A DNA stretch of 64,000 nt, taken from the NCBI GenBank assembly GCA_951406725.2, contig OX597830.1:57288001-57352000 (forward strand). The letters are read 5' to 3'. The notes under the pieces are model-generated. The model was not told the DNA's origin. It saw only the letters and a list, made by a program, of their open reading frames with translations, and searched no databases. Origin of the DNA: Octopus vulgaris (taxonomy: Eukaryota). Below are positions 1 through 64,000 of this stretch, piece after piece. The position numbers were made by a program, and so were the translations under genes. How positions within the stretch are numbered: position 1 is the stretch's first letter; the number at the start of each line of letters is the position of its first letter.

Positions 1-380
1 ACTTTCTGGCACCTTGTGTATCTTCTATTATACTATAGCCCTAGGCCAGACAAAGCCTTGAGAGCGGATTTTGTAAAGAAAAACAGAAAGAAGCCCGTCA
101 TGTGTGTGTGTGTGTGTGTGTGAATGCATGTGTGCATGTTACTGTCTCCTTACCTTGACATTGCATGACAGTATTAAACAAGTGTCACCATCATACAAGC
201 AGTGTTCTGTGTTTCCAATCTTCCGTGAAAACATGTCTGGTCTGGGGAAATATTACTTTACATGGAAACAGATGAGGGTTTGTGACAGGAAGGCCAACCA
301 AATATAGAAAATCTACCACAGCCAATTCCATCTGATGCATGTGAATGTGGGGAAGCAGACATTAGAAAAACGATGATAAT
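1..380 (+). mobile_element. tRNA-derived CORE-type SINE (family A), 5'-truncated by the window edge, with internal (TG)n and RTE-like tail
   Basis: GGCACCTTG...CTATAGCC...CAAAGCCTTG...GAAAGAAGCCCGTC body shared with ~10 other copies in the window; tail matches 42020-42320. Confidence 0.75.
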
Positions 381-555
381 TCATCGGTTCCATTATTGCT
401 TTATGTTATTCATTTTCATCTTTTTTTTTTGTCTTCTCATACTGCAAAAGTATTTGTTGAAGTAGTTTTCTTTCTGTTTTGTTTTGTTTTATTTTGACTG
501 TATTTTAATAGATGAATGTTCTTTCTAATAATTGTAGAGTTGGAGTAGACATGAG

Positions 556-690
556 ACTATTTACATTGTTTACATTTGACGGATATTTGTCCTCATCTTG
601 TTTGTTGTTAACACAATGTTTCGGCTGATATACCCTCCAGCCTTCATCAGGTGTCTTGGAGAAATTTCGAACTTGGGTTCTCATTCCTGG
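556..690 (-). mobile_element. 3' half of hammerhead-bearing SINE (family H)
   Basis: Near-identical to 43488-43625 (+) and 56092-56220 (-). Confidence 0.85.
610..655 (-). ncRNA. Minimal type I hammerhead ribozyme
   Basis: Minus strand: GACAC CTGATGA A GGCTG(loop)CAGCC GAAA CATT GTGTT; stem I GACAC/GTGTT, stem II GGCTG/CAGCC. Confidence 0.75.
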
Positions 691-761
691 GGTATTATTT
701 GATGTTATTGTTATTATTATTATTATTATTTTTATTATCATTATTGAATTATTATTGAATT

Positions 762-935
762 TGGAGGACAGCCAGAATAGAAGTAACAGTACTAACCACA
801 AGATTCCGAGTTCAATTCCAGGCAGTGACCTAAACAACGACGTCGGCAGCGGCGGCGGCGAAAAATACCCCAGGAGTGAGAACCCAAGTTCAAAATTTCC
901 CCAAGACACCTAATGAAGGTTGGAGGGTATATCAC
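762..935 (+). mobile_element. Family H SINE: partial tRNA head plus truncated hammerhead
   Basis: B-box-like GAGTTCAATTCC, then GGCAGTGACC and GAGAACCCAAGTTC...GACACCTAATGAAGG; inverted relative to 628-690. Confidence 0.75.
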
Positions 936-1284
936 AATTTTTCCTTGTGGAGAGACACATCACAAATAACCTTTGTAAGATCTGCATTTAGAATTATATG
1001 AGTTACCAGCTATGCACCACTTCCAACTTACAGCCATATGATAATGATCTCTAACTTTGGCACAATGTCACATATTTAGAGAAGAGGTACTGAATGTAGA
1101 AGATTCAAAATTTTAGTCATTTTTAGGATTAATTATTTTGTCAACTTAACAGAGATGAAAGGCAAATTTCCCACCAGGCATGTCATCTCAGAACATTGAA
1201 GTCCTTTACTAAAATACTTCTTCAAACTCTTTTAACCAACCACTCTGCTCTTTCTGTCACTTAGCCATCTCAATAATAACAATA

Positions 1285-1497
1285 ATCCTTTCTACTATAG
1301 GCACTAGGCCTGAAATTTGAGGCAAAGGGGTCAGTCAATTACACCCAGTGCTACTCAACTGGTACTTATTTCACTGACCCCCAAAAGAATGAAAAGCAAA
1401 ATTTTCTTCAGAGGAATTTGAACTCAGAACATAAAGATAGACAAAATGCTGCCAAGCATTTTGCCCAGCATACCTACAAATCTGTCAGCTTGCAACC
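1285..1497 (-). mobile_element. tRNA-derived SINE family B (Nin/Deu-like central domain)
   Basis: ACTGGTACTT...GACCCC...GAATGAAAAGCAAA...GAATTTGAACTCAG, reverse complement of the intact copy at 24664; a more decayed copy lies at ~1050-1265. Confidence 0.8.
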
Positions 1498-1505
1498 TTA
1501 ATAAA

Positions 1506-1561
<56 letters not shown>

Positions 1562-1587
1562 TAATAATAATAATAATAATAATAATG

Positions 1588-2065
1588 CATTCTTTATTAA
1601 CCACAGGGGTTGACAAAAAAGTCAAGGACATTACAGGACGATATATGGAAAAATATTTAAACAAGGGAAATAACAAAATCAAAATAAAGTCTCCAAAACA
1701 AGGGGGAGACTTTTGAGGGCGACTTGTAGAAACCTCCCAAAAGCCACAGTCACCCTGACCACTAAAGGCAAGTATTCTCTCCCAGTTATCCTCCTCCAGT
1801 TTACAGACACAGTCACTCAGACTATGCTCACCTCTCTCATCTACCTTTCAACAGATTTGTCAGTCAACAGCACTTCCCTCTCTGCCCTCATTTTCATTTT
1901 CAAGCTTGAAGAAGTTAAAGACAGCTTGGTCAAAGGGATTTGCAAACCTTTCAATCCAATCCATCACACCTCTTTCACAAAAGCCACCAGATTGATAAAG
2001 ACTACTTGCCCTTCCCATCCAAAGAAAAGGAGCCAGAACACTTTTCAAAATAGACTCAGCTGATA
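1588..2065 (-). mobile_element. L1/Tx1-like LINE 3' fragment
   Basis: Decayed frame FINLVAFVKEV*W...KMKMRAEREVL...ER*, followed by AATAAA and an (ATT)n tail. Confidence 0.5.
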
Positions 2066-2075
2066 ACCAGATCTA

Positions 2076-2114
<39 letters not shown>

Positions 2115-2119
2115 TGCTT

Positions 2120-2287
2120 TTTATTTAGAGATAAGGCCAAAAGTACTAGACTGTTGTTTATTTTCTTGACCCCTCCCCAAGGGTTGAAAGGCAAAGCTGA
2201 CTTCAGCAGGAATTGAAACCAGAATGTAGAGATAGAAGAAATACTGCAAAGCATTTTTCCACCATTCTAATGATTCTGCCAGCTCAT
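2120..2287 (-). mobile_element. SINE family B
   Basis: TTGACCCC...GAAAGGCAAAGCTGAC...GAATTGAAACCAGAA...GATTCTGCCAGCTC. Confidence 0.75.
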
Positions 2288-2503
2288 TGCATTTTTTTCT
2301 TTCTTTCTTTTTCTATGGTAACACAAAGAAGCAAATATGAGAATTGTAAATATATTGGCAAGACTTTAAGGCAGGCAGTGATGAGGAGGAGGAGGAGGGG
2401 CAGCAAGTAAGGAGGAGGGAGAGACATTATGGGTTGTGTGTGTGTTACAGTCAAAGACACAGAACAATTACAAAGATCATAATGCATTCAATGGATAACA
2501 ATA

Positions 2504-2538
<35 letters not shown>

Positions 2539-3329
2539 AAATTCTTACATAAGAATAACAATTAAGGAAGATGATTTGGTATATTCTTAACAATCATGCT
2601 TCTTCTTTGATAGAGAGCCAAGAAACCATCTTGCAAAGGTATATAAACTAAGCATTACACCACAAAGAATAACAACAACAACAATTAAATTATTCTAATA
2701 ATAATCCTTTCATATGCAACCATAAAACCTTCAACAAAGGCATGATGTATTGGACATGTAGAGTTATAATTCTTTCCTAATATAATGATAGGAATTTTAA
2801 TGGGGTTTTTTTGTTTTTTTTCCACAAAGCCACAAAACCTGAGACTTAAAAAAAAGAGAATTGGTAATGAGTTGCAGACTTAGCTCACTAAACAAAAAAT
2901 AATTTTTAAGGTTGGCACAAGGGCAGGAGTTTTGTGGAGTTTGAGGGAAAACAGCAATTAAATTTACTTCAGTTCTTGACTGGTAATTCATCCCGAGATC
3001 CAACCACATTACGCAATTAGCCCATCATAATTATATTTTTGGACATACGGTAGTAAGCAAGGGAAGAAGAATCTATTAATAGTGACCCCACCAAAAAGAA
3101 TTTTGACATATTTTCTCAACTGTAGAAAGATAAATGGCAAGTCACCTAGCCACCCGCAACAAGATTTGAACTGAAGGGATCACACAGATGTAGCCAGATA
3201 TGCCTCGAGGCATTTTCTCCACTCTTCTACAGATGCAATCACAGCAAACCTAACAATGAGAGATTTTCAATCATTATGTTTCAAAGGAAAATGTTATTCA
3301 AAGAAACATGGAAAATATTTAATTATATA

Positions 3330-3494
3330 GGCACAGGTGTGGCTGTGTGGTAAGAAGCTTGCTTCCCAACCACATGGTTCTGGGTTCACTCCCACAGCAT
3401 GACACCTTGGGCAGGTGTCCTCTACTATAACCTCAGGCCGACCAAAGCCTTGAGAGTAAATTTGATAGATGGAGATTGAAAGAAGCAAGTCATG

Positions 3495-3535
<41 letters not shown>

Positions 3536-3539
3536 ATAC

Positions 3540-3590
<51 letters not shown>

Positions 3591-3760
3591 CGTCTATGTT
3601 CCCATAACTTAGCAGTTCAGCAAAAGAGACTGATAGAATAAGTACAACGCTTAAAAATAAGTCCTGGGATCAATTCATTCAACTAAAAATTCTTCAAGGC
3701 AGTGCCCCAGCATGGCCGCAGCCTAATGGCTGAAATAAGTGAAGGAATAAAAGATAAAAG
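3330..3760 (+). mobile_element. SINE family A, full length
   Basis: A-box TGGCTGTGTGG, B-box GGTTCACTCC, CORE-like CCTTGGGCAGGT, internal microsatellite, tail CCCCAGCATGGCCGCAG...AAAAGATAAAAG. Confidence 0.85.
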
Positions 3761-4219
3761 ATGTAGGAGAGATGCATTGAGGAGCCCAGTTTCAGTTTGG
3801 CAGAAGTTGTTGTTATGCTTCTTCATGGTTGAGTAATTTCTTCTGCTTTTTTGAAGAAAATAAAGGTTTCATGTTTATGTATTTCAAATATATCAAAAGC
3901 CCTTTGGAGAGAAACAGTTGTTTGAAAAAATAGTTTTATACAAGAGAATTTATTAGAATCAGTGTAAATTTGATATTGTAATATAAAAATTTGATGCAGG
4001 AACATTATTCATACATATTTGTGTGTGTGAAGAGAGAAGAGGAGAGAGTTTTAATATTCAAAAACAGAAAGTACTTCTGCACATTGGTAAAAAGTCCAGG
4101 GAAATGTAAAATAAAATGATTATAAAACTGCACTATTAATACAGCACAAACAATGGCATTCTAAGAACTTATCTGCACAAGCTAAGAAAAACATTAAATT
4201 AAAATTTCATAGAAAATGT

Positions 4220-4398
4220 GGACAGGAGTGGCTATGTGGTAAGTATCTTGCTTTCCAACCACAGGGTTCCGAGTTCGATCCCACTACATGGCACCTTGGG
4301 CAAGTGTCTTCTATAGCCTTGGGCCAACCAAAGCCTTGTGAGTGGATTTCGTAGACAGAAAGACAGAAACTGAAAGAAGCCCGTTGTATATATGTATA

Positions 4399-4444
<46 letters not shown>

Positions 4445-4490
4445 CCAGCAGCATGGCTGCAGTCAAATGACTGAAACAAATAAAAGAAAA
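4220..4490 (+). mobile_element. SINE family A
   Basis: GGAGTGGCTATGTGGTAAG...GAGTTCGATCCC...CCTTGGGCAAGTG. Confidence 0.85.
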
Positions 4491-4500
4491 GTCATTTTGA

Positions 4501-4705
4501 CCCTTTACCATTCAGACTGATTTCTCAAATATAATCCTTATTTATCCACAGTGTTTTGAATTAATCATGCATAATCTAGCAGCTTTAAGATGTGATTGTT
4601 TATTTTTAGAATGACATTGTAGGTTAGGTGTGAGAGACTGGATCCAGCTGCTTTGAACATAAAGCATATTTGGGCCCAGATATGGCTGGCTTAAATGCAA
4701 AAGGG
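4501..4705. mobile_element. piggyBac-type MITE
   Basis: CCCTTTACCATT...AATGCAAAAGGG termini; homologous to 6337-6552. Confidence 0.7.
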
Positions 4706-5123
4706 TAAATGACTTATGTTTCAGTAAGTTTTATATATATCTATGACATACTGCTCACATATTTATTAAATATTGCAGTCATAACAGCAACATACTATAT
4801 TTGTAGTTATTTCATAATATGGAACTCACAACATAATATTCATGCTCTCAGACATTTTCATTCTGTGGATATGGATATATCATCATCATCATCATATGCC
4901 CATTTTCCATTGTGGCAAACCAGGCTCCAGTTGTCTGTTTTGACATGGTTTCTCTGAGTGGATGCCCTTCCTAATGCCAACCACTTTACAGAGTGGAGTG
5001 GGTGCTTTTTATGTGGTGATGTATGTTTGTTGTTTCTATGTCTCTTTCTCTCTTTTCAAATAAATTTAACAATTGTTTCAGTGGGATTTTGAACAGATAA
5101 AGTATAAAATTCCACTTTATCCA

Positions 5124-5158
<35 letters not shown>

Positions 5159-5161
5159 GTA

Positions 5162-5385
5162 CAGAGTTGGCCAAAAGTCACCCGACAGTAAATCAAAATT
5201 CCATAAATACTATCTGTAGTTCTATATTGACTCGAATGGGAAAATGTGTTGCTCAAGAAGGACTTCAGTTCGAACAATTTTCATGATGTTTCATATTTAG
5301 ATGCTTTTTATTAAATTCATTCAGTTGATAAATCTTGGAATTAAATGGGTTCCATTTACTGCCAGGTGACTTTTGGCCAGCCCTG
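5162..5385 (+). mobile_element. Tc1/mariner-type MITE
   Basis: ~32-bp TIRs CAGAGTTGGCCAAAAGTCACC / GGTGACTTTTGGCCAGCCCTG, TA on both sides; internal KCVAQEGLQFEQ resembles a transposase C-terminus. Confidence 0.8.
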
Positions 5386-5442
5386 TATATGTGTGTGTGT
5401 GTGAGCGAGAGAGAGAGAGAAAGAGAGTTTGTATTGGTTTGT

Positions 5443-5482
<40 letters not shown>

Positions 5483-5811
5483 CATGTGATATTCCTGTCT
5501 GTGGAAGCATGAAGAAGAATATAAAACATGGGGTGTGAAGAACACTGGATATTGTGACAGAAGAAACAAAATGTATTATTTTCAAAGAGAGAAAAGTCAC
5601 TTGAACTATTTTCAGGATTTTAATCAGTAAAAAGTAACATCAAATGCATCAATTTGTGAAAGAAAGGCCATTCTGGAATACGAATTTAAGAAATTATAAA
5701 ACTTGCATATAATTTCATAATTGTTTGTTTTGTGCATAAATAATTCTTCCTTCAAAACAATTGTAAATTAATTTTTTTCTCTTCGATAATTTAAATTACA
5801 TATGTATGTGT

Positions 5812-5852
<41 letters not shown>

Positions 5853-6336
5853 TTCATAAACAATTGGACAAGGCACTGACAGCTCTTGCTAGAATCTAAG
5901 ATGTCTAAAAGTCTGTAGACTTGAAGCGAAAGATATATAATATATTGTGGAAAATGGTGATGATTGATGTTTTATAATATAAGAAAATTATATTTTATTA
6001 GATATGAAAATTATATTTCATTATCATAATTATAGATATCATAATTATAGATATCATAATCATCATCATCATTATTATTATTATTAATATTATGCACCAT
6101 GTTCATTTGTTATTTTATAAAGAAGTTGTAAAGACTAAATAATTCATTCAGCCTTTATAATGAGTGGAATAAACTGATTCAGTCCCTCTTTTGGTTTTGC
6201 CTTTGTCATAAGACCATCATTTCAAAGCTGACTTTATAGCATTTTAGGAACATCGTGCATTGAGCAAAGTGACATTGTAGTTGTTAGTATGGAATGCAAA
6301 GAGCAGATTTGTTATCTTTGAGTCACTATTTCTTAA

Positions 6337-6552
6337 CCCTTTAACATTCAGATTCTTCTGTCAAATTTAATGTCTATTGATTGATATTGTCTTGAATTAG
6401 TCACACATCGTCTTATAGCTGTGAGATTTCGATGCTATGATTGTAAATTTTTAGAACGACATTGCAGGATAGGTGTAAGAGGCCACATCTTGACAGTCAG
6501 AACATAAAACAGAATATTTTGGCCAGATACAGCCTGTTTAAATGTGAAAGGG
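6337..6552. mobile_element. piggyBac-type MITE with TTAA target duplication
   Basis: TTAA-CCCTTTAACATT...AATGTGAAAGGG-TTAA; relatives at ~6855-7075, 33390-33460, 34660-34840. Confidence 0.8.
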
Positions 6553-7504
6553 TTAAGACAAAGCCACAAGTAAACATTAATAATGGAAAAATTAGTCAAT
6601 TAACAAAGACCCACTTCCTGGTATTTCTCAATCTTGGAAAGAAGAAAGGCAACATCAACCCCTTACAAGATTTGAACTTTCAAGATTACAGGGGCATAAC
6701 AAGATACTGCAAGGAATTTTGGTCAACTGTTCTACAGAGTCTATCATGATAATAAAATTAATATTTGAAAGAAATGTGAAAAGAATGTCATCATGAAAGC
6801 TAGTGTGTGTGTGTTTACATATAGGAAGTGTATTTCTTAAAAGACACTTGTGATCCTTTGGCTCTTTTGTATTCAGAACATTCAGGCAAATGTCATGTTT
6901 ATTTGTTTTGAATTAATCAAGCATTGTCTTGTAGCTTCAAGATTTTGATGATGTGATTGTTTATTTTTAGAAGGACATTGTAGGATAGGCGTGAGAGGCT
7001 GAATCAGACCAGTTTGAACATACAACAGGTAGAATAGTTAAGCCGGTTATGGCCAGTTTAAATGCTAAGCAGATTAAACAAAGGAATAAACTGTAAATAC
7101 ATTTAGGTGAAGGATTAGAAGAATGGATTTCAAAAATGTAAGATAAAAAGAGATTCTGAAAACTGCAAATGATTTTGTGAGAAATAAACGAATGGTGGGG
7201 TTGGAGAAAGAGAGAGAGAGAGGGTGTGTGTGTAGCTATACACACTCAAAATGTCAACAATAATTAAGGCCTGAAAATATAAGAAAACTATATCATTTCA
7301 TTAATTACAAAGTAGTGATAAACAAAAAGTTGTTTATGTGAAAAACTTCAAAACATTCCAATTCCATTTTATTTTGTCCAGATTTTCATTGAAATTATTT
7401 AAAAATAATATTAGTTGTGGGGTGTGGTGGTTTAAACAGGAAGAGCCTATACCCCTATACCCAACTTCACTTGCCATTTGCTTTTTATCAAAACCAGGCA
7501 GGTA

Positions 7505-7696
7505 TTCTTTTATTTGTTTCAGTCATTTGACTGGGGCCATGTTGGGGCACTCCCTTGAGTTGAACAGATTGATCCCAGGACTTATTCTTTGTAAGCCTAG
7601 TATTTATTCTATTGGTTCTTTTGCTGAACCGCTAAGTTATGGGGACGTAAACACACCATCAACGGTTGTCAAGCGATGGTGATAGGGACAGACACA

Positions 7697-7732
<36 letters not shown>

Positions 7733-7891
7733 ACAGACTTCTTTCAGTTTCCATCAAACAAATCCTCTCATAAGACTTTGGTTGGCCCAAGGCTATAGTA
7801 GAAGACACTTGCCTAAGGTGCCACACAGTGGGACTGAACTCAGAACTATGTGGTTGGAAAGCAAGCTACTTTCCACACAGCCACTCCTGCA

Positions 7892-7893
<2 letters not shown>
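7505..7893 (-). mobile_element. SINE family A
   Basis: Reverse complement of head, CORE and tail seen at 3330. Confidence 0.85.
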
Positions 7894-7932
<39 letters not shown>

Positions 7933-7959
7933 TTTTGAATTTTATATTTTATATATTTT

Positions 7960-8033
7960 TTTTTTATTTTATTTCTATGTATTGGTTTATGATTTTCACT
8001 GTTTGATTTGCCGAATAGTGGTTTTATCTCTAA

Positions 8034-8040
<7 letters not shown>
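7960..8040 (+). mobile_element. 3' fragment of the hammerhead fold-back family, in (TA)n
   Basis: TGTTTGATTTGCCGAATAGTGGTTTTATCTCTAATTTAATA matches 44287-44327; shorter fragment at ~37820-37850. Confidence 0.75.
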
Positions 8041-8071
<31 letters not shown>

Positions 8072-8184
8072 GGTGAAGTTGGGAGAGAGAGAGGACTTAG
8101 TTATGAACTAATCAACCAATCAACATACTTTTCCCCTCAAAAATTATTTAATGTCAAATTTTTCCTGAAATATTTTCCACATAT

Positions 8185-8566
8185 AGGCAGAGACATGGCT
8201 GTGTGGTAAGAAGCTTAATTCTCAACCTCATGGTTCCAGGTTCAGTCCCACTGCATGAAACCTTGGGCAAATGTCTTCGATTGTAGTCCCAGACTGACCA
8301 AAGCCTTGTGAGTGAATTTGGTAGGCAGAAATTGAAAGAAGCCAGTTGTGTGTGTGGTGGTGGTGGGGGGGGTGTTTGTTTCTTTCCACTGCTTGACAAC
8401 TGGTGTTGGTTTGTTTACATTCTAGCAGTTCAGCAAAAGAAACCATTAGAACAAGTACCAGGCTTAAAAGGAAAAGTACAGGAATCAATTCGTTCAACTA
8501 GAAGTCTTTCAAGGTGTTGCCCCAGCATGGCCGCAGTCTAAGACTGAAACAAGTAAAACATAGAAA
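8185..8566 (+). mobile_element. SINE family A
   Basis: TGGCTGTGTGGTAAG...GGTTCAGTCCC...CCTTGGGCAAATG...CCCCAGCATGGCCGCAG. Confidence 0.85.
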
Positions 8567-8811
8567 ATTAAAGATAATCTTCCCTAATCGATAAAATAAA
8601 ATTTTGTTTTTGTTCTGTTTTTATATTCAGTTTGGTTAACTTTATATTATTGTCTTTTGTAACTGAACAGTAAACCCTGAATTGGAAATTGGAAGAAATG
8701 GTTGAACTCTTGAGAGTAAGGCATACAGAGTTATGAGCCTTGTCCAAAGGGAAATCAAAGTTTACAATCATAACTTAGTGGTCATGGGGTTCAAAGTGTG
8801 TGTGTGTGTAT

Positions 8812-9325
8812 ATCATCATCGTCGTCGTCACTTAATGTCCACTTTCCATGCTGGCATGGGTTGGACAGTTTGAGGACTGGTAAGCCAGAAGGCTGCACCA
8901 GGCTCAATCTGATCTGGAAACGTTTCTATAGCTGGATGCCCTTACTAATGCCAACCACTCCAAGAGTGTAGTGGGTACTTTTACGTGCCAGTCAGGCAGT
9001 TCTGGCAAGGACCATGCTCAAAAAGTGTTTCTTACATGCTACCTGCACAGGAGCCAGTTTGGCAGCACTGGCAACGACCATGCTCGAATGCTGTTTTACA
9101 TGTGCCGGTAAGGCAACGCTGGCAATGATCACACTTGAATGGTGCTTTTTACGTTCCACTGGCACGGAGCCAATCCATGGCCCTGGCAACAAACATGCTC
9201 AGATGTGCTTTTAACGTTCCACTGGCACAAGTGCCAATCAGGCAGTACTGTCATCAGCCATGCAGTGACTTTGATTTGATTTCACTTGCCTCAATAGGTC
9301 TTTGCAAGCAAAGTTTATTGTCCAA
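8812..9325 (-). mobile_element. Repeat family C (RTE-related tail) with decayed internal minisatellite
   Basis: CCATGCTGGCATGGGTTGG...CTGGATGCCCTT...GCCAACCACTCC; same family at 4875, 35065, 36584, 40197, 43640, 55540, 62400. Confidence 0.8.
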
Positions 9326-9789
9326 TGAGTATATATATATATACATATTGTAATCCAAGTTTAATCATGAAATAAGTTTAATAATAAGTATCTTTTATTT
9401 ATTTAAATAGTTTTAAAATTTTATTTCTTTTTTTGTGTTCATTATTTTTCTTCAGTGAATCTATAATCTTCACCAAACAGAAACTATGACACTTTCAATG
9501 TCTTGTATTCCAATGGAAATAAAAGAAAAAGACAAAACAAAACTAGTTCTGGTTGATGTAGCAACTGAATAAAATTAATAATAAATGTTAACATAGGTCC
9601 CAGGCCATAAATATATATGGGAAGTGTGAGCAGTTAGACAAAACAAACATATTCATGGATGGTTGTGACTTCATTGAAGACAGAGGTTCACTTGTTGACA
9701 AGACTGGAGTATCAAATGTAAAGAGAATGGTACTCCTCTAATTCCACCAATGACCACAGATTTTAAAGATAATAATAATAATAATAATA

Positions 9790-10089
9790 ATCCTTTCTAC
9801 TATAGGCACAAGGCCTGAAATTTTGGGGGAAGGGGTCAGTGGATTAGACCGACTCCAGTACACAACTGGTACTTAATTTATCAACCCTGAAAGGATACAA
9901 GGCATGAAATTTGGAGAGAGGGGGGGGCAGTCGATTAGATCGACCCCAGTACGCAACTGGTACTTATCGACCCCGAAAAGATGAAAGGCAATGTCGACCT
10001 CGGCAGAATTTGAACTCAGAACATAGCAACATGTGAAATACCACTAAGCATTTCGTCCTGCGTGCTAACAATTCTGCCAGCTTGCCGCC

Positions 10090-10128
<39 letters not shown>

Positions 10129-10740
10129 GTTTCAAATTTTGCCACAAGGGCAGCACGGTTGGGGGAGAGGGATAGTTGACCGCATAGACCCCAGTGCTCA
10201 ACTGGTACTTATTTTATTGACCCCAAAAGGGTGAAAGGCAAAGTCAACCTCAGCAGAATTTGAACTCAGAATGAAGAGACAGACAAAATACCGTTAAACA
10301 TTTTTGCTAAGGATTCTGCCAATTCACGTTCATCGTCATCAATAATAATAGCACTTTGTACTGGAGGCACAAGGCCTCAAATTTTCTTGGTAGGGGAGGG
10401 GACTAGTCAATTACATTGCCCCCCCCTTTCACTGGTACTTAATTTATCAGCCCTGAAAGGAAGAAAGGTAAAGTCAACCTCAGCAGAATTTGAACTCGGA
10501 ACGTAGCCACAAGTGAAATACTGCTAAGCATTTCGTCCAGTGCACTAACGAATCTGCCGGCTCACCATGATGATGATGATGATGATGATTTAAGCACAGG
10601 GCCAGCAATTTTGAATGAGGGAGTTAGTTCTTGCCTCAGAAAGATGAAAGGTAAAGTTGACCTTGTGAGATCTGAACTCTGAATGTAAAGAATCTGAAGA
10701 ATTACTGGTATTTTGTCTGACATTCTAACAATTTTGCCAA
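9790..10740 (-). mobile_element. Stack of five co-oriented family B SINEs
   Basis: Repeated GACCCCAGT...ACTGGTACTT...GAAAGGCAAAGTC...GAATTTGAACTC units, mostly separated by (AAT)n or (GAT)n. Confidence 0.85.
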
Positions 10741-11616
10741 GTCTCAGAGAGAGAGAGATCTAAGCCTATTGACCAAATACTGTTAGGAGGACCAGCAAGC
10801 GCCTTCCAACCAAAGTACCAATCACAAAAGACAATAATATAACCCTAAAAGAAATGGAGGAATGATCCATTATAGATTTGTGGAAATAGAGATAATCTGA
10901 ATGTAGAAAGTGAAAACACAAATAATCCCTACAATAATAAGTATTTTTTGAATGATAAATGAAATGTATAGGCAGGGCCCCGGGACTTACACAATTTCAA
11001 CAGAATAATACCACGAGGCACTGCACATGCTACATAGTTTTAACAGGAAACGCAAAGCCAAAAACAAACAACACATACCCAAGGCAGACGAAGCTGCATT
11101 GAGAGATGCCATGAATGCATGCAATAAAAATAATACTGGAAAATAATAATAATAATTAAAAGTAGATTTATTTCCAAATGGGAGAAGGAAAAAAAAAAAT
11201 CATGAAAAGAACAAATATAAAAAAAATTTTAATGAAAACATTTCAAGTCTAGATTTTTGCATTGGTATTTGGAATTTTGGATAGAAAATAAAGCAAGGGT
11301 AGCAAAAATGGGCTCAAATAGCTGATATATTAGTGAGATATTTTGCTTGTTACATCAGTATTGTACCATTTAAGAGACAGAATTTATAATGAAGAAATGC
11401 AGTGGAACAACTTCACTGTTATGTAAGTCTTGGGCAGCACAGCACTTGAAAAAGAAAAAAATGTTGTGTGTTTATTCATTGAATGCATGTGTATATGTGT
11501 GTGTGTGTGTGTGCATGTATATGTAATTATATATGTATGTGTTTGTATAAGTATGCATGTATATATATCATATGTGTGTGTATTATATACATATATATGT
11601 GTGTGTGTGTGTGTGT

Positions 11617-11656
<40 letters not shown>

Positions 11657-11689
11657 GTACACGTGTGTTTGTTTGTGTGCGTGTGTATC

Positions 11690-12890
11690 TTTGCAAAGAT
11701 TGGGTGTCTGCCAAGAGTAGTTGACATCACTCATTCATTCCACTTCGGTGCGTGACAGATCTTGAAGACGTCAAATGCAATTGTGGTCTCAAATGGAACC
11801 AAGCAGAGATACATCAATGGTGTAACTTTTGTTTCATTTTGGTATTGTCTTCTCTGCAATGTTCCAGGATGCTTTCTGGGACTGTAGTAAAGGTGTTCCG
11901 GTCAGATCCAGAAGATTGAGTTGTGTCTTTAACCTCAAGCACCCAAGAAGCATGGCTTCTCTATGTTGACAATTCCATGTTGATGCCATATTTCCATGAT
12001 GATGTAGAGTGCTGTAAATAACCACACAAACTTAACAATCGACTACAATCTTGCAAGCAACATTAAGAAGACAGAAATAATGTTCCGATCAATACTGGGC
12101 CCTTAACTTCATGACCCTATCATAAATAGGTGAAGAACAGAAGGTTGCACAGAAGTTCAGCTATCTGATGGCAGGGAGTGACTTTCTTTCAAAGAATGCC
12201 CCATTATAGGCAATGAAATGATGGTACAGATAGAAGAAGCAGGTTTTGCTTTTAGAAGACTGCATTACAGACTCAGATCAAATCATGGAATTTTAAATCA
12301 CAATGACAAACAGACATGGTACTGCTAACATGAGAAAACAATCTAGATCAATTCCACCTAAGTGGCCTCAAGAAAATCTGGTGTCTCAAAGGAGATGGTA
12401 CTTACAACTATATTTGAGCAGTGCCAAACTGAAAAGATTGAAGATCTTCTCAAGAGCTAAATTGAGGGGACAAGACACAATGTTCAAATGCAGGACAGTT
12501 GAATACCAAAACCTCTCTTTGACAGCAGCCAGTCTTTACAAAAAGGCCAACATAAAAGGTATAAGGACATCTTTGAAAACCAACCTCAAAGCATGTCACA
12601 TTTCCACTGATGATTGGAAAAGGTCAGCTCTTAAAGCAATCAGAAAAATTACCAAAGTACTGCACTGGAATAAGATGCTTTGAATGTCATTGTATTAGTG
12701 AGCTCCATGAGTACCGTGTATCTCACTATGCCACAATTCAAGACAACCCCTCACAAGTAAAGATTACGTCTGCCTGGTCTGTCGACATCAATGCCACTCA
12801 CAGGTAGGTCTGATCAACCTTTACAGACATCACAACAACCAAGCAAATTAACTAGAAAGGGAAAGAGATCCATTGGATCACAATGCCTCA
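11690..12890 (+). mobile_element. RTE/BovB-like LINE remnant (RT C-terminal half to 3' end)
   Basis: Decayed motifs LAKIGCLPRVV, NGTKQ, LLYVDN, NIKKTEIMF, IEEAGFAFRRL, GQHKRYKD, LKACHISTDDW and terminal CLVC...GLINLYRHH. Confidence 0.8.
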
Positions 12891-12909
12891 GCCCATCAAT
12901 ATCTGACTA

Positions 12910-13125
12910 GGGTGGTGGAGACGACTGTGATAATCGAATGTAAGACTAAATGCATCACACTTTGTCAAAGAAAACATCAAAAGAGATCAACGAAGCAATC
13001 AACAGCTTCAAGAATATGCATGTCTTACTTATGAATGGGAACAGAGGTGGGCTGATTGTTGCTCGGATCATTGGGAAGTTTGGAAACACATCCAAAAAGT
13101 CCCTCTCACAGGAACAGGTGATATT
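12910..13125 (+). mobile_element. Possible RLE-type non-LTR C-terminal remnant
   Basis: QEYACLTYEWEQRW and IIGKFGNTSK resemble KY..L..E...W / IVIGALGT.PK. Confidence 0.35.
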
Positions 13126-14029
13126 TTAATATTTAGATGATAAAAAAAAAAAAAACACGAGGTATCACAGAGGTGTTAGAAAAAGAATTCATCTAATAAT
13201 AGAACAGAAGTGAAGGATTTGATGAGAAGGGTCAGGTGGTATTCAGAACAGAACAAACCTTACAGTGAAATAATTTTAATAACAAACAGCAAGATGTGAT
13301 AACAATGTTGAAATTCAGTAATGTGAAGATGTGGTTTCGAAGGTGTCATTGTGATGGTGACTTATAGACCAGGTTTTCAAAATTTGTTCAAAGGAATTTC
13401 AAAACATAACATTTTAAAAATATAGAAAATAAATATATAAATAGATGATATTGTTGTTGTTGTTATTGTTGAGTAGCCCTGAATAATCTTGAGTAAACAA
13501 TAATCAAATTAATTCCACCCACTTACCCTTCTTTTACTTAGGAGTATCCTCCTCTTCAAATCTGATTTTGTTTGTTTTCTTTTAGTAGGTGGGAAGACGA
13601 GGGTCCTCAGTGTCTAAAATTCTAGTCAGCCCAACTATGCCATGTTTATAACGTGGGGGTAACAGGTTAAGTGCAATATTCCAGTTTGGTCTAAGGTCCC
13701 ACGCTGTGCGCTTTGTTACTACGTGAAAGTTAAAGGGAGTCAAATGTAGCAGTTTCATGGAGTTTCAAGTTCAAACCATTTCAATGGTTTGTTTAGTTTA
13801 ATCGACATAAATTTATAAACATTCAGCCAAAAGTTACAACTTTCAAAAGTTTTGTGTTAATTCTTCTCTAAAAACAAAAAAAGATTTTAAACATTATATT
13901 ATTTTTATTTATTATTATTTATTTACTTTTATTGTGGTACAGGATCAAGTCTGTTAAAGGTGTTTTAAGATGACTTTAATGACTCGAATTAATCCTGGTA
14001 CATTACTGGTACATATGCTAAAGACTCCT

Positions 14030-14250
14030 CAGTAAGAGAGTTACTTTGTGACTCTTTGGCTTGTTAGAAATAGCAACCAAATTCTTCTTCAAATCACAAA
14101 CTACCATCATCAAATATGGAAAGAAAAATTGGATGCTAACATGATACTAAGTATACTATGTCTGAAAATAAGACGGGATGGTCATGGTGGGAAGCTTCCA
14201 ATTGTAGGCCTATTCAATCAGCTGACCTGGAGCTCAACAACAAAACAACA
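14030..14250 (+). repeat. Unclassified interspersed repeat (family E) with (AAC)n tail
   Basis: GAAATAGCAACCAAAT...GATGGTCATGG...CCTGGAGCTCAACAAC; copies at ~13455(-), 15655-15880(-), 17585-17800(-), 19795-19990(+), 51900-52105(+). Confidence 0.6.
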
Positions 14251-16199
14251 ATACCCTCAGGTGACTAAAAAACATAGTGTGCTTTGTCAAGATTCGAACA
14301 CAGACCAGAGAGCAATAAAACTGAACAGTGTAAGGCATCTAGCAGTTCAGCCACAGCTCTTACTGCACTTTTGACTAGAGATAAGGTTTTGCTTTGCAGA
14401 GCAAGGAGTATAATAAGGATTGCCAACACTGGCAGTAACTCTAAGGCCACAATTTGGGGAGGTGGAAGGCACAGTTAATTAAATTGCTCCTGTACTTGAT
14501 TGGTATTTCACTGACAACCCCCATGCCCATCCCCAATGCCACAGAAATAAAAATCAAAAACTGAATAATTTGAACTCGGGATATAGAAGGATAAAGCCAC
14601 AACTGTGAGTCTTTTAACTTTGATACTCCAGTTATTAATGGCACAAGGCAACACATTTTTAAGAAGGGTAGAGTTGATTAATAACAATAAGTATCATTAT
14701 AAAAATAATAATAATAATAATAATAATGAGAATTATTAAAGATTATATTTCCAATGTTTAGAACTGTATGTGTTTCTGTGTGTTTGTGCATGTGAGTTTT
14801 ACACATACACCCACACACACACAAATATAAACTATTCATACACATATATCACAATGAACAGCATAAATATTTTTTATAGTTCATTGCTAAATTAAAAGAG
14901 AAGATTGTGTGTGAGTGTGTCTTGAAATGGAATGGTGAACAGAGGAGGAGGAGGGGAAATTAAACTGGGCAAGTTTAGTATTTAACAGAAATAAATGAGT
15001 TAAAATTGGCCAAGTCGAATACATTTTGAAAAGGTTAAAAAAATAGGAAATTGATTGTTCATACGCAACATAAATCTGAAGACTATTTTTATAGCAACAT
15101 CACATGGAAGTCAGTTTCCAGTTTGGGCCATTTTTCTTTCTTTCTATTTTGTTCTTTTTTTTCTCTGTGGTGATATATGTAATGCATATATCCACAGATA
15201 CATATCACAGTGACTCATGTACACAATCTTCTCCAGCCAGTATCTAGAAAATACCTTTAAATTAGACACATGCATAAGTAGACACACACACATGTATATA
15301 TAAGCACATACACAGAGGCAGAGAGTCACAGTTGCCTCAAAAGACTGCTGGCTGCTAATCACCAAAGTATCAATGATTTAAATACAATCCTTGTCATAAA
15401 TACTGATCAATAACACACACAGCCTGCTTAATCCAGCAGTTCTTTCAAGAAACTTCCTTCTGTTTTAATTAAACAATTAGGACTTTCACATCCAAAGACA
15501 ACACACTAACAATGAAGACATGAGGGTTATGACTAGAAGCGCTAAATGAAGAACGAAATTCCATACAGACTAAATAGTGACTAAATGTCACAATTGTTAA
15601 TATCAAGGCTACTGAATCTATGGACCAGAATCACTCAAAGTAAACTATCATCTACCTGTTGTTGTTTAGCTCCAGTCAATCAGACTTATGATCAAAATTT
15701 TTTTAAGTAATGACCGTTTTCTACTTTTCTCAAGCATTGTCTATCAAAGTCTATATTGTCTAATGGATTCCTTTCCATTTCAAGATGGTAAGATGTAATT
15801 GGAGATGTGGTTGCTGTTTTTCACAGATCATGAGACCACATTGGGTGTCCCTTTTTGGCTCAACACCAGCTATCTGTACATTAAAGCTAGGGTTTAAAAA
15901 GCTTGTCCAAGACATGATTACAACAAAACCAAAAACAAATATGGTCTTACATAGATATAAAACCAAAATCTTTTTCTTTTGTCTTCCAGAAACAAAAACT
16001 AGGAAAATTTTTTCACTTTGGTACGAATTTGTACCATACAAATATGGTATCCAAGAATAAATTGTTGATTAAATGAAATCCTGTGCATGCCAGGATGAGA
16101 TTAAAAGACAGGTAAAGTTAACATTGGTGGGATTTGAATTTAGGATGTAAAGTAAATAAATAGTTTCTGGCTGCCATCATCAATAATAATAATAATAGT

Positions 16200-16402
16200 T
16201 TTTTCTACTAAAAGTACAAGGCTTGAAATTTTCTGGGAGGAGACTGGTTGAATACATCAACTCCAGTGTTTCACTGGTACATATTTTATCGACACCGAAT
16301 GGATAAAAGGTAAAGTTGACTTCAGTGGATTTTGAACTCAGAACCTGAAGATGGACGAAATACCACTAAGCATTTCGCCGGCATGCTAACGATTCTGCCA
16401 GC
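16200..16402 (-). mobile_element. SINE family B
   Basis: CTGGTAC...TATCGACACC...TTTGAACTCAG...CTAAGCATTTCGCC. Confidence 0.8.
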
Positions 16403-19400
16403 AGTAATAATATCTAAGGCCAACAATTATTTTTAGTGGGAGGGGCCCCAAAACATAAAGATGGGAACAAATCCTGCAATGTATCTGATCTGAGGCTCTG
16501 ACAATTTTGCCATTCCAGCAGAATAACAGATTGTCTTTTATTAAGATGCCCATGGTGCCATGCTGTGGGATCAAGTTTGGAGCCACATGGTTACAAAGCA
16601 AACTTAGAGGTGTGTGCTTTTGATATAGACAGTTTATATCTCACCACAAGAAGTACAAATTGTAGTTAAACTACATTTTTCTCTGAGGTCACAAAAAGAG
16701 GGAAGAAAAAAGAGATGTGCTTTCATCCTCAACATTTTAATGTCCATTTCCCATGCTCACATCAGTCAGATAGAATTTGTTGAGGCAGAGGGTAGATTTT
16801 TTTTGCATGGCTGGATGCGTATTTCCTGCTGCCAATCCTCACTTGTTTCTGAGCAAGGTAATATTTCCTCATTACCAAACATAGATGGGAAATGACCAGC
16901 ACCACTTGCATAACAGTGAGGCTTGTTTACAACCATCATGTGATGTCACACACATGCTGGGCTTCTTTCAGTTTCCATCTGCTAATTAATTAATATAAAG
17001 CTTTGTTCTTTCACACCCACTTTACCATGCTTTTATTTAAGGGTAGATTTCTTATTTTCTTTTCTGTTTTACTGCAAAGATTGTTTTTGCATCAGAATAA
17101 TTAGTTGGCCATTCTTACTGCTAACCAATCAACCATGGAAGAGGAATGAAAACTACATTCTTGGGGCAGGGGCATTTTTAGCCACATGAGCAAACAGAAA
17201 GTTATGTACTTTGCTTAGCAATCAGAGCAACAGTTGTAATTAACACATTTAAATTTATCACCATGTGGTCAGTAATTTAATTCCTAAGCCTTTCAACCAT
17301 AAACGATATCACAAATATATTAAGAAAATGATTAAGGCAAGAGTGAAAGAGAGAAATCAGAGAGAATTGACTAATTACACAAACCCATTGCAGTAACAGG
17401 GAAATAATTTGATATTTGTGTAATTAGTAGTAGTTATACATTACTCGTTTTAGGAAAAGAAAATATGTGTTTGTGAGAGCTGTGATTAAACAATGCCACA
17501 CTAACAAACGTTCCATATGCTGACACCTGGGTCACACTGTGTACCCAGATTTCACTTGTACATCCTAAACAATTGAATAAGGGTTATGTTTTAGCCCCAT
17601 GTCAACCTGCCTTGATCCAGAAGGCCTATCATCAAAGACAGTCTGGTTGTGACCATCTTATCAACATCATCATTATCATCAAGAACAGTGTATCTAAAAC
17701 TACATATACTAAGACCCCTTCATTTTTTCAAAGATGGTAGGGTGTAATTTCACAGAGATTTGGTTATCATTTCTATCAAGACAAGTTGACTGCATACATA
17801 CCCTTCCCACATAAGCACAACAGAATATAGGGACCAAGCAGAGCTGTATTCACCATTGCAGGAAGTGCTCGATGTCTAATGAGTGTTTTATAAGAACATA
17901 GTTTCATAAGGCTTGGCCTCCACCAAACTTCAACACACAAAGAAATATTCAGAAGTATTCTAAGGACCTAATAAGTTTTCAAACTTACACATGTGTATAT
18001 ATGTATTTCATTATTATATTTGATGGATAATAATCTAATATCTAAAAAGAATTCTTGAGTTTTAATCTAAGAAAAATTTCATCAGATATTTCCTATTAAC
18101 AATGCTTTTCTTTTAATTTTAGTCTTCTATATTTCATACAAAGAATTATTTGCCTCCGTTTTCTAAGTATGACCAGACAGTAACATCTTTCCAACCTGGC
18201 AGACAAAACTGTGTTATAAACTAAGGCACATTAATAGTATTCTGAGATCTTAGTAATTTAAGGGTTGTTGTTCCCTGTCTGACCCCAAAAAGGTATCCAT
18301 GAAGAGGCTCTGCTTATCACTGATTGTAGACATGCTAGCTTATCATCAGTTTACGTAGCTATCCACCAACAAGCATACTGTTTTCAACAAAGTAGGAGAT
18401 CAATAAAATTGAAATCTTAGAGGCACCTGTAAACTAAAAGATCAACTTTCATCAAAGCCCCTATCATTAGACTGCTTCATTTGGCACAGTTGACTAAAAA
18501 GATTTAAGACTCCTGTAATATTCTATAAAACATTGTGGAATGGGCGTGTGCTTTTGTTTTCTTTTCTTTTTTGTTTTATGAACTTGAATTTGTAATGAAA
18601 GTAAGCATTAAACAGATATCATCACATCATCTACATTTCAAAAAGCAATTTAAAAGTAAAACCTTCATGGCAAGCCCAGTGATGGAGTAATTATGAAAAT
18701 ACATCAACTAGAACAGTTGAATAATGACATAAGATAGGCCAATGCTAAGAGATGGTGAATTAATTAATTGTCCTTTTTTTTTTTTTTTTTTTTTGTTACT
18801 GATTGTAGAATGACTATTCTGCTTTCAGTTCAGAACTGCAACCGCCAACACTAATTATTTCAATACTGTTCAGCAGTGCATGATCTTGGCTGTTTTCACA
18901 ATTCTAACATCTACTAGAATAAATCAATCTCAAATCTGAACTTTCAAGAGAAAGCACATTCCTTATGCAAAGGTTCTTTTCCTAAAAAAATGATCAGATA
19001 TGTTCTAAAGAAATAGAAATTTCATAAAAGAAGGACAAACTAAGCTCAAGAACTAGAAAACCCATTTTGTGAGTGTGAAGGCAAAAGGTTTCATTAAAGG
19101 AAGGATATGTTGCCATTCAAAGCATGTTGCTTTGTTTTCTTTTAAAAAACAATGAAAATTTTATTTTGCAGAATTATGTAAATTCAACATTCTCCAGACA
19201 CCTAGGCATGGTGCCATATGGTGCCACAGCAATATGGCACAATTTTCTTGTTGAAAACTACTTGTCCAGAAGGGGACCCTTTAAACTGGTCATCTGAAGG
19301 TATCACAAGAATATTACTCCTGAAATCTCTGCTGGGTGAAACAGGATGTGGGAGAAGGAGGAGGGCATAAAATTAAGAATTCCCTTTCCTTAAAGGGAAA

Positions 19401-20371
19401 TTAGTATTCTTGAATAAAAATTTAGGGGTTTTTTTTTGTTTTGTTTTTTAATGTCCTGGCTTAAAATCAATTAGATTAATTAATAAAATAAATTTTGGCA
19501 GCATGTTAGCATCTTGAGTGTATGTTTGTTTAGTGTCTGATACACACATTATTGTTATTATCATCACTATCATTACCACCACCATTACCATAATCAATGG
19601 TCATTATTATCAAAGTGGCATTTACATTCCCAAATAATTAGAATTCTGTCTGTCAGTCTCTCTTTTTCTGGAGATTTCTTATCTCTATTTTAATTTCCAT
19701 TTATAATCATGTCAACAACAACTTCAGGTTTGCTCAATTCACACCCAGTATATCAACATTTAAGACAAACTAACAAAATAAATTCTAAGTAAACACTTAT
19801 CTTGCTCAATATAGCAACCAAATCTTCCTCATTTTCAAAGTGGGGGCCTTTGTTTTACATTTCAGATCATTCATTCATTACAATAAAGGGAACATGGCCA
19901 AGGCTAGAAACACCAGTGAAATGCTTTGTTTAATAAGTTACCTTTTGACTACAGTTCTGTCCAAGAGCTGACTGTGGCTACTCAACAATAACATTCAACA
20001 ATGAAGATTGTTACCTCTTATTCCAACAACTGTACATTCATTAATATGTTGGCACAAAAATCTCCAAATTGGAACTAAGGTAAAAAAAAAAAAAATTAAG
20101 TAATTTCTTTAAAAGTCAAAAGAAAATAAAAATAAAAAAAGCTAACACAAACATTGTTCTCCCCACCCACCCCCACCCTGAAATAAAAAACAACACTTTC
20201 AGTTTAAACATTAAAAAAAAAAAAACATGGGGATCAAAAAATTTATCAATAGTGACATTGGTAAAATAATTTAGGATTTGCTGCCCAATGGTGAGGGGTA
20301 CTGATTAAGGAAAAAACAAAAACTAATTATAATTTTAAGCAGAGTGATTAAGGCTTAAGTATTTTTATTAC

Positions 20372-20412
<41 letters not shown>

Positions 20413-20469
20413 GTTGTTGTTGTTATTATTATAATCATCATCATCATCATTATTATTATTGTTGTTGTT

Positions 20470-20690
20470 GTTGATTTGACTCAGGTTCGTTCTTATTCCT
20501 GGTAGAATTTATGTGGGTAGCAGGCTACTACCTGTAACATTAGGTATCCACAAGCTTTCAATAGTCTTTCAAGTATTTAAGACCCTCCTGATAATCTTTC
20601 CTGTCCCTAAGAGGCAAATTTTCTGTAGAAGCTCTACAGGACATTCTATTCCAATCTCCTTCAACCGTTTGAAAGGAGATTGCAATAATT
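20470..20690 (-). mobile_element. R4/Dong-like (RLE) non-LTR 3' end inside (AAT)n
   Basis: Minus frame FKRLKEIGIECPVELLQKICLLGTGKIIRRVLNT* matches the RLE C-terminal LQK..LLGT..I.R.VL pattern; AAT-type repeats on both sides. Confidence 0.75.
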
Positions 20691-21241
20691 GGAATTATTA
20701 TTATTATTATTATTATTATAATGATTTTTGTATATTGGCACAAGATCACAAATGTTATTATGGGGTGGATTGGTACATAATAAGGATTTCATTTATTGGC
20801 ACAAAACTACACAATTAGAGGTTGGTTGACTTCCAATTATATTAATGGTAATTATTTTTATCAACCCCCAGAGGAATGAAAGGCAAAGTGGAACTTAAGT
20901 AGGAGTTTGAACACAGGGGATTAATAACAATAATAACAATTATTTTAATTAATTAATTGTCACATGGCCATGTTGCAAAGGAATACCATCATCATCATCA
21001 TTACAAATATTTGTAATATCATGGTGAAAGTGTAGAACAAAATATTCCAGAATGTTACAATTTGGTAAAGATCCACTTCAAGAATTGTGCAAATTGTTCT
21101 TGGATCTATATACACCTTCTTCCTTGTTAAAGTTTTTCACATTTAATTAATCTAAATGGCAAATGAGTTGAACAATAGAAAAACTAGAAAATTGTAAAGC
21201 ACAGGTGATTATTTTCTTCTTTAAAACCAAGGTATTTTAAA

Positions 21242-21279
<38 letters not shown>

Positions 21280-21675
21280 CTTAACCATACAGAAGATTCC
21301 CAGATCAAAGAATGACATTAGAAAAAAAAAATGACAAAACATTAGGAAGAAGAGGGAGAAAAATACAATAAGCCAAGTATTGCTGTTGATTTTGGTAGAA
21401 TAGAATTTTGTCCAAATCTCATTTAAGTAAAGGGGAGAAAAATTCAGTGGTTTTAAAATATTTTTAAAAAAACAAAAAAATTTTCTTTGAAATTTTTTTT
21501 TTACAATGTTTTAAAAGAATTATTAAAATACAAAGAAAAATAAATATGAGAGACAGTGGTTCCTTTAGTTCAAAATGTAAAAATGAGAATTCTAAACACA
21601 ATGATGAATGAAAAACAAAAACTCTTATGACAAGGCATTCAGCAGGAAAAAAAAAAAAAAAAAAAACATAATAAT

Positions 21676-22105
21676 GATTTCAAATTTTGGCACAAGGCCA
21701 GCAATTTCAGGGGAGGGGGTAAGTCGATTACATCGACCCCCCAGTGTGCAACTGGTACTTCTTTTATTGACTGTCAAAGGATGAAAGGCAAAGTCAACCT
21801 CAGCAGAATTTGAACTCAGAATGTAAAGACAGGCAAAATGCCACCAAGCATTTTACTAGCCATGCTAACGATTCTGCCATCTGCTGCCTTTAAAAACGAT
21901 GATAATCATAGCAATTGTTTCTTGTGGTAACATGGGCATAAAGCTCGTTTTGGGGAAAGAGATTAGTCAATTAAACTGACCCCAGTACTTGACTGGTACT
22001 TTATTTTATCAACCCTGAAAGGATGAAAGGCAAAGTTGACCTCGGCAGGATTTCAAGTCAGAACATAACAAATTAAACCACATAGTTGCAAAGCATTTTG
22101 TTCTA
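21676..22105 (-). mobile_element. Two tandem family B SINEs
   Basis: Units at 21676-21889 and ~21920-22105. Confidence 0.8.
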
Positions 22106-22381
22106 AAGCTCAAATGGTTTTCCTAATAATAACTATAATAGCAATAGTAATAAAATTTAAAAACATAATTGAAGCTAAGTTTGCTTTTTAAAATGGTGAA
22201 AATAAACTTTCAATATATTTTCTTCAAGAGAAAGATTAGCCAGTATGAATTAATCTAGGCTCCTATATTTAGAATCACAGGTATATTCAGGTGTAAAAGT
22301 TAAAAGTATTTTTTGATTTGGATCAGACCAAAACTAACAAATGTACATACATAAATACATATATATATATATATATATATA

Positions 22382-22926
22382 TGAGGGTGAGTCAAAAAGT
22401 AATACCATTTTGTTTAGGACAGGTATAATTACCAACACGGGAACATGTATCATGCTTCAACATGAAGCTGGTCCTCTGTGGATCACATTGCTACTTCTCA
22501 ACATAGTCACCATTTCTCTCAATAGCAATATTCCACCTTTGAATGAGAGCATGTACCCCTGCCCCGTAAAATTCTATTGACTGTTCTTTGAGCCACTTCT
22601 TCACTACAGTTTTCACTTCCTTGTCACTGGAATAATGCTTGCCTCACAAACCCTCTTTCATGGGGGCAAAGAGATGATAGTCCAGTGATAAGGAAGTGAA
22701 AACTGTAGTGAAGAAGTGGCTCAAAGAACAGTCAACAGAATTTTACGGGGCAGGAATATATGCTTTCATTTGAAGATGGAACATTGCTATTGAGAGAAAC
22801 GGTGACTATGTTGAGAAATAGAGATGTGATCCACAGAGGACCAGCTTCATTTTCATGTATGATACATGTTCCTGTGTTGGTAATTATACCTGTCCTAAAC
22901 AAAATGGCATTACTTTTTCACCCTCA
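22382..22926. mobile_element. Mariner-derived fold-back MITE
   Basis: ~250-bp inverted arms starting TGAGGGTGAGTCAAAAAGTAAT; arms encode transposase C-terminus SSDKEVKTVVKKWLKEQSTEFY...NGDYVEK*; inserted in (TA)n. Confidence 0.9.
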
Positions 22927-22946
22927 TGCATGTATGTATATATATA

Positions 22947-22981
<35 letters not shown>

Positions 22982-23034
22982 GTGTACATATATATAATGT
23001 ACATAGGTATATACTTATATACATATGTCTGCAT

Positions 23035-23072
<38 letters not shown>

Positions 23073-24442
23073 GCATATACATAAATATATATACATGCAT
23101 AAAGACACACACACATATAGATATATAAAAAAAGTATATATGCAACATAAATGTATGTGTGCATATATATACACACATACACAAATGAGTGTATATACAT
23201 ATACCATATACACACACGATTGTAAATATAAGCATATATATATATATATAAAAGCATATATGTGTATATATAAATATATATATCCAACATAGCCACATTT
23301 ACACACATGTAAATCTACAAAAGGGATTTTATTTTGGTATTTGCACAAGTAATTTCATGTTTTATGAAACAATCATCAGGGTGAACTTTTATATAAACAC
23401 TGTCGAGTGCACACACACACACACACACACGTGTGTGTGTGTGTATTTATATATATGCATATATTATATACTCACACACACAGATAAAAAGTAAATTGTG
23501 AAAATCCAGTGTTGTTGGAAGTTGGCCATAAATATATTCTTTTTTATGTAATTTTATCGAGTGTGAATAGCGTGTGTGTGTATGTATATATATATATATA
23601 TATATATTATATTATATAAATGGATATCTCTGTGTATGTAAATGGATATATACATATGTATATGTACGTGTGTATATATACACACACACATACATACATA
23701 TAGATATCTTCACACACACATATATATTTACTTATGTATTTACACACATATATTTACTTATGTATTTAAATGTGTGTACATATGATATATAACTGAGATC
23801 CCAACAAGCTGTTAATTATAAAAAATATAGCAACCAATGTCCAACAATTCATAGCAAATACGATCAATACTTTGCTTCTTTTTTTTTTTTTCTTGTTTTG
23901 AATATTTTCAAAATTAAAGGGGAGGGGCAAGTGAGAAGAAAAAATAAAACACACTTCAAAAAAGAAGCTAACAAATCTAGCTTACATATTTTTTTTGCTT
24001 TTCTTTTCATTTTGCTTGCATTATAAACAGTGCCATTGAGATTATAAGTTTGAAAGCAAGAAACAGCAAACATCCATGACATCATTATATTCCCAGAAGA
24101 AGAGAAAAGAAAAAGAGAAAAAAAAAATGATAGATTGCGAATCTAGTGAAAGTATGACTGTTTAATCATATAGCCATGTCTTTGAATATTGAAGACAAGT
24201 TTTCTACATTTTGGTAAGGCAGCAACACCTCTCCACCCACTGCACTGATAAGAATTTGTTCCTAAAAGAATAAAAAAAAAATGAAGGAACTCCTCCTCAC
24301 CCCCCCCCCCCCGGTTAAGTGAAGTGAAATGGTTTCAAGTAGGAATCAAAAGAGGGAGGCGAAAGCAGCTCCTGTCTTAAATTTCCTTTGCTGTGTAGGG
24401 ATAATTATTGTCACCATATCGAATGTGTATATATACATGTGT

Positions 24443-24990
24443 AGGCACGTGGTTTAGTGGTTAAGGCATTCACCTCACAATTGGAAGGTCCTGAGTTCGA
24501 TTTCCAGCAGCGCCTTGTGTCCTTGAGTAACACCCTTTATTTCATGTTGCTCCAGTCCACTCAGCTGGCAAAAAGGAGTCATACCTGTAATTCAAAGGGG
24601 CCAGCCTTGTTACGTTGTGCGTCAGACTGAATCTCCCCACTGAGAACTACTTTGATGGTATGCGGCGAACTGGCAGAAACGTTAGCACGCCGGGCGAAAT
24701 GCTTAGCGGTATTTCGTCTGTGTTACGTTGTGAGTTCAAATTCCGCCGAGGTCGACTTTGCCTTTCATCCTTTCGGGGTCGATAAATTAAGTACCAGTTA
24801 CGAACTGGGGTCGATGTAATCGACTTAATACCTATGTCTGTCCTTGTTTGTTCCCTCTGTGTTTAGCCCCTTGTGGGTAATAAAGAAATAGGTATGCATG
24901 TCCGTGGAGTACTCAGCCACTTGCATGCAACTTTCACAAGCAGGCTGTTCTGTCGATTGAATCAACTAGAGCACTTGTCACTGTAACCGA
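24443..24990 (+). mobile_element. tRNA-derived SINE (family D) interrupted by a family B SINE
   Basis: GGCACGTGGTTTAGTGG...GAGTTCGATTTCC...GTGTCCTTGAG; uninterrupted homologue at 42328-42640. Confidence 0.85.
24664..24890 (+). mobile_element. Young full-length family B SINE with 7-bp TSD
   Basis: CpG-rich copy GGCGAACTGGCAGAA...GAGTTCAAATTCC...GTCGACTTTGCCTTTCATCC; GGTATGC at 24657-24663 and 24891-24897. Confidence 0.9.
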
Positions 24991-25358
24991 CAGAGAGCCA
25001 GAACATGAATGTGTGTATAAATATATATGTATATACATACACACACACACATACATACATACATACATAAATAAATAAATGATACATTGATATACACAGA
25101 AAACATATGTACATGCACATTTATATATTTAAATATGCAAATATATATCATATACATGCACAACTATATACATACATGTGTATGAATATATTCTCATATA
25201 CATTTACATATACACCCAGTATATGTAAAGGTATAAAAATGTGTGTATATATACATATATATGTACATATATAGACAGTTACACATACACATATGTATAA
25301 CATATGTACATATATACATAAATATGAATGTGTGTCTGTGTGTGTGTGTGTGTATCTA

Positions 25359-25401
<43 letters not shown>

Positions 25402-25406
<5 letters not shown>

Positions 25407-25716
25407 CTCATCTGCAAATGCATGGAAAACGAACCTCCACCAACTATTCTGCCAATATGTCCGTGCACACCTTTGAATGCAGTGTATGCCAAAAGGTTTG
25501 AAAATCCAACGGAGGCCTCAAAAGATATTTTAAGATCAGAACAAAGAGCAGAACTTATCTGCAGCTCTTCTTGGTGGTCCAAATCAGATGTGCAATCTAT
25601 GTGGGTGTCTTTTCAGAACATTGTCTGGTTTAAAAAGCCACATCAGATGCCATGATGGTTCTAAGGTGTAGGTACCGGAGGTGGTCAAACTCTGCATAAG
25701 GAGTAGACAACCACCA
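25402..25716 (+). mobile_element. RTE-like LINE 3' end with terminal C2H2 motif
   Basis: CSVCQKV*KSNGGLKRYFKI; ends GAGTAGACAACCACCA-(TA)n; homologue at 38488-38850. Confidence 0.7.
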
Positions 25717-25811
25717 TATATACATATATATATATATAAATATATGTATATATATATATACACACACACACACCTTTACACATATGTAGGTACAAACACA
25801 CACATACACAC

Positions 25812-25845
<34 letters not shown>

Positions 25846-26244
25846 GCATGCTTCCATGCTTTGACTATCCATCAGGAATTTCTTAGGCAAACAGCAGGGC
25901 AGTGTTTATTATTTAAACTTGTTGCTTACAGTGAATTTGCAAAAAAAGCTAAAATATAAATAAATAAAAGGTGTATGAAAATAAATATTTCAAAAGGTGT
26001 TTAAAAGATGATGGCAATAAAAGATTGAAGATAATGAAAAAAAGGGTATCTGGTGTGTTACCACTTCCAGCTTGATTATATCTTAGACTTTGCCCTATAT
26101 CTTTGCTATTCAGAGATCACTGAGAGAAGCTCACTCTTCATGAAGCTGTGATTGATAAAGCGGGGGGGGGGGGGAGAAAGAAAAGAGAGAAAGAGAAAAT
26201 AATCAATCAGGAATATATTTACAGGGGAGCTTTACATTTCATGC

Positions 26245-26280
26245 AATGTGTGTGTGTGTGTGTATTTATGTATGTATGTT

Positions 26281-26326
<46 letters not shown>

Positions 26327-26344
26327 TGTGTATGTATATATATA

Positions 26345-26386
<42 letters not shown>

Positions 26387-26414
26387 CATGTATGTATGCA
26401 TATATACATATATA

Positions 26415-26461
<47 letters not shown>

Positions 26462-26477
26462 ATGCATATATACATAT

Positions 26478-26517
<40 letters not shown>

Positions 26518-26571
26518 GTGTGTGTCTGTATGTATATATGTATATATATGTATGCATATTTTTTTTTTGTG

Positions 26572-26606
<35 letters not shown>

Positions 26607-26661
26607 ATATATATATTTGTGTGTGTCTGTATGTATATATGTATATGTATATATATGTATG

Positions 26662-26697
<36 letters not shown>

Positions 26698-26751
26698 TAC
26701 ATATATATATATATGTATGTATATATGCATACATATATATATATATGTATG

Positions 26752-26790
<39 letters not shown>
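26245..26790. repeat. Compound (TA)n/(TG)n microsatellite
   Basis: Directly visible; similar arrays at 11485-11690, 22927-23290, 25010-25400. Confidence 0.95.
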
Positions 26791-26794
<4 letters not shown>

Positions 26795-27183
26795 GGATAC
26801 GTGGGATGAGTAACCTAATATTACTAAGAACAATGACAGACGTGAAACCAATGGTAACTTTCTGACTGGCCATAACCAATGACTAAGATATATATATATG
26901 CACACACCCATATATATAAACAAAACATTCAAATGCTAAGATACGAAATAAGATGTCACCATTGTTAATATCATCTGTGGATAAAATTTTAAATTGATGG
27001 TATCAACAGTAGTAGCATAGGTGGTCCACAGGCAAATAGCATTATTTAGCTATGAATTGCATATTTGCATAAAGCGTAAGGATGCATAAAAGCATACAGC
27101 TGCTAGAAATAAGAGCTAAAGTCTTAATTAAACCACCATATATATATTCAAATATATATAAGATATATAAATATATGTGTGTA

Positions 27184-27227
<44 letters not shown>

Positions 27228-28972
27228 AAGTTTTACATGTAATACTGATATGAACTACTAGAGTTACCTGAAACAAAAGATCATCTCAGATGAAGATTGT
27301 CTTTGAATTACCTTTCATTGAATACTGTTAATAATTATAAGATGAACATGGTTATACTTTCAGGGTGAACTATATAAAATTTGAGTCAATACATTTCTAT
27401 AATGCTTCTATTTCATTCAGCCAATTTATAAATATACAGTCCTTTAATAAGTCAGCTGTAAGAAATTTATTTAATAAAATCAAGTCATTCGATTAGAATT
27501 TAGAAATACAAGCTACCCAAATGGGCAGGGTTCTCAAATGTCATAATTAAAATTCATTGAAATGATATAATTAATGCAGACTTTGCCAAGTGTTATACAT
27601 CCTGATTACACACCAGAAATCTAAATAAGATGAATAATGAAAATCTTAATGAGGTGTAAATCTTCTCAAATAAATACAATTTTTTCCTGTGAGTTATGAG
27701 TTTGTTGTGACAAAAGTTGAATGAATTTTTAAGTGTTTTGAAAGGCAACTGGAGTGTAAAAAGTATCAACTCTAGTATATTATGTAAATTTGTAAAACTA
27801 TCCAACCTATGCTAATATGCTACAGTATAAAGAAAAATCTGATGCAAAATATTGGAAAGTAAAAATAAACCAAAGCCAGGACAATAATTTAATACAAACA
27901 TAGAAATATATTTGAGAATTTCAGAATTTTTCTATAATTGTCTCTTTTTTTCTTTAAAAAAAAACATTCCAACACACAGCTAAATAAAATATAAATATGA
28001 GAATACCAAGAACCGAACTTCTGATTAGACTGTTTTGAGATTCTTGTCAAAAAGAAAAAAAGAATTCACATATCAATGGAGAGAAACAGATGTAAAAGGA
28101 TGGAGGTGTTTCAAGTGGAAATAAATATTGAAGATTTGATTGAATGAAATATGAATTGCAAAATCACTTCAAGGCCTTGAAAAATATGGGTAACAAGTTG
28201 TTTTCCAAAGATATAAGACAGTCCAGACAGATTTTCGCAAGCATGAAGACACTCACTCTAATGGACAGATTCATTTGTACCTTAATGTAACATCACACAT
28301 CCTTCTGAGGAGCTAACACCAAAGACTCCCTCTTTGTGTAATTCTTGAGAAAATTACATTTCAAGTGGGTTCTGTAGAAGCTGCTCAAACACCAGAGGAA
28401 GATTTGAAATCAGCACCATGGTACTTTCCACGTCACAGAGATGGATGAGGCCATTGAGAGTTAAATGCCATTGTTAAGAATGGTGTACCAACCCCTAGCT
28501 GACATGGATAGTTACAACCACAGCTTCCTTACACTTGCAGAAACCATTTCACTTCCATAGCCATTACAAAAATATTGAAATTGAAAAATATTTTTGAAAT
28601 ACTCTATGAAAAAAAAAAAGAAAACACTAGAAATAAAAGAAGAGAAAAATAGTTGAAATATTCAAAATGAATGTTCTGGATTGAGGAATAATGCAAAGAA
28701 CTGTCTGCTTACTGTGATCCAACCCAGAGAGGCACATACTGATTGTTTCAGAACAAATAAACAAAAAATGATGTCTAAAGATTTTTTTGAACAGTTTTAA
28801 AATTCTTTAAAAGATAATCTTAAACTGGACAACTTGTCAAGGCACAAAACCAGGGTCTTTTTTTTTTTTGTTTGTTTTTTTACAAGCAATACTTGGTGAG
28901 AAGATGAAAGAAATGATTCATTATCTTTTCTACATGAGATTCACTTATGAAAAAAAAAATCAACAAAAAGAA

Positions 28973-29010
<38 letters not shown>

Positions 29011-30791
29011 TAATAATATTAATAATGAATTTCAGTTAATTTTTCTGTGTGTGTATGACTGTAATGTGTATGTGCATGAGTGCTTACGTATGTATGTACA
29101 ATTTACTTGTTGAAAATCTATTTGGAGTGAAACAGCAAACATTATAAGTTTGATATAAATACACAGATTATGTGAAGTGAAGGCCAGCAAGTAGTTTTAA
29201 GAACAACTTTGCAATTATTACATAATTAACAAATTGTAATTTTGTTGCTCACTAAAGGTTAGAAAAAAATTTTTTTTAAATAATAACAGATTCCCTCTTT
29301 GTTAGAAAGAGGGTAACAAATTTTTGATAAGACACATAATTTGAAATTTCATTGAATTTCATTTCAAATTTTTTTTTTTTTAATTTTCATTCAAAAGAAA
29401 ATATGTAAAATTTGTTCAATATCTAGTTTCAATAATTTTACCACATCATTGGAAGCCTTTGATTTTGATACCGTTTTCTTTTGATTACATAACCCCACCA
29501 ATTCTCCAAATCTCTATCCATTAACTGTGAAATTAATATGGTGTGTGTACAGCAAAGATAGAATAGAGAAAATATATTAATAAGATAGAAATAAGAACAT
29601 ATCCTGTAGACAAATACAGGAAGATTTTGTGTATTCTAGCCCATGGAGGATAAAGGATATTAATTATATCTAATTTACTCTAATTTACACAGGAAGACAT
29701 TATGTTGCTCTAGTCATGCAAACATGAAAATATGGATGCAAAACAGCAGGGAAAAAAAATAAATAACCTTCCTTTAATTTATGTAGTAGAAAAATCAGTA
29801 TTGCTTTGTATGCTTATTATAAAGGCGAGGAAATATATTTTGTACTTTTATATAGAAGGGAGAAACTAAGTTATTCTGATTATCTAAATTGTATTGGGTG
29901 TTAAAGTGACAGAAATTTGATGTAAAATATCACTTTTTTTTTTTAGATCAATAATATAAAGTGAAGAGATTGAAACAGAATACTGGCAAAAGAGGGAGGG
30001 GTGAGAGATGAATATACTTCCTTCAATTTTAACATTCCTTCTTTTTATTTTGTAAATGTTTTCTGTTTTCTCTGTAACTAAAGGCACTGAGTTTAGGTTC
30101 TGAGTTCTACCTTCAAATATTTATCAAAGACCCACTGTGTGAAGATAATACTGGATTGGGTGAGATATAGAGAGTGAGAAAGAGAAATAGAAAGACTAGC
30201 CCTCTGAGATGACAGTCAGCAAAAACTAAAGAGAAGAAACTTTTTTTTAGTTTTTAAACTTTTTACAAAATTCTGTTTGTTGGGTAATGAAAGGCCAAAA
30301 CACTACAGCTATAATATCGTAAAACAAAGCAATTCTATATCAGTTAAAAGCCAAATGATAATAAAATACATTTCAAGTGGCATTTAAGATGCCCAGATCA
30401 CAAATAGAAGATACTGTTAAAACACAGCATTGTTTTATATTTTTAAGTATTTTTTTTAATTCTGTCCCCCGTCCCCCCACTTCCTTTTCAAAGGATTTTT
30501 AGGTTTCCAATATCTTCATAACATTTTTGTCTTGTCTCTCTTTCTCTGTTCTTTCTCTTCCTTTTTTTTTTTCTGAAAAAAATTCCATTATTCACAATTC
30601 TTTCTTCACTCTGGTTTTACATCTCCCAATGATATGAAAGCAACTTTTTATAAATTTGATAATTCAAAGAAGAAAAAAAAAAGTAAACCAAAATGATAGA
30701 GAGAGCGAATGAGAGTGAGAGAGAGAATGAGAGTGAGAGAGAAAAGCACTAAAAAAAATATTAACTTGCTAAATATTCAAAATGGAAAATG

Positions 30792-32139
30792 TTATAAGTT
30801 TATATACGTGATCATTTCCTCTTGGTTAGGGGGTGTGGGGTTGGTATAGGGTTGAGGGGGTGCATACATTTGGCTGTTACTGATGTAATCCTGTCTCATG
30901 ACCATCGTATCCTGGGCATAATAAGGCTGTTGTGCATCAACATTGCTCAGGAAATTCTCTTGTTTTCTGTAGGTGAATGACTGGCCATTGTATGTACAAA
31001 ACTGCTGCGGTGGGACTTGATTTGCAGGATACAGATTGGTAAATTCCTGCTTCACTTGTACTTCACTTGGGTTTGGATTGGGGAGGTGGTTAGAGTTAGC
31101 AGCACTATTGCTATTGGTGCTGCTATTGCTGCCAAAAGGTTCCAATTGATGGTTTGTTCTATTTAAATTAATCACAACAGGCTTGGTATCCACGTTTGTT
31201 TGATTTGGGTATGGTGTTGGCAAAGACAAAGACACGCTGTTTGTAAGGTTGCAGTTGCTCGGTAACTTGACAGCAACACTTGTGTTAGTGACACCAGAAG
31301 ATGTGGTGGAAACTAAGTTGATATCATTTGATATTGAAGAATTGATATCACAGGTGTTAATAGGATTAGGCACTGGCCCAAGGCCATTCTCTGCTATAAC
31401 ACCACCATTATATAAAAGTGCAGTGTTGCCATCACACATGAGTGCTGCTGGAGCTGGTGGTAACGGTGGTTTGCAGGTAAGGGTGTGCTTCTTAAGTTGC
31501 TTTGAATATGAAAAAGACTTTTTACAGCTTTTACACTGAAACGGCTGTTCACCTGTATGAGTCCTCTGGTGAACAACCAAATTACTGCTACGAGCAAATG
31601 TTTTGTCACAGAAGGAACAGCTGAAAGGCTTCTCACCCGTGTGAGTGCGGATGTGTAATGTTAAGTTGTATGTGCGAGGAAATTTCTTTTTACAATATTT
31701 GCACTCAAAAGAATTCACTTTATGCGACCGAGTGTGTTCCCTTAATTCACTGAAGCAGGTGGCTGTCTTTTCACAGTACTGACACTGATACAGCTTGTCT
31801 CGATTGTGCTGGGTTTTGATGTGCTGGGTCAGCCCATACAGTCGAGACAGGGTTTTCTTGCAATACTCACAGGTGTAGCGTTTTTCTCCGCTACTATTTG
31901 TAGTACAAGCACCACCAACAGTGCTAGCGCTGCTACATCGACTGCTATTCAGGTTGTCACACTCAGAAGGGTGTTGCATCTTCATGTGTTGTTGCAGCTC
32001 CTCAGAACTATAAAATGTCTTTTGGCAGTGCTTGCACACTAATAGCTTCGCTTGAAGCTGTTCTGTTTTGGTGTCCAGAAGCTGTGAGAATCCAGGTGGT
32101 TGGCCAGCATTTATATCTGCTGCCATGCGTTGATGGTGG

Positions 32140-32174
<35 letters not shown>

Positions 32175-33203
32175 TGGATGAGTTTGGTGAGGAGGAAGAG
32201 GAGGTGGTGGTGGTGGAGGAGGGGCATGCTGACCAAATTCCAGCTGTCTGGCAGTGTTGCTATCAATTGATTGATTAAAGTCAATTTGGTTTTGAGGCTG
32301 AGGGAGATGCTGCAATGTTTGCGAAAAACTTATCTCTTCGATTTTCGGTTCAACTAGATGCTGCTGCTGCTGCTGTTGCTGTTGTTGTTGTTGCTGTTGC
32401 TGTTGTTGTTGCTGGGTTTGGAAATCCAAAGACATAGTTTTCACTTGTTCTGGAGAAGCAAAGTCAACCTGGCCAGGTGTTCCCACAGAATTGTTTACCT
32501 GTGAAACAAAATCTAATTGTTCGGTCTTGAGTTTCACTGGTTCATTAAAATTTAATTGTTCCAACTTGTTTTCATTATGCTGAATGAGATCTATCTGTTC
32601 AGCGTCTCCCATTGATTGTGCAAATCCAAATTGGCTGATTGTTTGGACTTTATCATCCACAGAGACAGACTGGTTAAAGTCAAGCTGCTGTTTGCTTAAC
32701 TGCTCAAAATCTAAATCAGACTTCTCGCTCTTCACCATTTCACTGAAGTCAATTTGCTCTTGTTTTACAACGGAACTCAAATTATTTATGTCCTCTGGTT
32801 CATTCTTTATTTGAACTGGGAAGGACAACTGTTGTGCTGCCACTACATCTAACTGCTCAGGGAATTCAAGAGTTCCTGATTTCAAATCCATTTGATGAGA
32901 GAACTCTATATCTAACTTACCAGTTTGTGATGTGGGAAACTGAATTGTTGCAGTATCATCACCTGTTGGCTGCTGCGGAATAAACATCAGGTGACTCGCA
33001 TCTGCACCTTGGATTATATGAGTCTGCTGAGCAAAGTCAAACTGTGTGACATCAATTTGTGGGAACTGTGTTGGTGAGCGCTGCGAAGGTTGTTGAACAT
33101 AATTCAGCTGACCAACAGTAATGGACGTTGGATCTGAGTTTCGTACAAAGTTACTTGCAGTTGGGAATGTCTGTAAGAAAGGTTTTTCAGTTTTAAAAGA
33201 CAT
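30792..33203 (-). CDS. C2H2 zinc-finger transcription factor, 803 aa, single coding exon
   Basis: Long intact ORF with 5 C2H2 fingers and a terminal C2HC finger (~31472-32037), TGEKPF/TGEQPF linkers, polyQ, polyP and polyH tracts. Confidence 0.95.
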
Positions 33204-33311
33204 CGTGACCAGTATTTGTAGCAGCTGGTTTCACTCATAAGCAGGAACTTATAAAAGAGTTTACACACTGTGGATGATTTCAATGTTGAGACAGCAGCAT
33301 GAAGTTGGATT

Positions 33312-33330
33312 CCTGAAATGATACAAAAAG
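33312..33330 (-). other. Splice acceptor of the ZNF coding exon
   Basis: Minus strand CTTTTTGTATCATTTCAG|GAATCC, ~110 nt upstream of the ATG, implying non-coding 5' exon(s) further right. Confidence 0.7.
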
Positions 33331-33713
33331 ATACTTCAGTATCTCAGGTAGAAATAGACAAATGGATATATAACAGACAAATATAAAATTGATCTGGCCA
33401 GGCTGAACATAAAACAGGTTGAACATTTTGACCAGGTATGGCTAGTTTAAATGCTAAAGGCCTAAAACATCAATAAATTTCATTCTGTTATCACAGGATA
33501 ACAATGGAAAATGATCTTGAAATAACATTTATTCAAATGCATAGAGAAAATATTTTAAAGATAGGTGATACATCAAGTTTTGAAATCACATTGATAGCTT
33601 TAGTATGAGTATTGCTTGTATCATTGAAAATTAGATATCTGGATATCCTTGCAATAATAATGTTTCTTATTCTATGCTTCTATGCTAACATGATATAGGA
33701 CTGTTACTAACCA

Positions 33714-34282
33714 CAGGTATGATACACAAGTTAACTGACCATAAAGTCTGACCAACCCTAATGAATGAAACTGCAGGTATGTAATGGTTTGATACAGGTG
33801 TAAGTATTCCCTTGGTATAAGTGATCCCCTTTTCTTTTTTTTTTTTCATCCTTATATTTGATAACAATTTAAATAATTCTTATATTCTACCCATTAATTC
33901 ATACATCCAGCAGGTGTTTTCTGCTGATCAGATATTCACCTTCACAAACCATATTTTCCATTGTGGATTAAGATTAAGCAAAGAGTAGATGAGACATGCT
34001 CTAATAGACAGGTGATATCCAGCTAAAAACTGAGTATCTTCTTCAATTAACTACAACCTATTATAAATTGCAGGTGACTCAAGAAGTCAGCCGCAATTGA
34101 TGATTGATTACAGGTGACTCTAGAAACCCAAAATGTTCACCCAATCTGACAAAACATCAATCAATATGAATGCAACAATCTCATCAACATCAAAAAGACA
34201 GGTAAAATTCTCTCTCTCTCTCCATGTCTAGCAACAGCATTCTGAATGATAGTTTTGCTGAGTTTATCAATGTAATCAGGTA
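33714..34282 (+). promoter_or_regulatory. Homotypic cluster of nine CAGGTR motifs
   Basis: CAGGTA/CAGGTG at 33714, 33774, 33795, 33911, 34009, 34071, 34111, 34199, 34277, all on the same strand. Confidence 0.45.
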
Positions 34283-35585
34283 AATGCTATTTTAAGCGAT
34301 GGGATACAAGCCAGAGGTTAAGGTCTTACATTCCTAGCCATATACACAAACCAACAGCATCACTGTAGATGCAATGCAATCAACAAACAAGGGCAGATGT
34401 AGTTTGATTTCTAAACAAAATAGTGATTGAAGTGAATGATTCTCTGGACTTTGCACGGTAAATGTCACAGAATAACAAATGTTGTAATTAAAATGTGGAC
34501 AATATAGCCCTGAGAATAATCAATCACAATAACAATAGATGACAAATGCCTAAAGACAAACTCTTACCACTTCAGTCAGACAACAGAAAAATAGAAAATC
34601 ACAGTCCAGTTTGTATAAAAACATAGAAACGGATACGAATGAACCTAAACTGAAAGCATCTCAGCATCCAGATTCTTCTTGTCAAATGTAATGCTTACAT
34701 CTAATCACATTGTTTTTAATTAATCCCACATTATCCAATAGCTTTGAGATTTCAATGATGAGATTGTTTATTTTTAGAATGACATTGTAGGGTAGGTGTG
34801 AGGGGCTAGACCTGGTCAGTTTGAATAGAAATCGAGTAGAATTTGAGAATCAAATCAACTGTCATAGAATACCAATATATTGGTAAAGATTAATAAGAAG
34901 GCACAAAATCAAAATTATGTTTATGTTGCAGAGGCCTCTTTAAACATACAACAAAAAGCTAAAACAACACAAAGTGCATTGTGACCAATGATGTTTAACA
35001 GCATTCAATAGTCTGGTCGATCACATGATAATATGATATATATACTATGTATGTATCACCATTGCCATCATCATTGTTTAACATCCGCTTTCCATGCTGG
35101 CATGGGTTGGATGGTTCGAGTGAGAACTGGCAAGTTGGGAGGCTGCGCCAGGTTCCAATCTGATTTGGCAAGGTTTCTACAGCTGGAGACCCTTCCTAAT
35201 GCCAACCACTCCAAGAGTGTAGTGGGCGCTTTTAGTGTATAAGGTTACATGTGTGTGCAGCTGTGTGAATGTTTAAATTCTGTGGCTACACATGAAACCA
35301 TTTGAGCAGCACAAAGCAATGTATTTGTGACACACCCAGTTAAGAAACCATGCTGTGTAGCTTTGAATTCTCAATGCCTTACTTGTAATACAAATAAGGG
35401 ATTTTTGTAATAAAAATAAGAATTGATGACAGACAATGAGACAAACTGTAAAACACTAGATCAAAATACGTCTCCATCCGACTCCTGCAAACATAGCAAT
35501 CTGATGTTAAGCAAAAAAATATATAAAAATATATTGGTCCATGCTTGCATGGATGAGAGGCATTAAAGGATTATCATGATATATC

Positions 35586-35853
35586 TCTTTTCTTTTTTAC
35601 TTGTTTCCCTCATTAGACTGTGTCAATGCTGGGGCACTGCACTGGAGGGTCTTTGGTGGAATGAATCAACCCCAGTGCTTTTTTTTTTCCTACTAGTTGT
35701 CAAGCAGCAGCAGGGAACAAATACGGACGGGGACATACACACACACAACAGGCTTCTTTCAGTTTCCATCTACCAAATTCACTTACAAAGCTTTGATCAC
35801 AAAACACCACTCGGTTGGAAAGCAAGCTTCTTACAACACAGCCATTCCTGTGT
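35586..35853 (-). mobile_element. SINE family A, internally deleted
   Basis: Head CAGCCATTCCTG, body GGCTTCTTTCAGTTTCC, tail GCTGGGGCAC. Confidence 0.75.
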
Positions 35854-36583
35854 GTGGGAAGTACACACACGCACATACACAAATACATACATTCACATAT
35901 ATTAAGCTGTATGTACACACACACACACATATATATATGTTTATACACACAAACATATATTTTGTACACATAATATATCTGTGTTACATAATCATGAACA
36001 GATTTACAAGAAATGCTATGTAATTATATACCTGCACACGTGATCGAAATTGCACAGGTGTGTTTGTTTTTAAGGAGACTTGCATATTTGGATCCTGCAA
36101 TTAATACCCATATTTATGCACGGGTATAAAAACGTGTAAAGTAACAAACACGTACAAGCAGTGTATATATATATATATATATGTTCCAAAATGTACACCC
36201 CACACACACACACGTATACACAATTACATAATTGAGAACTTCTCAGAATGTGTGCACATGTAGGAATTAATGTTAATACAAATGTACAGACACATAAGAC
36301 ATGCACAGAAAATATATATTTTCATAAACAGCCCCACCAACACTACCATCATTATCACCATCATCATGTAGGTGTGTGTGTGTTTGAAGAGAGTATTTTG
36401 TGTACATGTAACGAGATGTATGTATACATGTATGAAGGTATCTGAGTACATTAGAATGTGTGTGTATGTATGTATGAATGTGTGTGTAAATAAATATATA
36501 TATATATATATGTATATATATGATGATGATATATATATATATATATATATAATGTATATATATATATATATGGTGATGATAAC

Positions 36584-37230
36584 ATCATCATCATTGTTTA
36601 ACGTCCACTTTCTGCGCTAGCACGGGTTGGACGGTTCGACCGGGGTCTGGGAAGCCAGGGCCTGCACTAGGCTCCAGTCTGATCTGGCAGTATTACTACA
36701 GCTGGATGCCCTTCCTAACGCCAACCACTCCGCAAGTGTAGTGGGTGCTTTTTACGTGCCACCTGCACAGGTGCCAGGGGGGTCTAGCATCGGCCACAAT
36801 CGGTTGGTGCTTTTAACGTGCCACTGGCACGGAAGCCAGCCAAGGCGGCGCTGGCATCGGCCACGTTCGGATGGTGCTTTTTTATGTGCCACCGGCACAG
36901 AAGCCAGTCGAGGCGGCGCTGGCAACGGCCACGTTCGGATGGCACTTTTTATGTGCCACCGGCACAGAAGCCAGTCGAGGCGGCGCTGGCATCGGCCGCG
37001 TTCGGATGGTGCTTTTTATGTGCCACCGGCACAGAAGCCAGTCGAGGCGGCGCTGGCATCGGCCGCGTTCGGATGGTGCTTTTTATGTGCCACCGGCACA
37101 GAAGCCAGTCGAGGCGGCGCTGGCAACGGCCACGTTCAGATGGTGCTTTTTATGTGCCACCGGCACAGGTATCAAAACTACTATTTCCATTGATATTTGC
37201 ACTTGACTCAACAGGTCTCCTCAAGCACAG
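36584..37230 (-). mobile_element. Repeat family C, young, with expanded 67-bp minisatellite
   Basis: Family C ends; GTGCCAC-initiated units at 36756, 36818, 36886, 36953, 37020, 37087, 37154. Confidence 0.9.
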
Positions 37231-37752
37231 CGAGATGTTCTGGGATCTAAGGACATATAAGGACATTTATCTCCATGTGCAATGGGATGTATATGTACAT
37301 ATAACAATATATATAGAAATGTGAAATGGGATATATGTCTAATTAAGGGCCAATCCCAATATCCACCACCATCTTAGCCCCCCCCACACACACAATATGT
37401 ATATATTTTTATATCAGGTTTTAATTTTAGGGGCAAGGATGTTCAAGTACAATATGTGATGTTCATGCCTTACCCAAATACTGTTTTCACAATTTGGCAC
37501 AAGGCCAGCAATTTCACAAGATAGGGTAAGTTCAACTGACATTTATTTTATCAATCCCAGGAGAAAAGGAAAATGTGACTTGGTGGAATATGAACCGGTC
37601 AGAGCATAAAGACAAATAAAATGTCGCTAATCATTTTGCCCAGTATGATAACGAGTCTGTCAATTCACTGCCAAATATTAGCTACACAACAAAATTGAAA
37701 TAGCTTCAACCAGAAATTGAAGCTATAGTTGTACAAATAAGTGTTTGTGTGT

Positions 37753-37784
<32 letters not shown>

Positions 37785-37872
37785 AACACCATTTTAGTTT
37801 AACATCTATGTATGTGTATATAGTGGTTTTATCTCTAATTTAATTTAAATATATATATATATATTTACTGTT

Positions 37873-38097
37873 GGTGAGCTGGCAGAATCATTAACACGCC
37901 GGACAAAATGCTTAATGGTATTTCATCTGCTGTTAAGTTCTGAGTTCAAATTCTGCCGAAGTTAATTTGCCTGTCATCCTTTCGGGGTTGATTAAATAAG
38001 TACCAGTTATGCACTGGGGTCAATGTAATCGACTTAATCCCTTTGTCTGTCCTTGTTTGTCCCCTCTGTGTTTAGACCCCTGTGGGCAATAAAGAAA
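37873..38097 (+). mobile_element. SINE family B
   Basis: Colinear with 24664-24890; a minus-strand copy lies at ~37490-37672. Confidence 0.85.
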
Positions 38098-38453
38098 TAT
38101 ATATATTTATTGTTGCGCATCCCTGTTTTAGAATAGGTACACTATTTTGAAAGGGGCTAAAATGGTTAGCAACAAGAAGGGTACTTTATTATAAACTTCA
38201 GCCTCAGCACCAAATATCTATGCCAGCAGAGAAAAGTAAATGTCAAAATGCTGACAATTTTTTACATCCATTTTTGTCATGGGTTGGACAAACTAATTAT
38301 TGAGGTGTGACCTGACAGTTGCATGCTCTTCCGATCACCAAGCACAGAAGTACAAGGTATTTGGTGACAGGGAATGTTTAACATGATACCACCACTTGAG
38401 CAAAGGTATTGCAGAATATAATCATTCACACAGATATATACACACAGTTTATA

Positions 38454-38485
<32 letters not shown>

Positions 38486-38487
38486 TA

Positions 38488-38850
38488 TGGTGGTTGTCTA
38501 CTCCTTATGCAGATTCTGACTGCCTCCTGTACCTACACCTGAGAACCATCATGGCATCTGTTGTGACTTTTTAAACCAGGCAATGTATTGAAAAGCTGCA
38601 GTAAGTTCTGATCTTTGTGGATCTTAAAATGTCTTTCGAGGCCTCCATTAGATTTGCAGACCTTATGGCACATATAGTGAAAAAACGGTATGGACGATTT
38701 GTTTTGGAGTCTAATAATACCATGTACGCCTGTGAAGATTTACAAACATACTTTCCCAATGAAACTCGGTTTTTTCTCAAACCTTTTATAATGTGATGCA
38801 AGTCTTTGGTGTAGCAATGGCACACGGCTGAAGAAGGCTTTTGATCCATC
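38488..38850 (-). mobile_element. RTE-like LINE 3' end
   Basis: CHKVCKSNGGLERHFKIH; same terminus as 25402-25716, abutting (TA)n. Confidence 0.7.
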
Positions 38851-38956
38851 TGTTATATCGATTATGCATTCATGTAAAAATAAGTTGTTCTATAAAGCCG
38901 GAAACATATGTACCACAACATCCTTTGCATCTTGCTTTTCATTTATTTCATTTGAT

Positions 38957-39011
<55 letters not shown>

Positions 39012-39058
39012 TCTGTAAATATAAACCATCCGATCTTCTGATTACCTCATTTCTTCTA

Positions 39059-39090
<32 letters not shown>

Positions 39091-39486
39091 GGGGGAGGAG
39101 ACAGACAGACAGAAAAAGATTATTTTGTATATTTTATTTGTTTCAGTCATTAGACTGCGGCCATGCTGGAGCACTGCCGCGAAGAATTTTTAATCAAATG
39201 AATCAACCCCACTATTTGTTTATATTTTTTTAAAGCCTCGTACTTATTTTATTGGTCTCTCTTTGTTTTGTGATTTGCTTTTTCATTCTTTCATTTTTTG
39301 TCTCTTGTTTATCATTAGGCAGTGGCCATGCTGGGGCACCACCACAAAGGGTTTCAGTTGAATAAATTGACCTCAGTACTTATTTTTTGATATCTGGTAT
39401 TTGCTGTATTGCTCTCTTTGCTGAACTGCCAAGTTATGGGGGCAAAAACAAACCAACACTGGATGTCAAGTGGTGCATGCATATCT

Positions 39487-39889
39487 TTTATTTTTTACTC
39501 GTTTCAGTCATTAGGCTGTGGCCATGCTGGAGCACTGTCTTGAAGAGCTTTTAGTTGAATGAATCAATCCCAATACATATAAAACTGGTACATATTCTAT
39601 CAGTCTCTCTTTGCCGAACTGCAAGGTTATGGGGACATAAACATACCAGGCAATGATGGGAAGGGGGCAAACACAGACAGAAAGATACACACATACACAC
39701 ACACATACATGCATGCATATATTTTTGACAGGCTTCTTTCAGTTTCCATCAACCAGATCCACTCACAAGATATTGGTCAGCCCAAGATTACAGTAGAAGA
39801 CACTTGCCCAAGGTTCCACACAGTGAGACGGAACCCAGAACCATGTGGTCAGGAAGCAAACTTCTTACCACAAAGCCACGCCCTGCACC
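39487..39889 (-). mobile_element. SINE family A (further tail fragments at 39130-39475)
   Basis: Complete reverse-complement head, CORE and tail. Confidence 0.8.
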
Positions 39890-39996
39890 TGTATATTTTA
39901 ATCAAGATTCTTCCTAATTCTGACAAATATAATTCCTTGACAGAATCATGCCATCATCATAACAGAAACCACAATCCATTTCAGAAAATTTCTTTA

Positions 39997-40685
39997 AGCT
40001 TGCTTCTCAACCACATGGTTACAGGTTCAGTCCCACTGCATGGCACCTTGGGCAAATGTCTTTTACTGTCACTCTGGGCCAACCAAAGACTGTGAGTGGA
40101 TTTGGCAGACATAAACTTGAAGACTGTACAAAGGTGTGTGTGCATGTGTGTGTGTGTGTGTGTGTGTGCATTTGTCTCCTGCTCCCCACTACTTGACATC
40201 ATCATCATCATCATTTAATGTCTGCGTTCCATGTTGGCATGGGTTGGATAGTTTGACTGAGGACTAGCAAGGTAGGCAGCTGCACCAGGCTCCAATCTGA
40301 TCTGACAGAGTTTCTACAGCTGGATGCCCTTCCTAACACCAAGCACTCCAAGAGTGTAGTGGGTGCCTTTTATGTCCCACTGGCACTGGAGCCAGTCAGG
40401 TGGCACTGGAACCAGCCAGGTGGCACTGGCATCAACTATGCTCGAACGGTGCTTTTCATGTGCCACTGGCACTGGAGCCAGTCAGGTGGCACTGGCATCA
40501 ACTACGCTCGAACGGTGCTTTTTATGTGCCACTGGCACTGGAGCCAGTCATTTGTTTGCATTCCCGTAACTTAGCGGTTCAGGAAAAGAAACCAACAGAA
40601 TAAATAAACGACTTAAAAATAGAAAGTGTTGGAGTCAACTTACTCGACAAAAACTCTTCGAGGCAGTGCCCCAGCATGGCCAGAG
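39997..40685 (+). mobile_element. SINE family A with nested family C element (40197-40549)
   Basis: A body stops at ACTTGACA and resumes TTTGTTTGCATTCCCGTAACTTAGCGG after the C insert. Confidence 0.8.
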
Positions 40686-40999
40686 TTCAATTGTTAGAAA
40701 AGAAAAGCAATAGATGAAAGATATATAACATTAACAGGTTCATGATGTGTTTGTGTATAAAATTATATATATAGGTGTGTGTGCGTGTGTGTGTGTGTGT
40801 GTGTGTACGTGCGTGCACACGCAAGCATACATGCAAGGTGTTGTGTATAATTACCTGTACTGTGATATACACCTGTTCACTTTTGTACATAGCTTATGTT
40901 ACTGAAATAGAGAATTGTCTAAGAAAGACAGGAGAAATAAAAGTGTGTAGGAGAGTGAGTGCAGGAAGAACAGACTGGAATTTTTTGTACATTTTACTT

Positions 41000-41045
<46 letters not shown>

Positions 41046-41432
41046 AGAAATATGTATGTTTTAATATTTTGTATTGAATGTGTCAAGTACAGGATGTATG
41101 CGGGTGCCCACACATGTGGAAGTATTTGGGACTAAGAGTGCGTGCGTGTATTTGTAAGAATGACAGGTTTCGCTATGCTAAACATAGGATATGTATGCCA
41201 GGGTGTTTACAAATGTGTGAGTCACAGGATGTGTATGTGTGTGTAGATACACATATGTGTGTGTGTATACACACACATGCATGAGTTTGTATGTGGGAGG
41301 TGGATAGTATATGATTACTGTATATTCCATTTATACTCACAGCATACTAAGGATGTGTGTACATGTATATATATTTACTGTGTATTTCCTGTACACCAAT
41401 CACACATTCAATGACTGAGAAGGTTTGGAGAG

Positions 41433-41498
<66 letters not shown>

Positions 41499-41566
41499 GA
41501 GAGAGATGCTGTATATATCATACATTCCCACAATATACTCAGAGTGACAATATGTTTATGCATACT

Positions 41567-41610
<44 letters not shown>

Positions 41611-42327
41611 TACATATGTACATATATTTACACACACACACACACACATATGGAAAGAGATAATGCATCTATAAACAGAAACACACTTATTATTCTAATC
41701 TTTTGCAATGACATTCTAAAATCAAACGCCAGTTTTGCTGTCCAATTCACACAACCCTCACTTACACACGCATACACACACATGGACCTACACAAAAATG
41801 CACACACACATAGATTTTGAACTTATGTAGTAACACACAAACCTTCTTATCCATACACACACACACACACAGAGAAACACATGTGCGTGTGTGTGTGTGC
41901 ACGTGCCATTTTATACACCAACACATTACCATTTTGTAAAAATAAAGAGAGTCGCAAAAATTAATACAATTAGTTGCAACCACTGACCCACACAAACATA
42001 CAGTCATGCGTACATTCGTAAGTGGATTTGGTAGACAGAATCTAAAGGAAGCCTGTTGCATGCGTGCATGCATGTTACTCTCTCCTTCACTTAATATAAC
42101 AGTAGCAAATGAATGTCACCATCGTGCAAGCAGTGTCCTCTGTTTCCAATCTTCTGTGAAAACATGTCTGGTCTGGACATATATTACGTTGCTTGAAAAC
42201 AGGGTAAGGGTTGGTGACAGGAAAAACATCCAGCTGTAGAAAAGCCTGCCTCAATAAATTCTGTCCAACCCATGCAAGAATGGAAAAACAGATGTTAAAC
42301 AGTGATGCTGATGATGATGATGCTATA

Positions 42328-42640
42328 AAGGCGTGTGGCGTAATGGTTAGGGTATTCAGTTTGCAAACGTCAGGTCATGACTTCATTTCCCAGTGGTGCA
42401 CTGTCTCCTTCAACAAAACGCTTTATTTCACATTGCCCCAGTCCATTCAGCTGGCAAAAAAGTGCTGTTCCTGTAATTTAAGGGGCCAGCCTTGTCACAT
42501 TCTGTATCATGTCGAATCTCCCCAGGAACTACATTAAAGGTATGTGTGTCCATGGAGTGCTCAGCTACTTGCACATTAATTTCATATGCGGGCTGTTCTG
42601 TTGATCAGATCAGCTGAAAGCTTCATTCTCGTAACTACCA
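42328..42640 (+). mobile_element. SINE family D
   Basis: GGCGTGTGGCGTAATGGTTAG...CCAGTCCATTCAGCTGGC...GGAGTGCTCAGC. Confidence 0.8.
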
Positions 42641-43114
42641 GTTACACATAAACACACAAACACACATAAATGTGTGCTTTTGTGAATGTATGCATGCAAT
42701 AATGTGTCAATGAATATGCATTCAAAGACCTTTGGAATAAAAAATGCCCCTTACTTCTAAAACAGGTCAGAGGGCAAGGCTGGAAGAGTATCTGGCTGGA
42801 AAACTCTGCCTCAAATTCCCATCTAAATGTATCCTAACCTGGCAAAGAATAGTGGCAGTAGGTGGGGTGGAGGGCATGTAACCACATGTGTATTTTTCTT
42901 GGACTTTTTTCCTCTTCTCCAGATTTTTCCTTTCTCTTTCTAACAAAGAGCCATGCTCAAAACATTACAAACCCACTCTTTTTTCTATCTTATACTGAGC
43001 ATCAACCTAATACATTCCATGTGAACATCCTTTTGACTTTTGTTGTTTTGTTCATCACCATCATCATTTTTCCATACTGCCAATGAGAAAGACTGTTTGA
43101 CTGAATAATAATAT

Positions 43115-43449
43115 GCGGAGACCCCCTTCGGTCATGACTGACCATGGGATTGCACCTAGGAAGTTACCCTCCCAGGTACAAATCCAGGCAAGGTTGTTTA
43201 AGGAAGACCAGCAATCGCCCATGCATACCGGCCTCCCCTCTCCACGCCACCAGTGTTATCCAAGGGAAAGACAAAGGCCGATACAACTTGGCACCTGTGA
43301 CGTCGCAACTCATTTCTACAGTTGAGTGAAGTGAGGTAACATGAAATAAAATGTCTTCCTCAAGAACACAACACGCAGCCCGATCCGGGATTCAAACTCA
43401 CAACCTCACAATCGTAAGCTCGAAACTCTAATGACTGAGCTATGCACCT
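43115..43449 (-). mobile_element. tRNA-derived SINE related to family D, with a different tail
   Basis: Minus strand GGTGCATAGCTCAG...GAGTTTGAATCCC...GTGTTCTTGAG. Confidence 0.75.
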
Positions 43450-43451
43450 TC

Positions 43452-43488
<37 letters not shown>

Positions 43489-43527
43489 TACTTTAGGAAT
43501 GAGAACCCAGGTTCAAAATTTCTCCAA

Positions 43528-43573
43528 GACACCTGATGAAGGTTGAAGAGTATATCTGCCGAAACGTTGTGTT
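43528..43573 (+). ncRNA. Minimal type I hammerhead ribozyme (family H copy 43488-43625)
   Basis: GACAC CTGATGA A GGTTG...CTGCC GAAA CGTT GTGTT, with ACGT palindrome in place of stem III. Confidence 0.75.
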
Positions 43574-43914
43574 AACAACAAACAAGATGAGGACAAATAT
43601 CAGTCAAATGTAAATAATGTAAATACTGTTTGGTTGTGGTAAACTGGGGCTCTGTACCAGGCACCATTCCAATTTGGTTTGTTTTCTATGGCTGGATGCC
43701 CTTCCTAATGTCAACCACTCTACACAATGTACTGGATACCTTTTAAGGGTCACCGGCACTGGCCACAACTATGATTTCACTTAGCTTGACGTGTCTCCTC
43801 AAGCACAACAAATCACCAAAGGTCTTCATCACTATACATATTCACAAACATAGATATATATCCATATGTACATATATTCTTACATATATATTCATACTTA
43901 TTACACAGATACAA

Positions 43915-43959
<45 letters not shown>

Positions 43960-43967
<8 letters not shown>

Positions 43968-44415
43968 TAAATTAGAGACAAAACCACTATTAGGCAAATC
44001 AAACAATGAAAGACTTAAGCCAATACATAAATTAATTTATATTATTTAAATATGTAACAATTATTAAAAAAATATAATTAATATCCGCTACGTCTTGATT
44101 CAAAATTAGTTCATTGTTTAAAACTCGCCAAGAAAAATTTTGAAACACCTGATGAATGACTGCGACCTAAAAATTTGATGACAGCAGCCAGGAAACGATC
44201 GTAGTGGATATTAATTATATTTTTTTAATAATTGTTACATATTTAAATAATATAAATCAATTTATGTATTGGCTTAAGTCTTTCATTGTTTGATTTGCCT
44301 AATAGTGGTTTTGTCTCTAATTTAATATAATATAATATTTTACTATAAAATTGGATTCAATCCTAAATCTGATTTTTCCCTGTAAGTTTGGATTTATTCC
44401 CTAATATTTATTATT
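43960..44415 (+). mobile_element. Penelope-type terminal fragment with inverted partial copy, in (TA)n
   Basis: ~133-bp inverted repeat 43960-44092 / 44200-44333 around a hammerhead; 3' extension homologous to 59745-59810. Confidence 0.8.
44146..44206 (+). ncRNA. Type I hammerhead ribozyme
   Basis: CAC CTGATGA A TGACTGC...GCAGCCA G GAAA CGATCG TA GTG; palindromic stem III ACGATCGT, GUA cleavage triplet ending 44203. Confidence 0.8.
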
Positions 44416-44432
44416 ATATATATATATATATA

Positions 44433-44883
44433 CTAGCAGCTAAGCCCGGTTTCATGTGGTCGGTTTGGATGATGTGGCTGTAAAACCTGCTCTGTGTAAG
44501 CATTTGAATTGTTTGGGCATGCTTACATTAAAAAACAATTTTAGAATGACTTTTTTTCTGTCAAAACGCTAAAAATAACTGATGAGCAAAAAAAAAAACA
44601 ACCAATATTCAACCAAATCATAAAATAAACCCAAATACTAAGCGAGCAAAGATGAACCATCCCCCTTCCATTGCACACGCACACACACACTCACATACCC
44701 CCCCCCCCCTTACATACACACACATATATTCACACGGAGTTGAAATGCTGTTTGATTTATTTTTTCAGCGTACAATTTTCATCATCCCACTACCAAGTAT
44801 GACATCACCCCTCCCTTCCTTCCTTATTCATCTATCACTCCTTCCTTTCTCATTCATAAACACAAGAGTATTATTATAGTAGA
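44433..44883 (-). mobile_element. Non-autonomous Helitron
   Basis: Minus strand A|TCTACTATAATAA...GAAACCGGGCTTAGCTGCTAG|T: 5'-TC, 3'-CTAG, AT target; subterminal hairpin is degenerate. Confidence 0.6.
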
Positions 44884-45030
44884 TTATCTCAGTAACCATG
44901 GGAGCTATGAAAAAAATATAAAGCCAAGCATTGCCACTGGATCATTCTACACATCTGTGTAATTTTTCCTGTAGTTCCACCCAGCTATTTAACTGTGAAT
45001 CCCAAGACAAGAAAGAATCACCCATGTCAA

Positions 45031-45078
<48 letters not shown>

Positions 45079-45884
45079 AATACACACACAACCAGTTATT
45101 TAAAATAAAAATTAACAATAAAAAACAAACGAACACCATCATCATCACCAGCCTCACTTCTCCGTCTACAGCCCAGGGTATAACCAGTCTTCCTTTGCCT
45201 GAACAAACGTCTACTAAATATTCCAGGCTGGCAAGCAAGCTAACAGCAGTGGTGAGAGAGAGATTAAATGAAGCAAGTGAAATGCAGATCTGGGTTTCCT
45301 TTACAACTAAATAGGCTTGTAGATTGTAAGTAGCAAGTTAGAAGATGAGGGGGGAAACAGACAGACAGACAGACAGAGACTGAGTGCTGGTGGTGATTTG
45401 CTGTCTTTCTCTCTTTCTCCATCTTTCTTTACTATATTTTACACACAAACACATTAGCAAAATGAATAAAAATGAATACCACTTTATATATACAGACACA
45501 TACATCCTCTATCCTGGTTCTCATTTTCAATATCTCAATTCCATTTTTTTTTTTCTCAATTGATCTCATCTGTGAGCATCTGTGTGCATTCACATATAGA
45601 AACACACAAAAACATATACAGACATACACATACAGGCATATATCTGTGCATATACACACACATACCTGAGCACTTTACACTCTTCCTTCTCCACAATCTC
45701 CTCTACTGATGATCGTCACAGTCAAAAGCAAGCTTGTAAATTTAGCCAGTAAAGTATCCTAGCCCCCCCCCCCACCAGTGGTACATATATATATATATTC
45801 CTTCATCAGTTTGGGTCACTGGTTTCACACGGAAGAATCCCCAGAGAAACAGGGTGACAGATCAGCCTAAATAAACTCCACTGT

Positions 45885-45930
<46 letters not shown>

Positions 45931-47129
45931 TTTTAATCTAATGCTGTTTCAAGTGTGACCACCTTCTTCACAAATCAGTGAATGTGTCCTTTCCTTATCC
46001 CTATAATGCATAGGTTCACTAAGTGGTTGCTACTGCCCCCGTTGGACATTGAGAGGGCCCAGGTGGGCAGTAGAGAAAAAGGAGGAATTGGGAGGAAGGC
46101 AGTGGATTAGGAAACACTATGAATTTATAATATTATAGTATTGCATACAAATCATATGATATTATATTGAATATCAAATGATTCATAGTGTATATATATA
46201 TAAATTAGTAAAATATAAAATATTTATACATAAAATTAGGGGTTAGGGTGCTGGGTGTATCATATAACCATGAGGGGGCGGTGGCCCAAAAAGTTTGAGA
46301 ACCTCTGCTGTAACGGAACAAAAGTTCTAATTTAACTCAAAAGTAACCAGGAGTGTCAGTCACTGAAGAGATGAAATTAAACATAAACACCAGTGTCTGA
46401 TGGTCTGCTGACATCTGTCTGAGCAAGCTGTGTTTTAAAGAGAACTTTCTCTCAGGCAAAATATTACAGCTAGTACTGTTCTACATTTGATATACACTGA
46501 TATATATATACATCATTCATACACATTCCTTTTGTTGACGGGTTCATCAAAAAAAAAATCACTCAATACATTTTAGAATGATATTTCATACACAATATCT
46601 ACAATATTTATTGACAACAGCTTATCATGTTTCCAAGGAGGATATCGAACTAGGCTTGTGTCATGACTGTCACTCTTCATTTCATTTGTTGCTTGTTTTG
46701 TTCAAAGCTTCAAGTTGTTTTTGGTTGTCATACGTGGTTCCAGGAGAAAATGTGATTTGGAAGTGAATTTTTGTTTGGAAGGTGCAACAACTCAGAAGCA
46801 GCTAAACATAAGTAGTGCCCCTTGGACCATCATTACTAAATTGACAATTTTGCTCTGTAATAAAAATTTTTTTTTAAATTTAAACTTATATACTTCAGTG
46901 TCTAAAACATTTATTTACAATTTTATGTTGGTGCATGTCTTGTCCAAGGCAAAAGATATGTCTAAAAGAATTTGATAAGAAATACATAAAGGAGTTGATA
47001 TAGTCAATACATTGATTCTACATGTACATGGAGTGTAAATAATGGGAATTTAGAACTGAGAAAGAAATATTTGCTTGAGAGGATCCCCAAATTGGAGTGC
47101 TATTAATTTGGTGTAGATGGTATTTTCCA

Positions 47130-47760
47130 ATGGGACAGTATGAATAAATCCTCATTCGTACATCTGGTAAATATCTTCTCCCTTGAATTTAAATAATTAT
47201 TGGAGTTCTTTGATTTAAACAGATTGTGTGTTCTCTCTGCAATACACAGATTGCATCTCTTCAATCCAATTGTGTATGGGTTTGCTCATTCAAGGCCCCT
47301 CTATTTGGTGCAGTAATTGATGCTATGGTCTCCCAGTTTTCAGACATAGGACATAGATTGTGAACACCATGGAATTTCTTTTGTCAATGTGTTTGAGTGA
47401 TGACTACTAATTATAAAATCTTTCCTTGAGTTCACCTTCACATGTACCAATGCACCTTCTCTTATTGATTTATGTTAACTAAGGTCGTCTGAGTTACTCT
47501 TACTTTTTTGGAGACCAAGAACAACAATCTTTACTGATAATCATTTATGAAAACACCTGATGCTTACACAATTAGCAAGTTATAAGGAAACTGCAATATG
47601 ACACTGAAACTTTGTCAAACCTGCAGGTAAACTATTTGCAAGACTTTGGTCTTGTACAAGAGAGATGTCCACCATGCTACAGCCAAACTAGGCACTGGTT
47701 CCTTGTTTATAACCGCACCTACCAAGGCAATTACAGCTTAGTTAAAGAATTACTGATGAG
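47130..47760 (-). mobile_element. Naiad-like Penelope element remnant (GIY-YIG endonuclease region)
   Basis: Decayed frames KVSVSYCS, CIGTCEGELKERFYN**SSLKHIDKRNS...YVLCLK, PYTIGLKRCNLCIAER...YLNSREKIFTRC. Confidence 0.8.
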
Positions 47761-48032
47761 TACATGGAATAAAATACCACTCAGAATGGTAATCAAACCA
47801 AAAAGACATCAAAGTATTCCTGATTTCATTGGTGTAACAACATAAGACAACTAGTATCAACATGATTCTTCATCAGAGACTGATGATTCTTTTGTGTAAC
47901 ATGCAGAAATTTCTATCCAGTATCCAAGATAAATATTGAGTTACATAAAATGTATGAGGCTCAGACCCAAAGTCACTATTATGACCAGTTACAGCTAACC
48001 ATATCACTGGTTCTGAAGCATGCATACATATA

Positions 48033-48193
48033 TACAAGGGGCAGCTGAAAAGTTCCTGGATTTAAGGGCACCACGAAAGACGTTGTCGGGAGCCCAAGCT
48101 TCTGAATTCTTTTACAGCCCTTAGAAAAACTGAAGGACCACTAAAATAAGTCTGAAAGAGGAATATGTTGAATAAAATCGTAATTAACTGATC
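48033..48193 (+). mobile_element. Mariner-derived MITE fragment, followed by partial B and A SINEs
   Basis: TA-CAAGGGGCAGCTGAAAAGTTC terminus; EFFY...LEKLKD...EYVE* remnant. Confidence 0.55.
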
Positions 48194-48358
48194 GACCCCA
48201 GTGCGGAACCGGTACTCAATTTATCGACCCCAAAAGGATGAAAGGCAAAGCATAACGGCAGACGAAATACCACTAAGCATTTTGCCTGGCGTGCTAACCT
48301 TTCTGCTAGCTTGTCGCCAGCAAGCTTCTTACCACACAGCTATGCCTGTGCCTATGTA

Positions 48359-48400
<42 letters not shown>

Positions 48401-48547
48401 CACACACACATTAATATACACAAACCTATTCAAATTCCTTTATATAAACTCATAAACACATACATTTTACATATCTGTCATTCCAACTTTTGGCAACAGG
48501 AAAAGAGAAAGGGCAGTGATAGCTGTAAAGAAAAAGACATGACAGAT

Positions 48548-48703
48548 AGGTGTGGCTGTGTAGCAAGAGGTTTGCTACCCAACCACATGGTTCCGGGTTC
48601 AGTCCCACTGCGTGGCACCCTGGGCAAGTGTCTTCTACTATAACCTCAGGCCAACCAAAGCCTTCTAAGTGAATTTGGTAGGCGGAAACTGAAAGAAGCC
48701 TAT
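48548..48703 (+). mobile_element. SINE family A, 5' part
   Basis: GGTTCCGGGTTCAGTCCCACTGCGTGGCACCCTGGGCAAGTG. Confidence 0.85.
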
Positions 48704-48704
48704 C

Positions 48705-48755
<51 letters not shown>

Positions 48756-49359
48756 AAAAGAAAAGTAATGGAGGCGGTGTCACAGAATGGCCCTGTTCTA
48801 ATGAATGCAACAAGAAAAGATATAAAAGATACGGGGTGGGGGTAAGAGAAAAAGAATTGGGAGAAATGAAGTGAAGTCAATACTAAACTCTACAGACTCA
48901 GTGAATGATTCTACATCGACCGAAACACACATACAAGTGTACCTAAAGACACATTGACAGTCCCATCTATGAGCACAACACACACACACAATTAAAAGAA
49001 GATATAAACAAAGATGGATACATATGCAAAGCAATACATGCAGACAAGTATGATGGAATAGCTACACACATGCATGTGTGTGTGCATGCACACACACACA
49101 CACAACCTACATATGGACGCGTACACATACAAACTGAACCAGGCTCTGAAACCATACGTGCTCAGACACACACTTACCCTCTACTCAAACAACATACACA
49201 TAATATACACTTGTGTATACAGTCTCAACCATGGGAAATACACACACAACCACACTATGTATATACACATATGACCACAGTGAAAGCATACGTTACATAC
49301 ATATCCAGACCGTCCCCCTCTGCACCACCTCTTCAATCAAGTATATTCACAAGACACAC

Positions 49360-49760
49360 ACACACACCTACGTAGACAACGAGGATCTTCTCCACCTACT
49401 CATCTATATGTATACATACAGGAATACTAAATACACACACATATTGAGAAATACATAAATACACACAAACACACCTAAATACGCATAGACACATACACAC
49501 ACACACACCTATATAGACGAGGATCTTCACCTAGACATATACTTACAAGCATGCTCAATACACATCTACACACACATGTTGAGAGATACATGCACGCGCA
49601 CACACAAACATACCTACATACAGATACAAAGATACGTGCATACACATACATACACACACACCTACACAGACGCGGATCGACACCTATACGTATACTTACA
49701 AGCATGCTAAATACACACACACATACACATGTTGAGAGCTACATACACACACAAACATGC
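49360..49760. repeat. Degenerate ~145-bp CA-rich tandem repeat, 3 units
   Basis: CACACCTA...GA(C)GAGGATC...TACTTACAAGCATGCT...CATGTTGAGAG recurs at ~49362, 49504, 49657. Confidence 0.7.
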
Positions 49761-49876
49761 ATCCAGACACCTACCTACTCACCCATACACACAAACATAC
49801 TAAAATAAACACACATACATACATACCCAGAAGCACATATGCATCCAGACCTACCCACCCACCCATGTTCAGACAA

Positions 49877-49921
<45 letters not shown>

Positions 49922-50689
49922 AACTAATCCCAGTCAACATGTCATGAAACATTACTGCAATAAATTGTAAAATTTTGCAGCAACTATTTTCAGAAATCAA
50001 TAGAAACCATTCAACCCAGAAGGCCAAGTACTTCCTGCACCACCCATCCACCACCACTACACCTCTTCCTGCTCTGCTCCCCTCCTCTCACTCACTCTCT
50101 CTCCCTCTCTTTCTCCCCACCATCCCCATCCTCTTCCTGCACCTCTTCTCTTTACCACCACCACCCTCCCCCATCCTCTTCCTGCACCTCTTTTCTCCTC
50201 CTGCTCCTCTTCCTCTACCACCACCTCTTCCCACAACTCACCCATTTATGTTTCTTCTACTCCTCCCTCTCTCACTCACTACTCCTCCTTCTCTTCTCAA
50301 ACCACACATCTCTTCCCTATTCTCTATTCTGCTCCTCTTCCTCTTTAACAACTGCTCCTCTGGCTCTCCCTCTCCTCTCACTCACTCCTAGTCTTCACCT
50401 TCCATCTTCTCTGCCTCTACCCCCCCTTCATCCCACTCTGCCACCATTTTTCTTTATCTTGGAATGAATTTATTGATCAGTGCACTCAATAGGAATGGAT
50501 GATGGTGCTTAAGAGAAAAACGGTAATCCAGTGCCGTGCGCGCATGTGAGAGAGGGAGAGGAGGGAGTGAAGCATGTTGCGTGTGCATACATGCATGCAT
50601 GTGTTTATGTTTATGTGGCTTGAATGCATGTATATGTGAGCACACAACTAGCTGAGATCCAAGATCTTAGTCATGGGTGTAGAAGGAGT

Positions 50690-51385
50690 AAGAGTTCTTC
50701 ACAATAATTCCGCTGCCATAGCACGAGTCTTTCAGAGTACTACACTATATCACAGTGAGAGTCGTTCTTCTTCAGAGTACTTCAGTACCATAATGAAAAT
50801 TATTTGCAGTGCTCCATTACCACAATGAAAATTCTTCAGAGCATCATGCTACCATTATATGAATTCTCCATAGGGCTACATTAAAATACTGAGAGTTCCA
50901 AAGGCAGTACTGCAATCACTGAAAGTTCTGAAAAGAGTTACCTTATTACCATGAGAGTTCTTACGAGAGCAGCGCTTCTATTAAGAATTCTTTGTCTTCA
51001 CACAGATTGAAGCGTCTCTGTGGAGTTCTGAAGAATATCATGACACTACAAGGAGCGATCTGAAGACAGTAATGCTATCAGAAACAGAATGTTGATTGGC
51101 AAAACTGCAGTGAAGACTTCTAAAGAGAACAACATTACCAGTGTGAGATCTGAAGAGTTACAGCACCATATTTCTATAATGAATCCATCTCCAAGTGGTA
51201 CTACCATTGCAAAAGTGTGTTGTTGTTGTTGGTGGTGGTGGTGGTGGATTTTTTTTTTAAGAACTCAATACAACAGAGAGAGTTCTTTAGAAAGTAATGC
51301 AGCCAGGAAAGGGTTCAGAAGACAGCTGTACTGATTCTTCAGTAAGTAATCTTACTACAGATAGATTTCTTGAAAAGTGCCTAGA
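50690..51385 (+). repeat. Highly degenerate ~30-bp repeat array
   Basis: Recurrent GAGAGTTCTTCAGAG / GTTCTGAAGA cores roughly every 30-35 bp. Confidence 0.55.
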
Positions 51386-51396
51386 TCCCTTGAAGA

Positions 51397-51772
51397 AGGC
51401 TGAAGTGTGGCTGTGTGGTAAGGAGCTTGCTTCCCACTACATGCTTCTAGGTTCACTCCCACTGCATGGCACCTTGGGCAAGTGTCATCTACTATAGCCC
51501 CGGGCTGACCAAAGCCTTGTGAGTAGATTTGGTAGATGGAGGCTGAAAGAAATCTATCATGTATGTCTGTGTCTTTGTGTCAATGTTTATCCCCCATCAG
51601 TTGGTGTGTTTACATCCTTGTAACCTAGTGGTTCGGCAAAAGATATTGATAGAATAAGTACTGGATTTGAAAAAAATAAGTACTAGGCTTGATTCATTCA
51701 ACTACAAATGCTTCAAGGCAGTGCCCCAGCATGGCCGCAATCTAAAGACTGAAACAAGAAAAAGATAAAGAT
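51397..51772 (+). mobile_element. SINE family A, full length
   Basis: Colinear with 3330-3760. Confidence 0.85.
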
Positions 51773-52192
51773 AGCAGAAAGAGAATTCTTTGAGATCCAC
51801 ACTTTTAGAGAATTAAGTGAAAGACAGCAAAAGTTTTGACACAGCTGAGTTCCAAGCCGAACACTACACCACATTTCTGTACACCAAAGAATTTAACATG
51901 CAAGTAAATGTGCTGTTACTTAACCTGCAAGAAATAACAGCCAAATCTCCCTCAAATTACACATATCTTAAAAAAGGAAATGCACATTGGGTAATTTTGT
52001 TTTAGGTATATTACATCTGAAAAAGAAATAGATGAAAAGTTTAGGTCTCTTTTCATCGTGGGTCAATTTGATAAGAGTAGAAGTGGTGCTAAACAAGAAC
52101 ACAGGTTTAAACTTATCAGCAACATCTGATCCCTAAGACCTCACTAAAGTTGTCTCACCAAGGAAAAGCAAATATTTGTAAAACTAAATTTG

Positions 52193-52464
52193 AAGACTGT
52201 TTGCCAACATAACATGGCAGTCCTGGTTTAGGACTAATGCTGCTGTAATTTAGCCCCAGGAGACATTATCTCCAGTTGGCTATACAACATGATCTGTGTC
52301 CTTATATTTTCGAACAAGGGAATCTAGCACTCCCACTCAGCTCAAAACAATATAAGAACACAGATCGTGTCATATAACCCGCAGGAGACAATGTCTCCTG
52401 GGGCTAAATTACAGCAACATTCGTCCTAAACCAGGACTGCCATGTTATGTTGGCAAACAATCTT
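52193..52464. mobile_element. Fold-back MITE with ~115-bp inverted arms
   Basis: TGTTTGCCAACATAACATGGCAGTCCTGGTTTAGGAC / GTCCTAAACCAGGACTGCCATGTTATGTTGGCAAACA. Confidence 0.8.
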
Positions 52465-52683
52465 TACTACAAAGTACTGTTGCTGAATATCTCACGTGGT
52501 GAGATTTAAAAATAGTAATTTTCTAACTAAATTTGAGTTTGCATTCCGGGTAACTGTTACTGTAATTGTGTCACCGCAACCAACTCTGATGGATTAGATC
52601 TAGGATATGTAGATAAACAGTTGAAGAACATGTGGTGATTATGTACCCTCGCACATAAGACCACCACAATTGATGGACCCTGG

Positions 52684-55330
52684 TTGGCCACCACTGCCAC
52701 CAAGCCACCCATCATACCAACACCAACGCCATTTCTACTAATGAATATAAGAGGCTTGCTGCAGAACAGCAGTAAATGCAAAATTGAGCACCTGAAGAAT
52801 CTTTCTGCATGTAATCAAGCTATATGCATTGCACTTACAGAAACACATCTATCTGCAGACATAAATGATGCGGAGATACCCCATACCAATGTATGCTGTC
52901 TTCTGTACAGACAGAAGAAAAAGATGTCACTGTGGAGTTGCAATGTACATCCGAGAAGATGTCACACCATTAACCCTGTTATTGAACTGGAACACGGTGT
53001 GTGACACACTCATGGTACATCTAAAGCAACTTGATATAGTGATATGCACACTATATTGCCCACCTGATGCCTCAAATCATGATGGAAAATTTGAGGAAAG
53101 CCTCAGTGTGATAAAGGAAGTACTAACACAATTGGATCAACATATTCCAGATGGGTGACTTCAACTTCCCCAACATCAGGTGTCCTGAGGGCAATATAAC
53201 CCCACGAATGACACACTAAGAGCGAAATCAAGCAGAATCTCTACTTGATCTTACAAAAATGCTATTCATGGAGCAGATCATCCTCTCTCCAACCAGGCAC
53301 AAAAATATCCTGGACCTCTGTTTTACAAACAATGTGGAAATTATCCACAATGTAAATATATCACTGACAATATTCTCAAACCATAACATGATAGAACTGA
53401 CAATGTATGGCCCAGAATTAACTAAAGATAAACTCCACACAGATGGCACTCAAACCCTATCCAGCCTAAATTTCTATAAGGCTGACTGGAAGTCACTTGA
53501 AAAACAGAAACTTTAGCAGGACAGGCCTAAAAGCCTCTCTATGCAAGACATAGATATGAAACTCAATTAATTCATATCAATAATGCAAGCCATATGCATT
53601 AAATACATCCGAGAGAAGGGAGCCAATACACAAAAAAACATCATTCCCCAAGACAGGAGAATACTCATGCAGCGGAGAATAAAGATCTCGAATCATTTCA
53701 ACAAACACATCAATGACAGTGGGAAATCCCAGCTGACAGAGATGGAAAATAAACTCAAAATCTCCCATGGAAAAAAAAGAGAGGAAAATCCTAAAGCTTT
53801 CTACATGTTGGCAAAGGAGTCTGCCTCAGTATGCTATAAGATAGGGCCACTATTTGGCAAAAATGGCTCACTAAATGCAGACCCAGGGAAGATAAGTGAA
53901 GCACTAAATAAACAATTCCAAAGTGTTTTCACTTTTTCCCTCTGGAAAATATGCAAATAAACAAGCCGAAGGAGTTTTTCAATGTAATTAATCTATTTCG
54001 AAAAGAGGCAACCATCGATTACATCAACATAACAGAAGAGGATGTAATATTGGCCATTGATGAGATGAGATCGAACTCAGCAACAGGCCCAGATGGACAC
54101 CCAGCTGTTCAACAAGGTGGGAGAGTGCTGCATGATTTTCCAAAGGGCAGGAGTCAGACAGCTCTAGCCAATGATGCTCACTCTAAAGAGGAACCAATTC
54201 TCAGTGAAGTCCCACAAAGAGCTGTACTGGGACCACTACTATTTGTGGTGGCCCCCTCAGACATGCCATCTACAGTACAGTCAGCCAATCTGACCAGTTA
54301 TGCTAATGACACCAAAGTATTGCAGGCAGTTAGGAACCCAGAGGACACCATAAAACTGCAGAAAGACCTGAACGAAATATACAAATGGGCTTACAAAAAT
54401 AACATGCAGTTCAAGGCTATGAAATTTCAGGCACTCCACTATTGGTCAAACATCAGGCTAAAATCGGAATACAGTGGACCAGAAGGTAATACTATCCCAG
54501 AGTCAAAGTCGGTGCATAACCTGAGGGTTCACATGAGCAATGATGCAACATTCCATGTGCATATTACCAAGATGGCAACACTGTGCAGGCGAGTGGCTGG
54601 ACGGATTCTGAGGACATTCAAGAACCAGGAAAAGGGAGGGGCCCTGCTACCCCTACGGAGTACTTTTGTTCTCAGCTGCCTGGACTACTGCTCTCAACTA
54701 TGGTCCTCAGAGAGAGTGAAACAAATTGTGGAACTCGAAGCAATACACAAAGAAGATTGACACGATGCAAAAGATGAGCTACTGGGAGAGGCTAAGGGAG
54801 CTGAGTCTTTATTTCTGGGAGAGGCTAAGGGAGCTGAGTCTTTATTTCTGGGAGAGGCTAAGGGAGCTGAGTCTTTATTTCTGGGAGAGGCTAAGGGAGC
54901 TGAGTCTTTATTTCTGGGAGAGGCTAAGGGAGCTGAGTCTTTATTTCTGGGAGAGGCTAAGGGAGCTGAGTCTTTATTTCCTGGAGAGAAGAAGAGAGAG
55001 ATATGCAGTGATATATATATTTGGAAGATCTTAGAGGGTTTAGCTCCCAATTTTGGAATTGACAGCTATACCAATCCTCAAACTAGACAGCACTGCTTCA
55101 CACCAAAGATCCCATCTTCCCCATCTAAAATAAGGACTCAGTACTGAAATAGTCTGGGTTTCGAGGGCCTGCAATTGTTCAACATCCTTCTAGGCAACCT
55201 TAGAGATCTACATGGTATTGATGTGGAAGTTTTCTGGACAGGTTTCTCTCTGTGGTACCAGATGAACCCACATCACGGCAGGAGACGCAAAGAAGTGTAA
55301 CTCCATCCAGAAACCGGAAACCATACCAAA
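52684..55330 (+). mobile_element. CR1/L2-clade LINE ORF2 (APE endonuclease + RT), frameshifted, RT internally deleted
   Basis: MNIRGL, ALTETHL, GVAMYI, GDFNFP, PTR.KNILDL, NFYKADW, VPQRAVLGPLLF, YANDTK, LQKDL..IYKWA, LDYCSQLWS. Confidence 0.9.
54782..54979 (+). repeat. Perfect 33-bp tandem repeat x6 inside the LINE
   Basis: CTGGGAGAGGCTAAGGGAGCTGAGTCTTTATTT, encoding WERLRELSLYF. Confidence 0.95.
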
Positions 55331-55472
55331 TAACTACAGGTGGTGCACCAGCATGACCTCAGCTCTGGGCTGAAACCAGTAAAAAATAAACGATACATAT
55401 ATATAGGAGTGTGTGTATATATGTGTGTGTTTGTGTGTGTGTGTGTGTGTGTGCACACACACACACACACAC

Positions 55473-55503
<31 letters not shown>

Positions 55504-56091
55504 TTACACACATATATATTAGTAACTGGGGCAGTGATGGATTCATCCTTATCATTTAATGGCCATTTTCCCGGATGGCATGGGTTCAATGGTCTGACAG
55601 GAGCTACCAAACCAGAGAGCTGCACCAGGCTCCAATTGTCTGTTTTGGCATGATTTCTATGGCTGGATGCCCTTCCTAATGCCAACCACTTTACAGAGTG
55701 GACTGAGTGCTTCTAATCTAACACCATCACCACCAGAGCTTTATTCATGGCACCGGCACAGATATGAACTTACAAACAGTCAGACCAAAATGCTAAAAAT
55801 GATTGTAATATAAAAGAGTAGACACAAAAAAAAAAAAAATCAATAAAGAACTCTTAAATATTTCTGTATAATGAGCAGATGTCTCAGGGTCACAAGCATT
55901 TCACCCCTTAGCCTGTAGCTTCACCTGAGTGGCACAGCAAGGCCTGAACTAGTCTTAACCTATAGAAGGGTTTCATTTACAGTCTCTTCTCAAAAACAGC
56001 CATCTATTTAAATGTATCAGATGTGTAAGTCCATTCTGATGTAATAAAAGTCTTGTTTTTCAATAAAAATAATTTAATAATTTAATTATTT

Positions 56092-56315
56092 GCATTATTT
56101 ACATTTGATGGATATTTGTCCTCATCTTGTTTGTTGTTAACACAACATTTCGGCTGATTTACCCTCCAGCCTTCATCAGGTGTCTTGGGGAAATTGCGAA
56201 CCTAGGTTCTCATTCCTATGGTATTTTTCAATGATATTATTATTATGGTCACTGCCTGGAATCAAACTCGGAATCTTGGGGTTAGTAGCCCACTCTTAAC
56301 AATGCCATATGCCCA
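56092..56315 (-). mobile_element. Family H SINE, near full length: tRNA-like head + hammerhead
   Basis: Minus strand GGCATATGGC...GTTAAGAG.GGGCTACTAACCCCAAGATTCCGAGTTTGATTCCAGGCAGTGACC, (AAT)n spacer, then hammerhead. Confidence 0.85.
56139..56184 (-). ncRNA. Minimal type I hammerhead ribozyme
   Basis: GACAC CTGATGA A GGCTG...CAGCC GAAA TGTT GTGTT. Confidence 0.75.
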
Positions 56316-57244
56316 TGAGCACATGGCGTAGTGATGAACTTTCTTATCAAACTCAGTCGTGAATTTGCCAGCAAAGAACAAAATAATTTTTTTACAGTGA
56401 CAAATGTATCAGGTTCTTATAAATATTCAACTTGATTTTCTTTGCTATTTTGAAAATACAGGAATCTATTTTTTAATTCTAAAGTAAATTTATACTTTTG
56501 CCTTGGTAGTGTTTTTAAAGTTGGGAAACAAAATGTATCAGTGGAATATTTCTGTAATTCTCAGGATACAGGGCAGACATTGAGACATTCTTCACTTTTT
56601 TGGCACATCGTAAACAGTTAAGTAACACCATTTAAAACAGCTTGCTGCACTTGCGCGCTGACAATTAATAAACCATGCACCTCTCCACAAAACAAACATT
56701 GGTTACTTTTGTATTTGTATAAAAACATTGCTGAAAAATGCTTTCCCAGTCATAAAACAACAATCAAAACTAAATTATCAGAAATTATATATAGTAGTGG
56801 TGTTATAGAAAAAAGATGTTTCACACATCTAGACATAGCTTAACCGTAGTTAAATAAAGACTGGTGAACAATTAATAGAATAGATTTGCCAGGAATATGG
56901 CTCATGTGAATCCAAGTAGACTAGTCATTAGTAAATGTGATAGTACTGTTAAAATTTTTTTTTAATTCATTGTTGCCAGTATGGAAGGCAGACATTAAAT
57001 GGTAATGATGGTGATGAATATTTAAAAGCAAGACAGAATCTTAGAACGTTTTCTTGTTAGAAATTATTTTAGTCTAAGCAATTTATGGAATGGTATACCC
57101 ATCCCACCACCAAATCTGACAATTTTCTTGCAACTTCTCAAAGATGTTGCAATATTTCCCTCTGAGAGATACTGCAGAAACATCCAGCTCCCCAGGGTAT
57201 CTTTACAAACACTCCCACCTTACCACAACTCATGCAACAAGAGA

Positions 57245-57465
57245 TAGTTTCTGCTGGTAACAAAGGGGTTCTCCCTCAGAATGATGGGCAGATTGTATGA
57301 AGCGACTGAGTCAAATGAGACGGTACATTGCAAGGAGGCATGGGTCTTGAATGCAAAGGATCTGAGAAGATGAGAAGGAAATGAAGTGAGCCTGCTTTGC
57401 AGGACGGGCAAAACTGGTGTGCATGAACAACTGAACAAATAAGTGGAGGCAAAAACTAAATCATA
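57245..57465 (+). mobile_element. RTE-clade LINE fragment
   Basis: LLVTKGFSLRMMGRLYEA...EAWVLNAKDLRR*EGNE.SLL. Confidence 0.7.
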
Positions 57466-57494
57466 AAATGATGCAGGTGTGTTATTAATATTTC

Positions 57495-58307
57495 TAGAGG
57501 GTTGTTATTGAAAATATCAACATTAGCAGATAATTTAGATAATCTAAATGAAATATTCTTTACTAAGTTTTTAGTAATTGCTCCAGGATGATTACTAAAT
57601 TTGCTAATGTACTTAAGATTGGTCAACGGTTTACGATATGGGAGGTAAGAGTCACTGTGTAAATTAAGTGTAATATCTAAAAAGTTGGCCTTCGTCATAT
57701 CGTCATCAAAAACGATTTTTAAGCCCATTCTACTGAAAAAATTAACTAAACTATTCTTAACTTTTTGTACCTTTTGGTTGGAAACATTTTGGAGGTAAAG
57801 TAAACAATCATCATGATATAGACCTCCATAAATGTTAGGGAACTCTTCAGCCATTTCAAAAAGAATATATATACAGACCACATCAGCTATCTGTGCTGAA
57901 TCAGCACTTCCCATTGGTATATCGAAACTATCTGGTGTGTCTTTACGGACCCACAACTTATCATCAAATTTAATAATAGATCTTCTGGCTGCCAACACAA
58001 CATTAATTTCTTCTCGGGTGAGACCAGCTTTGTTATGAGCAAGCCAAAGTGCCTTATTAAGTACTATTGGATTGATAGATGAATAAAAATTGGAAATATC
58101 AAACTGGATAAACTTAGTACTCACCTTATTGTTAATAGAACTAAACCAGTCAACTACTTCAAACGAATTAGTCCATAAACTAAGTTTTAATGTTTTGATT
58201 AAATTAGGAATATATTTATCTAGTATATTTTTACTAAGGATACCGATGTCAGAGCTAGAAGGGCAGATAAGCCTTAATGATGGGTTAGTAAAAAAATTTC
58301 TATCCAT
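57495..58307 (-). mobile_element. Naiad-like Penelope reverse transcriptase (inverted segment)
   Basis: RLICPSSSDIG, W.NS..V.DWF, FDISNFYSSI, FDIPMGS.D.A, GLYHDD, NFLDITLNL, PYRKP, YISKFSNHP. Confidence 0.9.
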
Positions 58308-58577
58308 TACTCAACATTTAGGGATAGAAATAAATGGAATAGTACCGGTCTCAGCAAACTGATTTGGGATTTAAAAGACCACAATGAACAATTTCATTTA
58401 GAATGGTTGATTCTCTCAATTTCGATACCATATGACAAAGGCAAGAAATTCTGTCTTCTCTGCAATTCTGAGCTATTTTTCATTATTTTTTCTAAAAATA
58501 CTCTAGTAAACACAGTTATAGAGCGAGCATACAGATGTAAGCATTGACAAAAACATACATTTAGTGCATATAAGTAG
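58305..58577 (+). mobile_element. Naiad-like GIY-YIG endonuclease C-terminus (not in ORF track)
   Basis: HYSTFRDRNKWNSTGLSKLIWDLKD...W.IL....PYDKGKKFCLLCNSE...RCKH*QKH...*. Confidence 0.85.
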
Positions 58578-58778
58578 TCTCTATCATTATATATAATTTA
58601 AACTTTAATTTCCTTTATATTTAACATTCACTATTAATATCCCTACTCTTTCTGTTAGCTACTTATGACGTTATATCATATAACGTTTTTTTAAACAATA
58701 TTAATAGCGTTCAGTTAATCACTATACAAATCCATCATTTTTTGCTAAAATATCTTATTGACGAGTTTCGTTTTTTTC

Positions 58779-58862
58779 ACTTTCTTGAGGAGAAGATTGC
58801 ATTGTTTATACCATTTATTCTTTTGAATAGTATCAGTGGAATTTTCGAAACGTGTCGAAAGT
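58779..58862 (+). ncRNA. Type I hammerhead ribozyme in the Penelope 3' terminal region (C3U variant)
   Basis: ACTTTC TTGAGGA GAAGATT...AATTTTC GAAA CGTG TC GAAAGT; long stem II, GUC ending 58856. Confidence 0.7.
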
Positions 58863-58901
58863 AAAAATATTTGATTACACCTGCGTTAACTTCATTTTTT
58901 A

Positions 58902-58961
<60 letters not shown>

Positions 58962-59097
58962 AAACATAATCTAATAGGGTAATAAAATAAATTATTATTA
59001 CCAGTGGCCTAGCACAAAAGACGAATTAGTCATTAGACTATATATTTTTCGTATAGAAATATAATAAACAGTCTGTGCATCTAGGATTATGAAGGCT

Positions 59098-59174
59098 TCC
59101 CACTGAAGACCCTGGCCTGGCAAATATATTCTGTGTGTTTGCTAAAAAATAGGTAGAAACCGTTCGGTCTGGGA
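59098..59174 (+). ncRNA. Type I hammerhead ribozyme
   Basis: TCCCA CTGAAGA C CCT...AGG TA GAAA CCG TT CGG TC TGGGA; GUC ends 59169. Confidence 0.85.
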
Positions 59175-59535
59175 TTTAGCTGAGATGGTAAATGTTTTTA
59201 ATTTTCATTCCTTTCATGAATTTATCCATTTTTGTGTTTCTAACACTACGCTTCCTTATTTGGAAGCCTTTTATTATATTTCTATACAAAAAATATATAG
59301 TCTAATGACTAATTCGTCGTTTGTGCTAGGCCACTGGAAATAGTAATTTATTTTATTACCCTATTTGATTATGTTTAAATATTGCTTGATAAATTTGTTC
59401 GTAAATTTTTACCGGCATCCTCTCTGTTCGCCGGGTATGATTTGCGTCTGCGCAGAGGTTTGAAAAGTTAGGATATACAAACCGTTAGATCTATATGTGC
59501 TTCTAACAGTCTGTGTGTCCAGGATTACGAAGGCT

Positions 59536-59611
59536 TCCCACTGAAGACCCTGGCCTGGCAAATATATTCTGTGTGTTTGCTAAAAGGAGGTAGAAACCGT
59601 TCGGTCTGGGA
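59536..59611 (+). ncRNA. Type I hammerhead ribozyme (second tandem copy)
   Basis: Same motif as 59098-59174; GUC ends 59606. Confidence 0.85.
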
Positions 59612-59739
59612 TTTAGCTGAGATGGTAAATGTTTTTAATTTTCATTCCTTTCATGAATTTATCCATTTTTGTGTTTCTAGCACTACGCTTCTTTATTTGG
59701 AAGCCTTTTATTATATTATATATATGTATATATACATAA

Positions 59740-60830
59740 TATTAATAATAATAGTAAGGGAATATAATTCCAAACTTACAGGGAAAAACTCAATTTAGCA
59801 ATTCTAAATCAAATTTCATGATATATAATATATGTATATAATTTAGAGAAATAACCTCTATTAAGCAATTCAATAGTGAAAGACATTATCAATATTAAAT
59901 AGAAAAAATTAAATATACTATAATAAATATTATTTAAAAAATCAATAAATTAAATAAATACGCCCTATTGGGCAGTTTTTAAGCTAGCTCCTATGGAGGG
60001 CTCTTCATTAAGCCTTGGGCCCAACAATGACACTTTATGCATTGAGTACATATTAAATTTTATTAAACTTGAACAATATTTTTCAAGCAATGAACAATTT
60101 TCATCAAAACAAGGATATAATTTGTCAACTTGGAACTTATTGTAAAGCTTCATGATAAACAACATATTTTGTCGTCCCATTCGAGGAACAGTACAAATAG
60201 CTCATTTTCATTCCCTACCCTTGAACAACCAACTGGCAACAATAAACTTACCTTTTAAAAGTCCAACGATAATTCTTCTGCCACCATTAATTTAAAGATA
60301 ATTTGATATATGTCGGGCCTTACTTTTCGTACAAACAATTATTTGTAGTATCTGGTACATATCTAAACCCCTGCTCATAGTTTGATGGAAAATTACACCA
60401 CTGTCGCTAAAAACTATTTTAAAGTGCGATTCTTATGGTTTGGAATTACTCTAAATGTATTTGACCATAAAGATGTTTGAAATTTCATATTTTTTAGTAT
60501 TTTTTTAAGGTAATAACAAATTTAGTCAAATCTATTTTCATGCAGTCAGAGTGTGCTAAGTTTCTATAGCTCTGACAGCCAATGGCTTGAAAACAGGTCT
60601 GCCAAATTTTTTTAATATCTGAAAAAATACTAAGTTTCCAACATTCTTATGGTAGAGAGTTGTGAAAAGTAATATTGTATGAGAGAGTGAGTTCAATATG
60701 TATTTCAGTTCCAAACATTATGGTTAAATTACTTGATACAGTTATAATATTTAGAGAAAGATTCTTTCAAAATGTTTATTTAGGAAATTACTTTTGGAAA
60801 TATTTATAATATTTAGATAAATATTTTTTT
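59740..60830 (-). mobile_element. Longer, older relative of the 43960-44415 element
   Basis: AGGGAATATAATTCCAAACTTACAGGGAAAAA and TTAGAGAAATAACCTCTATTAAGCAATTCAA match its 3' end; right boundary uncertain. Confidence 0.55.
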
Positions 60831-61219
60831 CAAAATGTCAGGATTAAGAAAAATCCAAGAATGAAAAATAGAAGAGTCATTGAATAGTGAGAGAGAGGTA
60901 AAGCATGAGGAATAGTAGAAGTGTCATTGAATAGTGAGGGGGGGGTCAGATGAGTAAAGTTGAAAAAGTGTGACACACTGACACATGTTTTTGCATTTAT
61001 TATTATTATAAATATATATGTATATATGCACATATATATATATATATATATATAACTATGTGTGTATCTTTGTGTCTGTGTCTGGTCCTACCACCATTGC
61101 TTGACAACTGGTATTGGTGTGTTTACATCCAAGTAAAAAAATTTCAGGGTGCTGCTCTAGCATGGCCACAGTCTAATTACTGAAACAAGTAAAAGATAAA
61201 ACATAGCAGGAAAAAGGTT

Positions 61220-61435
61220 GAGAGAGAGAGAGGTGTATTGGTATGAATGAACATGTGATGCACTTGGAGGAAGGCATTCCACATACAAGAACTGAATGGA
61301 ACTGGTGGAAGACAGAGAGCAAGGAAGATCTGAGATGAAGTGATGAAGACAGATCTAAAGCTATTACACGTCATGAAGGGGATGACAAAGGACCGCAAAT
61401 GACCGATAGCTTCCTGTGTTGGAGAAGAACCATTT
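61220..61435 (+). mobile_element. RTE-clade LINE 3' fragment
   Basis: HVMHLEE...GTGGRQRARKI*DEVMKTDLKLL...MTKDR. Confidence 0.7.
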
Positions 61436-61771
61436 GCCTGACCAAGACATAGACATGAAAATTATATTTCTATAAATACCAAAATGTATTGTAAGACCTA
61501 TGTATATGTATGTATATTTTCCTATTGTCTAATCTACACCATTGAACCCTTAATACCTCTCATCCCACTAACACCCATATCTGTCATCTCTCACACTACA
61601 TACCCCTATCATTTGTCTCTCACCCTTTCTAATGTCACCCTTGCCCCTTCCACCCGTACCTTCATCTTTCTTGTTTCCTGCACCCATGCTTATATTACTT
61701 ATCTCTCAACCACTCCCTCTAATAGCTACTGCAATGTACCATGCTGTCAGTGTGACTATAGACAGCAGTGG

Positions 61772-61836
<65 letters not shown>

Positions 61837-62763
61837 GTTCACCATACATTGCACTCCCTTGTCCATGCTGTTGTTACTCATCATCTGTTGACTATATATT
61901 GCATTTTCTGTGCCCTTGCTTGTTGCTCGGCTCTCAGACACTCCCTCTGCAATTCTCACTGGCCAACAACGTTTTCAGAGTGACAGAGAAATGGATCCCT
62001 TGTGTTTGTTATAGCTTTGTTGCCATTCAGTGTACGTAAGGATGCCACTGCACCTATTCTGACCTTCTTCCCCCATCACTCCCCTGCGCAGCTCACTAGC
62101 ACAGGACCTACCAACTTTCACCCTGCCACCATCCTCTCCATCCAACCCAAATGGCTACACAACACCAGTTCACTGACCCTTCACTTCCCCCCCCCCCCGT
62201 CATCAGCTCCATGTGACTGTCTGCCAGAACATTGTTACTCCTTTTCCCCTCACTCATCCTGAGCTTCTGTCATCATTATCTCCTGGCTAACATAACTTCT
62301 GTCCATGTGACCCAGGAGAGACATGGGGGTTTGAACTCCCTTTACTTGTGTCCAGGTTATCGCTACCACTTCAGCGTGCCCTCCAGCGTATGATGCTGAG
62401 ACAACTCTCTAGACTTGCTGGTGACATACAAAGTAGAACCCAATCAATTTTGTAAAAAGGTGTTAGAAAGGGCATCCAGCCATAGGAACCATGCCAAGAA
62501 TGAAAGGCAAATGAGATGTCTCTCAGCTGTCTGGGTGCACAGCAACCTTCAGATACATTCTGATTGACTATGGCAACCCATCCACCTAACTCATGCCCAC
62601 ACAGAGAGATGTAAAGAGATGACAATGATGATAACGCACACACACATACCTATAGACAGATGCATACATAAATATATATTAAAATACAAACACACACATA
62701 TATAAACATAAATTTATATACACAAATATGCACATACACACACACACACACGTATATAAATAC

Positions 62764-62899
62764 AACAGGCTTTTTCCAGTTTCCATCCAAATCTACTATA
62801 GCCTGGGACCAGAGAAGACATTTACCCAAGGTACCATGCAATAGGACTGAACAGAGAACCATGAGGTTGGATGGCAACCACACAACCACACCTGCACCC
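62764..62899 (-). mobile_element. SINE family A, 5' part
   Basis: GAAGACATTTACCCAAGG...GGACTGAAC...CACCTGCACC. Confidence 0.7.
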
Positions 62900-63829
62900 A
62901 TATTATCATCATCATTTAATATCCTCTGTTCCATGATGGCACAAGAACAGAATGAGCCAGGGGGACTTCACCAGATTCTAAGTCTACTTTGGCATAGTTT
63001 CCAGCACAGTGAGATCACTATGTGTGTGTGTGTGTGTGAGTGTGTGTGTGTGTGTGCATGTGTGTGTGTGTGTACATATAGACACACTTACACATACACA
63101 TGCATAATCTTAATCCAAAGATAAGGCAACCAATATTCAATAAAGTACTCAATATATATTTCAATGTACAGTTTATATTTGTATGTGGTTCTGTATCTGA
63201 TTCCAGCATAGCAACAGAATTCAAATGTAATTAAATTTATACATAGACTCGTCTACATATAAATACACACATATACACAGATGCAGATATATATATGTGT
63301 GTATGCATGCATGCATATATATATATATATACAAATATATATACATATATATATATACATATATACATATATATATAAATGAATGTGAATACACATGCAT
63401 ACCAACCTACAAATGGGCCTCAGTTATGCAATCTAAACACAGTAGAAAAGAAAAAAATTTTTTAAAGGTTAAGTAAACAAACAGACAAACAAATAAATAC
63501 AAATTACACAATTTTATCGAATTGGAACAATAATCTGTGTAATCTGACATTGCTCGTTGGCTTCCAGGGTAACTGATAGCTGATCTTTTATTTCCACCTG
63601 AAACCTAATGTTATAATCAATGTTTATAGCCTGATACCACAACTACCTCTGGATGCTTGTTCAATAGGTGACATACTCTGCATACAATACCAAATGCATT
63701 TTTGGTTCACACACACACATACTTACATATGCATATCCTTCTATATATATAGATAGATACACACACACACACACACACATACACAGAAAATGAGAGTCAG
63801 AGAGATTCGTAATCCTATTCACTTCATTG

Positions 63830-64000
63830 TTCTCACAAAAATTTTATTCTTGCTTGTTGGCATGGAAATATCTCATGGAAACATGTTGGATTCCAGTATA
63901 ATTCTTTGAATTTGACCAAAGGCATTTCCTACTTTGCAATCATTGTTTGAAGCATCTAACGTGTATCCATGCGTCCAGCTTTAGCGGAGAAAAGCAAAAT
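63830..64000 (-). mobile_element. Possible RTE RT fragment
   Basis: CKVGNAFGQI...DISMPTSK resembles the RI.KA..AFG.L motif. Confidence 0.4.

Follow-up and report, generated by a model that had tools for sequence, protein, structure and literature searches.

Hammerhead motifs and repeat families of the window

The window, meaning the whole 64,000-nt stretch of Octopus vulgaris DNA analysed, carries seven type I hammerhead ribozyme (HHR)-like motifs, with core C3 positions at 650 (-), 43533 (+), 44149 (+), 56179 (-), 58785 (+), 59103 (+) and 59541 (+), together with two remnants of Penelope-like elements (PLEs). All seven motifs listed in a first-pass annotation proved to be real, each lying within about 40 nt of where it had been placed, and their division into four unrelated sequence contexts was borne out by four repeat families, here called A, B, C and D. 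A structural descriptor gave four exact-core matches compared to a mean of 0.1 (maximum 2) in 60 dinucleotide shuffles, and 11 one-mismatch matches compared to 2.8 (maximum 7); it recovered five of the seven sites, those at 650 and 59541 being read by eye. With CUGANGA, GAAA and UH as the core criterion, CUGANGA was exact in six of the seven sites. Site 58785 (family C) has a C3U change, the family C majority being CTGAGGA, and helix III is broken at site 650 (family A). Stems I and II with a short palindromic helix III were present in all four families (ACGU in A, ACGAUCGU in B, ACAUGUGU in C and ACCG-UU-CGGU in D), and such a helix III is described as a feature of minimal PLE-type HHRs (PMC4209133). 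An Rfam scan returned no match at the gathering score, and no hammerhead family was among the 150 weak matches listed out of 203.

The inverted partner copies and simple-repeat flanks ascribed to most sites were retained in part. Inverted partners accompany the motifs first placed at 610, 44146, 58779 and 59098/59536, whereas 43528 has none and 56139 only a short fold-back of the head. Flanking (TA)n was found in 27/30 copies of B, 25/30 of D and 30/30 of C, but in only 1/30 of A, and (AAT)n is not a flank at all but the internal linker of family A. An unrelated non-coding repeat without an HHR core occupies 59930-60830.

Short non-coding repeats with HHR motifs number in the thousands in the genome. 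Family A, with a likely copy number of ~40,000, is ~280 nt long and non-coding; its tRNA-like head, which contains A and B boxes, is connected through an (AAT)n linker to a minimal HHR with U at N17 and a 2-bp palindromic helix III. One insertion in the window has two head-to-head arms: 558..727 (-), with a short 3' end (HHR C3 650, N17 615, helix III damaged), and 790..934 (+), comprising the 3' part of the head, the linker and the body to stem II, with a mutated core. The copy at 43455..43629 (+; C3 43533, N17 43568) is 5'-truncated in the linker, has a short 3' end and lacks an inverted arm. A third copy at 56076..56313 (-; C3 56179, N17 56144), also with a short 3' end, retains the whole head (~56313-56245), and a fold-back stub of the head lies just past 56313.

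The tRNA-like head had gone unmentioned in the first-pass annotation. Its A box is TGGCGTAGTGG and its B-box-like motif GTTCGATTC, and among 27 distinct tRNAs of 6 isotypes it aligned best to tRNA-Arg of its own genome (z 7.1-8.0). ARAGORN called no tRNA in 20/20 family A loci and the Rfam tRNA model did not match the one head submitted to it; the head is therefore degenerate and its isotype tentative. Family A 5' ends coincide with the tRNA +1 position, the longest T run is 3 and no T4 terminator occurs within the element. The family is interspersed and high in copy number, and its head and target duplications are those of a tRNA-derived SINE. No poly(A), repeat or LINE-derived 3' tail was found in it; an HHR and a PLE-type tail with two alternative ends make up the 3' part. 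When loci were collected independently by their heads (the first 40 on C1 out of 2165 exact matches), the HHR body lay within 600 nt in 30 of them and 20 were two-armed; of the 10 heads missing the body, seven carried a different repeat within the linker, the other three being unexplained.

Family B is ~310 nt long and non-coding, with a fixed 5' end (TTCAT start). Its insertion in the window comprises an inverted arm with a short 3' end within (TA)n at 43953..44092 (-) and a full unit at 44105..44414 (+; C3 44149, N17 44203), whose long 3' end (76-nt tail) is followed by (TA)n. An older 3' tail of the B group, with 75-77% identity to B and no HHR part, lies at 59745..59942 (-). B and its relative B2 had no common upstream sequence in 30 + 30 loci, and in 21 pairwise comparisons of 3' ends only B versus B2 was significantly similar. 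One B-Neptune junction without a TA spacer was seen (locus L231). B-group HHRs differed from one another at N7, a free position, and in loop 2, their stem cells were 89.8% paired compared to 15-60% when slid, and helix III formed a GC/GU/AU series with one pair changed on both sides; the covariation score, calculated from eight sequences only (125 of 500 in the shuffle control), did not rise above the control. Judged by their sequences, then, these HHRs keep core and pairing while the loops change, and a fold conserved across the group is likely still functional, with a putative role in cleavage within dimers or in protein recognition. Predictions for the A, B and B2 HHRs yielded no monomeric hammerhead fold (z -0.35, 0.47 and 0.56, respectively).

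Family D is ~435 nt long, non-coding and 35% GC, forms partial tandems and has a 160-nt body of its own between tail and HHR. The window holds an inverted arm with a long 3' end at 58963..59068 (-) and a partial tandem at 59067..59717 (+), in which unit positions 127-434 are followed by 1-339 (short end); the two HHRs (C3 59103 and 59541) are spaced 437-438 nt apart. Most copies of B and D match their majority sequence at 95-100% identity.

Penelope-like elements and the insertion footprint

The remnant at 57.5 kb and the motif at 58779 belong to one element, the latter being the 3' end of a coding PLE (family C). An inverted internal segment with the reverse transcriptase (RT) core (57501..58299, -) adjoins a direct arm (58289..58906, +) that bears the endonuclease end, 3' UTR, HHR (C3U 58785, N17 58856) and a short 3' end, followed by (TA)n at 58905-58961. 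Copies of C extend up to 1.5 kb; in its relatives RT precedes GIY-YIG within a single frame of 646 aa that carries RWL and DKT motifs, and an HHR is present. The other remnant (47106..47460, -) retains the C-terminal part of a GIY-YIG endonuclease (CxxC, E and N motifs) from an old Hydra-clade PLE, in whose relatives the ORF stops just after the endonuclease. Both had been taken for Naiad-like elements; by domain order and motifs they are instead assigned to the Hydra clade, with a C-terminal GIY-YIG domain, CxxC and CxH, no CCHH, DKT, a (TA)n target and an HHR. The Hydra CxCx5C linker occurred in 4/30 loci from the search with the 47.1 kb protein and was absent in family C. Naiads, as characterised in PMC8557442, have an N-terminal endonuclease and no canonical HHR, and Naiad identity was ruled out by the C-terminal GIY-YIG, by DKT (DKA in Naiads) and by the presence of the HHR. 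A Hydra PLE bearing an HHR is in itself ordinary. Young Neptune copies with open 781-aa frames also occur in the genome.

All four families have two alternative 3' ends and head-to-head two-armed inserts, in which one arm has the long end and the other the short. This rule held in 40/42 two-armed inserts of A (22/22 in the first set and 18/20 in the head-anchored independent set), 16/17 of B, 12/13 of D and 9/9 of the autonomous C. One exception in the head-anchored set is a DNA-level palindrome. Arms of this kind are the known PLE 'tail' signature: rotifer Penelope has inverted pseudo-LTRs (pLTRs), a 31-bp tail on one of them, 8-10 bp target-site duplications (TSDs), a palindromic junction and trans mobilisation (PMC3846280), and the tail is described as the stretch between two RT start sites, both strands being extended (PMC11167929). 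The rule would mean that each insertion uses both start sites. The junctions of two-armed A inserts differ between copies, and every integrated copy spans the HHR scissile bond.

Family A inserts in unique AT-rich sites with duplications mostly of 7-14 bp; duplications of at least 6 bp surrounded 15/22 inserts (null mean 0.9), and those of at least 7 bp 9/20 in the head-anchored set (null 0.14). LINE-type duplications and tails had been named at the outset as evidence against a Penelope-type structure, but the duplications of A flank two-armed Penelope-type inserts, an arrangement also known from rotifer Penelope (PMC3846280). B, C and D end in (TA)n, which is also the target of the genome's Hydra, Neptune and Nematis-like PLEs. 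Among the 160 PLE loci sampled, made up of 30 old Hydra loci, 30 of family C, 30 + 20 + 20 retrieved through GIY-YIG and 30 Nematis-like ones, none was an autonomous element sharing its 3' end with A, B or D; the sample is partial, and each DNA search scored 40 of >1100 candidates. Neither a Penelope/Poseidon-type element among the loci sampled nor an N-terminal endonuclease among the GIY-YIG loci read was seen.

Mobilisation of the non-coding families

We consider it probable (roughly 0.8) that A, B and D are non-autonomous passengers of PLE RT/endonuclease, and that A, given its tRNA-like head, would be a SINE transcribed by Pol III and mobilised by a PLE, not by a LINE; the minimal HHR motifs and the two-armed, one-long-one-short footprint point to this. 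The original proposal of non-coding, putatively self-cleaving HHR elements mobilised by Penelope proteins thus survives for three families, which are non-coding and bear the footprint of autonomous PLE C, but not for Naiad as the source, nor for the fourth family, which is the 3' end of a coding PLE. Whether A is also an undescribed kind of SINE, with a tRNA-derived Pol III head joined to a Penelope pseudo-LTR and spread to tens of thousands of copies via a PLE in the first SINE-PLE pairing, we put at even odds.

Transcription would start from the internal A and B boxes in A, from the fixed TTCAT start, possibly an initiator, in B, and by read-through from the upstream partial unit in D. The PLE protein would bind the HHR-plus-tail region of the RNA, a template that appears to be uncleaved since integrated copies span the scissile bond; for one PLE in vitro, cleavage was dispensable for insertion (PMC11167929). 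Both target strands would be nicked, a chemistry borrowed from in vitro work on one PLE, and RT would start at two internal sites, one per strand, the two cDNAs joining head to head, which would leave one long and one short end. B and D enter (TA)n as the Hydra, Neptune and Nematis-like PLEs do, while the duplications of A in unique AT-rich sites suggest a Penelope/Poseidon-type partner.

The RNA intermediate, but not the partner, would be different if D, and perhaps others, were a strict non-LTR retrozyme, whose tandem transcript self-cleaves to a ~437-nt monomer and circularises, the circle serving as PLE RT template. We hold this possible but doubtful. The head-to-tail, low-GC units of D with one HHR each are consistent with it, as are a cleavage-to-cleavage monomer predicted to fold better than 100/100 shuffles (z -3.4), circle formation by mollusc retrozymes of 350-390 nt (PMC7229834) and a 7-unit HHR array with 353-359 nt units elsewhere in the genome (locus L258). 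However, none of 30 D loci exceeded ~1.9 units, no 5' junction fell at the cleavage site, autonomous PLEs of this genome likewise make partial tandems, and A and B are monomeric. It is unlikely that B and D are solo pLTRs of unsampled autonomous PLEs, reverse-transcribed from the upstream pLTR/tail junction back to the mRNA start as short fixed-5' copies. B does consist of exactly start, HHR and tail, each DNA search covered 40 of >1100 candidates, priming in vitro takes place at the junction of pLTR and ORF (PMC11167929) and solo pLTRs are known in rotifers (PMC3846280); yet 0/60 B/B2 loci continue upstream in common sequence or past the long end, compared to up to 1.5 kb in C, D has the 160-nt body of its own, and neither B nor D sequence was seen at the end of any PLE locus examined.

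For A, the end rule already largely refutes an ordinary LINE-driven tRNA-SINE with a captured PLE 3' end, its inverted forms arising from LINE twin priming or DNA-level palindromes, and we regard this reading as highly improbable. Its tRNA head, (AAT)n tract and target duplications would suit a LINE, (AAT)n-associated LINEs are present in the genome, and 3/40 heads lack a body with no obvious later insertion. LINE twin priming, however, retains a single 3' end, the inverted portion being internal, whereas both outer ends of A are 3' ends, discordant in 40/42 inserts, with junctions that vary among copies and no poly(A) or repeat tail. Naiads as the source of the machinery are equally improbable: Octopus Naiad families that target (TA)n are on record (PMC8557442), but the window remnants are of the Hydra clade, no GIY-YIG locus read had the N-terminal endonuclease, and cephalopod Naiads are described as long inactive, as opposed to the near-identical copies of B and D.

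Comparison with known systems

Each part of the PLE-passenger system has a precedent, in schistosome Sm-alpha, in retrozymes or in Hydra-1_Obim. Sm-alpha and Sj-alpha, like A, place a tRNA-related Pol III promoter before a type I HHR and reach copy numbers in the tens of thousands; accounts of Sm-alpha describe tandem arrays that an active HHR resolves into monomers, and name no partner (PMC6765202, PMC2770079), whereas A is monomeric or head-to-head, with a 2-bp palindromic helix III and PLE anatomy in its two ends, tail and duplications. Metazoan non-LTR retrozymes (Cervera and de la Pena 2020, PMC7229834) are likewise non-coding and low in GC, with type I HHRs and units of a few hundred nt, D being the best fit. 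Their definition there rests on arrays from dimer to multimer, canonical HHRs and circular RNA, whereas D did not reach two units in any of 30 loci, neither A nor B is tandem, and circles of the present families would be putative. PLEs are proposed in that paper as a 'strong candidate' for the retrozyme partner, and the insertion footprint is evidence of a kind not encountered there.

Family C and the 47.1 kb remnant resemble Hydra-clade PLEs including Hydra-1_Obim (Craig et al. 2021, PMC8557442) in the C-terminal GIY-YIG, DKT, CxxC and CxH around E/N, lack of CCHH, (TA)n target and 3' HHR. Family C differs from the clade as described there in RWL for RWK, no CxCx5C linker, a long stem II and a ~157 nt tail, and its HHR differs from that recorded for Hydra-1_Obim. 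Penelope/Poseidon pLTRs (Adineta vaga, PMC3846280; Anolis PAc, PMC11167929) show head-to-head inverted arms, a palindromic junction, a tail of 30-40 nt on a single arm, TSDs of 8-10 bp and trans mobilisation, all matched by A; those cases are coding elements or captured genes, whereas A is a tRNA-headed high-copy family. Dependence on PLEs, as proposed for A, B and D, is described for the short MRC1 and relatives of Chlamydomonas, MRC1 types forming pLTRs and tandems, and for a short non-autonomous Penelope in Heliconius (PMC6685494). As a rule, the 3' sequence of MRC1 types also occurs in an autonomous family, whereas no such family was found for A, B and D, and the available accounts of non-autonomous PLEs describe no small-RNA head such as that of A.

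Our literature search, with Repbase and Dfam outside the comparison, found no tRNA-SINE with a PLE insertion footprint. The Octopus tRNA-SINEs OK, OR1 and OR2, from work by Ohshima and Okada in 1994, reportedly have tRNA-Arg-related heads. OR1 is a CORE-SINE (PMC4824008), and family A may be identical to OK or OR2. By definition, SINEs parasitise LINEs (PMC5786205); if the reading of A as a PLE passenger is true, it extends the SINE partnership to a second retrotransposon class. PLEs as mobilisers of animal HHR repeats have been proposed, in the account given in PMC7229834, from co-occurrence, shared HHRs and the tandem habit only, and the end rule, which within a single genome was counted on both an autonomous PLE and three non-coding families, bears on the mobiliser as direct genomic evidence. 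It also offers a cheap, sequence-only test of PLE dependence, applicable to Sm-alpha and to all animal retrozymes.

Hammerhead sites and the families that carry them

The first-pass annotation had reported seven type I hammerheads in four sequence contexts of the window (C17:57288001–57352000), and all seven sites (7/7) were indeed read as type I hammerhead-like motifs (HHRs). They fall into four repeat families, of which A (650-, 43533+ and 56179-), B (44149+) and D (59103+ and 59541+) are non-coding and C (58785+) is a coding Penelope-like element (PLE). Exact-core matches to a structural descriptor numbered 4 in the window versus 0.1 expected (60 shuffles), and the descriptor recovered 5/7 sites; Rfam gave no hammerhead for the window at gathering score or among the weak matches listed, and no tRNA in the single family A head searched. 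Helix III is a short palindrome in the HHR of each family, as in PLE-type minimal hammerheads, which an excerpt of the relevant paper describes as poor in cleavage and thought to work as dimers (PMC4209133). For giant squid, 235 hammerhead matches from Rfam appear in the excerpted report (PMC6962438).

In the 2.80 Gb searched (227 contigs), family A gave at least 3324 candidates, and the 25-nt pattern of its head had 2165 exact matches. A copy-number sample of 40 evenly placed 10-kb stretches (400 kb) contained six insertions, corresponding to ~42,000 copies (95% range 15,000–91,000). From 5′ to 3′, the element has a head of ~75 nt joined through an (AAT)n linker to a spacer of ~55 nt, followed by the HHR and then ~95 nt of 3′ sequence. 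An A box and a B-box-like motif are present in the head, whose best alignment was to the tRNA-Arg genes of this genome (z 7.1–8.0), the isotype being tentative because the comparison set comprised 27 distinct tRNAs of six isotypes. ARAGORN called no tRNA in 20/20 family A loci. Fold-back junctions were centred on the tRNA +1 position and no T4 run was present within the element, both as expected of a predicted Pol III transcript. Family A sequence was also present in assembled contigs of sequencing runs under three organism codes. The working reference contains ~55 stop-free codons through the HHR and tail (e.g. window 43500–43629), which may reflect chance or the beginning of an open reading frame from a parent PLE. 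Five copies (L390, L391, L393, L409 and L410) had LINE-like sequence within the (AAT)n linker.

Family B (at least 1359 candidates) is a 310-nt unit with its 5′ end fixed at TTCAT, 45 nt before the HHR core, and no shared sequence was found upstream of it in 30 loci. A relative, B2 (1122 candidates), also starts at TTCAT and has the same tail, with a different stem II and loop. Among eight variants of the B-group HHR, the core varied at N7 and, in a single copy, at G8. Pairing held in 89.8% of stem cells, and one pair of helix III occurred as GC, GU and AU; the covariation score, calculated from only eight sequences, was not above the shuffle control. Family D (at least 1307 candidates; ~435-nt unit) forms partial tandems, with the units head to tail and reaching ~1.9 units at most, and its cleavage-to-cleavage monomer was more structured than shuffles (z −3.4); none of its 5′ junctions lay at the cleavage site. 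The main short and long ends are separated by ~76 nt in both B and D (B tail: window 44339–44414), and motif likeness among the tails of B, C and D was not significant after 21 comparisons.

In the 400-kb sample of the genome, descriptor matches totalled 24, spread over many families. At one locus (L258:3082–4600, contig C1 at 20.0 Mb), seven identical HHRs were spaced by 353–359 nt, and the opposite strand holds a further group, in what looks from its sequence like a classic tandem, retrozyme-like array. The repeat search of the window was dominated by microsatellites. Repeat E (59930–61000, minus strand) is a ~1.1-kb non-coding family with 1040 candidates at ~83% identity, ending in short palindromes; it was ruled out as an HHR element, having neither a core nor a PLE frame. 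Additionally, an inverted repeat whose 289-nt arms are separated by 43 nt, adjoining TA tracts, looks like a MITE (22346–22966), a decayed region that includes, at 54782–54988, a 33-nt tandem repeat reads as LINE-like (52700–55300), and two GC-rich minisatellites with 66–67-nt units (36744–37168 and 40401–40550) are related to each other.

Insertion footprint of families A, B, C and D

Two 3′ ends occur in every family (A ~245–256 and 281–283; B 234 and 310; D ~338–358 and 434; those of C ~157 nt apart). In two-armed inserts, composed of an inverted and a direct arm placed head to head, one arm carried the long 3′ end and the other the short one in 22/22 cases for A, 16/17 for B, 12/13 for D and 9/9 for C. 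As a guard against selection, the first 40 head-anchored loci of family A on contig C1 were also read: the body lay within 600 nt in 30/40, 20 were two-armed, and 18 of these 20 obeyed the same rule. Of the ten heads without a body, seven carried an insertion of a different repeat within the linker, and the other three showed no obvious later insertion. Target duplications of at least 6 bp accompanied 15/22 two-armed A inserts (null 0.9), and duplications of at least 7 bp accompanied 9/20 in the head-anchored set (null 0.14). A MITE reading of the two-armed A inserts was ruled out by their copy-specific junctions and unequal ends. Loci ending in (TA)n made up 27/30 for B, 25/30 for D, 30/30 for C and 1/30 for A.

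The same arrangement is described for rotifer Penelope, where one inverted pseudo-LTR (pLTR) bears a 31-bp tail, duplications measure 8–10 bp and mobilisation occurs in trans, as given in an excerpt of PMC3846280. According to the excerpted study of a purified Anolis PLE protein, both strands are nicked and extended, synthesis starts at two internal sites bounding the tail, and HHR cleavage is not required (PMC11167929). By analogy, A, B and D RNAs would be substrates of PLE proteins, and both start sites would be used in each two-armed insertion. The earlier proposal of non-coding hammerhead elements mobilised by Penelope proteins is partly supported: the footprint of A, B and D speaks for it, and the Naiad label does not hold.

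Coding elements and candidate partners

Family C (at least 2515 first-look candidates, ~97% identical to the window copy) has RT followed by GIY-YIG in a single frame (646 aa in copy L141), plus an HHR. The motifs IRWL and SDKT lie upstream, CLLC and CKH lie at the end, and Pfam assigned no family to the frame. In the excerpted account of Craig et al., Naiads have an N-terminal endonuclease and lack a canonical HHR, and the Hydra clade has a C-terminal endonuclease, RWK, DKT and CxxC/CxH motifs, (TA)n targets and HHRs, Hydra-1_Obim being given with an HHR in the supplement (PMC8557442). Judged by domain order and motifs against those clade definitions, family C is a divergent Hydra-type PLE. 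The inverted RT remnant at 57.5 kb and the 3′ end at site 58779 belong to a single family C insertion. Families C and D and an old B-like tail adjoin within one run of TA tracts (58289–59942). The 47.1 kb remnant is old, with five DNA matches in the genome; its protein relatives numbered 5253 candidates, and in the 30 loci read the frame stops after the endonuclease and is accompanied by its own decayed HHRs, with the Hydra CxCx5C linker in 4/30.

The autonomous partner was sought by four routes (DNA of the 47.1 kb remnant, its protein, Pfam GIY-YIG and a Nematis-like endonuclease), which turned up Hydra, at least five Neptune and one Nematis-like group, with (TA)n endings wherever ends were read. 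No 3′ end common to a PLE and A, B or D was found in 160 PLE loci. Upstream of A, B, B2 and D, eight PLE protein matches occurred in 7/120 loci; five of the seven were read, all being separate insertions, and L085 and L313 were left out. The Neptune frame matches GIY-YIG and RVT_1 in Pfam. A young Neptune element (L238–L249) of ~4.8 kb has an upstream frame and, open in many copies, a 781-aa frame for RT and endonuclease; its tail measures 40 nt and its targets are (TA)n. B as the 3′ end of this family was ruled out on full-length copies. HHRs at its 3′ ends (L239–L249) show a paired core variant, U3 and A8 replacing C3 and G8, also seen in several non-coding families (L265, L266, L267 and L282). 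The Nematis-like group (L348–L377) is large (5613 candidates) and older; its 3′ UTR is long and of low complexity, and its copies have two 3′ ends.

In a single case (L231:2328–2605), a fold-back joins a long-ended B arm, with no TA spacer between them, to a Neptune truncated at its 5′ end. This may be a mixed-template insertion and is a single hint of a B–Neptune link. For family A, the target sites suggest a Penelope/Poseidon-type partner; no such element was seen among the PLEs found by the four routes.

Relation to known systems

HHRs in PLEs, the Octopus Hydra family and non-autonomous PLEs are already known, as are mollusc retrozymes (excerpt of PMC7229834) and, from excerpted reviews, schistosome elements combining a tRNA promoter with an HHR. 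In the literature covered, neither a SINE with a PLE as its assigned partner nor an octopus HHR-SINE turned up; a description in Repbase, Dfam or SINEBase may exist. Family A resembles Sm-alpha in parts and Penelope pLTRs in its insertion, and differs from SINEs in lacking the LINE-tail feature and from retrozymes in lacking the tandem feature. In its genomic sequence, family D is close to a retrozyme.

Follow-up and report, generated by a model that had tools for sequence, protein, structure and literature searches.

What the hammerhead ribozymes of Penelope-like elements are for is treated as an open question in the literature (PMC8557442, PMC11167929). A fold-back in a 64,000-nt stretch of Octopus vulgaris DNA (the window), which is AT-rich and microsatellite-rich animal DNA, brings this question down to a single locus: one of its arms begins almost at the predicted cleavage site of a hammerhead motif. 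An earlier note on this DNA had read the proximity as the trace of a self-cleaved RNA end that was reverse-transcribed during insertion. Does the breakpoint record such a cleavage, or did it come to lie there by chance?

The fold-back as such was borne out by an inverted copy at 43958-44092 (minus strand), which is complementary to 44200-44334 at 133 of 135 positions across a spacer of 107 nt. The longest exact inverted match measures 76 nt, compared with a maximum of 26 in 300 shuffles. The direct copy (44093-44416, plus strand) holds the 3' end of the repeat, is 5'-truncated 56 nt upstream of the hammerhead, which it spans intact, and alone continues into a tail-like extension of ~80 nt (44335-44416, plus strand). 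Runs of (TA)n lie on both sides, at 43924-43962, where they overlap the outer end of the inverted arm, and at 44415-44432. We presume that they represent the target site, a role suggested by the (TA)n bias of Hydra and Naiad elements (PMC8557442).

At all five subfamily alleles checked (5/5), the two arms carry the same base, and each arm has one private change. The inverted arm retains the family base opposite 44258 (>99% of depth), where the direct copy has a private one; opposite 44205, the private base is on the arm side (44087). The shared alleles and the single private changes therefore point to one template sequence for both arms, and fit arms that would have been identical at insertion and acquired two substitutions later. 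These private substitutions also speak against a chimera of assembly or amplification, as do the outer end at a family 3' end and the occurrence of similar structures elsewhere. We consider such an artefact extremely improbable, even though the junction of the locus was not among the differences listed in the four aligned runs. That listing begins at 1% of depth, and with a summed depth of ~1,900-38,000 near 44200-44204, single-copy joints could not appear in it.

The repeat forms one high-copy dispersed family with three further copies in the window, and part of it was present in 20 of 24 listed runs (9 studies, 4 organism labels). The runs listed with the repeat include no RNA run, and we draw no inference on expression from them. 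Between 538 and 2467 contigs were aligned per run in the four runs. Behind 44334, loose contig ends read (TA)n in all four (19, 24, 9 and 26 contigs), and two of the three other window copies (7976-8062 and 37820-37858) stop at the equivalent position. The third (59743-59953) runs ~80 nt beyond it, as does the direct copy at this locus. From the loose ends and the ends of the window copies, the outer end of the inverted arm thus coincides with a family 3' end, and the extension is confined to one side, on the direct copy.

This layout of an inverted truncated copy, a one-sided extension and (TA)n, taken with the hammerhead, also upholds the Penelope-type insertion that the earlier note had proposed. 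Published insertions have a 5'-truncated copy in inverted orientation next to the 5' end, carry a tail on one side and favor (TA)n (PMC8557442, PMC3846280). The locus shares with EN+ Penelope-like insertions that have an inverted 5'-truncated pLTR and a one-sided tail (Craig et al. 2021, PMC8557442 Fig. 2; Arkhipova et al. 2013, PMC3846280) the inverted 5'-truncated copy, head to head and adjoining the 5' end, the one-end extension, the (TA)n flanks and a hammerhead near the 3' end, within the terminal repeat; its family is likewise dispersed, 5'-truncated and associated with AT-rich or (TA)n targets. It differs from these insertions in having an extension of ~80 nt instead of the published 30-40 bp, a spacer instead of a junction palindrome, and no ORF: the 22-codon open stretch in this copy is not significant (39% by chance, any of three frames). 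Non-LTR retrozymes consist of tandem repeats with a hammerhead per unit, and this locus has one hammerhead. We infer from architecture and hammerhead that the family is Penelope-like. The inverted-insertion architecture is already known, and the locus is a textbook case of it in which the arm overshoots the cut.

The family was not returned by searches with short motifs of the PMC8557442 supplement, in which wrapped FASTA and cut protein lines could hide a match, nor by motif searches in full texts, a scope outside the repeat libraries Repbase and Dfam. An 18-nt motif used to scan metagenomes gave 30 loci, all of them (30 of 30) chance matches 18-24 nt long without extension, which we rejected.

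One (TA)n-rich stretch of the window (57456-59953) accommodates three different Penelope-like families. One of them is a Hydra-clade element broken by a head-to-head inversion (57456-58904). Its reverse transcriptase part (57456-58310, minus strand) resembles Hydra-1_Obim by eye, and its plus-strand part comprises the endonuclease C-terminus, the 3' UTR and a U3-bearing hammerhead (58785; cut after 58856), followed by (TA)n. We rejected this reverse transcriptase as a partner of the present family: it comes with an endonuclease end and a hammerhead of its own and shows no similarity to the repeat at E<1e-3. A second fold-back of another family (58962-59717), with an inverted arm at 58962-59068 that has a 96-nt extension, is a partial tandem of 438-bp period. 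It holds two hammerheads (C3 at 59103 and 59541) with a 46-nt stem-loop II and C-A at the first stem II position, and is retrozyme-like. Two families in the stretch have an unusually long stem-loop II (46 and 55 nt), in which they resemble the motif of the present fold-back with its 36 nt. Apart from these, the window contains a degenerate non-LTR reverse transcriptase fragment (53912-54760, plus strand; Pfam RVT_1 E 1.8e-4, below cut-off) and an 812-codon open frame (30792-33230, minus strand) in which a C2H2 zinc-finger array and runs of Gln/His/Pro can be recognized by eye.

The hammerhead motif of the fold-back is of type I and lies in the direct copy at 44146-44206 (plus strand), with a predicted cut after 44203. 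Stem I has 3 bp (44146-44148/44204-44206), and stem II has six pairs, including A-G and A-C mismatches, below a distal loop of 19-20 nt. Stem III is a perfect 8-nt palindrome of the dimer type (44195-44202, plus strand; self-duplex -10.0 kcal/mol), inside which the inner end of the inverted arm falls. An explicit-stem scan found four motifs of this kind in the window, counting the present one, and none in any of 10 shuffled windows. Rfam gave no match at gathering threshold over the whole window, and on 44093-44340 three unrelated sub-threshold matches and no hammerhead.

Compared with minimal type I hammerheads, the motif has the CUGANGA and GAAA core boxes (44149-44155 and 44192-44195; C3 at 44149, G12 at 44192, A15.1 at 44195), an NUH triplet (GUA, 44201-44203), a short stem I, a long stem II and a palindromic stem III suited to dimers. 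It departs from them in the 36-nt stem-loop II, in the match to an Rfam hammerhead model, which it lacks, in a stem I of 3 bp instead of 4-5, and in the G10.1-C11.1 pair, replaced by A-G in this copy and by A-U in 20-51% of depth. In File S2 of PMC8557442, 15 of the 25 distinct Hydra motifs (counted by eye) likewise have a mismatch directly after the core; there it is U-U or U-C and in none A-G, whereas this family has A-G or A-U. The 36-nt spacer falls within the 35-50 nt range of the Naiad half-core motifs, and (TA)n targeting is common to Hydra-clade and Naiad elements and this family (PMC8557442).

Elsewhere in the window, the 3' part of a SINE-like repeat (43485-43625 and 790-934 on the plus strand, 56087-56287 and 558-738 on the minus strand) forms a textbook minimal hammerhead with the extra A, G10.1-C11.1 and 5-bp stems. 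The repeat has what we take, from its resemblance, to be a tRNA-like head.

The inverted arm had been said to begin within 4 nt of the GUA cut at 44203. The distance held; the arm, however, crosses the scissile bond and starts upstream of it, since the 3' cleavage product begins at 44204 and the arm at 44200, so that four bases of the 5' product are included. This counts against the claim that the arm was reverse-transcribed from a self-cleaved RNA end (likelihood ratio ~0.3-0.65). On that account, a tandem transcript would have been cut at its first hammerhead, the cDNA from 44334 would have run off at 44204, and the other cDNA would derive from an uncleaved downstream repeat. The four extra bases must then match the removed 5' product by chance, with a probability of 0.0014 (local composition) to 0.003, compared with 0.0045-0.005 for a uniform breakpoint. 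The 4-nt proximity is what first recommends this account, yet because the arm includes four bases absent from cleaved RNA, the proximity lends it no support. We also rejected an alternative cut after AUC at 44200, which, as read from the sequence, would shorten stem I to 2 bp and abolish the palindrome.

A precedent exists in R2, in which cleavage by an HDV-like ribozyme reportedly defines the 5' junction. The likeness lies in a ribozyme cut that sets a 5' junction; the difference is that R2 is cut at the precise junction, whereas the arm overshoots by 4 nt. It has also been proposed that hammerheads process Penelope precursors (PMC4209133). Against this stands the Poseidon element of the green anole, of which hammerhead mutants insert normally in vitro, making cleavage dispensable, and for which PMC11167929 reports no RNA-seq reads ending at the cut site. 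Taken together, we consider reverse transcription of a cleaved end very unlikely.

Chance is the most likely explanation for the closeness of the breakpoint to the self-cutting site. Under a uniform model, an inner end falls within 4 nt of the cut in ~4% of cases, a prior that we counted against this reading. The direct copy crosses the predicted cut site intact, and the three other junctions that we located (one of the same family, two of further elements in the window that bear hammerheads) break elsewhere. The same-family joint between opposite strands (44185/44282; one contig each in runs X1 and X3, no shared letters) has offsets of -19 and +78. In the second fold-back (58962-59068 versus 59270-59376), the offsets are +100 and -103 with a 2-nt microhomology, and the Hydra-type element, inverted at ~58310 with no duplication, breaks ~547 nt upstream of its cut. 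Among seven located breakpoints at four junctions, only the index breakpoint lies within 5 nt of a cut.

Contig depth rises 1.15-1.6-fold across the cut; the rise is 1.9-8.4-fold across the hammerhead's 5' edge and reaches 67-172-fold in the direction of 44297-44308. Neither a ranking of parts nor the presence of ends can be read from contig depth, and the rise was not counted as evidence. The same applies to loose ends at 44200-44204, of which there were none among the 24 listed (269 further). Run X1 has no cover at 44093-44104, from which we draw no inference. A modest enrichment of breakpoints at the cut site across the family would be compatible with the contig data.

The position of the inner end inside the 8-nt palindrome, with the same ~4% probability by chance, could alternatively reflect a reverse transcriptase that halted in stem III, for example in a double hammerhead on a tandem transcript, with the cDNA joined at that point. 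Pausing would account for the 4-nt overshoot, and the only other same-family joint breaks at 44185, in stem II. The other cDNA, however, passed the same site, stem III pairing in the monomer is predicted at <=0.03, and the two other hammerhead-bearing elements break 100-547 nt off. Pausing appears quite unlikely to us.

We favor, with moderate confidence, a fairly recent dead-on-arrival insertion of the 3' end by two-primer reverse transcription on an uncleaved template, with a stop near the hammerhead by chance. The priming steps of this model are drawn from the literature. The (TA)n microsatellite would have been the target, and both nicked strands would have primed reverse transcription of the same uncleaved template sequence. 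The first cDNA would have begun at ~44334, the inner family 3' end, and ended at 44200, a truncation point close to the hammerhead by chance. The second would have begun ~80 nt further 3' (~44416), traversed the hammerhead and ended at 44093, after which both truncated products would have been joined head to head.

A Penelope-like protein is able in vitro to nick both strands and extend them, and two start sites define the tail (PMC11167929). The two start sites and both-strand priming of PAc, the green anole Poseidon (Frangieh et al. 2024, PMC11167929), would yield the geometry seen here; PAc differs in that it was studied in vitro, belongs to another clade and has a hammerhead that overlaps the ORF start. 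We counted against the two-primer reading that the comparison includes one independent same-family junction, the two others being from other families and one of these an inversion without duplication. The length of the extension (~80 nt in place of 30-40) and the lack of an ORF that would link the family to a clade were also weighed against it.

One cDNA could also have produced both arms. Running from 44416 to 44093, it would fold back, copy itself from 44200 to 44334 and be joined through an AT-rich patch to the (TA)n on the left, with no RNA cleavage. Such a course accounts for the identical templates of both arms; the TA-rich segment 44320-44338 could join (TA)n by microhomology, and a self-priming origin of head-to-head Penelope inversions has been suggested (PMC3846280). 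The junction, though, shows no clear complementarity, and in the second fold-back of the window the inverted arm goes beyond the 3' limit of the final direct copy by 96 nt, an arrangement that two primers explain more simply. We regard a self-copying cDNA as unlikely.

Could this copy have cleaved at all? The A-G mismatch reported at its first stem II pair is present (A44156 opposite G44191). The suggestion that the copy may therefore be inactive stands insofar as it is probably weak or inactive, but A-G is a common family allele and not a private lesion: T at 44191 makes up 24, 44, 20 and 51% of depth in the four runs, and G is a major family allele. G10.1-C11.1 has been called highly conserved, and single minimal motifs are inactive in vitro (PMC4209133). 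Low activity is argued better by the 3-bp stem I and the single copy, which offers no second hammerhead for a dimer, than by A-G. It is also argued by departures from the majority alleles (44167, 44168, 44179 and 44188, unphased) and by arm pairing over the cut site in read-through RNA, predicted at 0.95-1.0 with stems I and III dropping to 0. Stem I pairing is predicted at 0.21 in the isolated motif and at 0.000-0.003 in longer contexts. In relatives with an extra C behind 44145 (22-64% of depth in four runs, unphased), stem I is longer.

A 97-nt contig identical to 44119-44215 reaches a depth of 278 in run X3, compared with 25-113 for the other contigs listed there, and may point to several identical copies of this variant in X3. 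The exact, weak-looking variant recurs unchanged under two organism labels (X3 and X5), with raised depth in X3, a hint that it spread as a small subfamily.

Whether the hammerhead sets the inner arm ends throughout the family, by run-off or by pausing in stem III of a double hammerhead, is a wider question, and we consider it doubtful. Our literature search found no study mapping inversion breakpoints against Penelope hammerheads. This locus alone does not supply the evidence, nor does it speak for a positive outcome of such mapping; the very large family to which it belongs is good material for breakpoint mapping. Breakpoints piling up at the cut would be evidence for RNA processing in vivo. 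If the hammerhead did set these ends, Penelope hammerheads would have a visible role in vivo, and thousands of genomic junctions would be its record.

Follow-up and report, generated by a model that had tools for sequence, protein, structure and literature searches.

The window, a stretch of 64,000 nucleotides of the Octopus vulgaris genome, contains at positions 56085-56333 a composite repeat whose parts follow one another on the minus strand in the order 15-nt inverted arm, 12-nt palindrome, tRNA-like head, (AAT)n, about 55 nt of further sequence, minimal hammerhead and 58-nt tail. The short inverted head mentioned in a preliminary description of this DNA is indeed adjacent, as an arm of 15 nt (56319-56333, plus strand) which mirrors the head about the terminal palindrome and would have arisen by fold-back. 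The palindromic leader (56310-56321, minus strand) covers -7 to +5 of the head and is common to the long copies of a Penelope-like element (PLE) described below. By sequence, the head (56247-56314, minus strand) has an A box (56298-56307), an anticodon-like arm (56279-56291) and a B box (56258-56269); all the parts of the Pol III-type head first proposed are therefore found on the minus strand, but the A box has suffered deletions and the B box has decayed at CpG sites. Then, as had been claimed, come an (AAT)n spacer (56246-56236), which from its sequence and the comparison of copies is variable in length and often the target of later insertions, and a minimal type I hammerhead (56184-56139, with CUGAUGA at 56179 and a predicted cut after 56144). 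The view that the repeat ends in the hammerhead has to be abandoned, since about 58 nt follow the predicted cut and the 3' ends are not set by the ribozyme. The tail downstream of the cut (56085-56138, minus strand) stops at the first of two family-wide end clusters, and neither poly(A) nor a target-site duplication was seen at the 3' end of this copy. Ribozyme and tail lie within the first 43 or so codons of a PLE reading frame (56085-56213, minus strand), which opens with an ATG at 56213 and here meets a stop at codon 4. With this early stop, the deletions in the A box and CpG changes in both the B box and stem III (AUGU as against ACGU in the family majority), the window copy is dead, and the family looks inactive. 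At this copy the Rfam covariance models gave no match to hammerhead or head, and ARAGORN did not call the head as a tRNA.

Four copies had been counted in the window and four arms are present, but they lie at three sites (547-712 on the minus strand with 790-934 on the plus strand; 43470-43625, plus; 56084-56321, minus) and only two of the four contain head sequence. The insertion at 547-934 is a head-to-head pair of arms, and that at 43470-43625 is a headless arm which begins in (AAT)n and has a mutated stem II. A minimal-hammerhead descriptor found two places in the window, at 650 and 56179, and none in 100 shuffles. The high genomic copy number suspected from the window was borne out, for 17 insertions were found in 100 evenly spaced 10-kb stretches of the genome (2.8 Gb, 227 contigs), with 15 stretches positive, giving an estimate of about 48,000 decayed insertions genome-wide with a Poisson range of roughly 28,000-76,000. 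Exact matches numbered 10,112 for a 24-nt tail motif and 2,521 for a 25-nt head motif, with none for the reversed controls, 452 for the junction between PLE 3'UTR and head, and 525, partly double-counted, for the mirror junction. Copies diverge from the family majority by about 4% at non-CpG positions. Sequencing runs under five organism labels contain at least half of the sampled family words, a count made without the small-share metatranscriptome rows, and the family may already be deposited in Repbase, Dfam or SINEBase. Of 90 loci picked on the head, 72 have it linked to the hammerhead, which answers the first of two challenges that the preliminary description had set itself, and most of the other 18 stop at (AAT)n. 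Most of the head-only copies among L191-L280 end at the spacer with other repeats directly behind.

The second challenge concerned the ribozyme core, and this too is intact in the family majority, where the hammerhead has stems I and II of 5 and 6 bp, the boxes CUGAUGA and GAAA, an extra A before stem II, a stem III of four self-complementary nucleotides (ACGU) and a GUU triplet. It has the minimal type I core (CUGANGA, GAAA and NUH, with stems I and II and a palindromic stem III), whilst a type III fold was rejected as stem III has no upstream partner in the sequence. Conservation of the core columns is 91-100%, except at CpG sites and at position 7, a free position which is U in 65% of cases and otherwise mostly A and is the sole subfamily-level variant in the core; the core boxes are kept in 97 of 287 arms, 60 of them strictly. 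No Rfam hammerhead family gave a covariance-model match to the ribozyme. Minimal PLE hammerheads are described as needing dimers and cleaving weakly (PMC4209133), and the ribozyme found here is predicted to need a dimer or the help of a protein. Its predicted cut would take off the start codon rather than define the end of the inserted DNA: the cut was considered as the element end and rejected, the 3' ends of 364 arms falling in two clusters about 30 nt apart, 50-85 nt further on. Nor do 5' ends show a clear peak at the cut (two of 98 at the site and eight within 3 nt, against about three expected), and read ends in RNA-seq data do not pile up there.

The identity of the repeat becomes clear from what lies next to it in longer copies. 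The end of a reading frame is found just upstream of the head in four of the best 30 copy matches and, among 30 loci picked on the endonuclease end of that frame (one being the query), 28 go on to the head and 27 to the ribozyme body, with 29 nt between the PLE stop codon and the head. The order in long copies is reverse transcriptase (RT), GIY-YIG-type domain, stop, 29 nt, head, (AAT)n, ATG, hammerhead and tail. A single ORF encodes a PLE-type RT, with RT motifs present and a Pfam RVT_1 match at E 2.6e-10, and after it a GIY-YIG-type endonuclease, assigned by motif order and alignment to homologs, with no Pfam GIY-YIG hit; this is the arrangement expected of a PLE. There are 28 homologs of full-length type, the best of which (P0001) is 55% identical, and a PDB search with the protein gave weak RT matches only. 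The assignment to the Penelope/Poseidon-type clade is made from the lack of a Zn-finger linker rather than by comparison with named reference sequences. The tail of an upstream repeat leads on into the ORF, forming a partial-tandem pLTR (L065, L247/L393, L406 and most of 30 ORF-start loci), and in the family majority a frame starting with an ATG 34 nt ahead of the ribozyme core passes through ribozyme and tail into the ORF. The N-terminus of P0001 aligns with the peptide encoded over the ribozyme (score 96, against a shuffle maximum of 58). The standard features of PLEs are said to include an inverted partner arm and a tail of 30-40 bp (PMC8557442); the two clusters of 3' ends correspond to the optional tail, and an inverted, 5'-truncated partner copy adjoins many long copies as well as short ones. 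Only two of the 30 ORF-start loci begin at the head, without the whole ORF, and an intact ORF was found in none of the best 30 protein-matching loci. A retained spliceosomal intron, present in some PLEs and not required of all, was not found; a candidate GT..AG intron in the tail was rejected, as it is read through in frame in P0001 and has no matching joint among the RNA joints listed. Rather than a free-standing SINE, the sequence is a pLTR with its tail, the terminal repeat of a protein-coding PLE.

A striking feature of these repeats is the position at which they begin. The sample of 90 head loci was made up of the first exact matches to the head along a single chromosome; it was selected for an intact +1 and includes near-duplicates (L203-L205, L241-L242). 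Of these loci 72 begin at -7 to +1, within 8 nt of the tRNA +1, where 1.7 would be expected from the upstream truncation rate; the remaining 18 continue into the PLE. Thus 80% of head-bearing copies start at -7 to +1, and they end at one of the two tail positions. Loci not picked on the head behave likewise, 14 of 18 arms that reach the 5' end of the head stopping there. Three ORF-start loci join the ORF directly to -6/-7 of the head and resemble template jumps from an RNA 5' end. There are also recurrent junctions at which the ORF, about 227-247 nt past the tail, passes to the head start or the region of the ribozyme cut (L373:1730, L377:1762, L378:1731, L376:1730, L395:1731), and these look like template jumps or an internally deleted subfamily. 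An internally deleted mini-PLE was rejected as the source of the short copies, at most one of 72 having ORF-start sequence directly upstream.

The head at which the copies begin is of tRNA origin. It is colinear with host tRNA genes, the best being tRNA-Arg(TCT) at z 7-8 against shuffles and the others scoring 2-7 (tRNAs of 30 loci), and it matches a host-tRNA profile at E 2.8e-6, although it falls below the threshold of Rfam. The A and B boxes, 44 nt apart, are intact in the family majority, whilst the stems have been lost. A tRNA-type promoter would start transcription where the head copies begin. We regard the window sequence as a decayed solo terminal repeat of an abundant PLE, the tRNA-derived head of which likely acted as a Pol III promoter. 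The pile-up of 5' ends would map the transcription start because reverse transcription would run off the 5' end of the RNA. By analogy with an anole PLE, in which the ribozyme lies across the ORF start and reverse transcription of an uncut RNA template starts at two sites inside it (PMC11167929), reverse transcription here would begin in the ORF-start tail of uncut RNA. Priming in the upstream repeat would yield a SINE-sized copy, the enzyme running off the 5' end of the RNA once about 260 nt had been made, whereas priming in the downstream repeat would give a long, 5'-truncated copy; the cDNA end may then fold back on the terminal palindrome, or join a second cDNA, to produce the inverted arm. 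The least secure step is that Pol III would have to read the whole 2.6-kb unit, a unit in which there is no TTTT terminator.

An important consideration is whether the start belongs to Pol III at all, as the start of any polymerase yields the same 5' pile-up. The D. virilis Penelope is described as having a TATA-less internal promoter inside its pLTR (PMC2377424), and in the octopus PLE a Pol II promoter of this kind may start at the same place, the tRNA relic being a passenger or having been reused as a Pol II promoter and the short copies still arising by run-off. A capped RNA would, moreover, solve the problem of translation, since the RNA made by Pol III has no cap and serves poorly as a messenger, and protein production is not accounted for under the Pol III reading. 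Cleavage by a ribozyme can promote cap-independent translation (PMC13725137), and by analogy this is a possible help for the octopus PLE, though the cut would remove the first ATG. Against Pol II stand the survival in the majority of an intact A box and B box, spaced as in a tRNA, despite the loss of the stems, the coincidence of the start with that of a tRNA-type promoter, and the absence of T runs. The majority unit has no TTTT in 2,605 nt, as against 4.4 expected by base shuffle (P 0.008), a gap that belongs to one family majority, and 30 raw copies, which are not independent, hold 19 against 90 expected. Nearly all the other PLEs tested differ in this: 59 families, drawn from 79 metagenome loci with families under 1 kb dropped, have a median observed/expected ratio of 1.22, and the one without any TTTT in its ORF has six in the UTR before the ribozyme. 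In the octopus genome TTTT is not depleted in four LINE clusters (from 30 loci) or in a distant PLE-like RT in the window, the latter fragment being the only in-genome PLE control, as the further PLE loci retrieved (30 and 12) all belong to the same family. On the 367-codon open stretch, however, the codon-aware tests are mostly not significant (synonymous P 0.20, codon-order 0.12; base shuffle 0.09), only a composition-weighted null giving 0.008, and G4 runs are likewise absent from the unit. The lack of TTTT in the whole unit is a feature of the sequence hinting at Pol III transcription, and a Pol II promoter appears an unlikely alternative. RNA-seq raw reads from a related organism cover both strands equally and in proportion to copy number, with no place on the element where many molecules begin or end; these reads are passive read-through, and neither they nor the RNA-seq contigs revealed a start, a cut or a strand.

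The preliminary description took the repeat for a tRNA-head SINE, and it was right in so far as most copies are SINE-like and start at the head. On that footing the short copies would be the progeny of Pol III-transcribed masters which borrow the PLE enzyme and spread independently, and such masters would explain why four fifths of head-bearing copies are short; also in favour of this view, the same three haplotypes, found in both classes, differ somewhat in proportion between them (GTA in 18 short and 6 long copies, AAG in 10 and 11). The whole of the short sequence is nevertheless the PLE's own repeat, and the short copies have no lineage of their own: no position differs at p<0.01 between 60 long and 72 short copies, so that there is no diagnostic site, and there is no distance structure (between-minus-within distance -0.0003, P 0.68, for the 47 and 56 copies long enough). 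Neither poly(A) nor a simple repeat forms the 3' end of the family, where the ends fall inside the ORF start. The short copies stop at ORF +128 to +157, and the anole PLE is described as requiring a template with 172 nt from the start of its ORF (PMC11167929), which counts against an independent family; a true SINE is accordingly improbable. Equally improbable is that there was no transcription start here and that the enzyme, moving along a longer RNA, stopped or folded back at the palindrome or a tRNA-like fold, or that the RNA was cut in the manner of RNase P, for although the palindrome spans the pile-up, an inverted arm adjoins 53 of the 72 short copies and five of the 14 unbiased head-start ends lie at +4 to +9, the other 19 short copies start at the same place with no inverted arm, the other nine unbiased ends pass through the hairpin to +1 or further, neither stem II, though stronger, nor the tail palindrome shows a peak of this kind, and the cloverleaf is too degenerate for ARAGORN to find a tRNA in the head even at a 75% threshold.

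If the Pol III promoter is taken as the likely reading, a bolder history can be put forward tentatively, in which the PLE acquired a tRNA promoter, cleared the whole of its 2.6-kb unit of Pol III terminators, was transcribed by Pol III from one end to the other and shed tens of thousands of solo repeats, and in which tRNA-headed PLEs may have arisen more than once. The lead for the last point is a distant tandem PLE with a unit of 2,791 nt (L435:2756-3030), in which an A box, a B box, (AAT)3 and a minimal hammerhead follow the stop codon in the same order. It is the only one of 46 other PLE 3' regions with such an order, 0.003 being expected per set. Its head is unlike that of the family studied here (z 1.3), it comes from a single contig, there are two T4 but no T5 in its unit, and a tree with a weakly supported backbone, built without 16 short metagenome rows, does not place it as sister to the octopus PLE. 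From its sequence it is a possible independent tRNA-headed PLE, and only a lead.

The closest known systems are the EN+ Penelope/Poseidon-type elements, represented by the anole PAc (PMC11167929) and the D. virilis Penelope (PMC2377424), for which the accounts available, together with PMC8557442, describe the same ORF of RT and C-terminal GIY-YIG-type domain, the partial-tandem pLTR and the inverted 5'-truncated arm, and also (PMC11167929, PMC8557442) two 3' ends about 30 nt apart, a hammerhead over the ORF start and an uncut RNA template. Unlike these as described, the octopus pLTR begins with an A/B-box head at which most copies start, and its unit is without T4. The minimal hammerheads of metazoan PLEs (PMC4209133) are reported to share the short stem I, the extra nucleotide before stem II, G10.1-C11.1 and the palindromic stem III, and to occur mostly as solo copies with some opposite-strand pairs 100-700 bp apart, but the ribozyme predicted in octopus differs from those described in its GUU triplet and in being joined to a tRNA head. 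The parallel with Sm-alpha drawn in the preliminary description proved to be one of outward likeness only. Sm-alpha and Sj-alpha of Schistosoma are described as having a tRNA-related head, a hammerhead and tens of thousands of copies (PMC2770079), whereas the octopus ribozyme, with its palindromic stem III, is of the minimal PLE type, overlaps the PLE frame and is part of an autonomous PLE, a link not found for Sm-alpha in the text of that report available to us; the Schistosoma hammerhead is classed as canonical (PMC4209133). Animal non-LTR retrozymes (PMC7229834; bioRxiv 10.64898/2026.07.22.740005) are likewise presented as non-coding hammerhead repeats related to PLE pLTRs, the second source deriving retrozymes from PLEs, but as head-to-tail arrays that give circles, whereas octopus copies are solo or head-to-head and have a tRNA head; no array of head-to-tail units was found among 20 insertions (a 1-Mb sample plus the window), a few loci showing short tandem jumps. 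A small-RNA-derived Pol III promoter in a terminal repeat is also described for the Helenus and Ajax TRIMp3 elements, which unlike the protein-coding octopus PLE are non-autonomous LTR elements with PBS, PPT and TSDs; the tRNA-like sequence is located in the LTRs of these TRIMs (PMC10886601). If the octopus reading is true, it supplies the PLE counterpart of such Pol III-headed TRIMs. Octopus is also reportedly the source of the tRNA-derived SINEs OK, OR1 and OR2 of Ohshima and Okada (1994), the latter two being cited as CORE-SINEs; their heads are tRNA-derived as well, the comparison with the head studied here being by description only. No report of a tRNA-headed PLE or of a PLE-mobilised SINE was found in the open-access literature. 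Protein-coding retrotransposons are taken to use Pol II or read-through from host rDNA, and a PLE with a tRNA promoter, if true, would be an exception. SINE-like repeats could also arise in this way with no SINE lineage of their own, a point that matters for SINE counts in SINE-rich genomes, and we suggest that in genome data the transcription start of any PLE should be recognisable from the 5'-end pile-up of its solo pLTRs.

The window contains a variety of other repeats and frames. The distant PLE-like RT is a fragment with a 284-codon frame and a weak RVT_1 match (57459-58310, minus strand). An inverted repeat of 135 bp at 43958-44334, 99% complementary and with a CUGAUGA...GAAA motif within its spacer, may be the repeat of another PLE family, and a second one of 289 bp at 22346-22966, 88% complementary, resembles a folded DNA-transposon fragment. 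A LINE-type RT fragment with seven copies of a 33-bp tandem repeat lies at 53912-55012 (plus strand), and further abundant dispersed repeats, one with (TG)n/(TA)n at its end, together with a tandem array of 67 bp set within a repeat, occupy 3335-3538, 8191-8394, 39996-40091, 48548-48751, 51402-51605 and, listed separately, 36744-37213. An open frame of 812 codons with several C2H2 zinc fingers (30795-33230, minus strand) is probably a host gene exon.

Follow-up and report, generated by a model that had tools for sequence, protein, structure and literature searches.

By what route the RNA circles of animal retrozymes return to DNA, and which enzyme takes them there, are matters that still stand as hypotheses. 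A locus with two hammerhead motifs in Octopus vulgaris puts both questions in concrete form: is its repeated unit a retrozyme, and from what template, and by what enzyme, were its copies made? The window is the whole stretch of 64 000 nucleotides that was analysed, and positions below are counted within it unless they are given as unit positions. The reading we consider probable makes the 437-nt unit a non-coding hammerhead repeat, likely a non-LTR retrozyme, with a circular monomer as its template and, as copying enzyme, a Penelope-like one of the Hydra type that targets (TA)n.

Layout of the locus

The whole insertion, an inverted arm plus 1.49 tandem units, spans 58962..59717 (no single strand) and was delimited by repeat finding and unit alignment, with (TA)n on both sides. 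Counted with 59170 as unit position 1, the order of its segments is 101-207 (inverted), 336-437, 1-437 and 1-111. The inverted arm (58962..59068, minus strand, unit positions 101-207) is a 107-nt copy at 95%, in agreement with the inverted partial copy that the original prediction had placed ahead of the monomer; its 3′ end is the distal priming patch and is oriented toward the left (TA)n. The remaining parts lie on the plus strand: a 5′-truncated upstream unit (59067..59169, positions 336-437, 93% to the full unit), the non-coding 437-nt monomer between the two predicted cut sites (59170..59606, from motif spacing) and a repeated unit start (59607..59717, positions 1-111) that ends at the proximal TA-like priming patch. 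Within the monomer, again on the plus strand, this proximal patch falls at 59270..59286 (unit about 105-117) and the distal TA-like patch at 59372..59382 (unit about 203-213), and many genomic copies end at each. Repeat finding gave direct repeats of 136 nt at 97% and of 81 nt at 95%. The locus had been described as a tandem double-hammerhead unit; two complete cores are indeed present, but 1.49 units and an inverted arm do not make a full dimer.

The element is flanked by identical 17-mers (left copy 58945..58961, inside the (TA)n target 58905-58961; right copy 59718..59734; both plus strand), which have a G at the same place and support the limits 58962-59717. As these are of low complexity, we treat them as a candidate target-site duplication only. 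The window units are ~3% off the commonest letters of their own subfamily, where the median is 2.1% (157 segments), so this is an ordinary insertion and not an especially young one.

GC content over 58001-60000 is 29%. The monomer 59170-59606 folds better than shuffled sequences (z -3.5 linear, -4.3 circular), and the circular-fold z values for four natural monomers, with 25 shuffles each, were -4.3, -4.3, -2.6 and -2.7. That the 437 nt between the cuts are non-coding, as first proposed, held up, with no open reading frame kept across subfamilies. A coding unit was considered on account of a 108-aa stop-to-stop frame, which had no better than a sub-threshold Pfam hit, and was rejected, the frame not being kept across subfamilies.

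Several elements cluster at the (TA)n microsatellite of this locus. By eye, the right flank (59735-60110) is like the flanks of two other loci (L119 and L108), and these are probably ends of other TA-targeting repeats. Elsewhere in the window, an 812-aa open frame at 30792-33230 (minus strand) has a C2H2 zinc-finger cluster with poly-Q, poly-P and poly-H runs and is likely a host transcription-factor exon. A degenerate LINE-like reverse transcriptase fragment lies at 53912-54760 (plus strand; Pfam RVT_1, E 1.8e-4) with a 33-nt tandem repeat after it (54782-54988), and related GC-rich minisatellite arrays with 66-67-nt units occupy 36744-37168 and 40401-40550.

Two hammerheads with an unusual stem II

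Both hammerheads are of type I and lie on the plus strand. Hammerhead 1 (59098..59174) consists of stem I TCCCA (59098-59102) and TGGGA (59170-59174), core CTGAAGA (59103-59109), GAAA (59156-59159), stem III A-CCG-TT-CGG-T and a GTC ending at 59169, after which the cut is predicted; an unpaired A stands at 59155 and a rare C at 59110. Hammerhead 2 (59536..59611) has its unpaired A at 59592 and its rare C at 59548, and its GTC ends at 59606, the predicted cut following 437 nt after the first. The stems, cores and GTC ends of both were thus found in the sequence where the original prediction had them. An Rfam search returned no hammerhead match here, neither at gathering score nor at E<=1. The type I core (C3-U4-G5-A6-N7-G8-A9, G12-A13-A14, A15.1-U16.1 and H17) is present in the window motifs, and what is absent is the pair 10.1-11.1 directly next to G12.

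The imperfect stem II base that had been remarked upon in both copies has two components. One is family-wide: an unpaired A separates the last stem II pair from GAAA in 83/83 aligned copies, and the pair below it is A with U in 77 of the 83. The other is an A>C change at the stem II base, found in 4/83 copies, both window copies among these, which leaves a C-U mismatch and lowers the predicted pairing of the base from about 0.75 to 0.06 and 0.01 in the two window copies. Because this rare change is in both copies, the predicted release of a 437-nt RNA from the window locus itself is doubtful. We put the chance of useful cleavage by the window copy somewhat short of even, and the locus may be about as likely impaired as active owing to its own A>C change. 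It is one of few loci with two complete hammerheads.

Stem II is long, and internal loops are present in stems I and II. Across relatives the stem II base is G-C, G-U, A-U, A-A or an unpaired A. We claim no evolutionary order for these states; the tree (59/134 rows) is unrooted and mixes A-A with bulged-A rows. Stem III is near-palindromic in all subfamilies, with a predicted self-duplex of -12.6 to -15.0 kcal/mol versus 0 to -1.6 kcal/mol for the hairpin. When monomers were folded, the core paired with the 3′ strand of stem III, whose own probability was about 0 in 6/6 copies tried. Given the near-palindromic sequence of stem III and its poor stability in hairpin form, cleavage would probably take place as a double hammerhead.

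A dispersed family with a conserved ribozyme

Chance does not account for the 437-nt unit, copies of which are dispersed through the genome as a family. A search of the genome (2.8 Gb, 227 contigs) with the unit gave at least 106 matches within the best 40 of 1906 candidates, with 85-96% identity to the unit at the best 30 loci. For the 19-mer around the cut there are 64 exact genomic matches (backwards control 0), for a relaxed whole-core hammerhead pattern 155 (control 0) and for a non-ribozyme 19-mer, with up to one mismatch, 1226 (control 2). Older sister subfamilies with the same layout account for 584 matches (control 1), and one sister subfamily, with 14 matches, is fully canonical in its core. 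The spacing of tandem hammerheads across subfamilies is 431-462 nt. In the sampled loci the copies are dispersed and sub-dimeric and do not form tandem arrays; no triple unit was present among the 64 exact matches, nor among the 100 of 155 relaxed-pattern matches listed. Parts of the family are covered by assembled contigs from sequencing runs that are RNA only by conjecture; these carry no information on ends, strand or circles and are given no weight here.

Many of the older sister copies (L168-L197, L228-L271) have U3 (UUGAUGA) or, at the cut site, GUA; at the base of stem II they have A-A, A-U, G-U or G-C. An unrelated, canonical-looking type I hammerhead (CTGACGA-GCCTA...TAGGC-GAAA) lies about 800 nt from one unit copy (L025:2747-2839, minus strand).

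Conservation was measured on 162 stretches (120 loci), collected through DNA similarity or with non-ribozyme words. It was 0.98 over 10 core columns versus 0.76 over 199 others, with 0/10000 random draws as high, in a sample whose profile had pattern-selected copies as its seed and in which queries including the ribozyme had supplied half of the loci. Position 7 is free (A 51, U 61, C 20 of 133) and drifts while A6 and G8 hold steady, position 17 is C or A, and the full core is kept in 106/129 spanning copies. Among 18 hand-picked representatives, 96.8% of cells are paired and 6/18 pairs have changed on both sides, with each of stems I, II and III represented; slid controls reached at most 50%, and sequence relatedness inflates the shuffle control. 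Comparison of the copies indicates a hammerhead that is conserved and covarying, and real at the family level.

Insertion footprints

The footprints of insertion were read from a non-redundant set of 165 arms, each at least 60 nt long and at least 82% identical, at 115 loci, out of 264 arms found. Their 3′ ends, as placed by blast, concentrate at two sites, unit 105-135 (59/165) and unit 200-215 (71/165), together 130/165; (TA)4 adjoins the end in 115 of these 130, and both sites are TA-like within the unit itself. Only three of the 165 arms end near the cut site. The cut junction is crossed by 113/165, with nine more split there only by the aligner, and the junction columns are gap-free in 83/83 copies. 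Genomic copies with permuted ends, which had been suggested as a check on the original prediction, are present. The 5′ ends are variable, with no pile-up at the cut: arms truly starting at positions 1-8 number 3/165, about the expectation for uniform truncation. Head-to-head inverted arms occur in 41/115 loci. The longest arm, at 822 nt, amounts to 1.9 units, and six of the 165 cross two junctions, four of them with a whole upstream hammerhead. Beside the candidate duplication of 17 nt at the window locus there is one of 16 nt, non-TA, at L025; overall, duplications were scored in 12/114 insertions versus a control mean of 4.7 and maximum of 9, and are mostly of low complexity.

Partial tandems, fixed 3′ ends, 5′ truncation, inverted 5′ copies and a microsatellite bias make up a Penelope-like insertion pattern. 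This layout, together with two ends of the internal-initiation type, leads us to conclude that copying used a circle or else a tandem transcript left uncut.

Variants shared between laps of the same locus bear on that choice. They number 5.6 per 1000 sites for tandem laps and 8.9 for inverted ones, versus 0.87 between loci (63 loci), and make up only 22-35% of within-locus variants. At seven loci (L002, L005, L007, L015, L018, L021 and L095) variants private to the locus are present in both laps. Gene conversion or template jumps could give shared within-locus variants too. The two arms of L017, and likewise the two window units, differ at sites that are variable elsewhere in the family; such mixing of subvariants is no less compatible with two templates, a tandem source of mixed composition or gene conversion than with a circle.

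The neighbouring element and the candidate partner enzyme

To the left of the unit, and not part of it, is a 5′-inverted fragment of a Hydra-type Penelope-like element (57501..58904, no single strand). Its reverse transcriptase (57501-58298) is on the minus strand; its endonuclease end and 3′ UTR (58284-58904) are on the plus strand, as is its own degenerate hammerhead (58758-58856), and it ends in the same (TA)n as the unit. The hammerhead-like motif of this family has U in place of C3 family-wide (TTGACGA or TTGACAA). The family is young and abundant (the best 150 of 13056 candidates are at 96-100% identity), and 778-aa open frames are intact in three copies (L105-L107); the hammerhead is apparently degenerate in spite of the family's recent activity. 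The protein motifs DKT, RWL, CxxC and CxH match the description of the Hydra clade, to which, judged by motifs against that description, the family fits; a Pfam search was blank. Its copies have a permuted layout like the unit's, with two 3′ ends in (TA)n.

The neighbour was considered as the parent of the unit and rejected, its UTRs and hammerhead differing from the unit's. No copy of the unit was found within 1.5 kb of 29 other neighbour-family copies. Alignments of the unit with this family gave nothing better than E 0.036, in A/T-rich words, profile searches were blank, and no homology was found between the unit and the Hydra-type ends tested. A shared 3′ recognition motif, GCTA..CC.CTGGTA, was also rejected: shuffles scored as high in 25-293/300 trials, the pattern was made after the fact and it is absent from the window copy; it is kept only as a lead. 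Different Hydra-type families (3′ ends of L106, L124, L217 and L266) have in common the short motif TTTGCT-R-...-GGT, placed 65-71 nt ahead of the distal 3′ end and succeeded by a hairpin with a short tail; it is a possible reverse transcriptase recognition signal. Something loosely like it occurs in the retrozyme 47-53 nt short of the distal end, a resemblance to which alignment tests gave no significance.

Unit and neighbour stand side by side because they have the (TA)n target in common. As no sequence common to both was detected, the partner is inferred from target and layout only. It is most likely an enzyme of Hydra type, with Naiad elements as an alternative; the target alone does not name the partner, because Naiad elements target (TA)n in cephalopods too.

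A proposed circular template and its alternatives

The repeat has a type I hammerhead per short unit (437 nt) and, at the window locus, two consecutive hammerheads, is non-coding and is without its own reverse transcriptase, and by these testable features it is assigned to the non-LTR retrozymes. The retrozyme-like layout originally proposed is sustained at the level of the family by the non-coding unit, the conserved and covarying hammerhead and the circularly permuted copies. Against it, the unpaired A before GAAA is a deviation in the core, and it is family-wide. A plant LTR retrozyme, a class with type III hammerheads in LTRs, a PBS, a PPT and a 4-bp duplication, was rejected: the hammerhead is type I, not type III, and the copies are circularly permuted with variable ends.

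In the cycle we propose, a two-hammerhead transcript would be cut to the monomer and the monomer ligated into a circle, by analogy with the RtcB ligation of mussel and axolotl retrozymes. A nicked TA end would then prime on one of the two patches, reverse transcription would proceed once to twice round the circle, and a second priming from the opposite nick would yield the inverted arm. The partner would be a Penelope-like enzyme, most likely of Hydra type. A circle is favoured by a unit length that stays at 431-462 across subfamilies without any long array; among the 165 arms, none was long enough to be a lasting linear master. A more specific form of this proposal holds that the RNAs are small circles of a long-lived lineage, that the hammerhead with the extra A between stem II and G12 cleaves, and that the copies are rolling-circle, target-primed footprints of a Hydra-type enzyme starting at the two (TA)n-like patches. 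We advance it tentatively, as a conjecture more apt to fail than to hold.

The remaining explanations concern the template, the status of the unit and the state of the ribozyme. The unit could be a non-autonomous Penelope-like derivative copied from uncut linear transcripts, with partial tandems arising from tandem source loci or template jumps and the hammerhead kept for some other step. Uncut RNA is indeed the main substrate, cleavage not being needed, of the one Penelope-like element studied in vitro, that of the anole (PMC11167929, accessible part); the octopus copies run uncut through the cut site, some loci have arms of different subvariants, and the ribozyme core is atypical and, as modelled, weak as a monomer. 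Yet internal priming with 5′ truncation shortens a linear template at each generation, whereas several subfamilies keep the whole unit in arms of at most 1.9 units; junctions are seamless in all copies aligned, and seven loci have, in both laps, variants seen in no other locus. We consider a linear template unlikely, while granting it some weight. A SINE-like repeat whose hammerhead is a mere relic, with cleavage lost throughout the bulged-A lineage, would suit the unpaired A in every aligned copy, the lack of an Rfam match and a predicted competing inactive fold. This reading is hard to reconcile with the compensated stem II and III changes within bulged-A lineages (ACCU/AGGU to AACU/AGUU; CCG/CGG to CUG/CAG) or with a position 7 that drifts while A6 and G8 do not, and we regard it as very improbable.

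The original prediction had itself named a further competitor, in which the unit serves as pseudo-LTR to a coding Penelope-like element located elsewhere in the genome; the copies would then be truncated ends. The layout is that of Penelope-like insertions (PMC8557442, accessible part), one locus (L189) joins a 78-nt endonuclease end to unit position 225, and the searches score the best 40 candidates with flanks of 1.5 kb at most loci. In the sampled loci, though, no RT-endonuclease frame was found between repeats: with one Hydra-type protein as probe, and flanks of 1.5 kb mostly and about 4 kb upstream for 44 loci, a Penelope-like ORF piece lay upstream on the same strand in 5/207 hammerhead-region loci, and four of the five were separated from the unit by (TA)n. 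Positions 214-437 continue without an ORF in all subfamilies seen, and the L189 join occurs once in 44 matches. This junction (L189, 900-1670), between a retrozyme relative and the endonuclease end of another Hydra-type family, was rejected as parent element or template switch, being a single case and probably a nested insertion: its Penelope part has the inversion breakpoint of another locus (L217), whose UTR is unrelated to the unit. On the loci sampled a pseudo-LTR origin seems improbable, though the unit may have a distant or extinct parent.

Copying from a circular monomer is the probable reading that we retain. The octopus family leaves readable footprints: priming sites fixed at two places, copies that pass through the cut site, and paired inverted arms; and an intact, young candidate partner ORF exists in the same genome. 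If the extra-A hammerhead cleaves and a Hydra-type enzyme does the copying, the hypothesized retrozyme cycle could be tested in vitro from end to end. The natural stem II series among the relatives suits structure-function tests, and, should the bulged-A ribozyme be active, standard hammerhead searches would undercount such elements, Rfam having missed the window motifs.

Comparison with known systems

The comparisons that follow rely on the accessible parts of the papers cited. Animal non-LTR retrozymes are non-coding repeats of 150-450 nt (350-390 nt in mussels) with a type I hammerhead per unit, modelled as circles that are primed and copied into tandem cDNA (PMC7229834). With these the octopus unit has in common a low GC content, a highly paired predicted circle and coexistence with Penelope-like elements, and their target duplications of >4 bp may be set beside its candidate 17 nt. 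They form dimers to 62-mers, whereas the octopus copies are dispersed and under two units long. The octopus unit is also unlike the retrozymes described there in its (TA)n target, reached via two fixed TA-like patches, in its frequent inverted arms, and in its hammerhead, where stem II is long and internally looped and an unpaired A precedes GAAA. For those retrozymes circles have been demonstrated; for the octopus unit a circle is predicted.

The same general thesis has been put forward by Li, Clavereau & Pollet 2026 for Xenopus retrozymes, seen as non-autonomous Penelope-like derivatives with units of 51-972 bp and mostly few repeats; eight of nine dimers did not cleave in vitro, and the accessible text covers no mollusc (bioRxiv 10.64898/2026.07.22.740005). 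The Xenopus units are tied to pseudo-LTRs by homology, whereas the octopus unit, for which no homologous pseudo-LTR was found, is tied by target and insertion layout. Elements of the Hydra clade resemble it in their (TA)n target, partial tandems, inverted 5′ copies and hammerheads; non-autonomous partial-tandem elements are described from Chlamys, and a Hydra family is listed for an octopus (PMC8557442). The unit differs from that clade in encoding nothing and in having no homology to such Hydra-type ends as were compared with it. In the green anole, Poseidon nicks and extends both strands and has two internal initiation sites giving two fixed genomic 3′ ends (PMC11167929), a mode also proposed for the unit; Poseidon initiates at sites not homologous to its target, whereas both sites of the unit resemble (TA)n.

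Strict hammerhead descriptors exclude mispairs next to the core (PMC3088659). In natural variants stem II can be weak or mismatched at its base (U-U) or can gain a nucleotide on its 5′ side; a nucleotide gained 3′, between 11.1 and G12, is not among the variants in the accessible parts of PMC3088659 and PMC4209133. Hammerheads with palindromic stem III work as dimers (PMC4209133), and the greater predicted stability of duplex over hairpin in the unit is the pattern described for these. We found no published description of this octopus family in the accessible literature, subscription papers and repeat databases lying outside our scope. The class, that of retrozymes, is known; what sets this family apart is its occurrence as dispersed sub-dimeric copies, the targeting of a microsatellite via two patches and the unpaired A beside the core.
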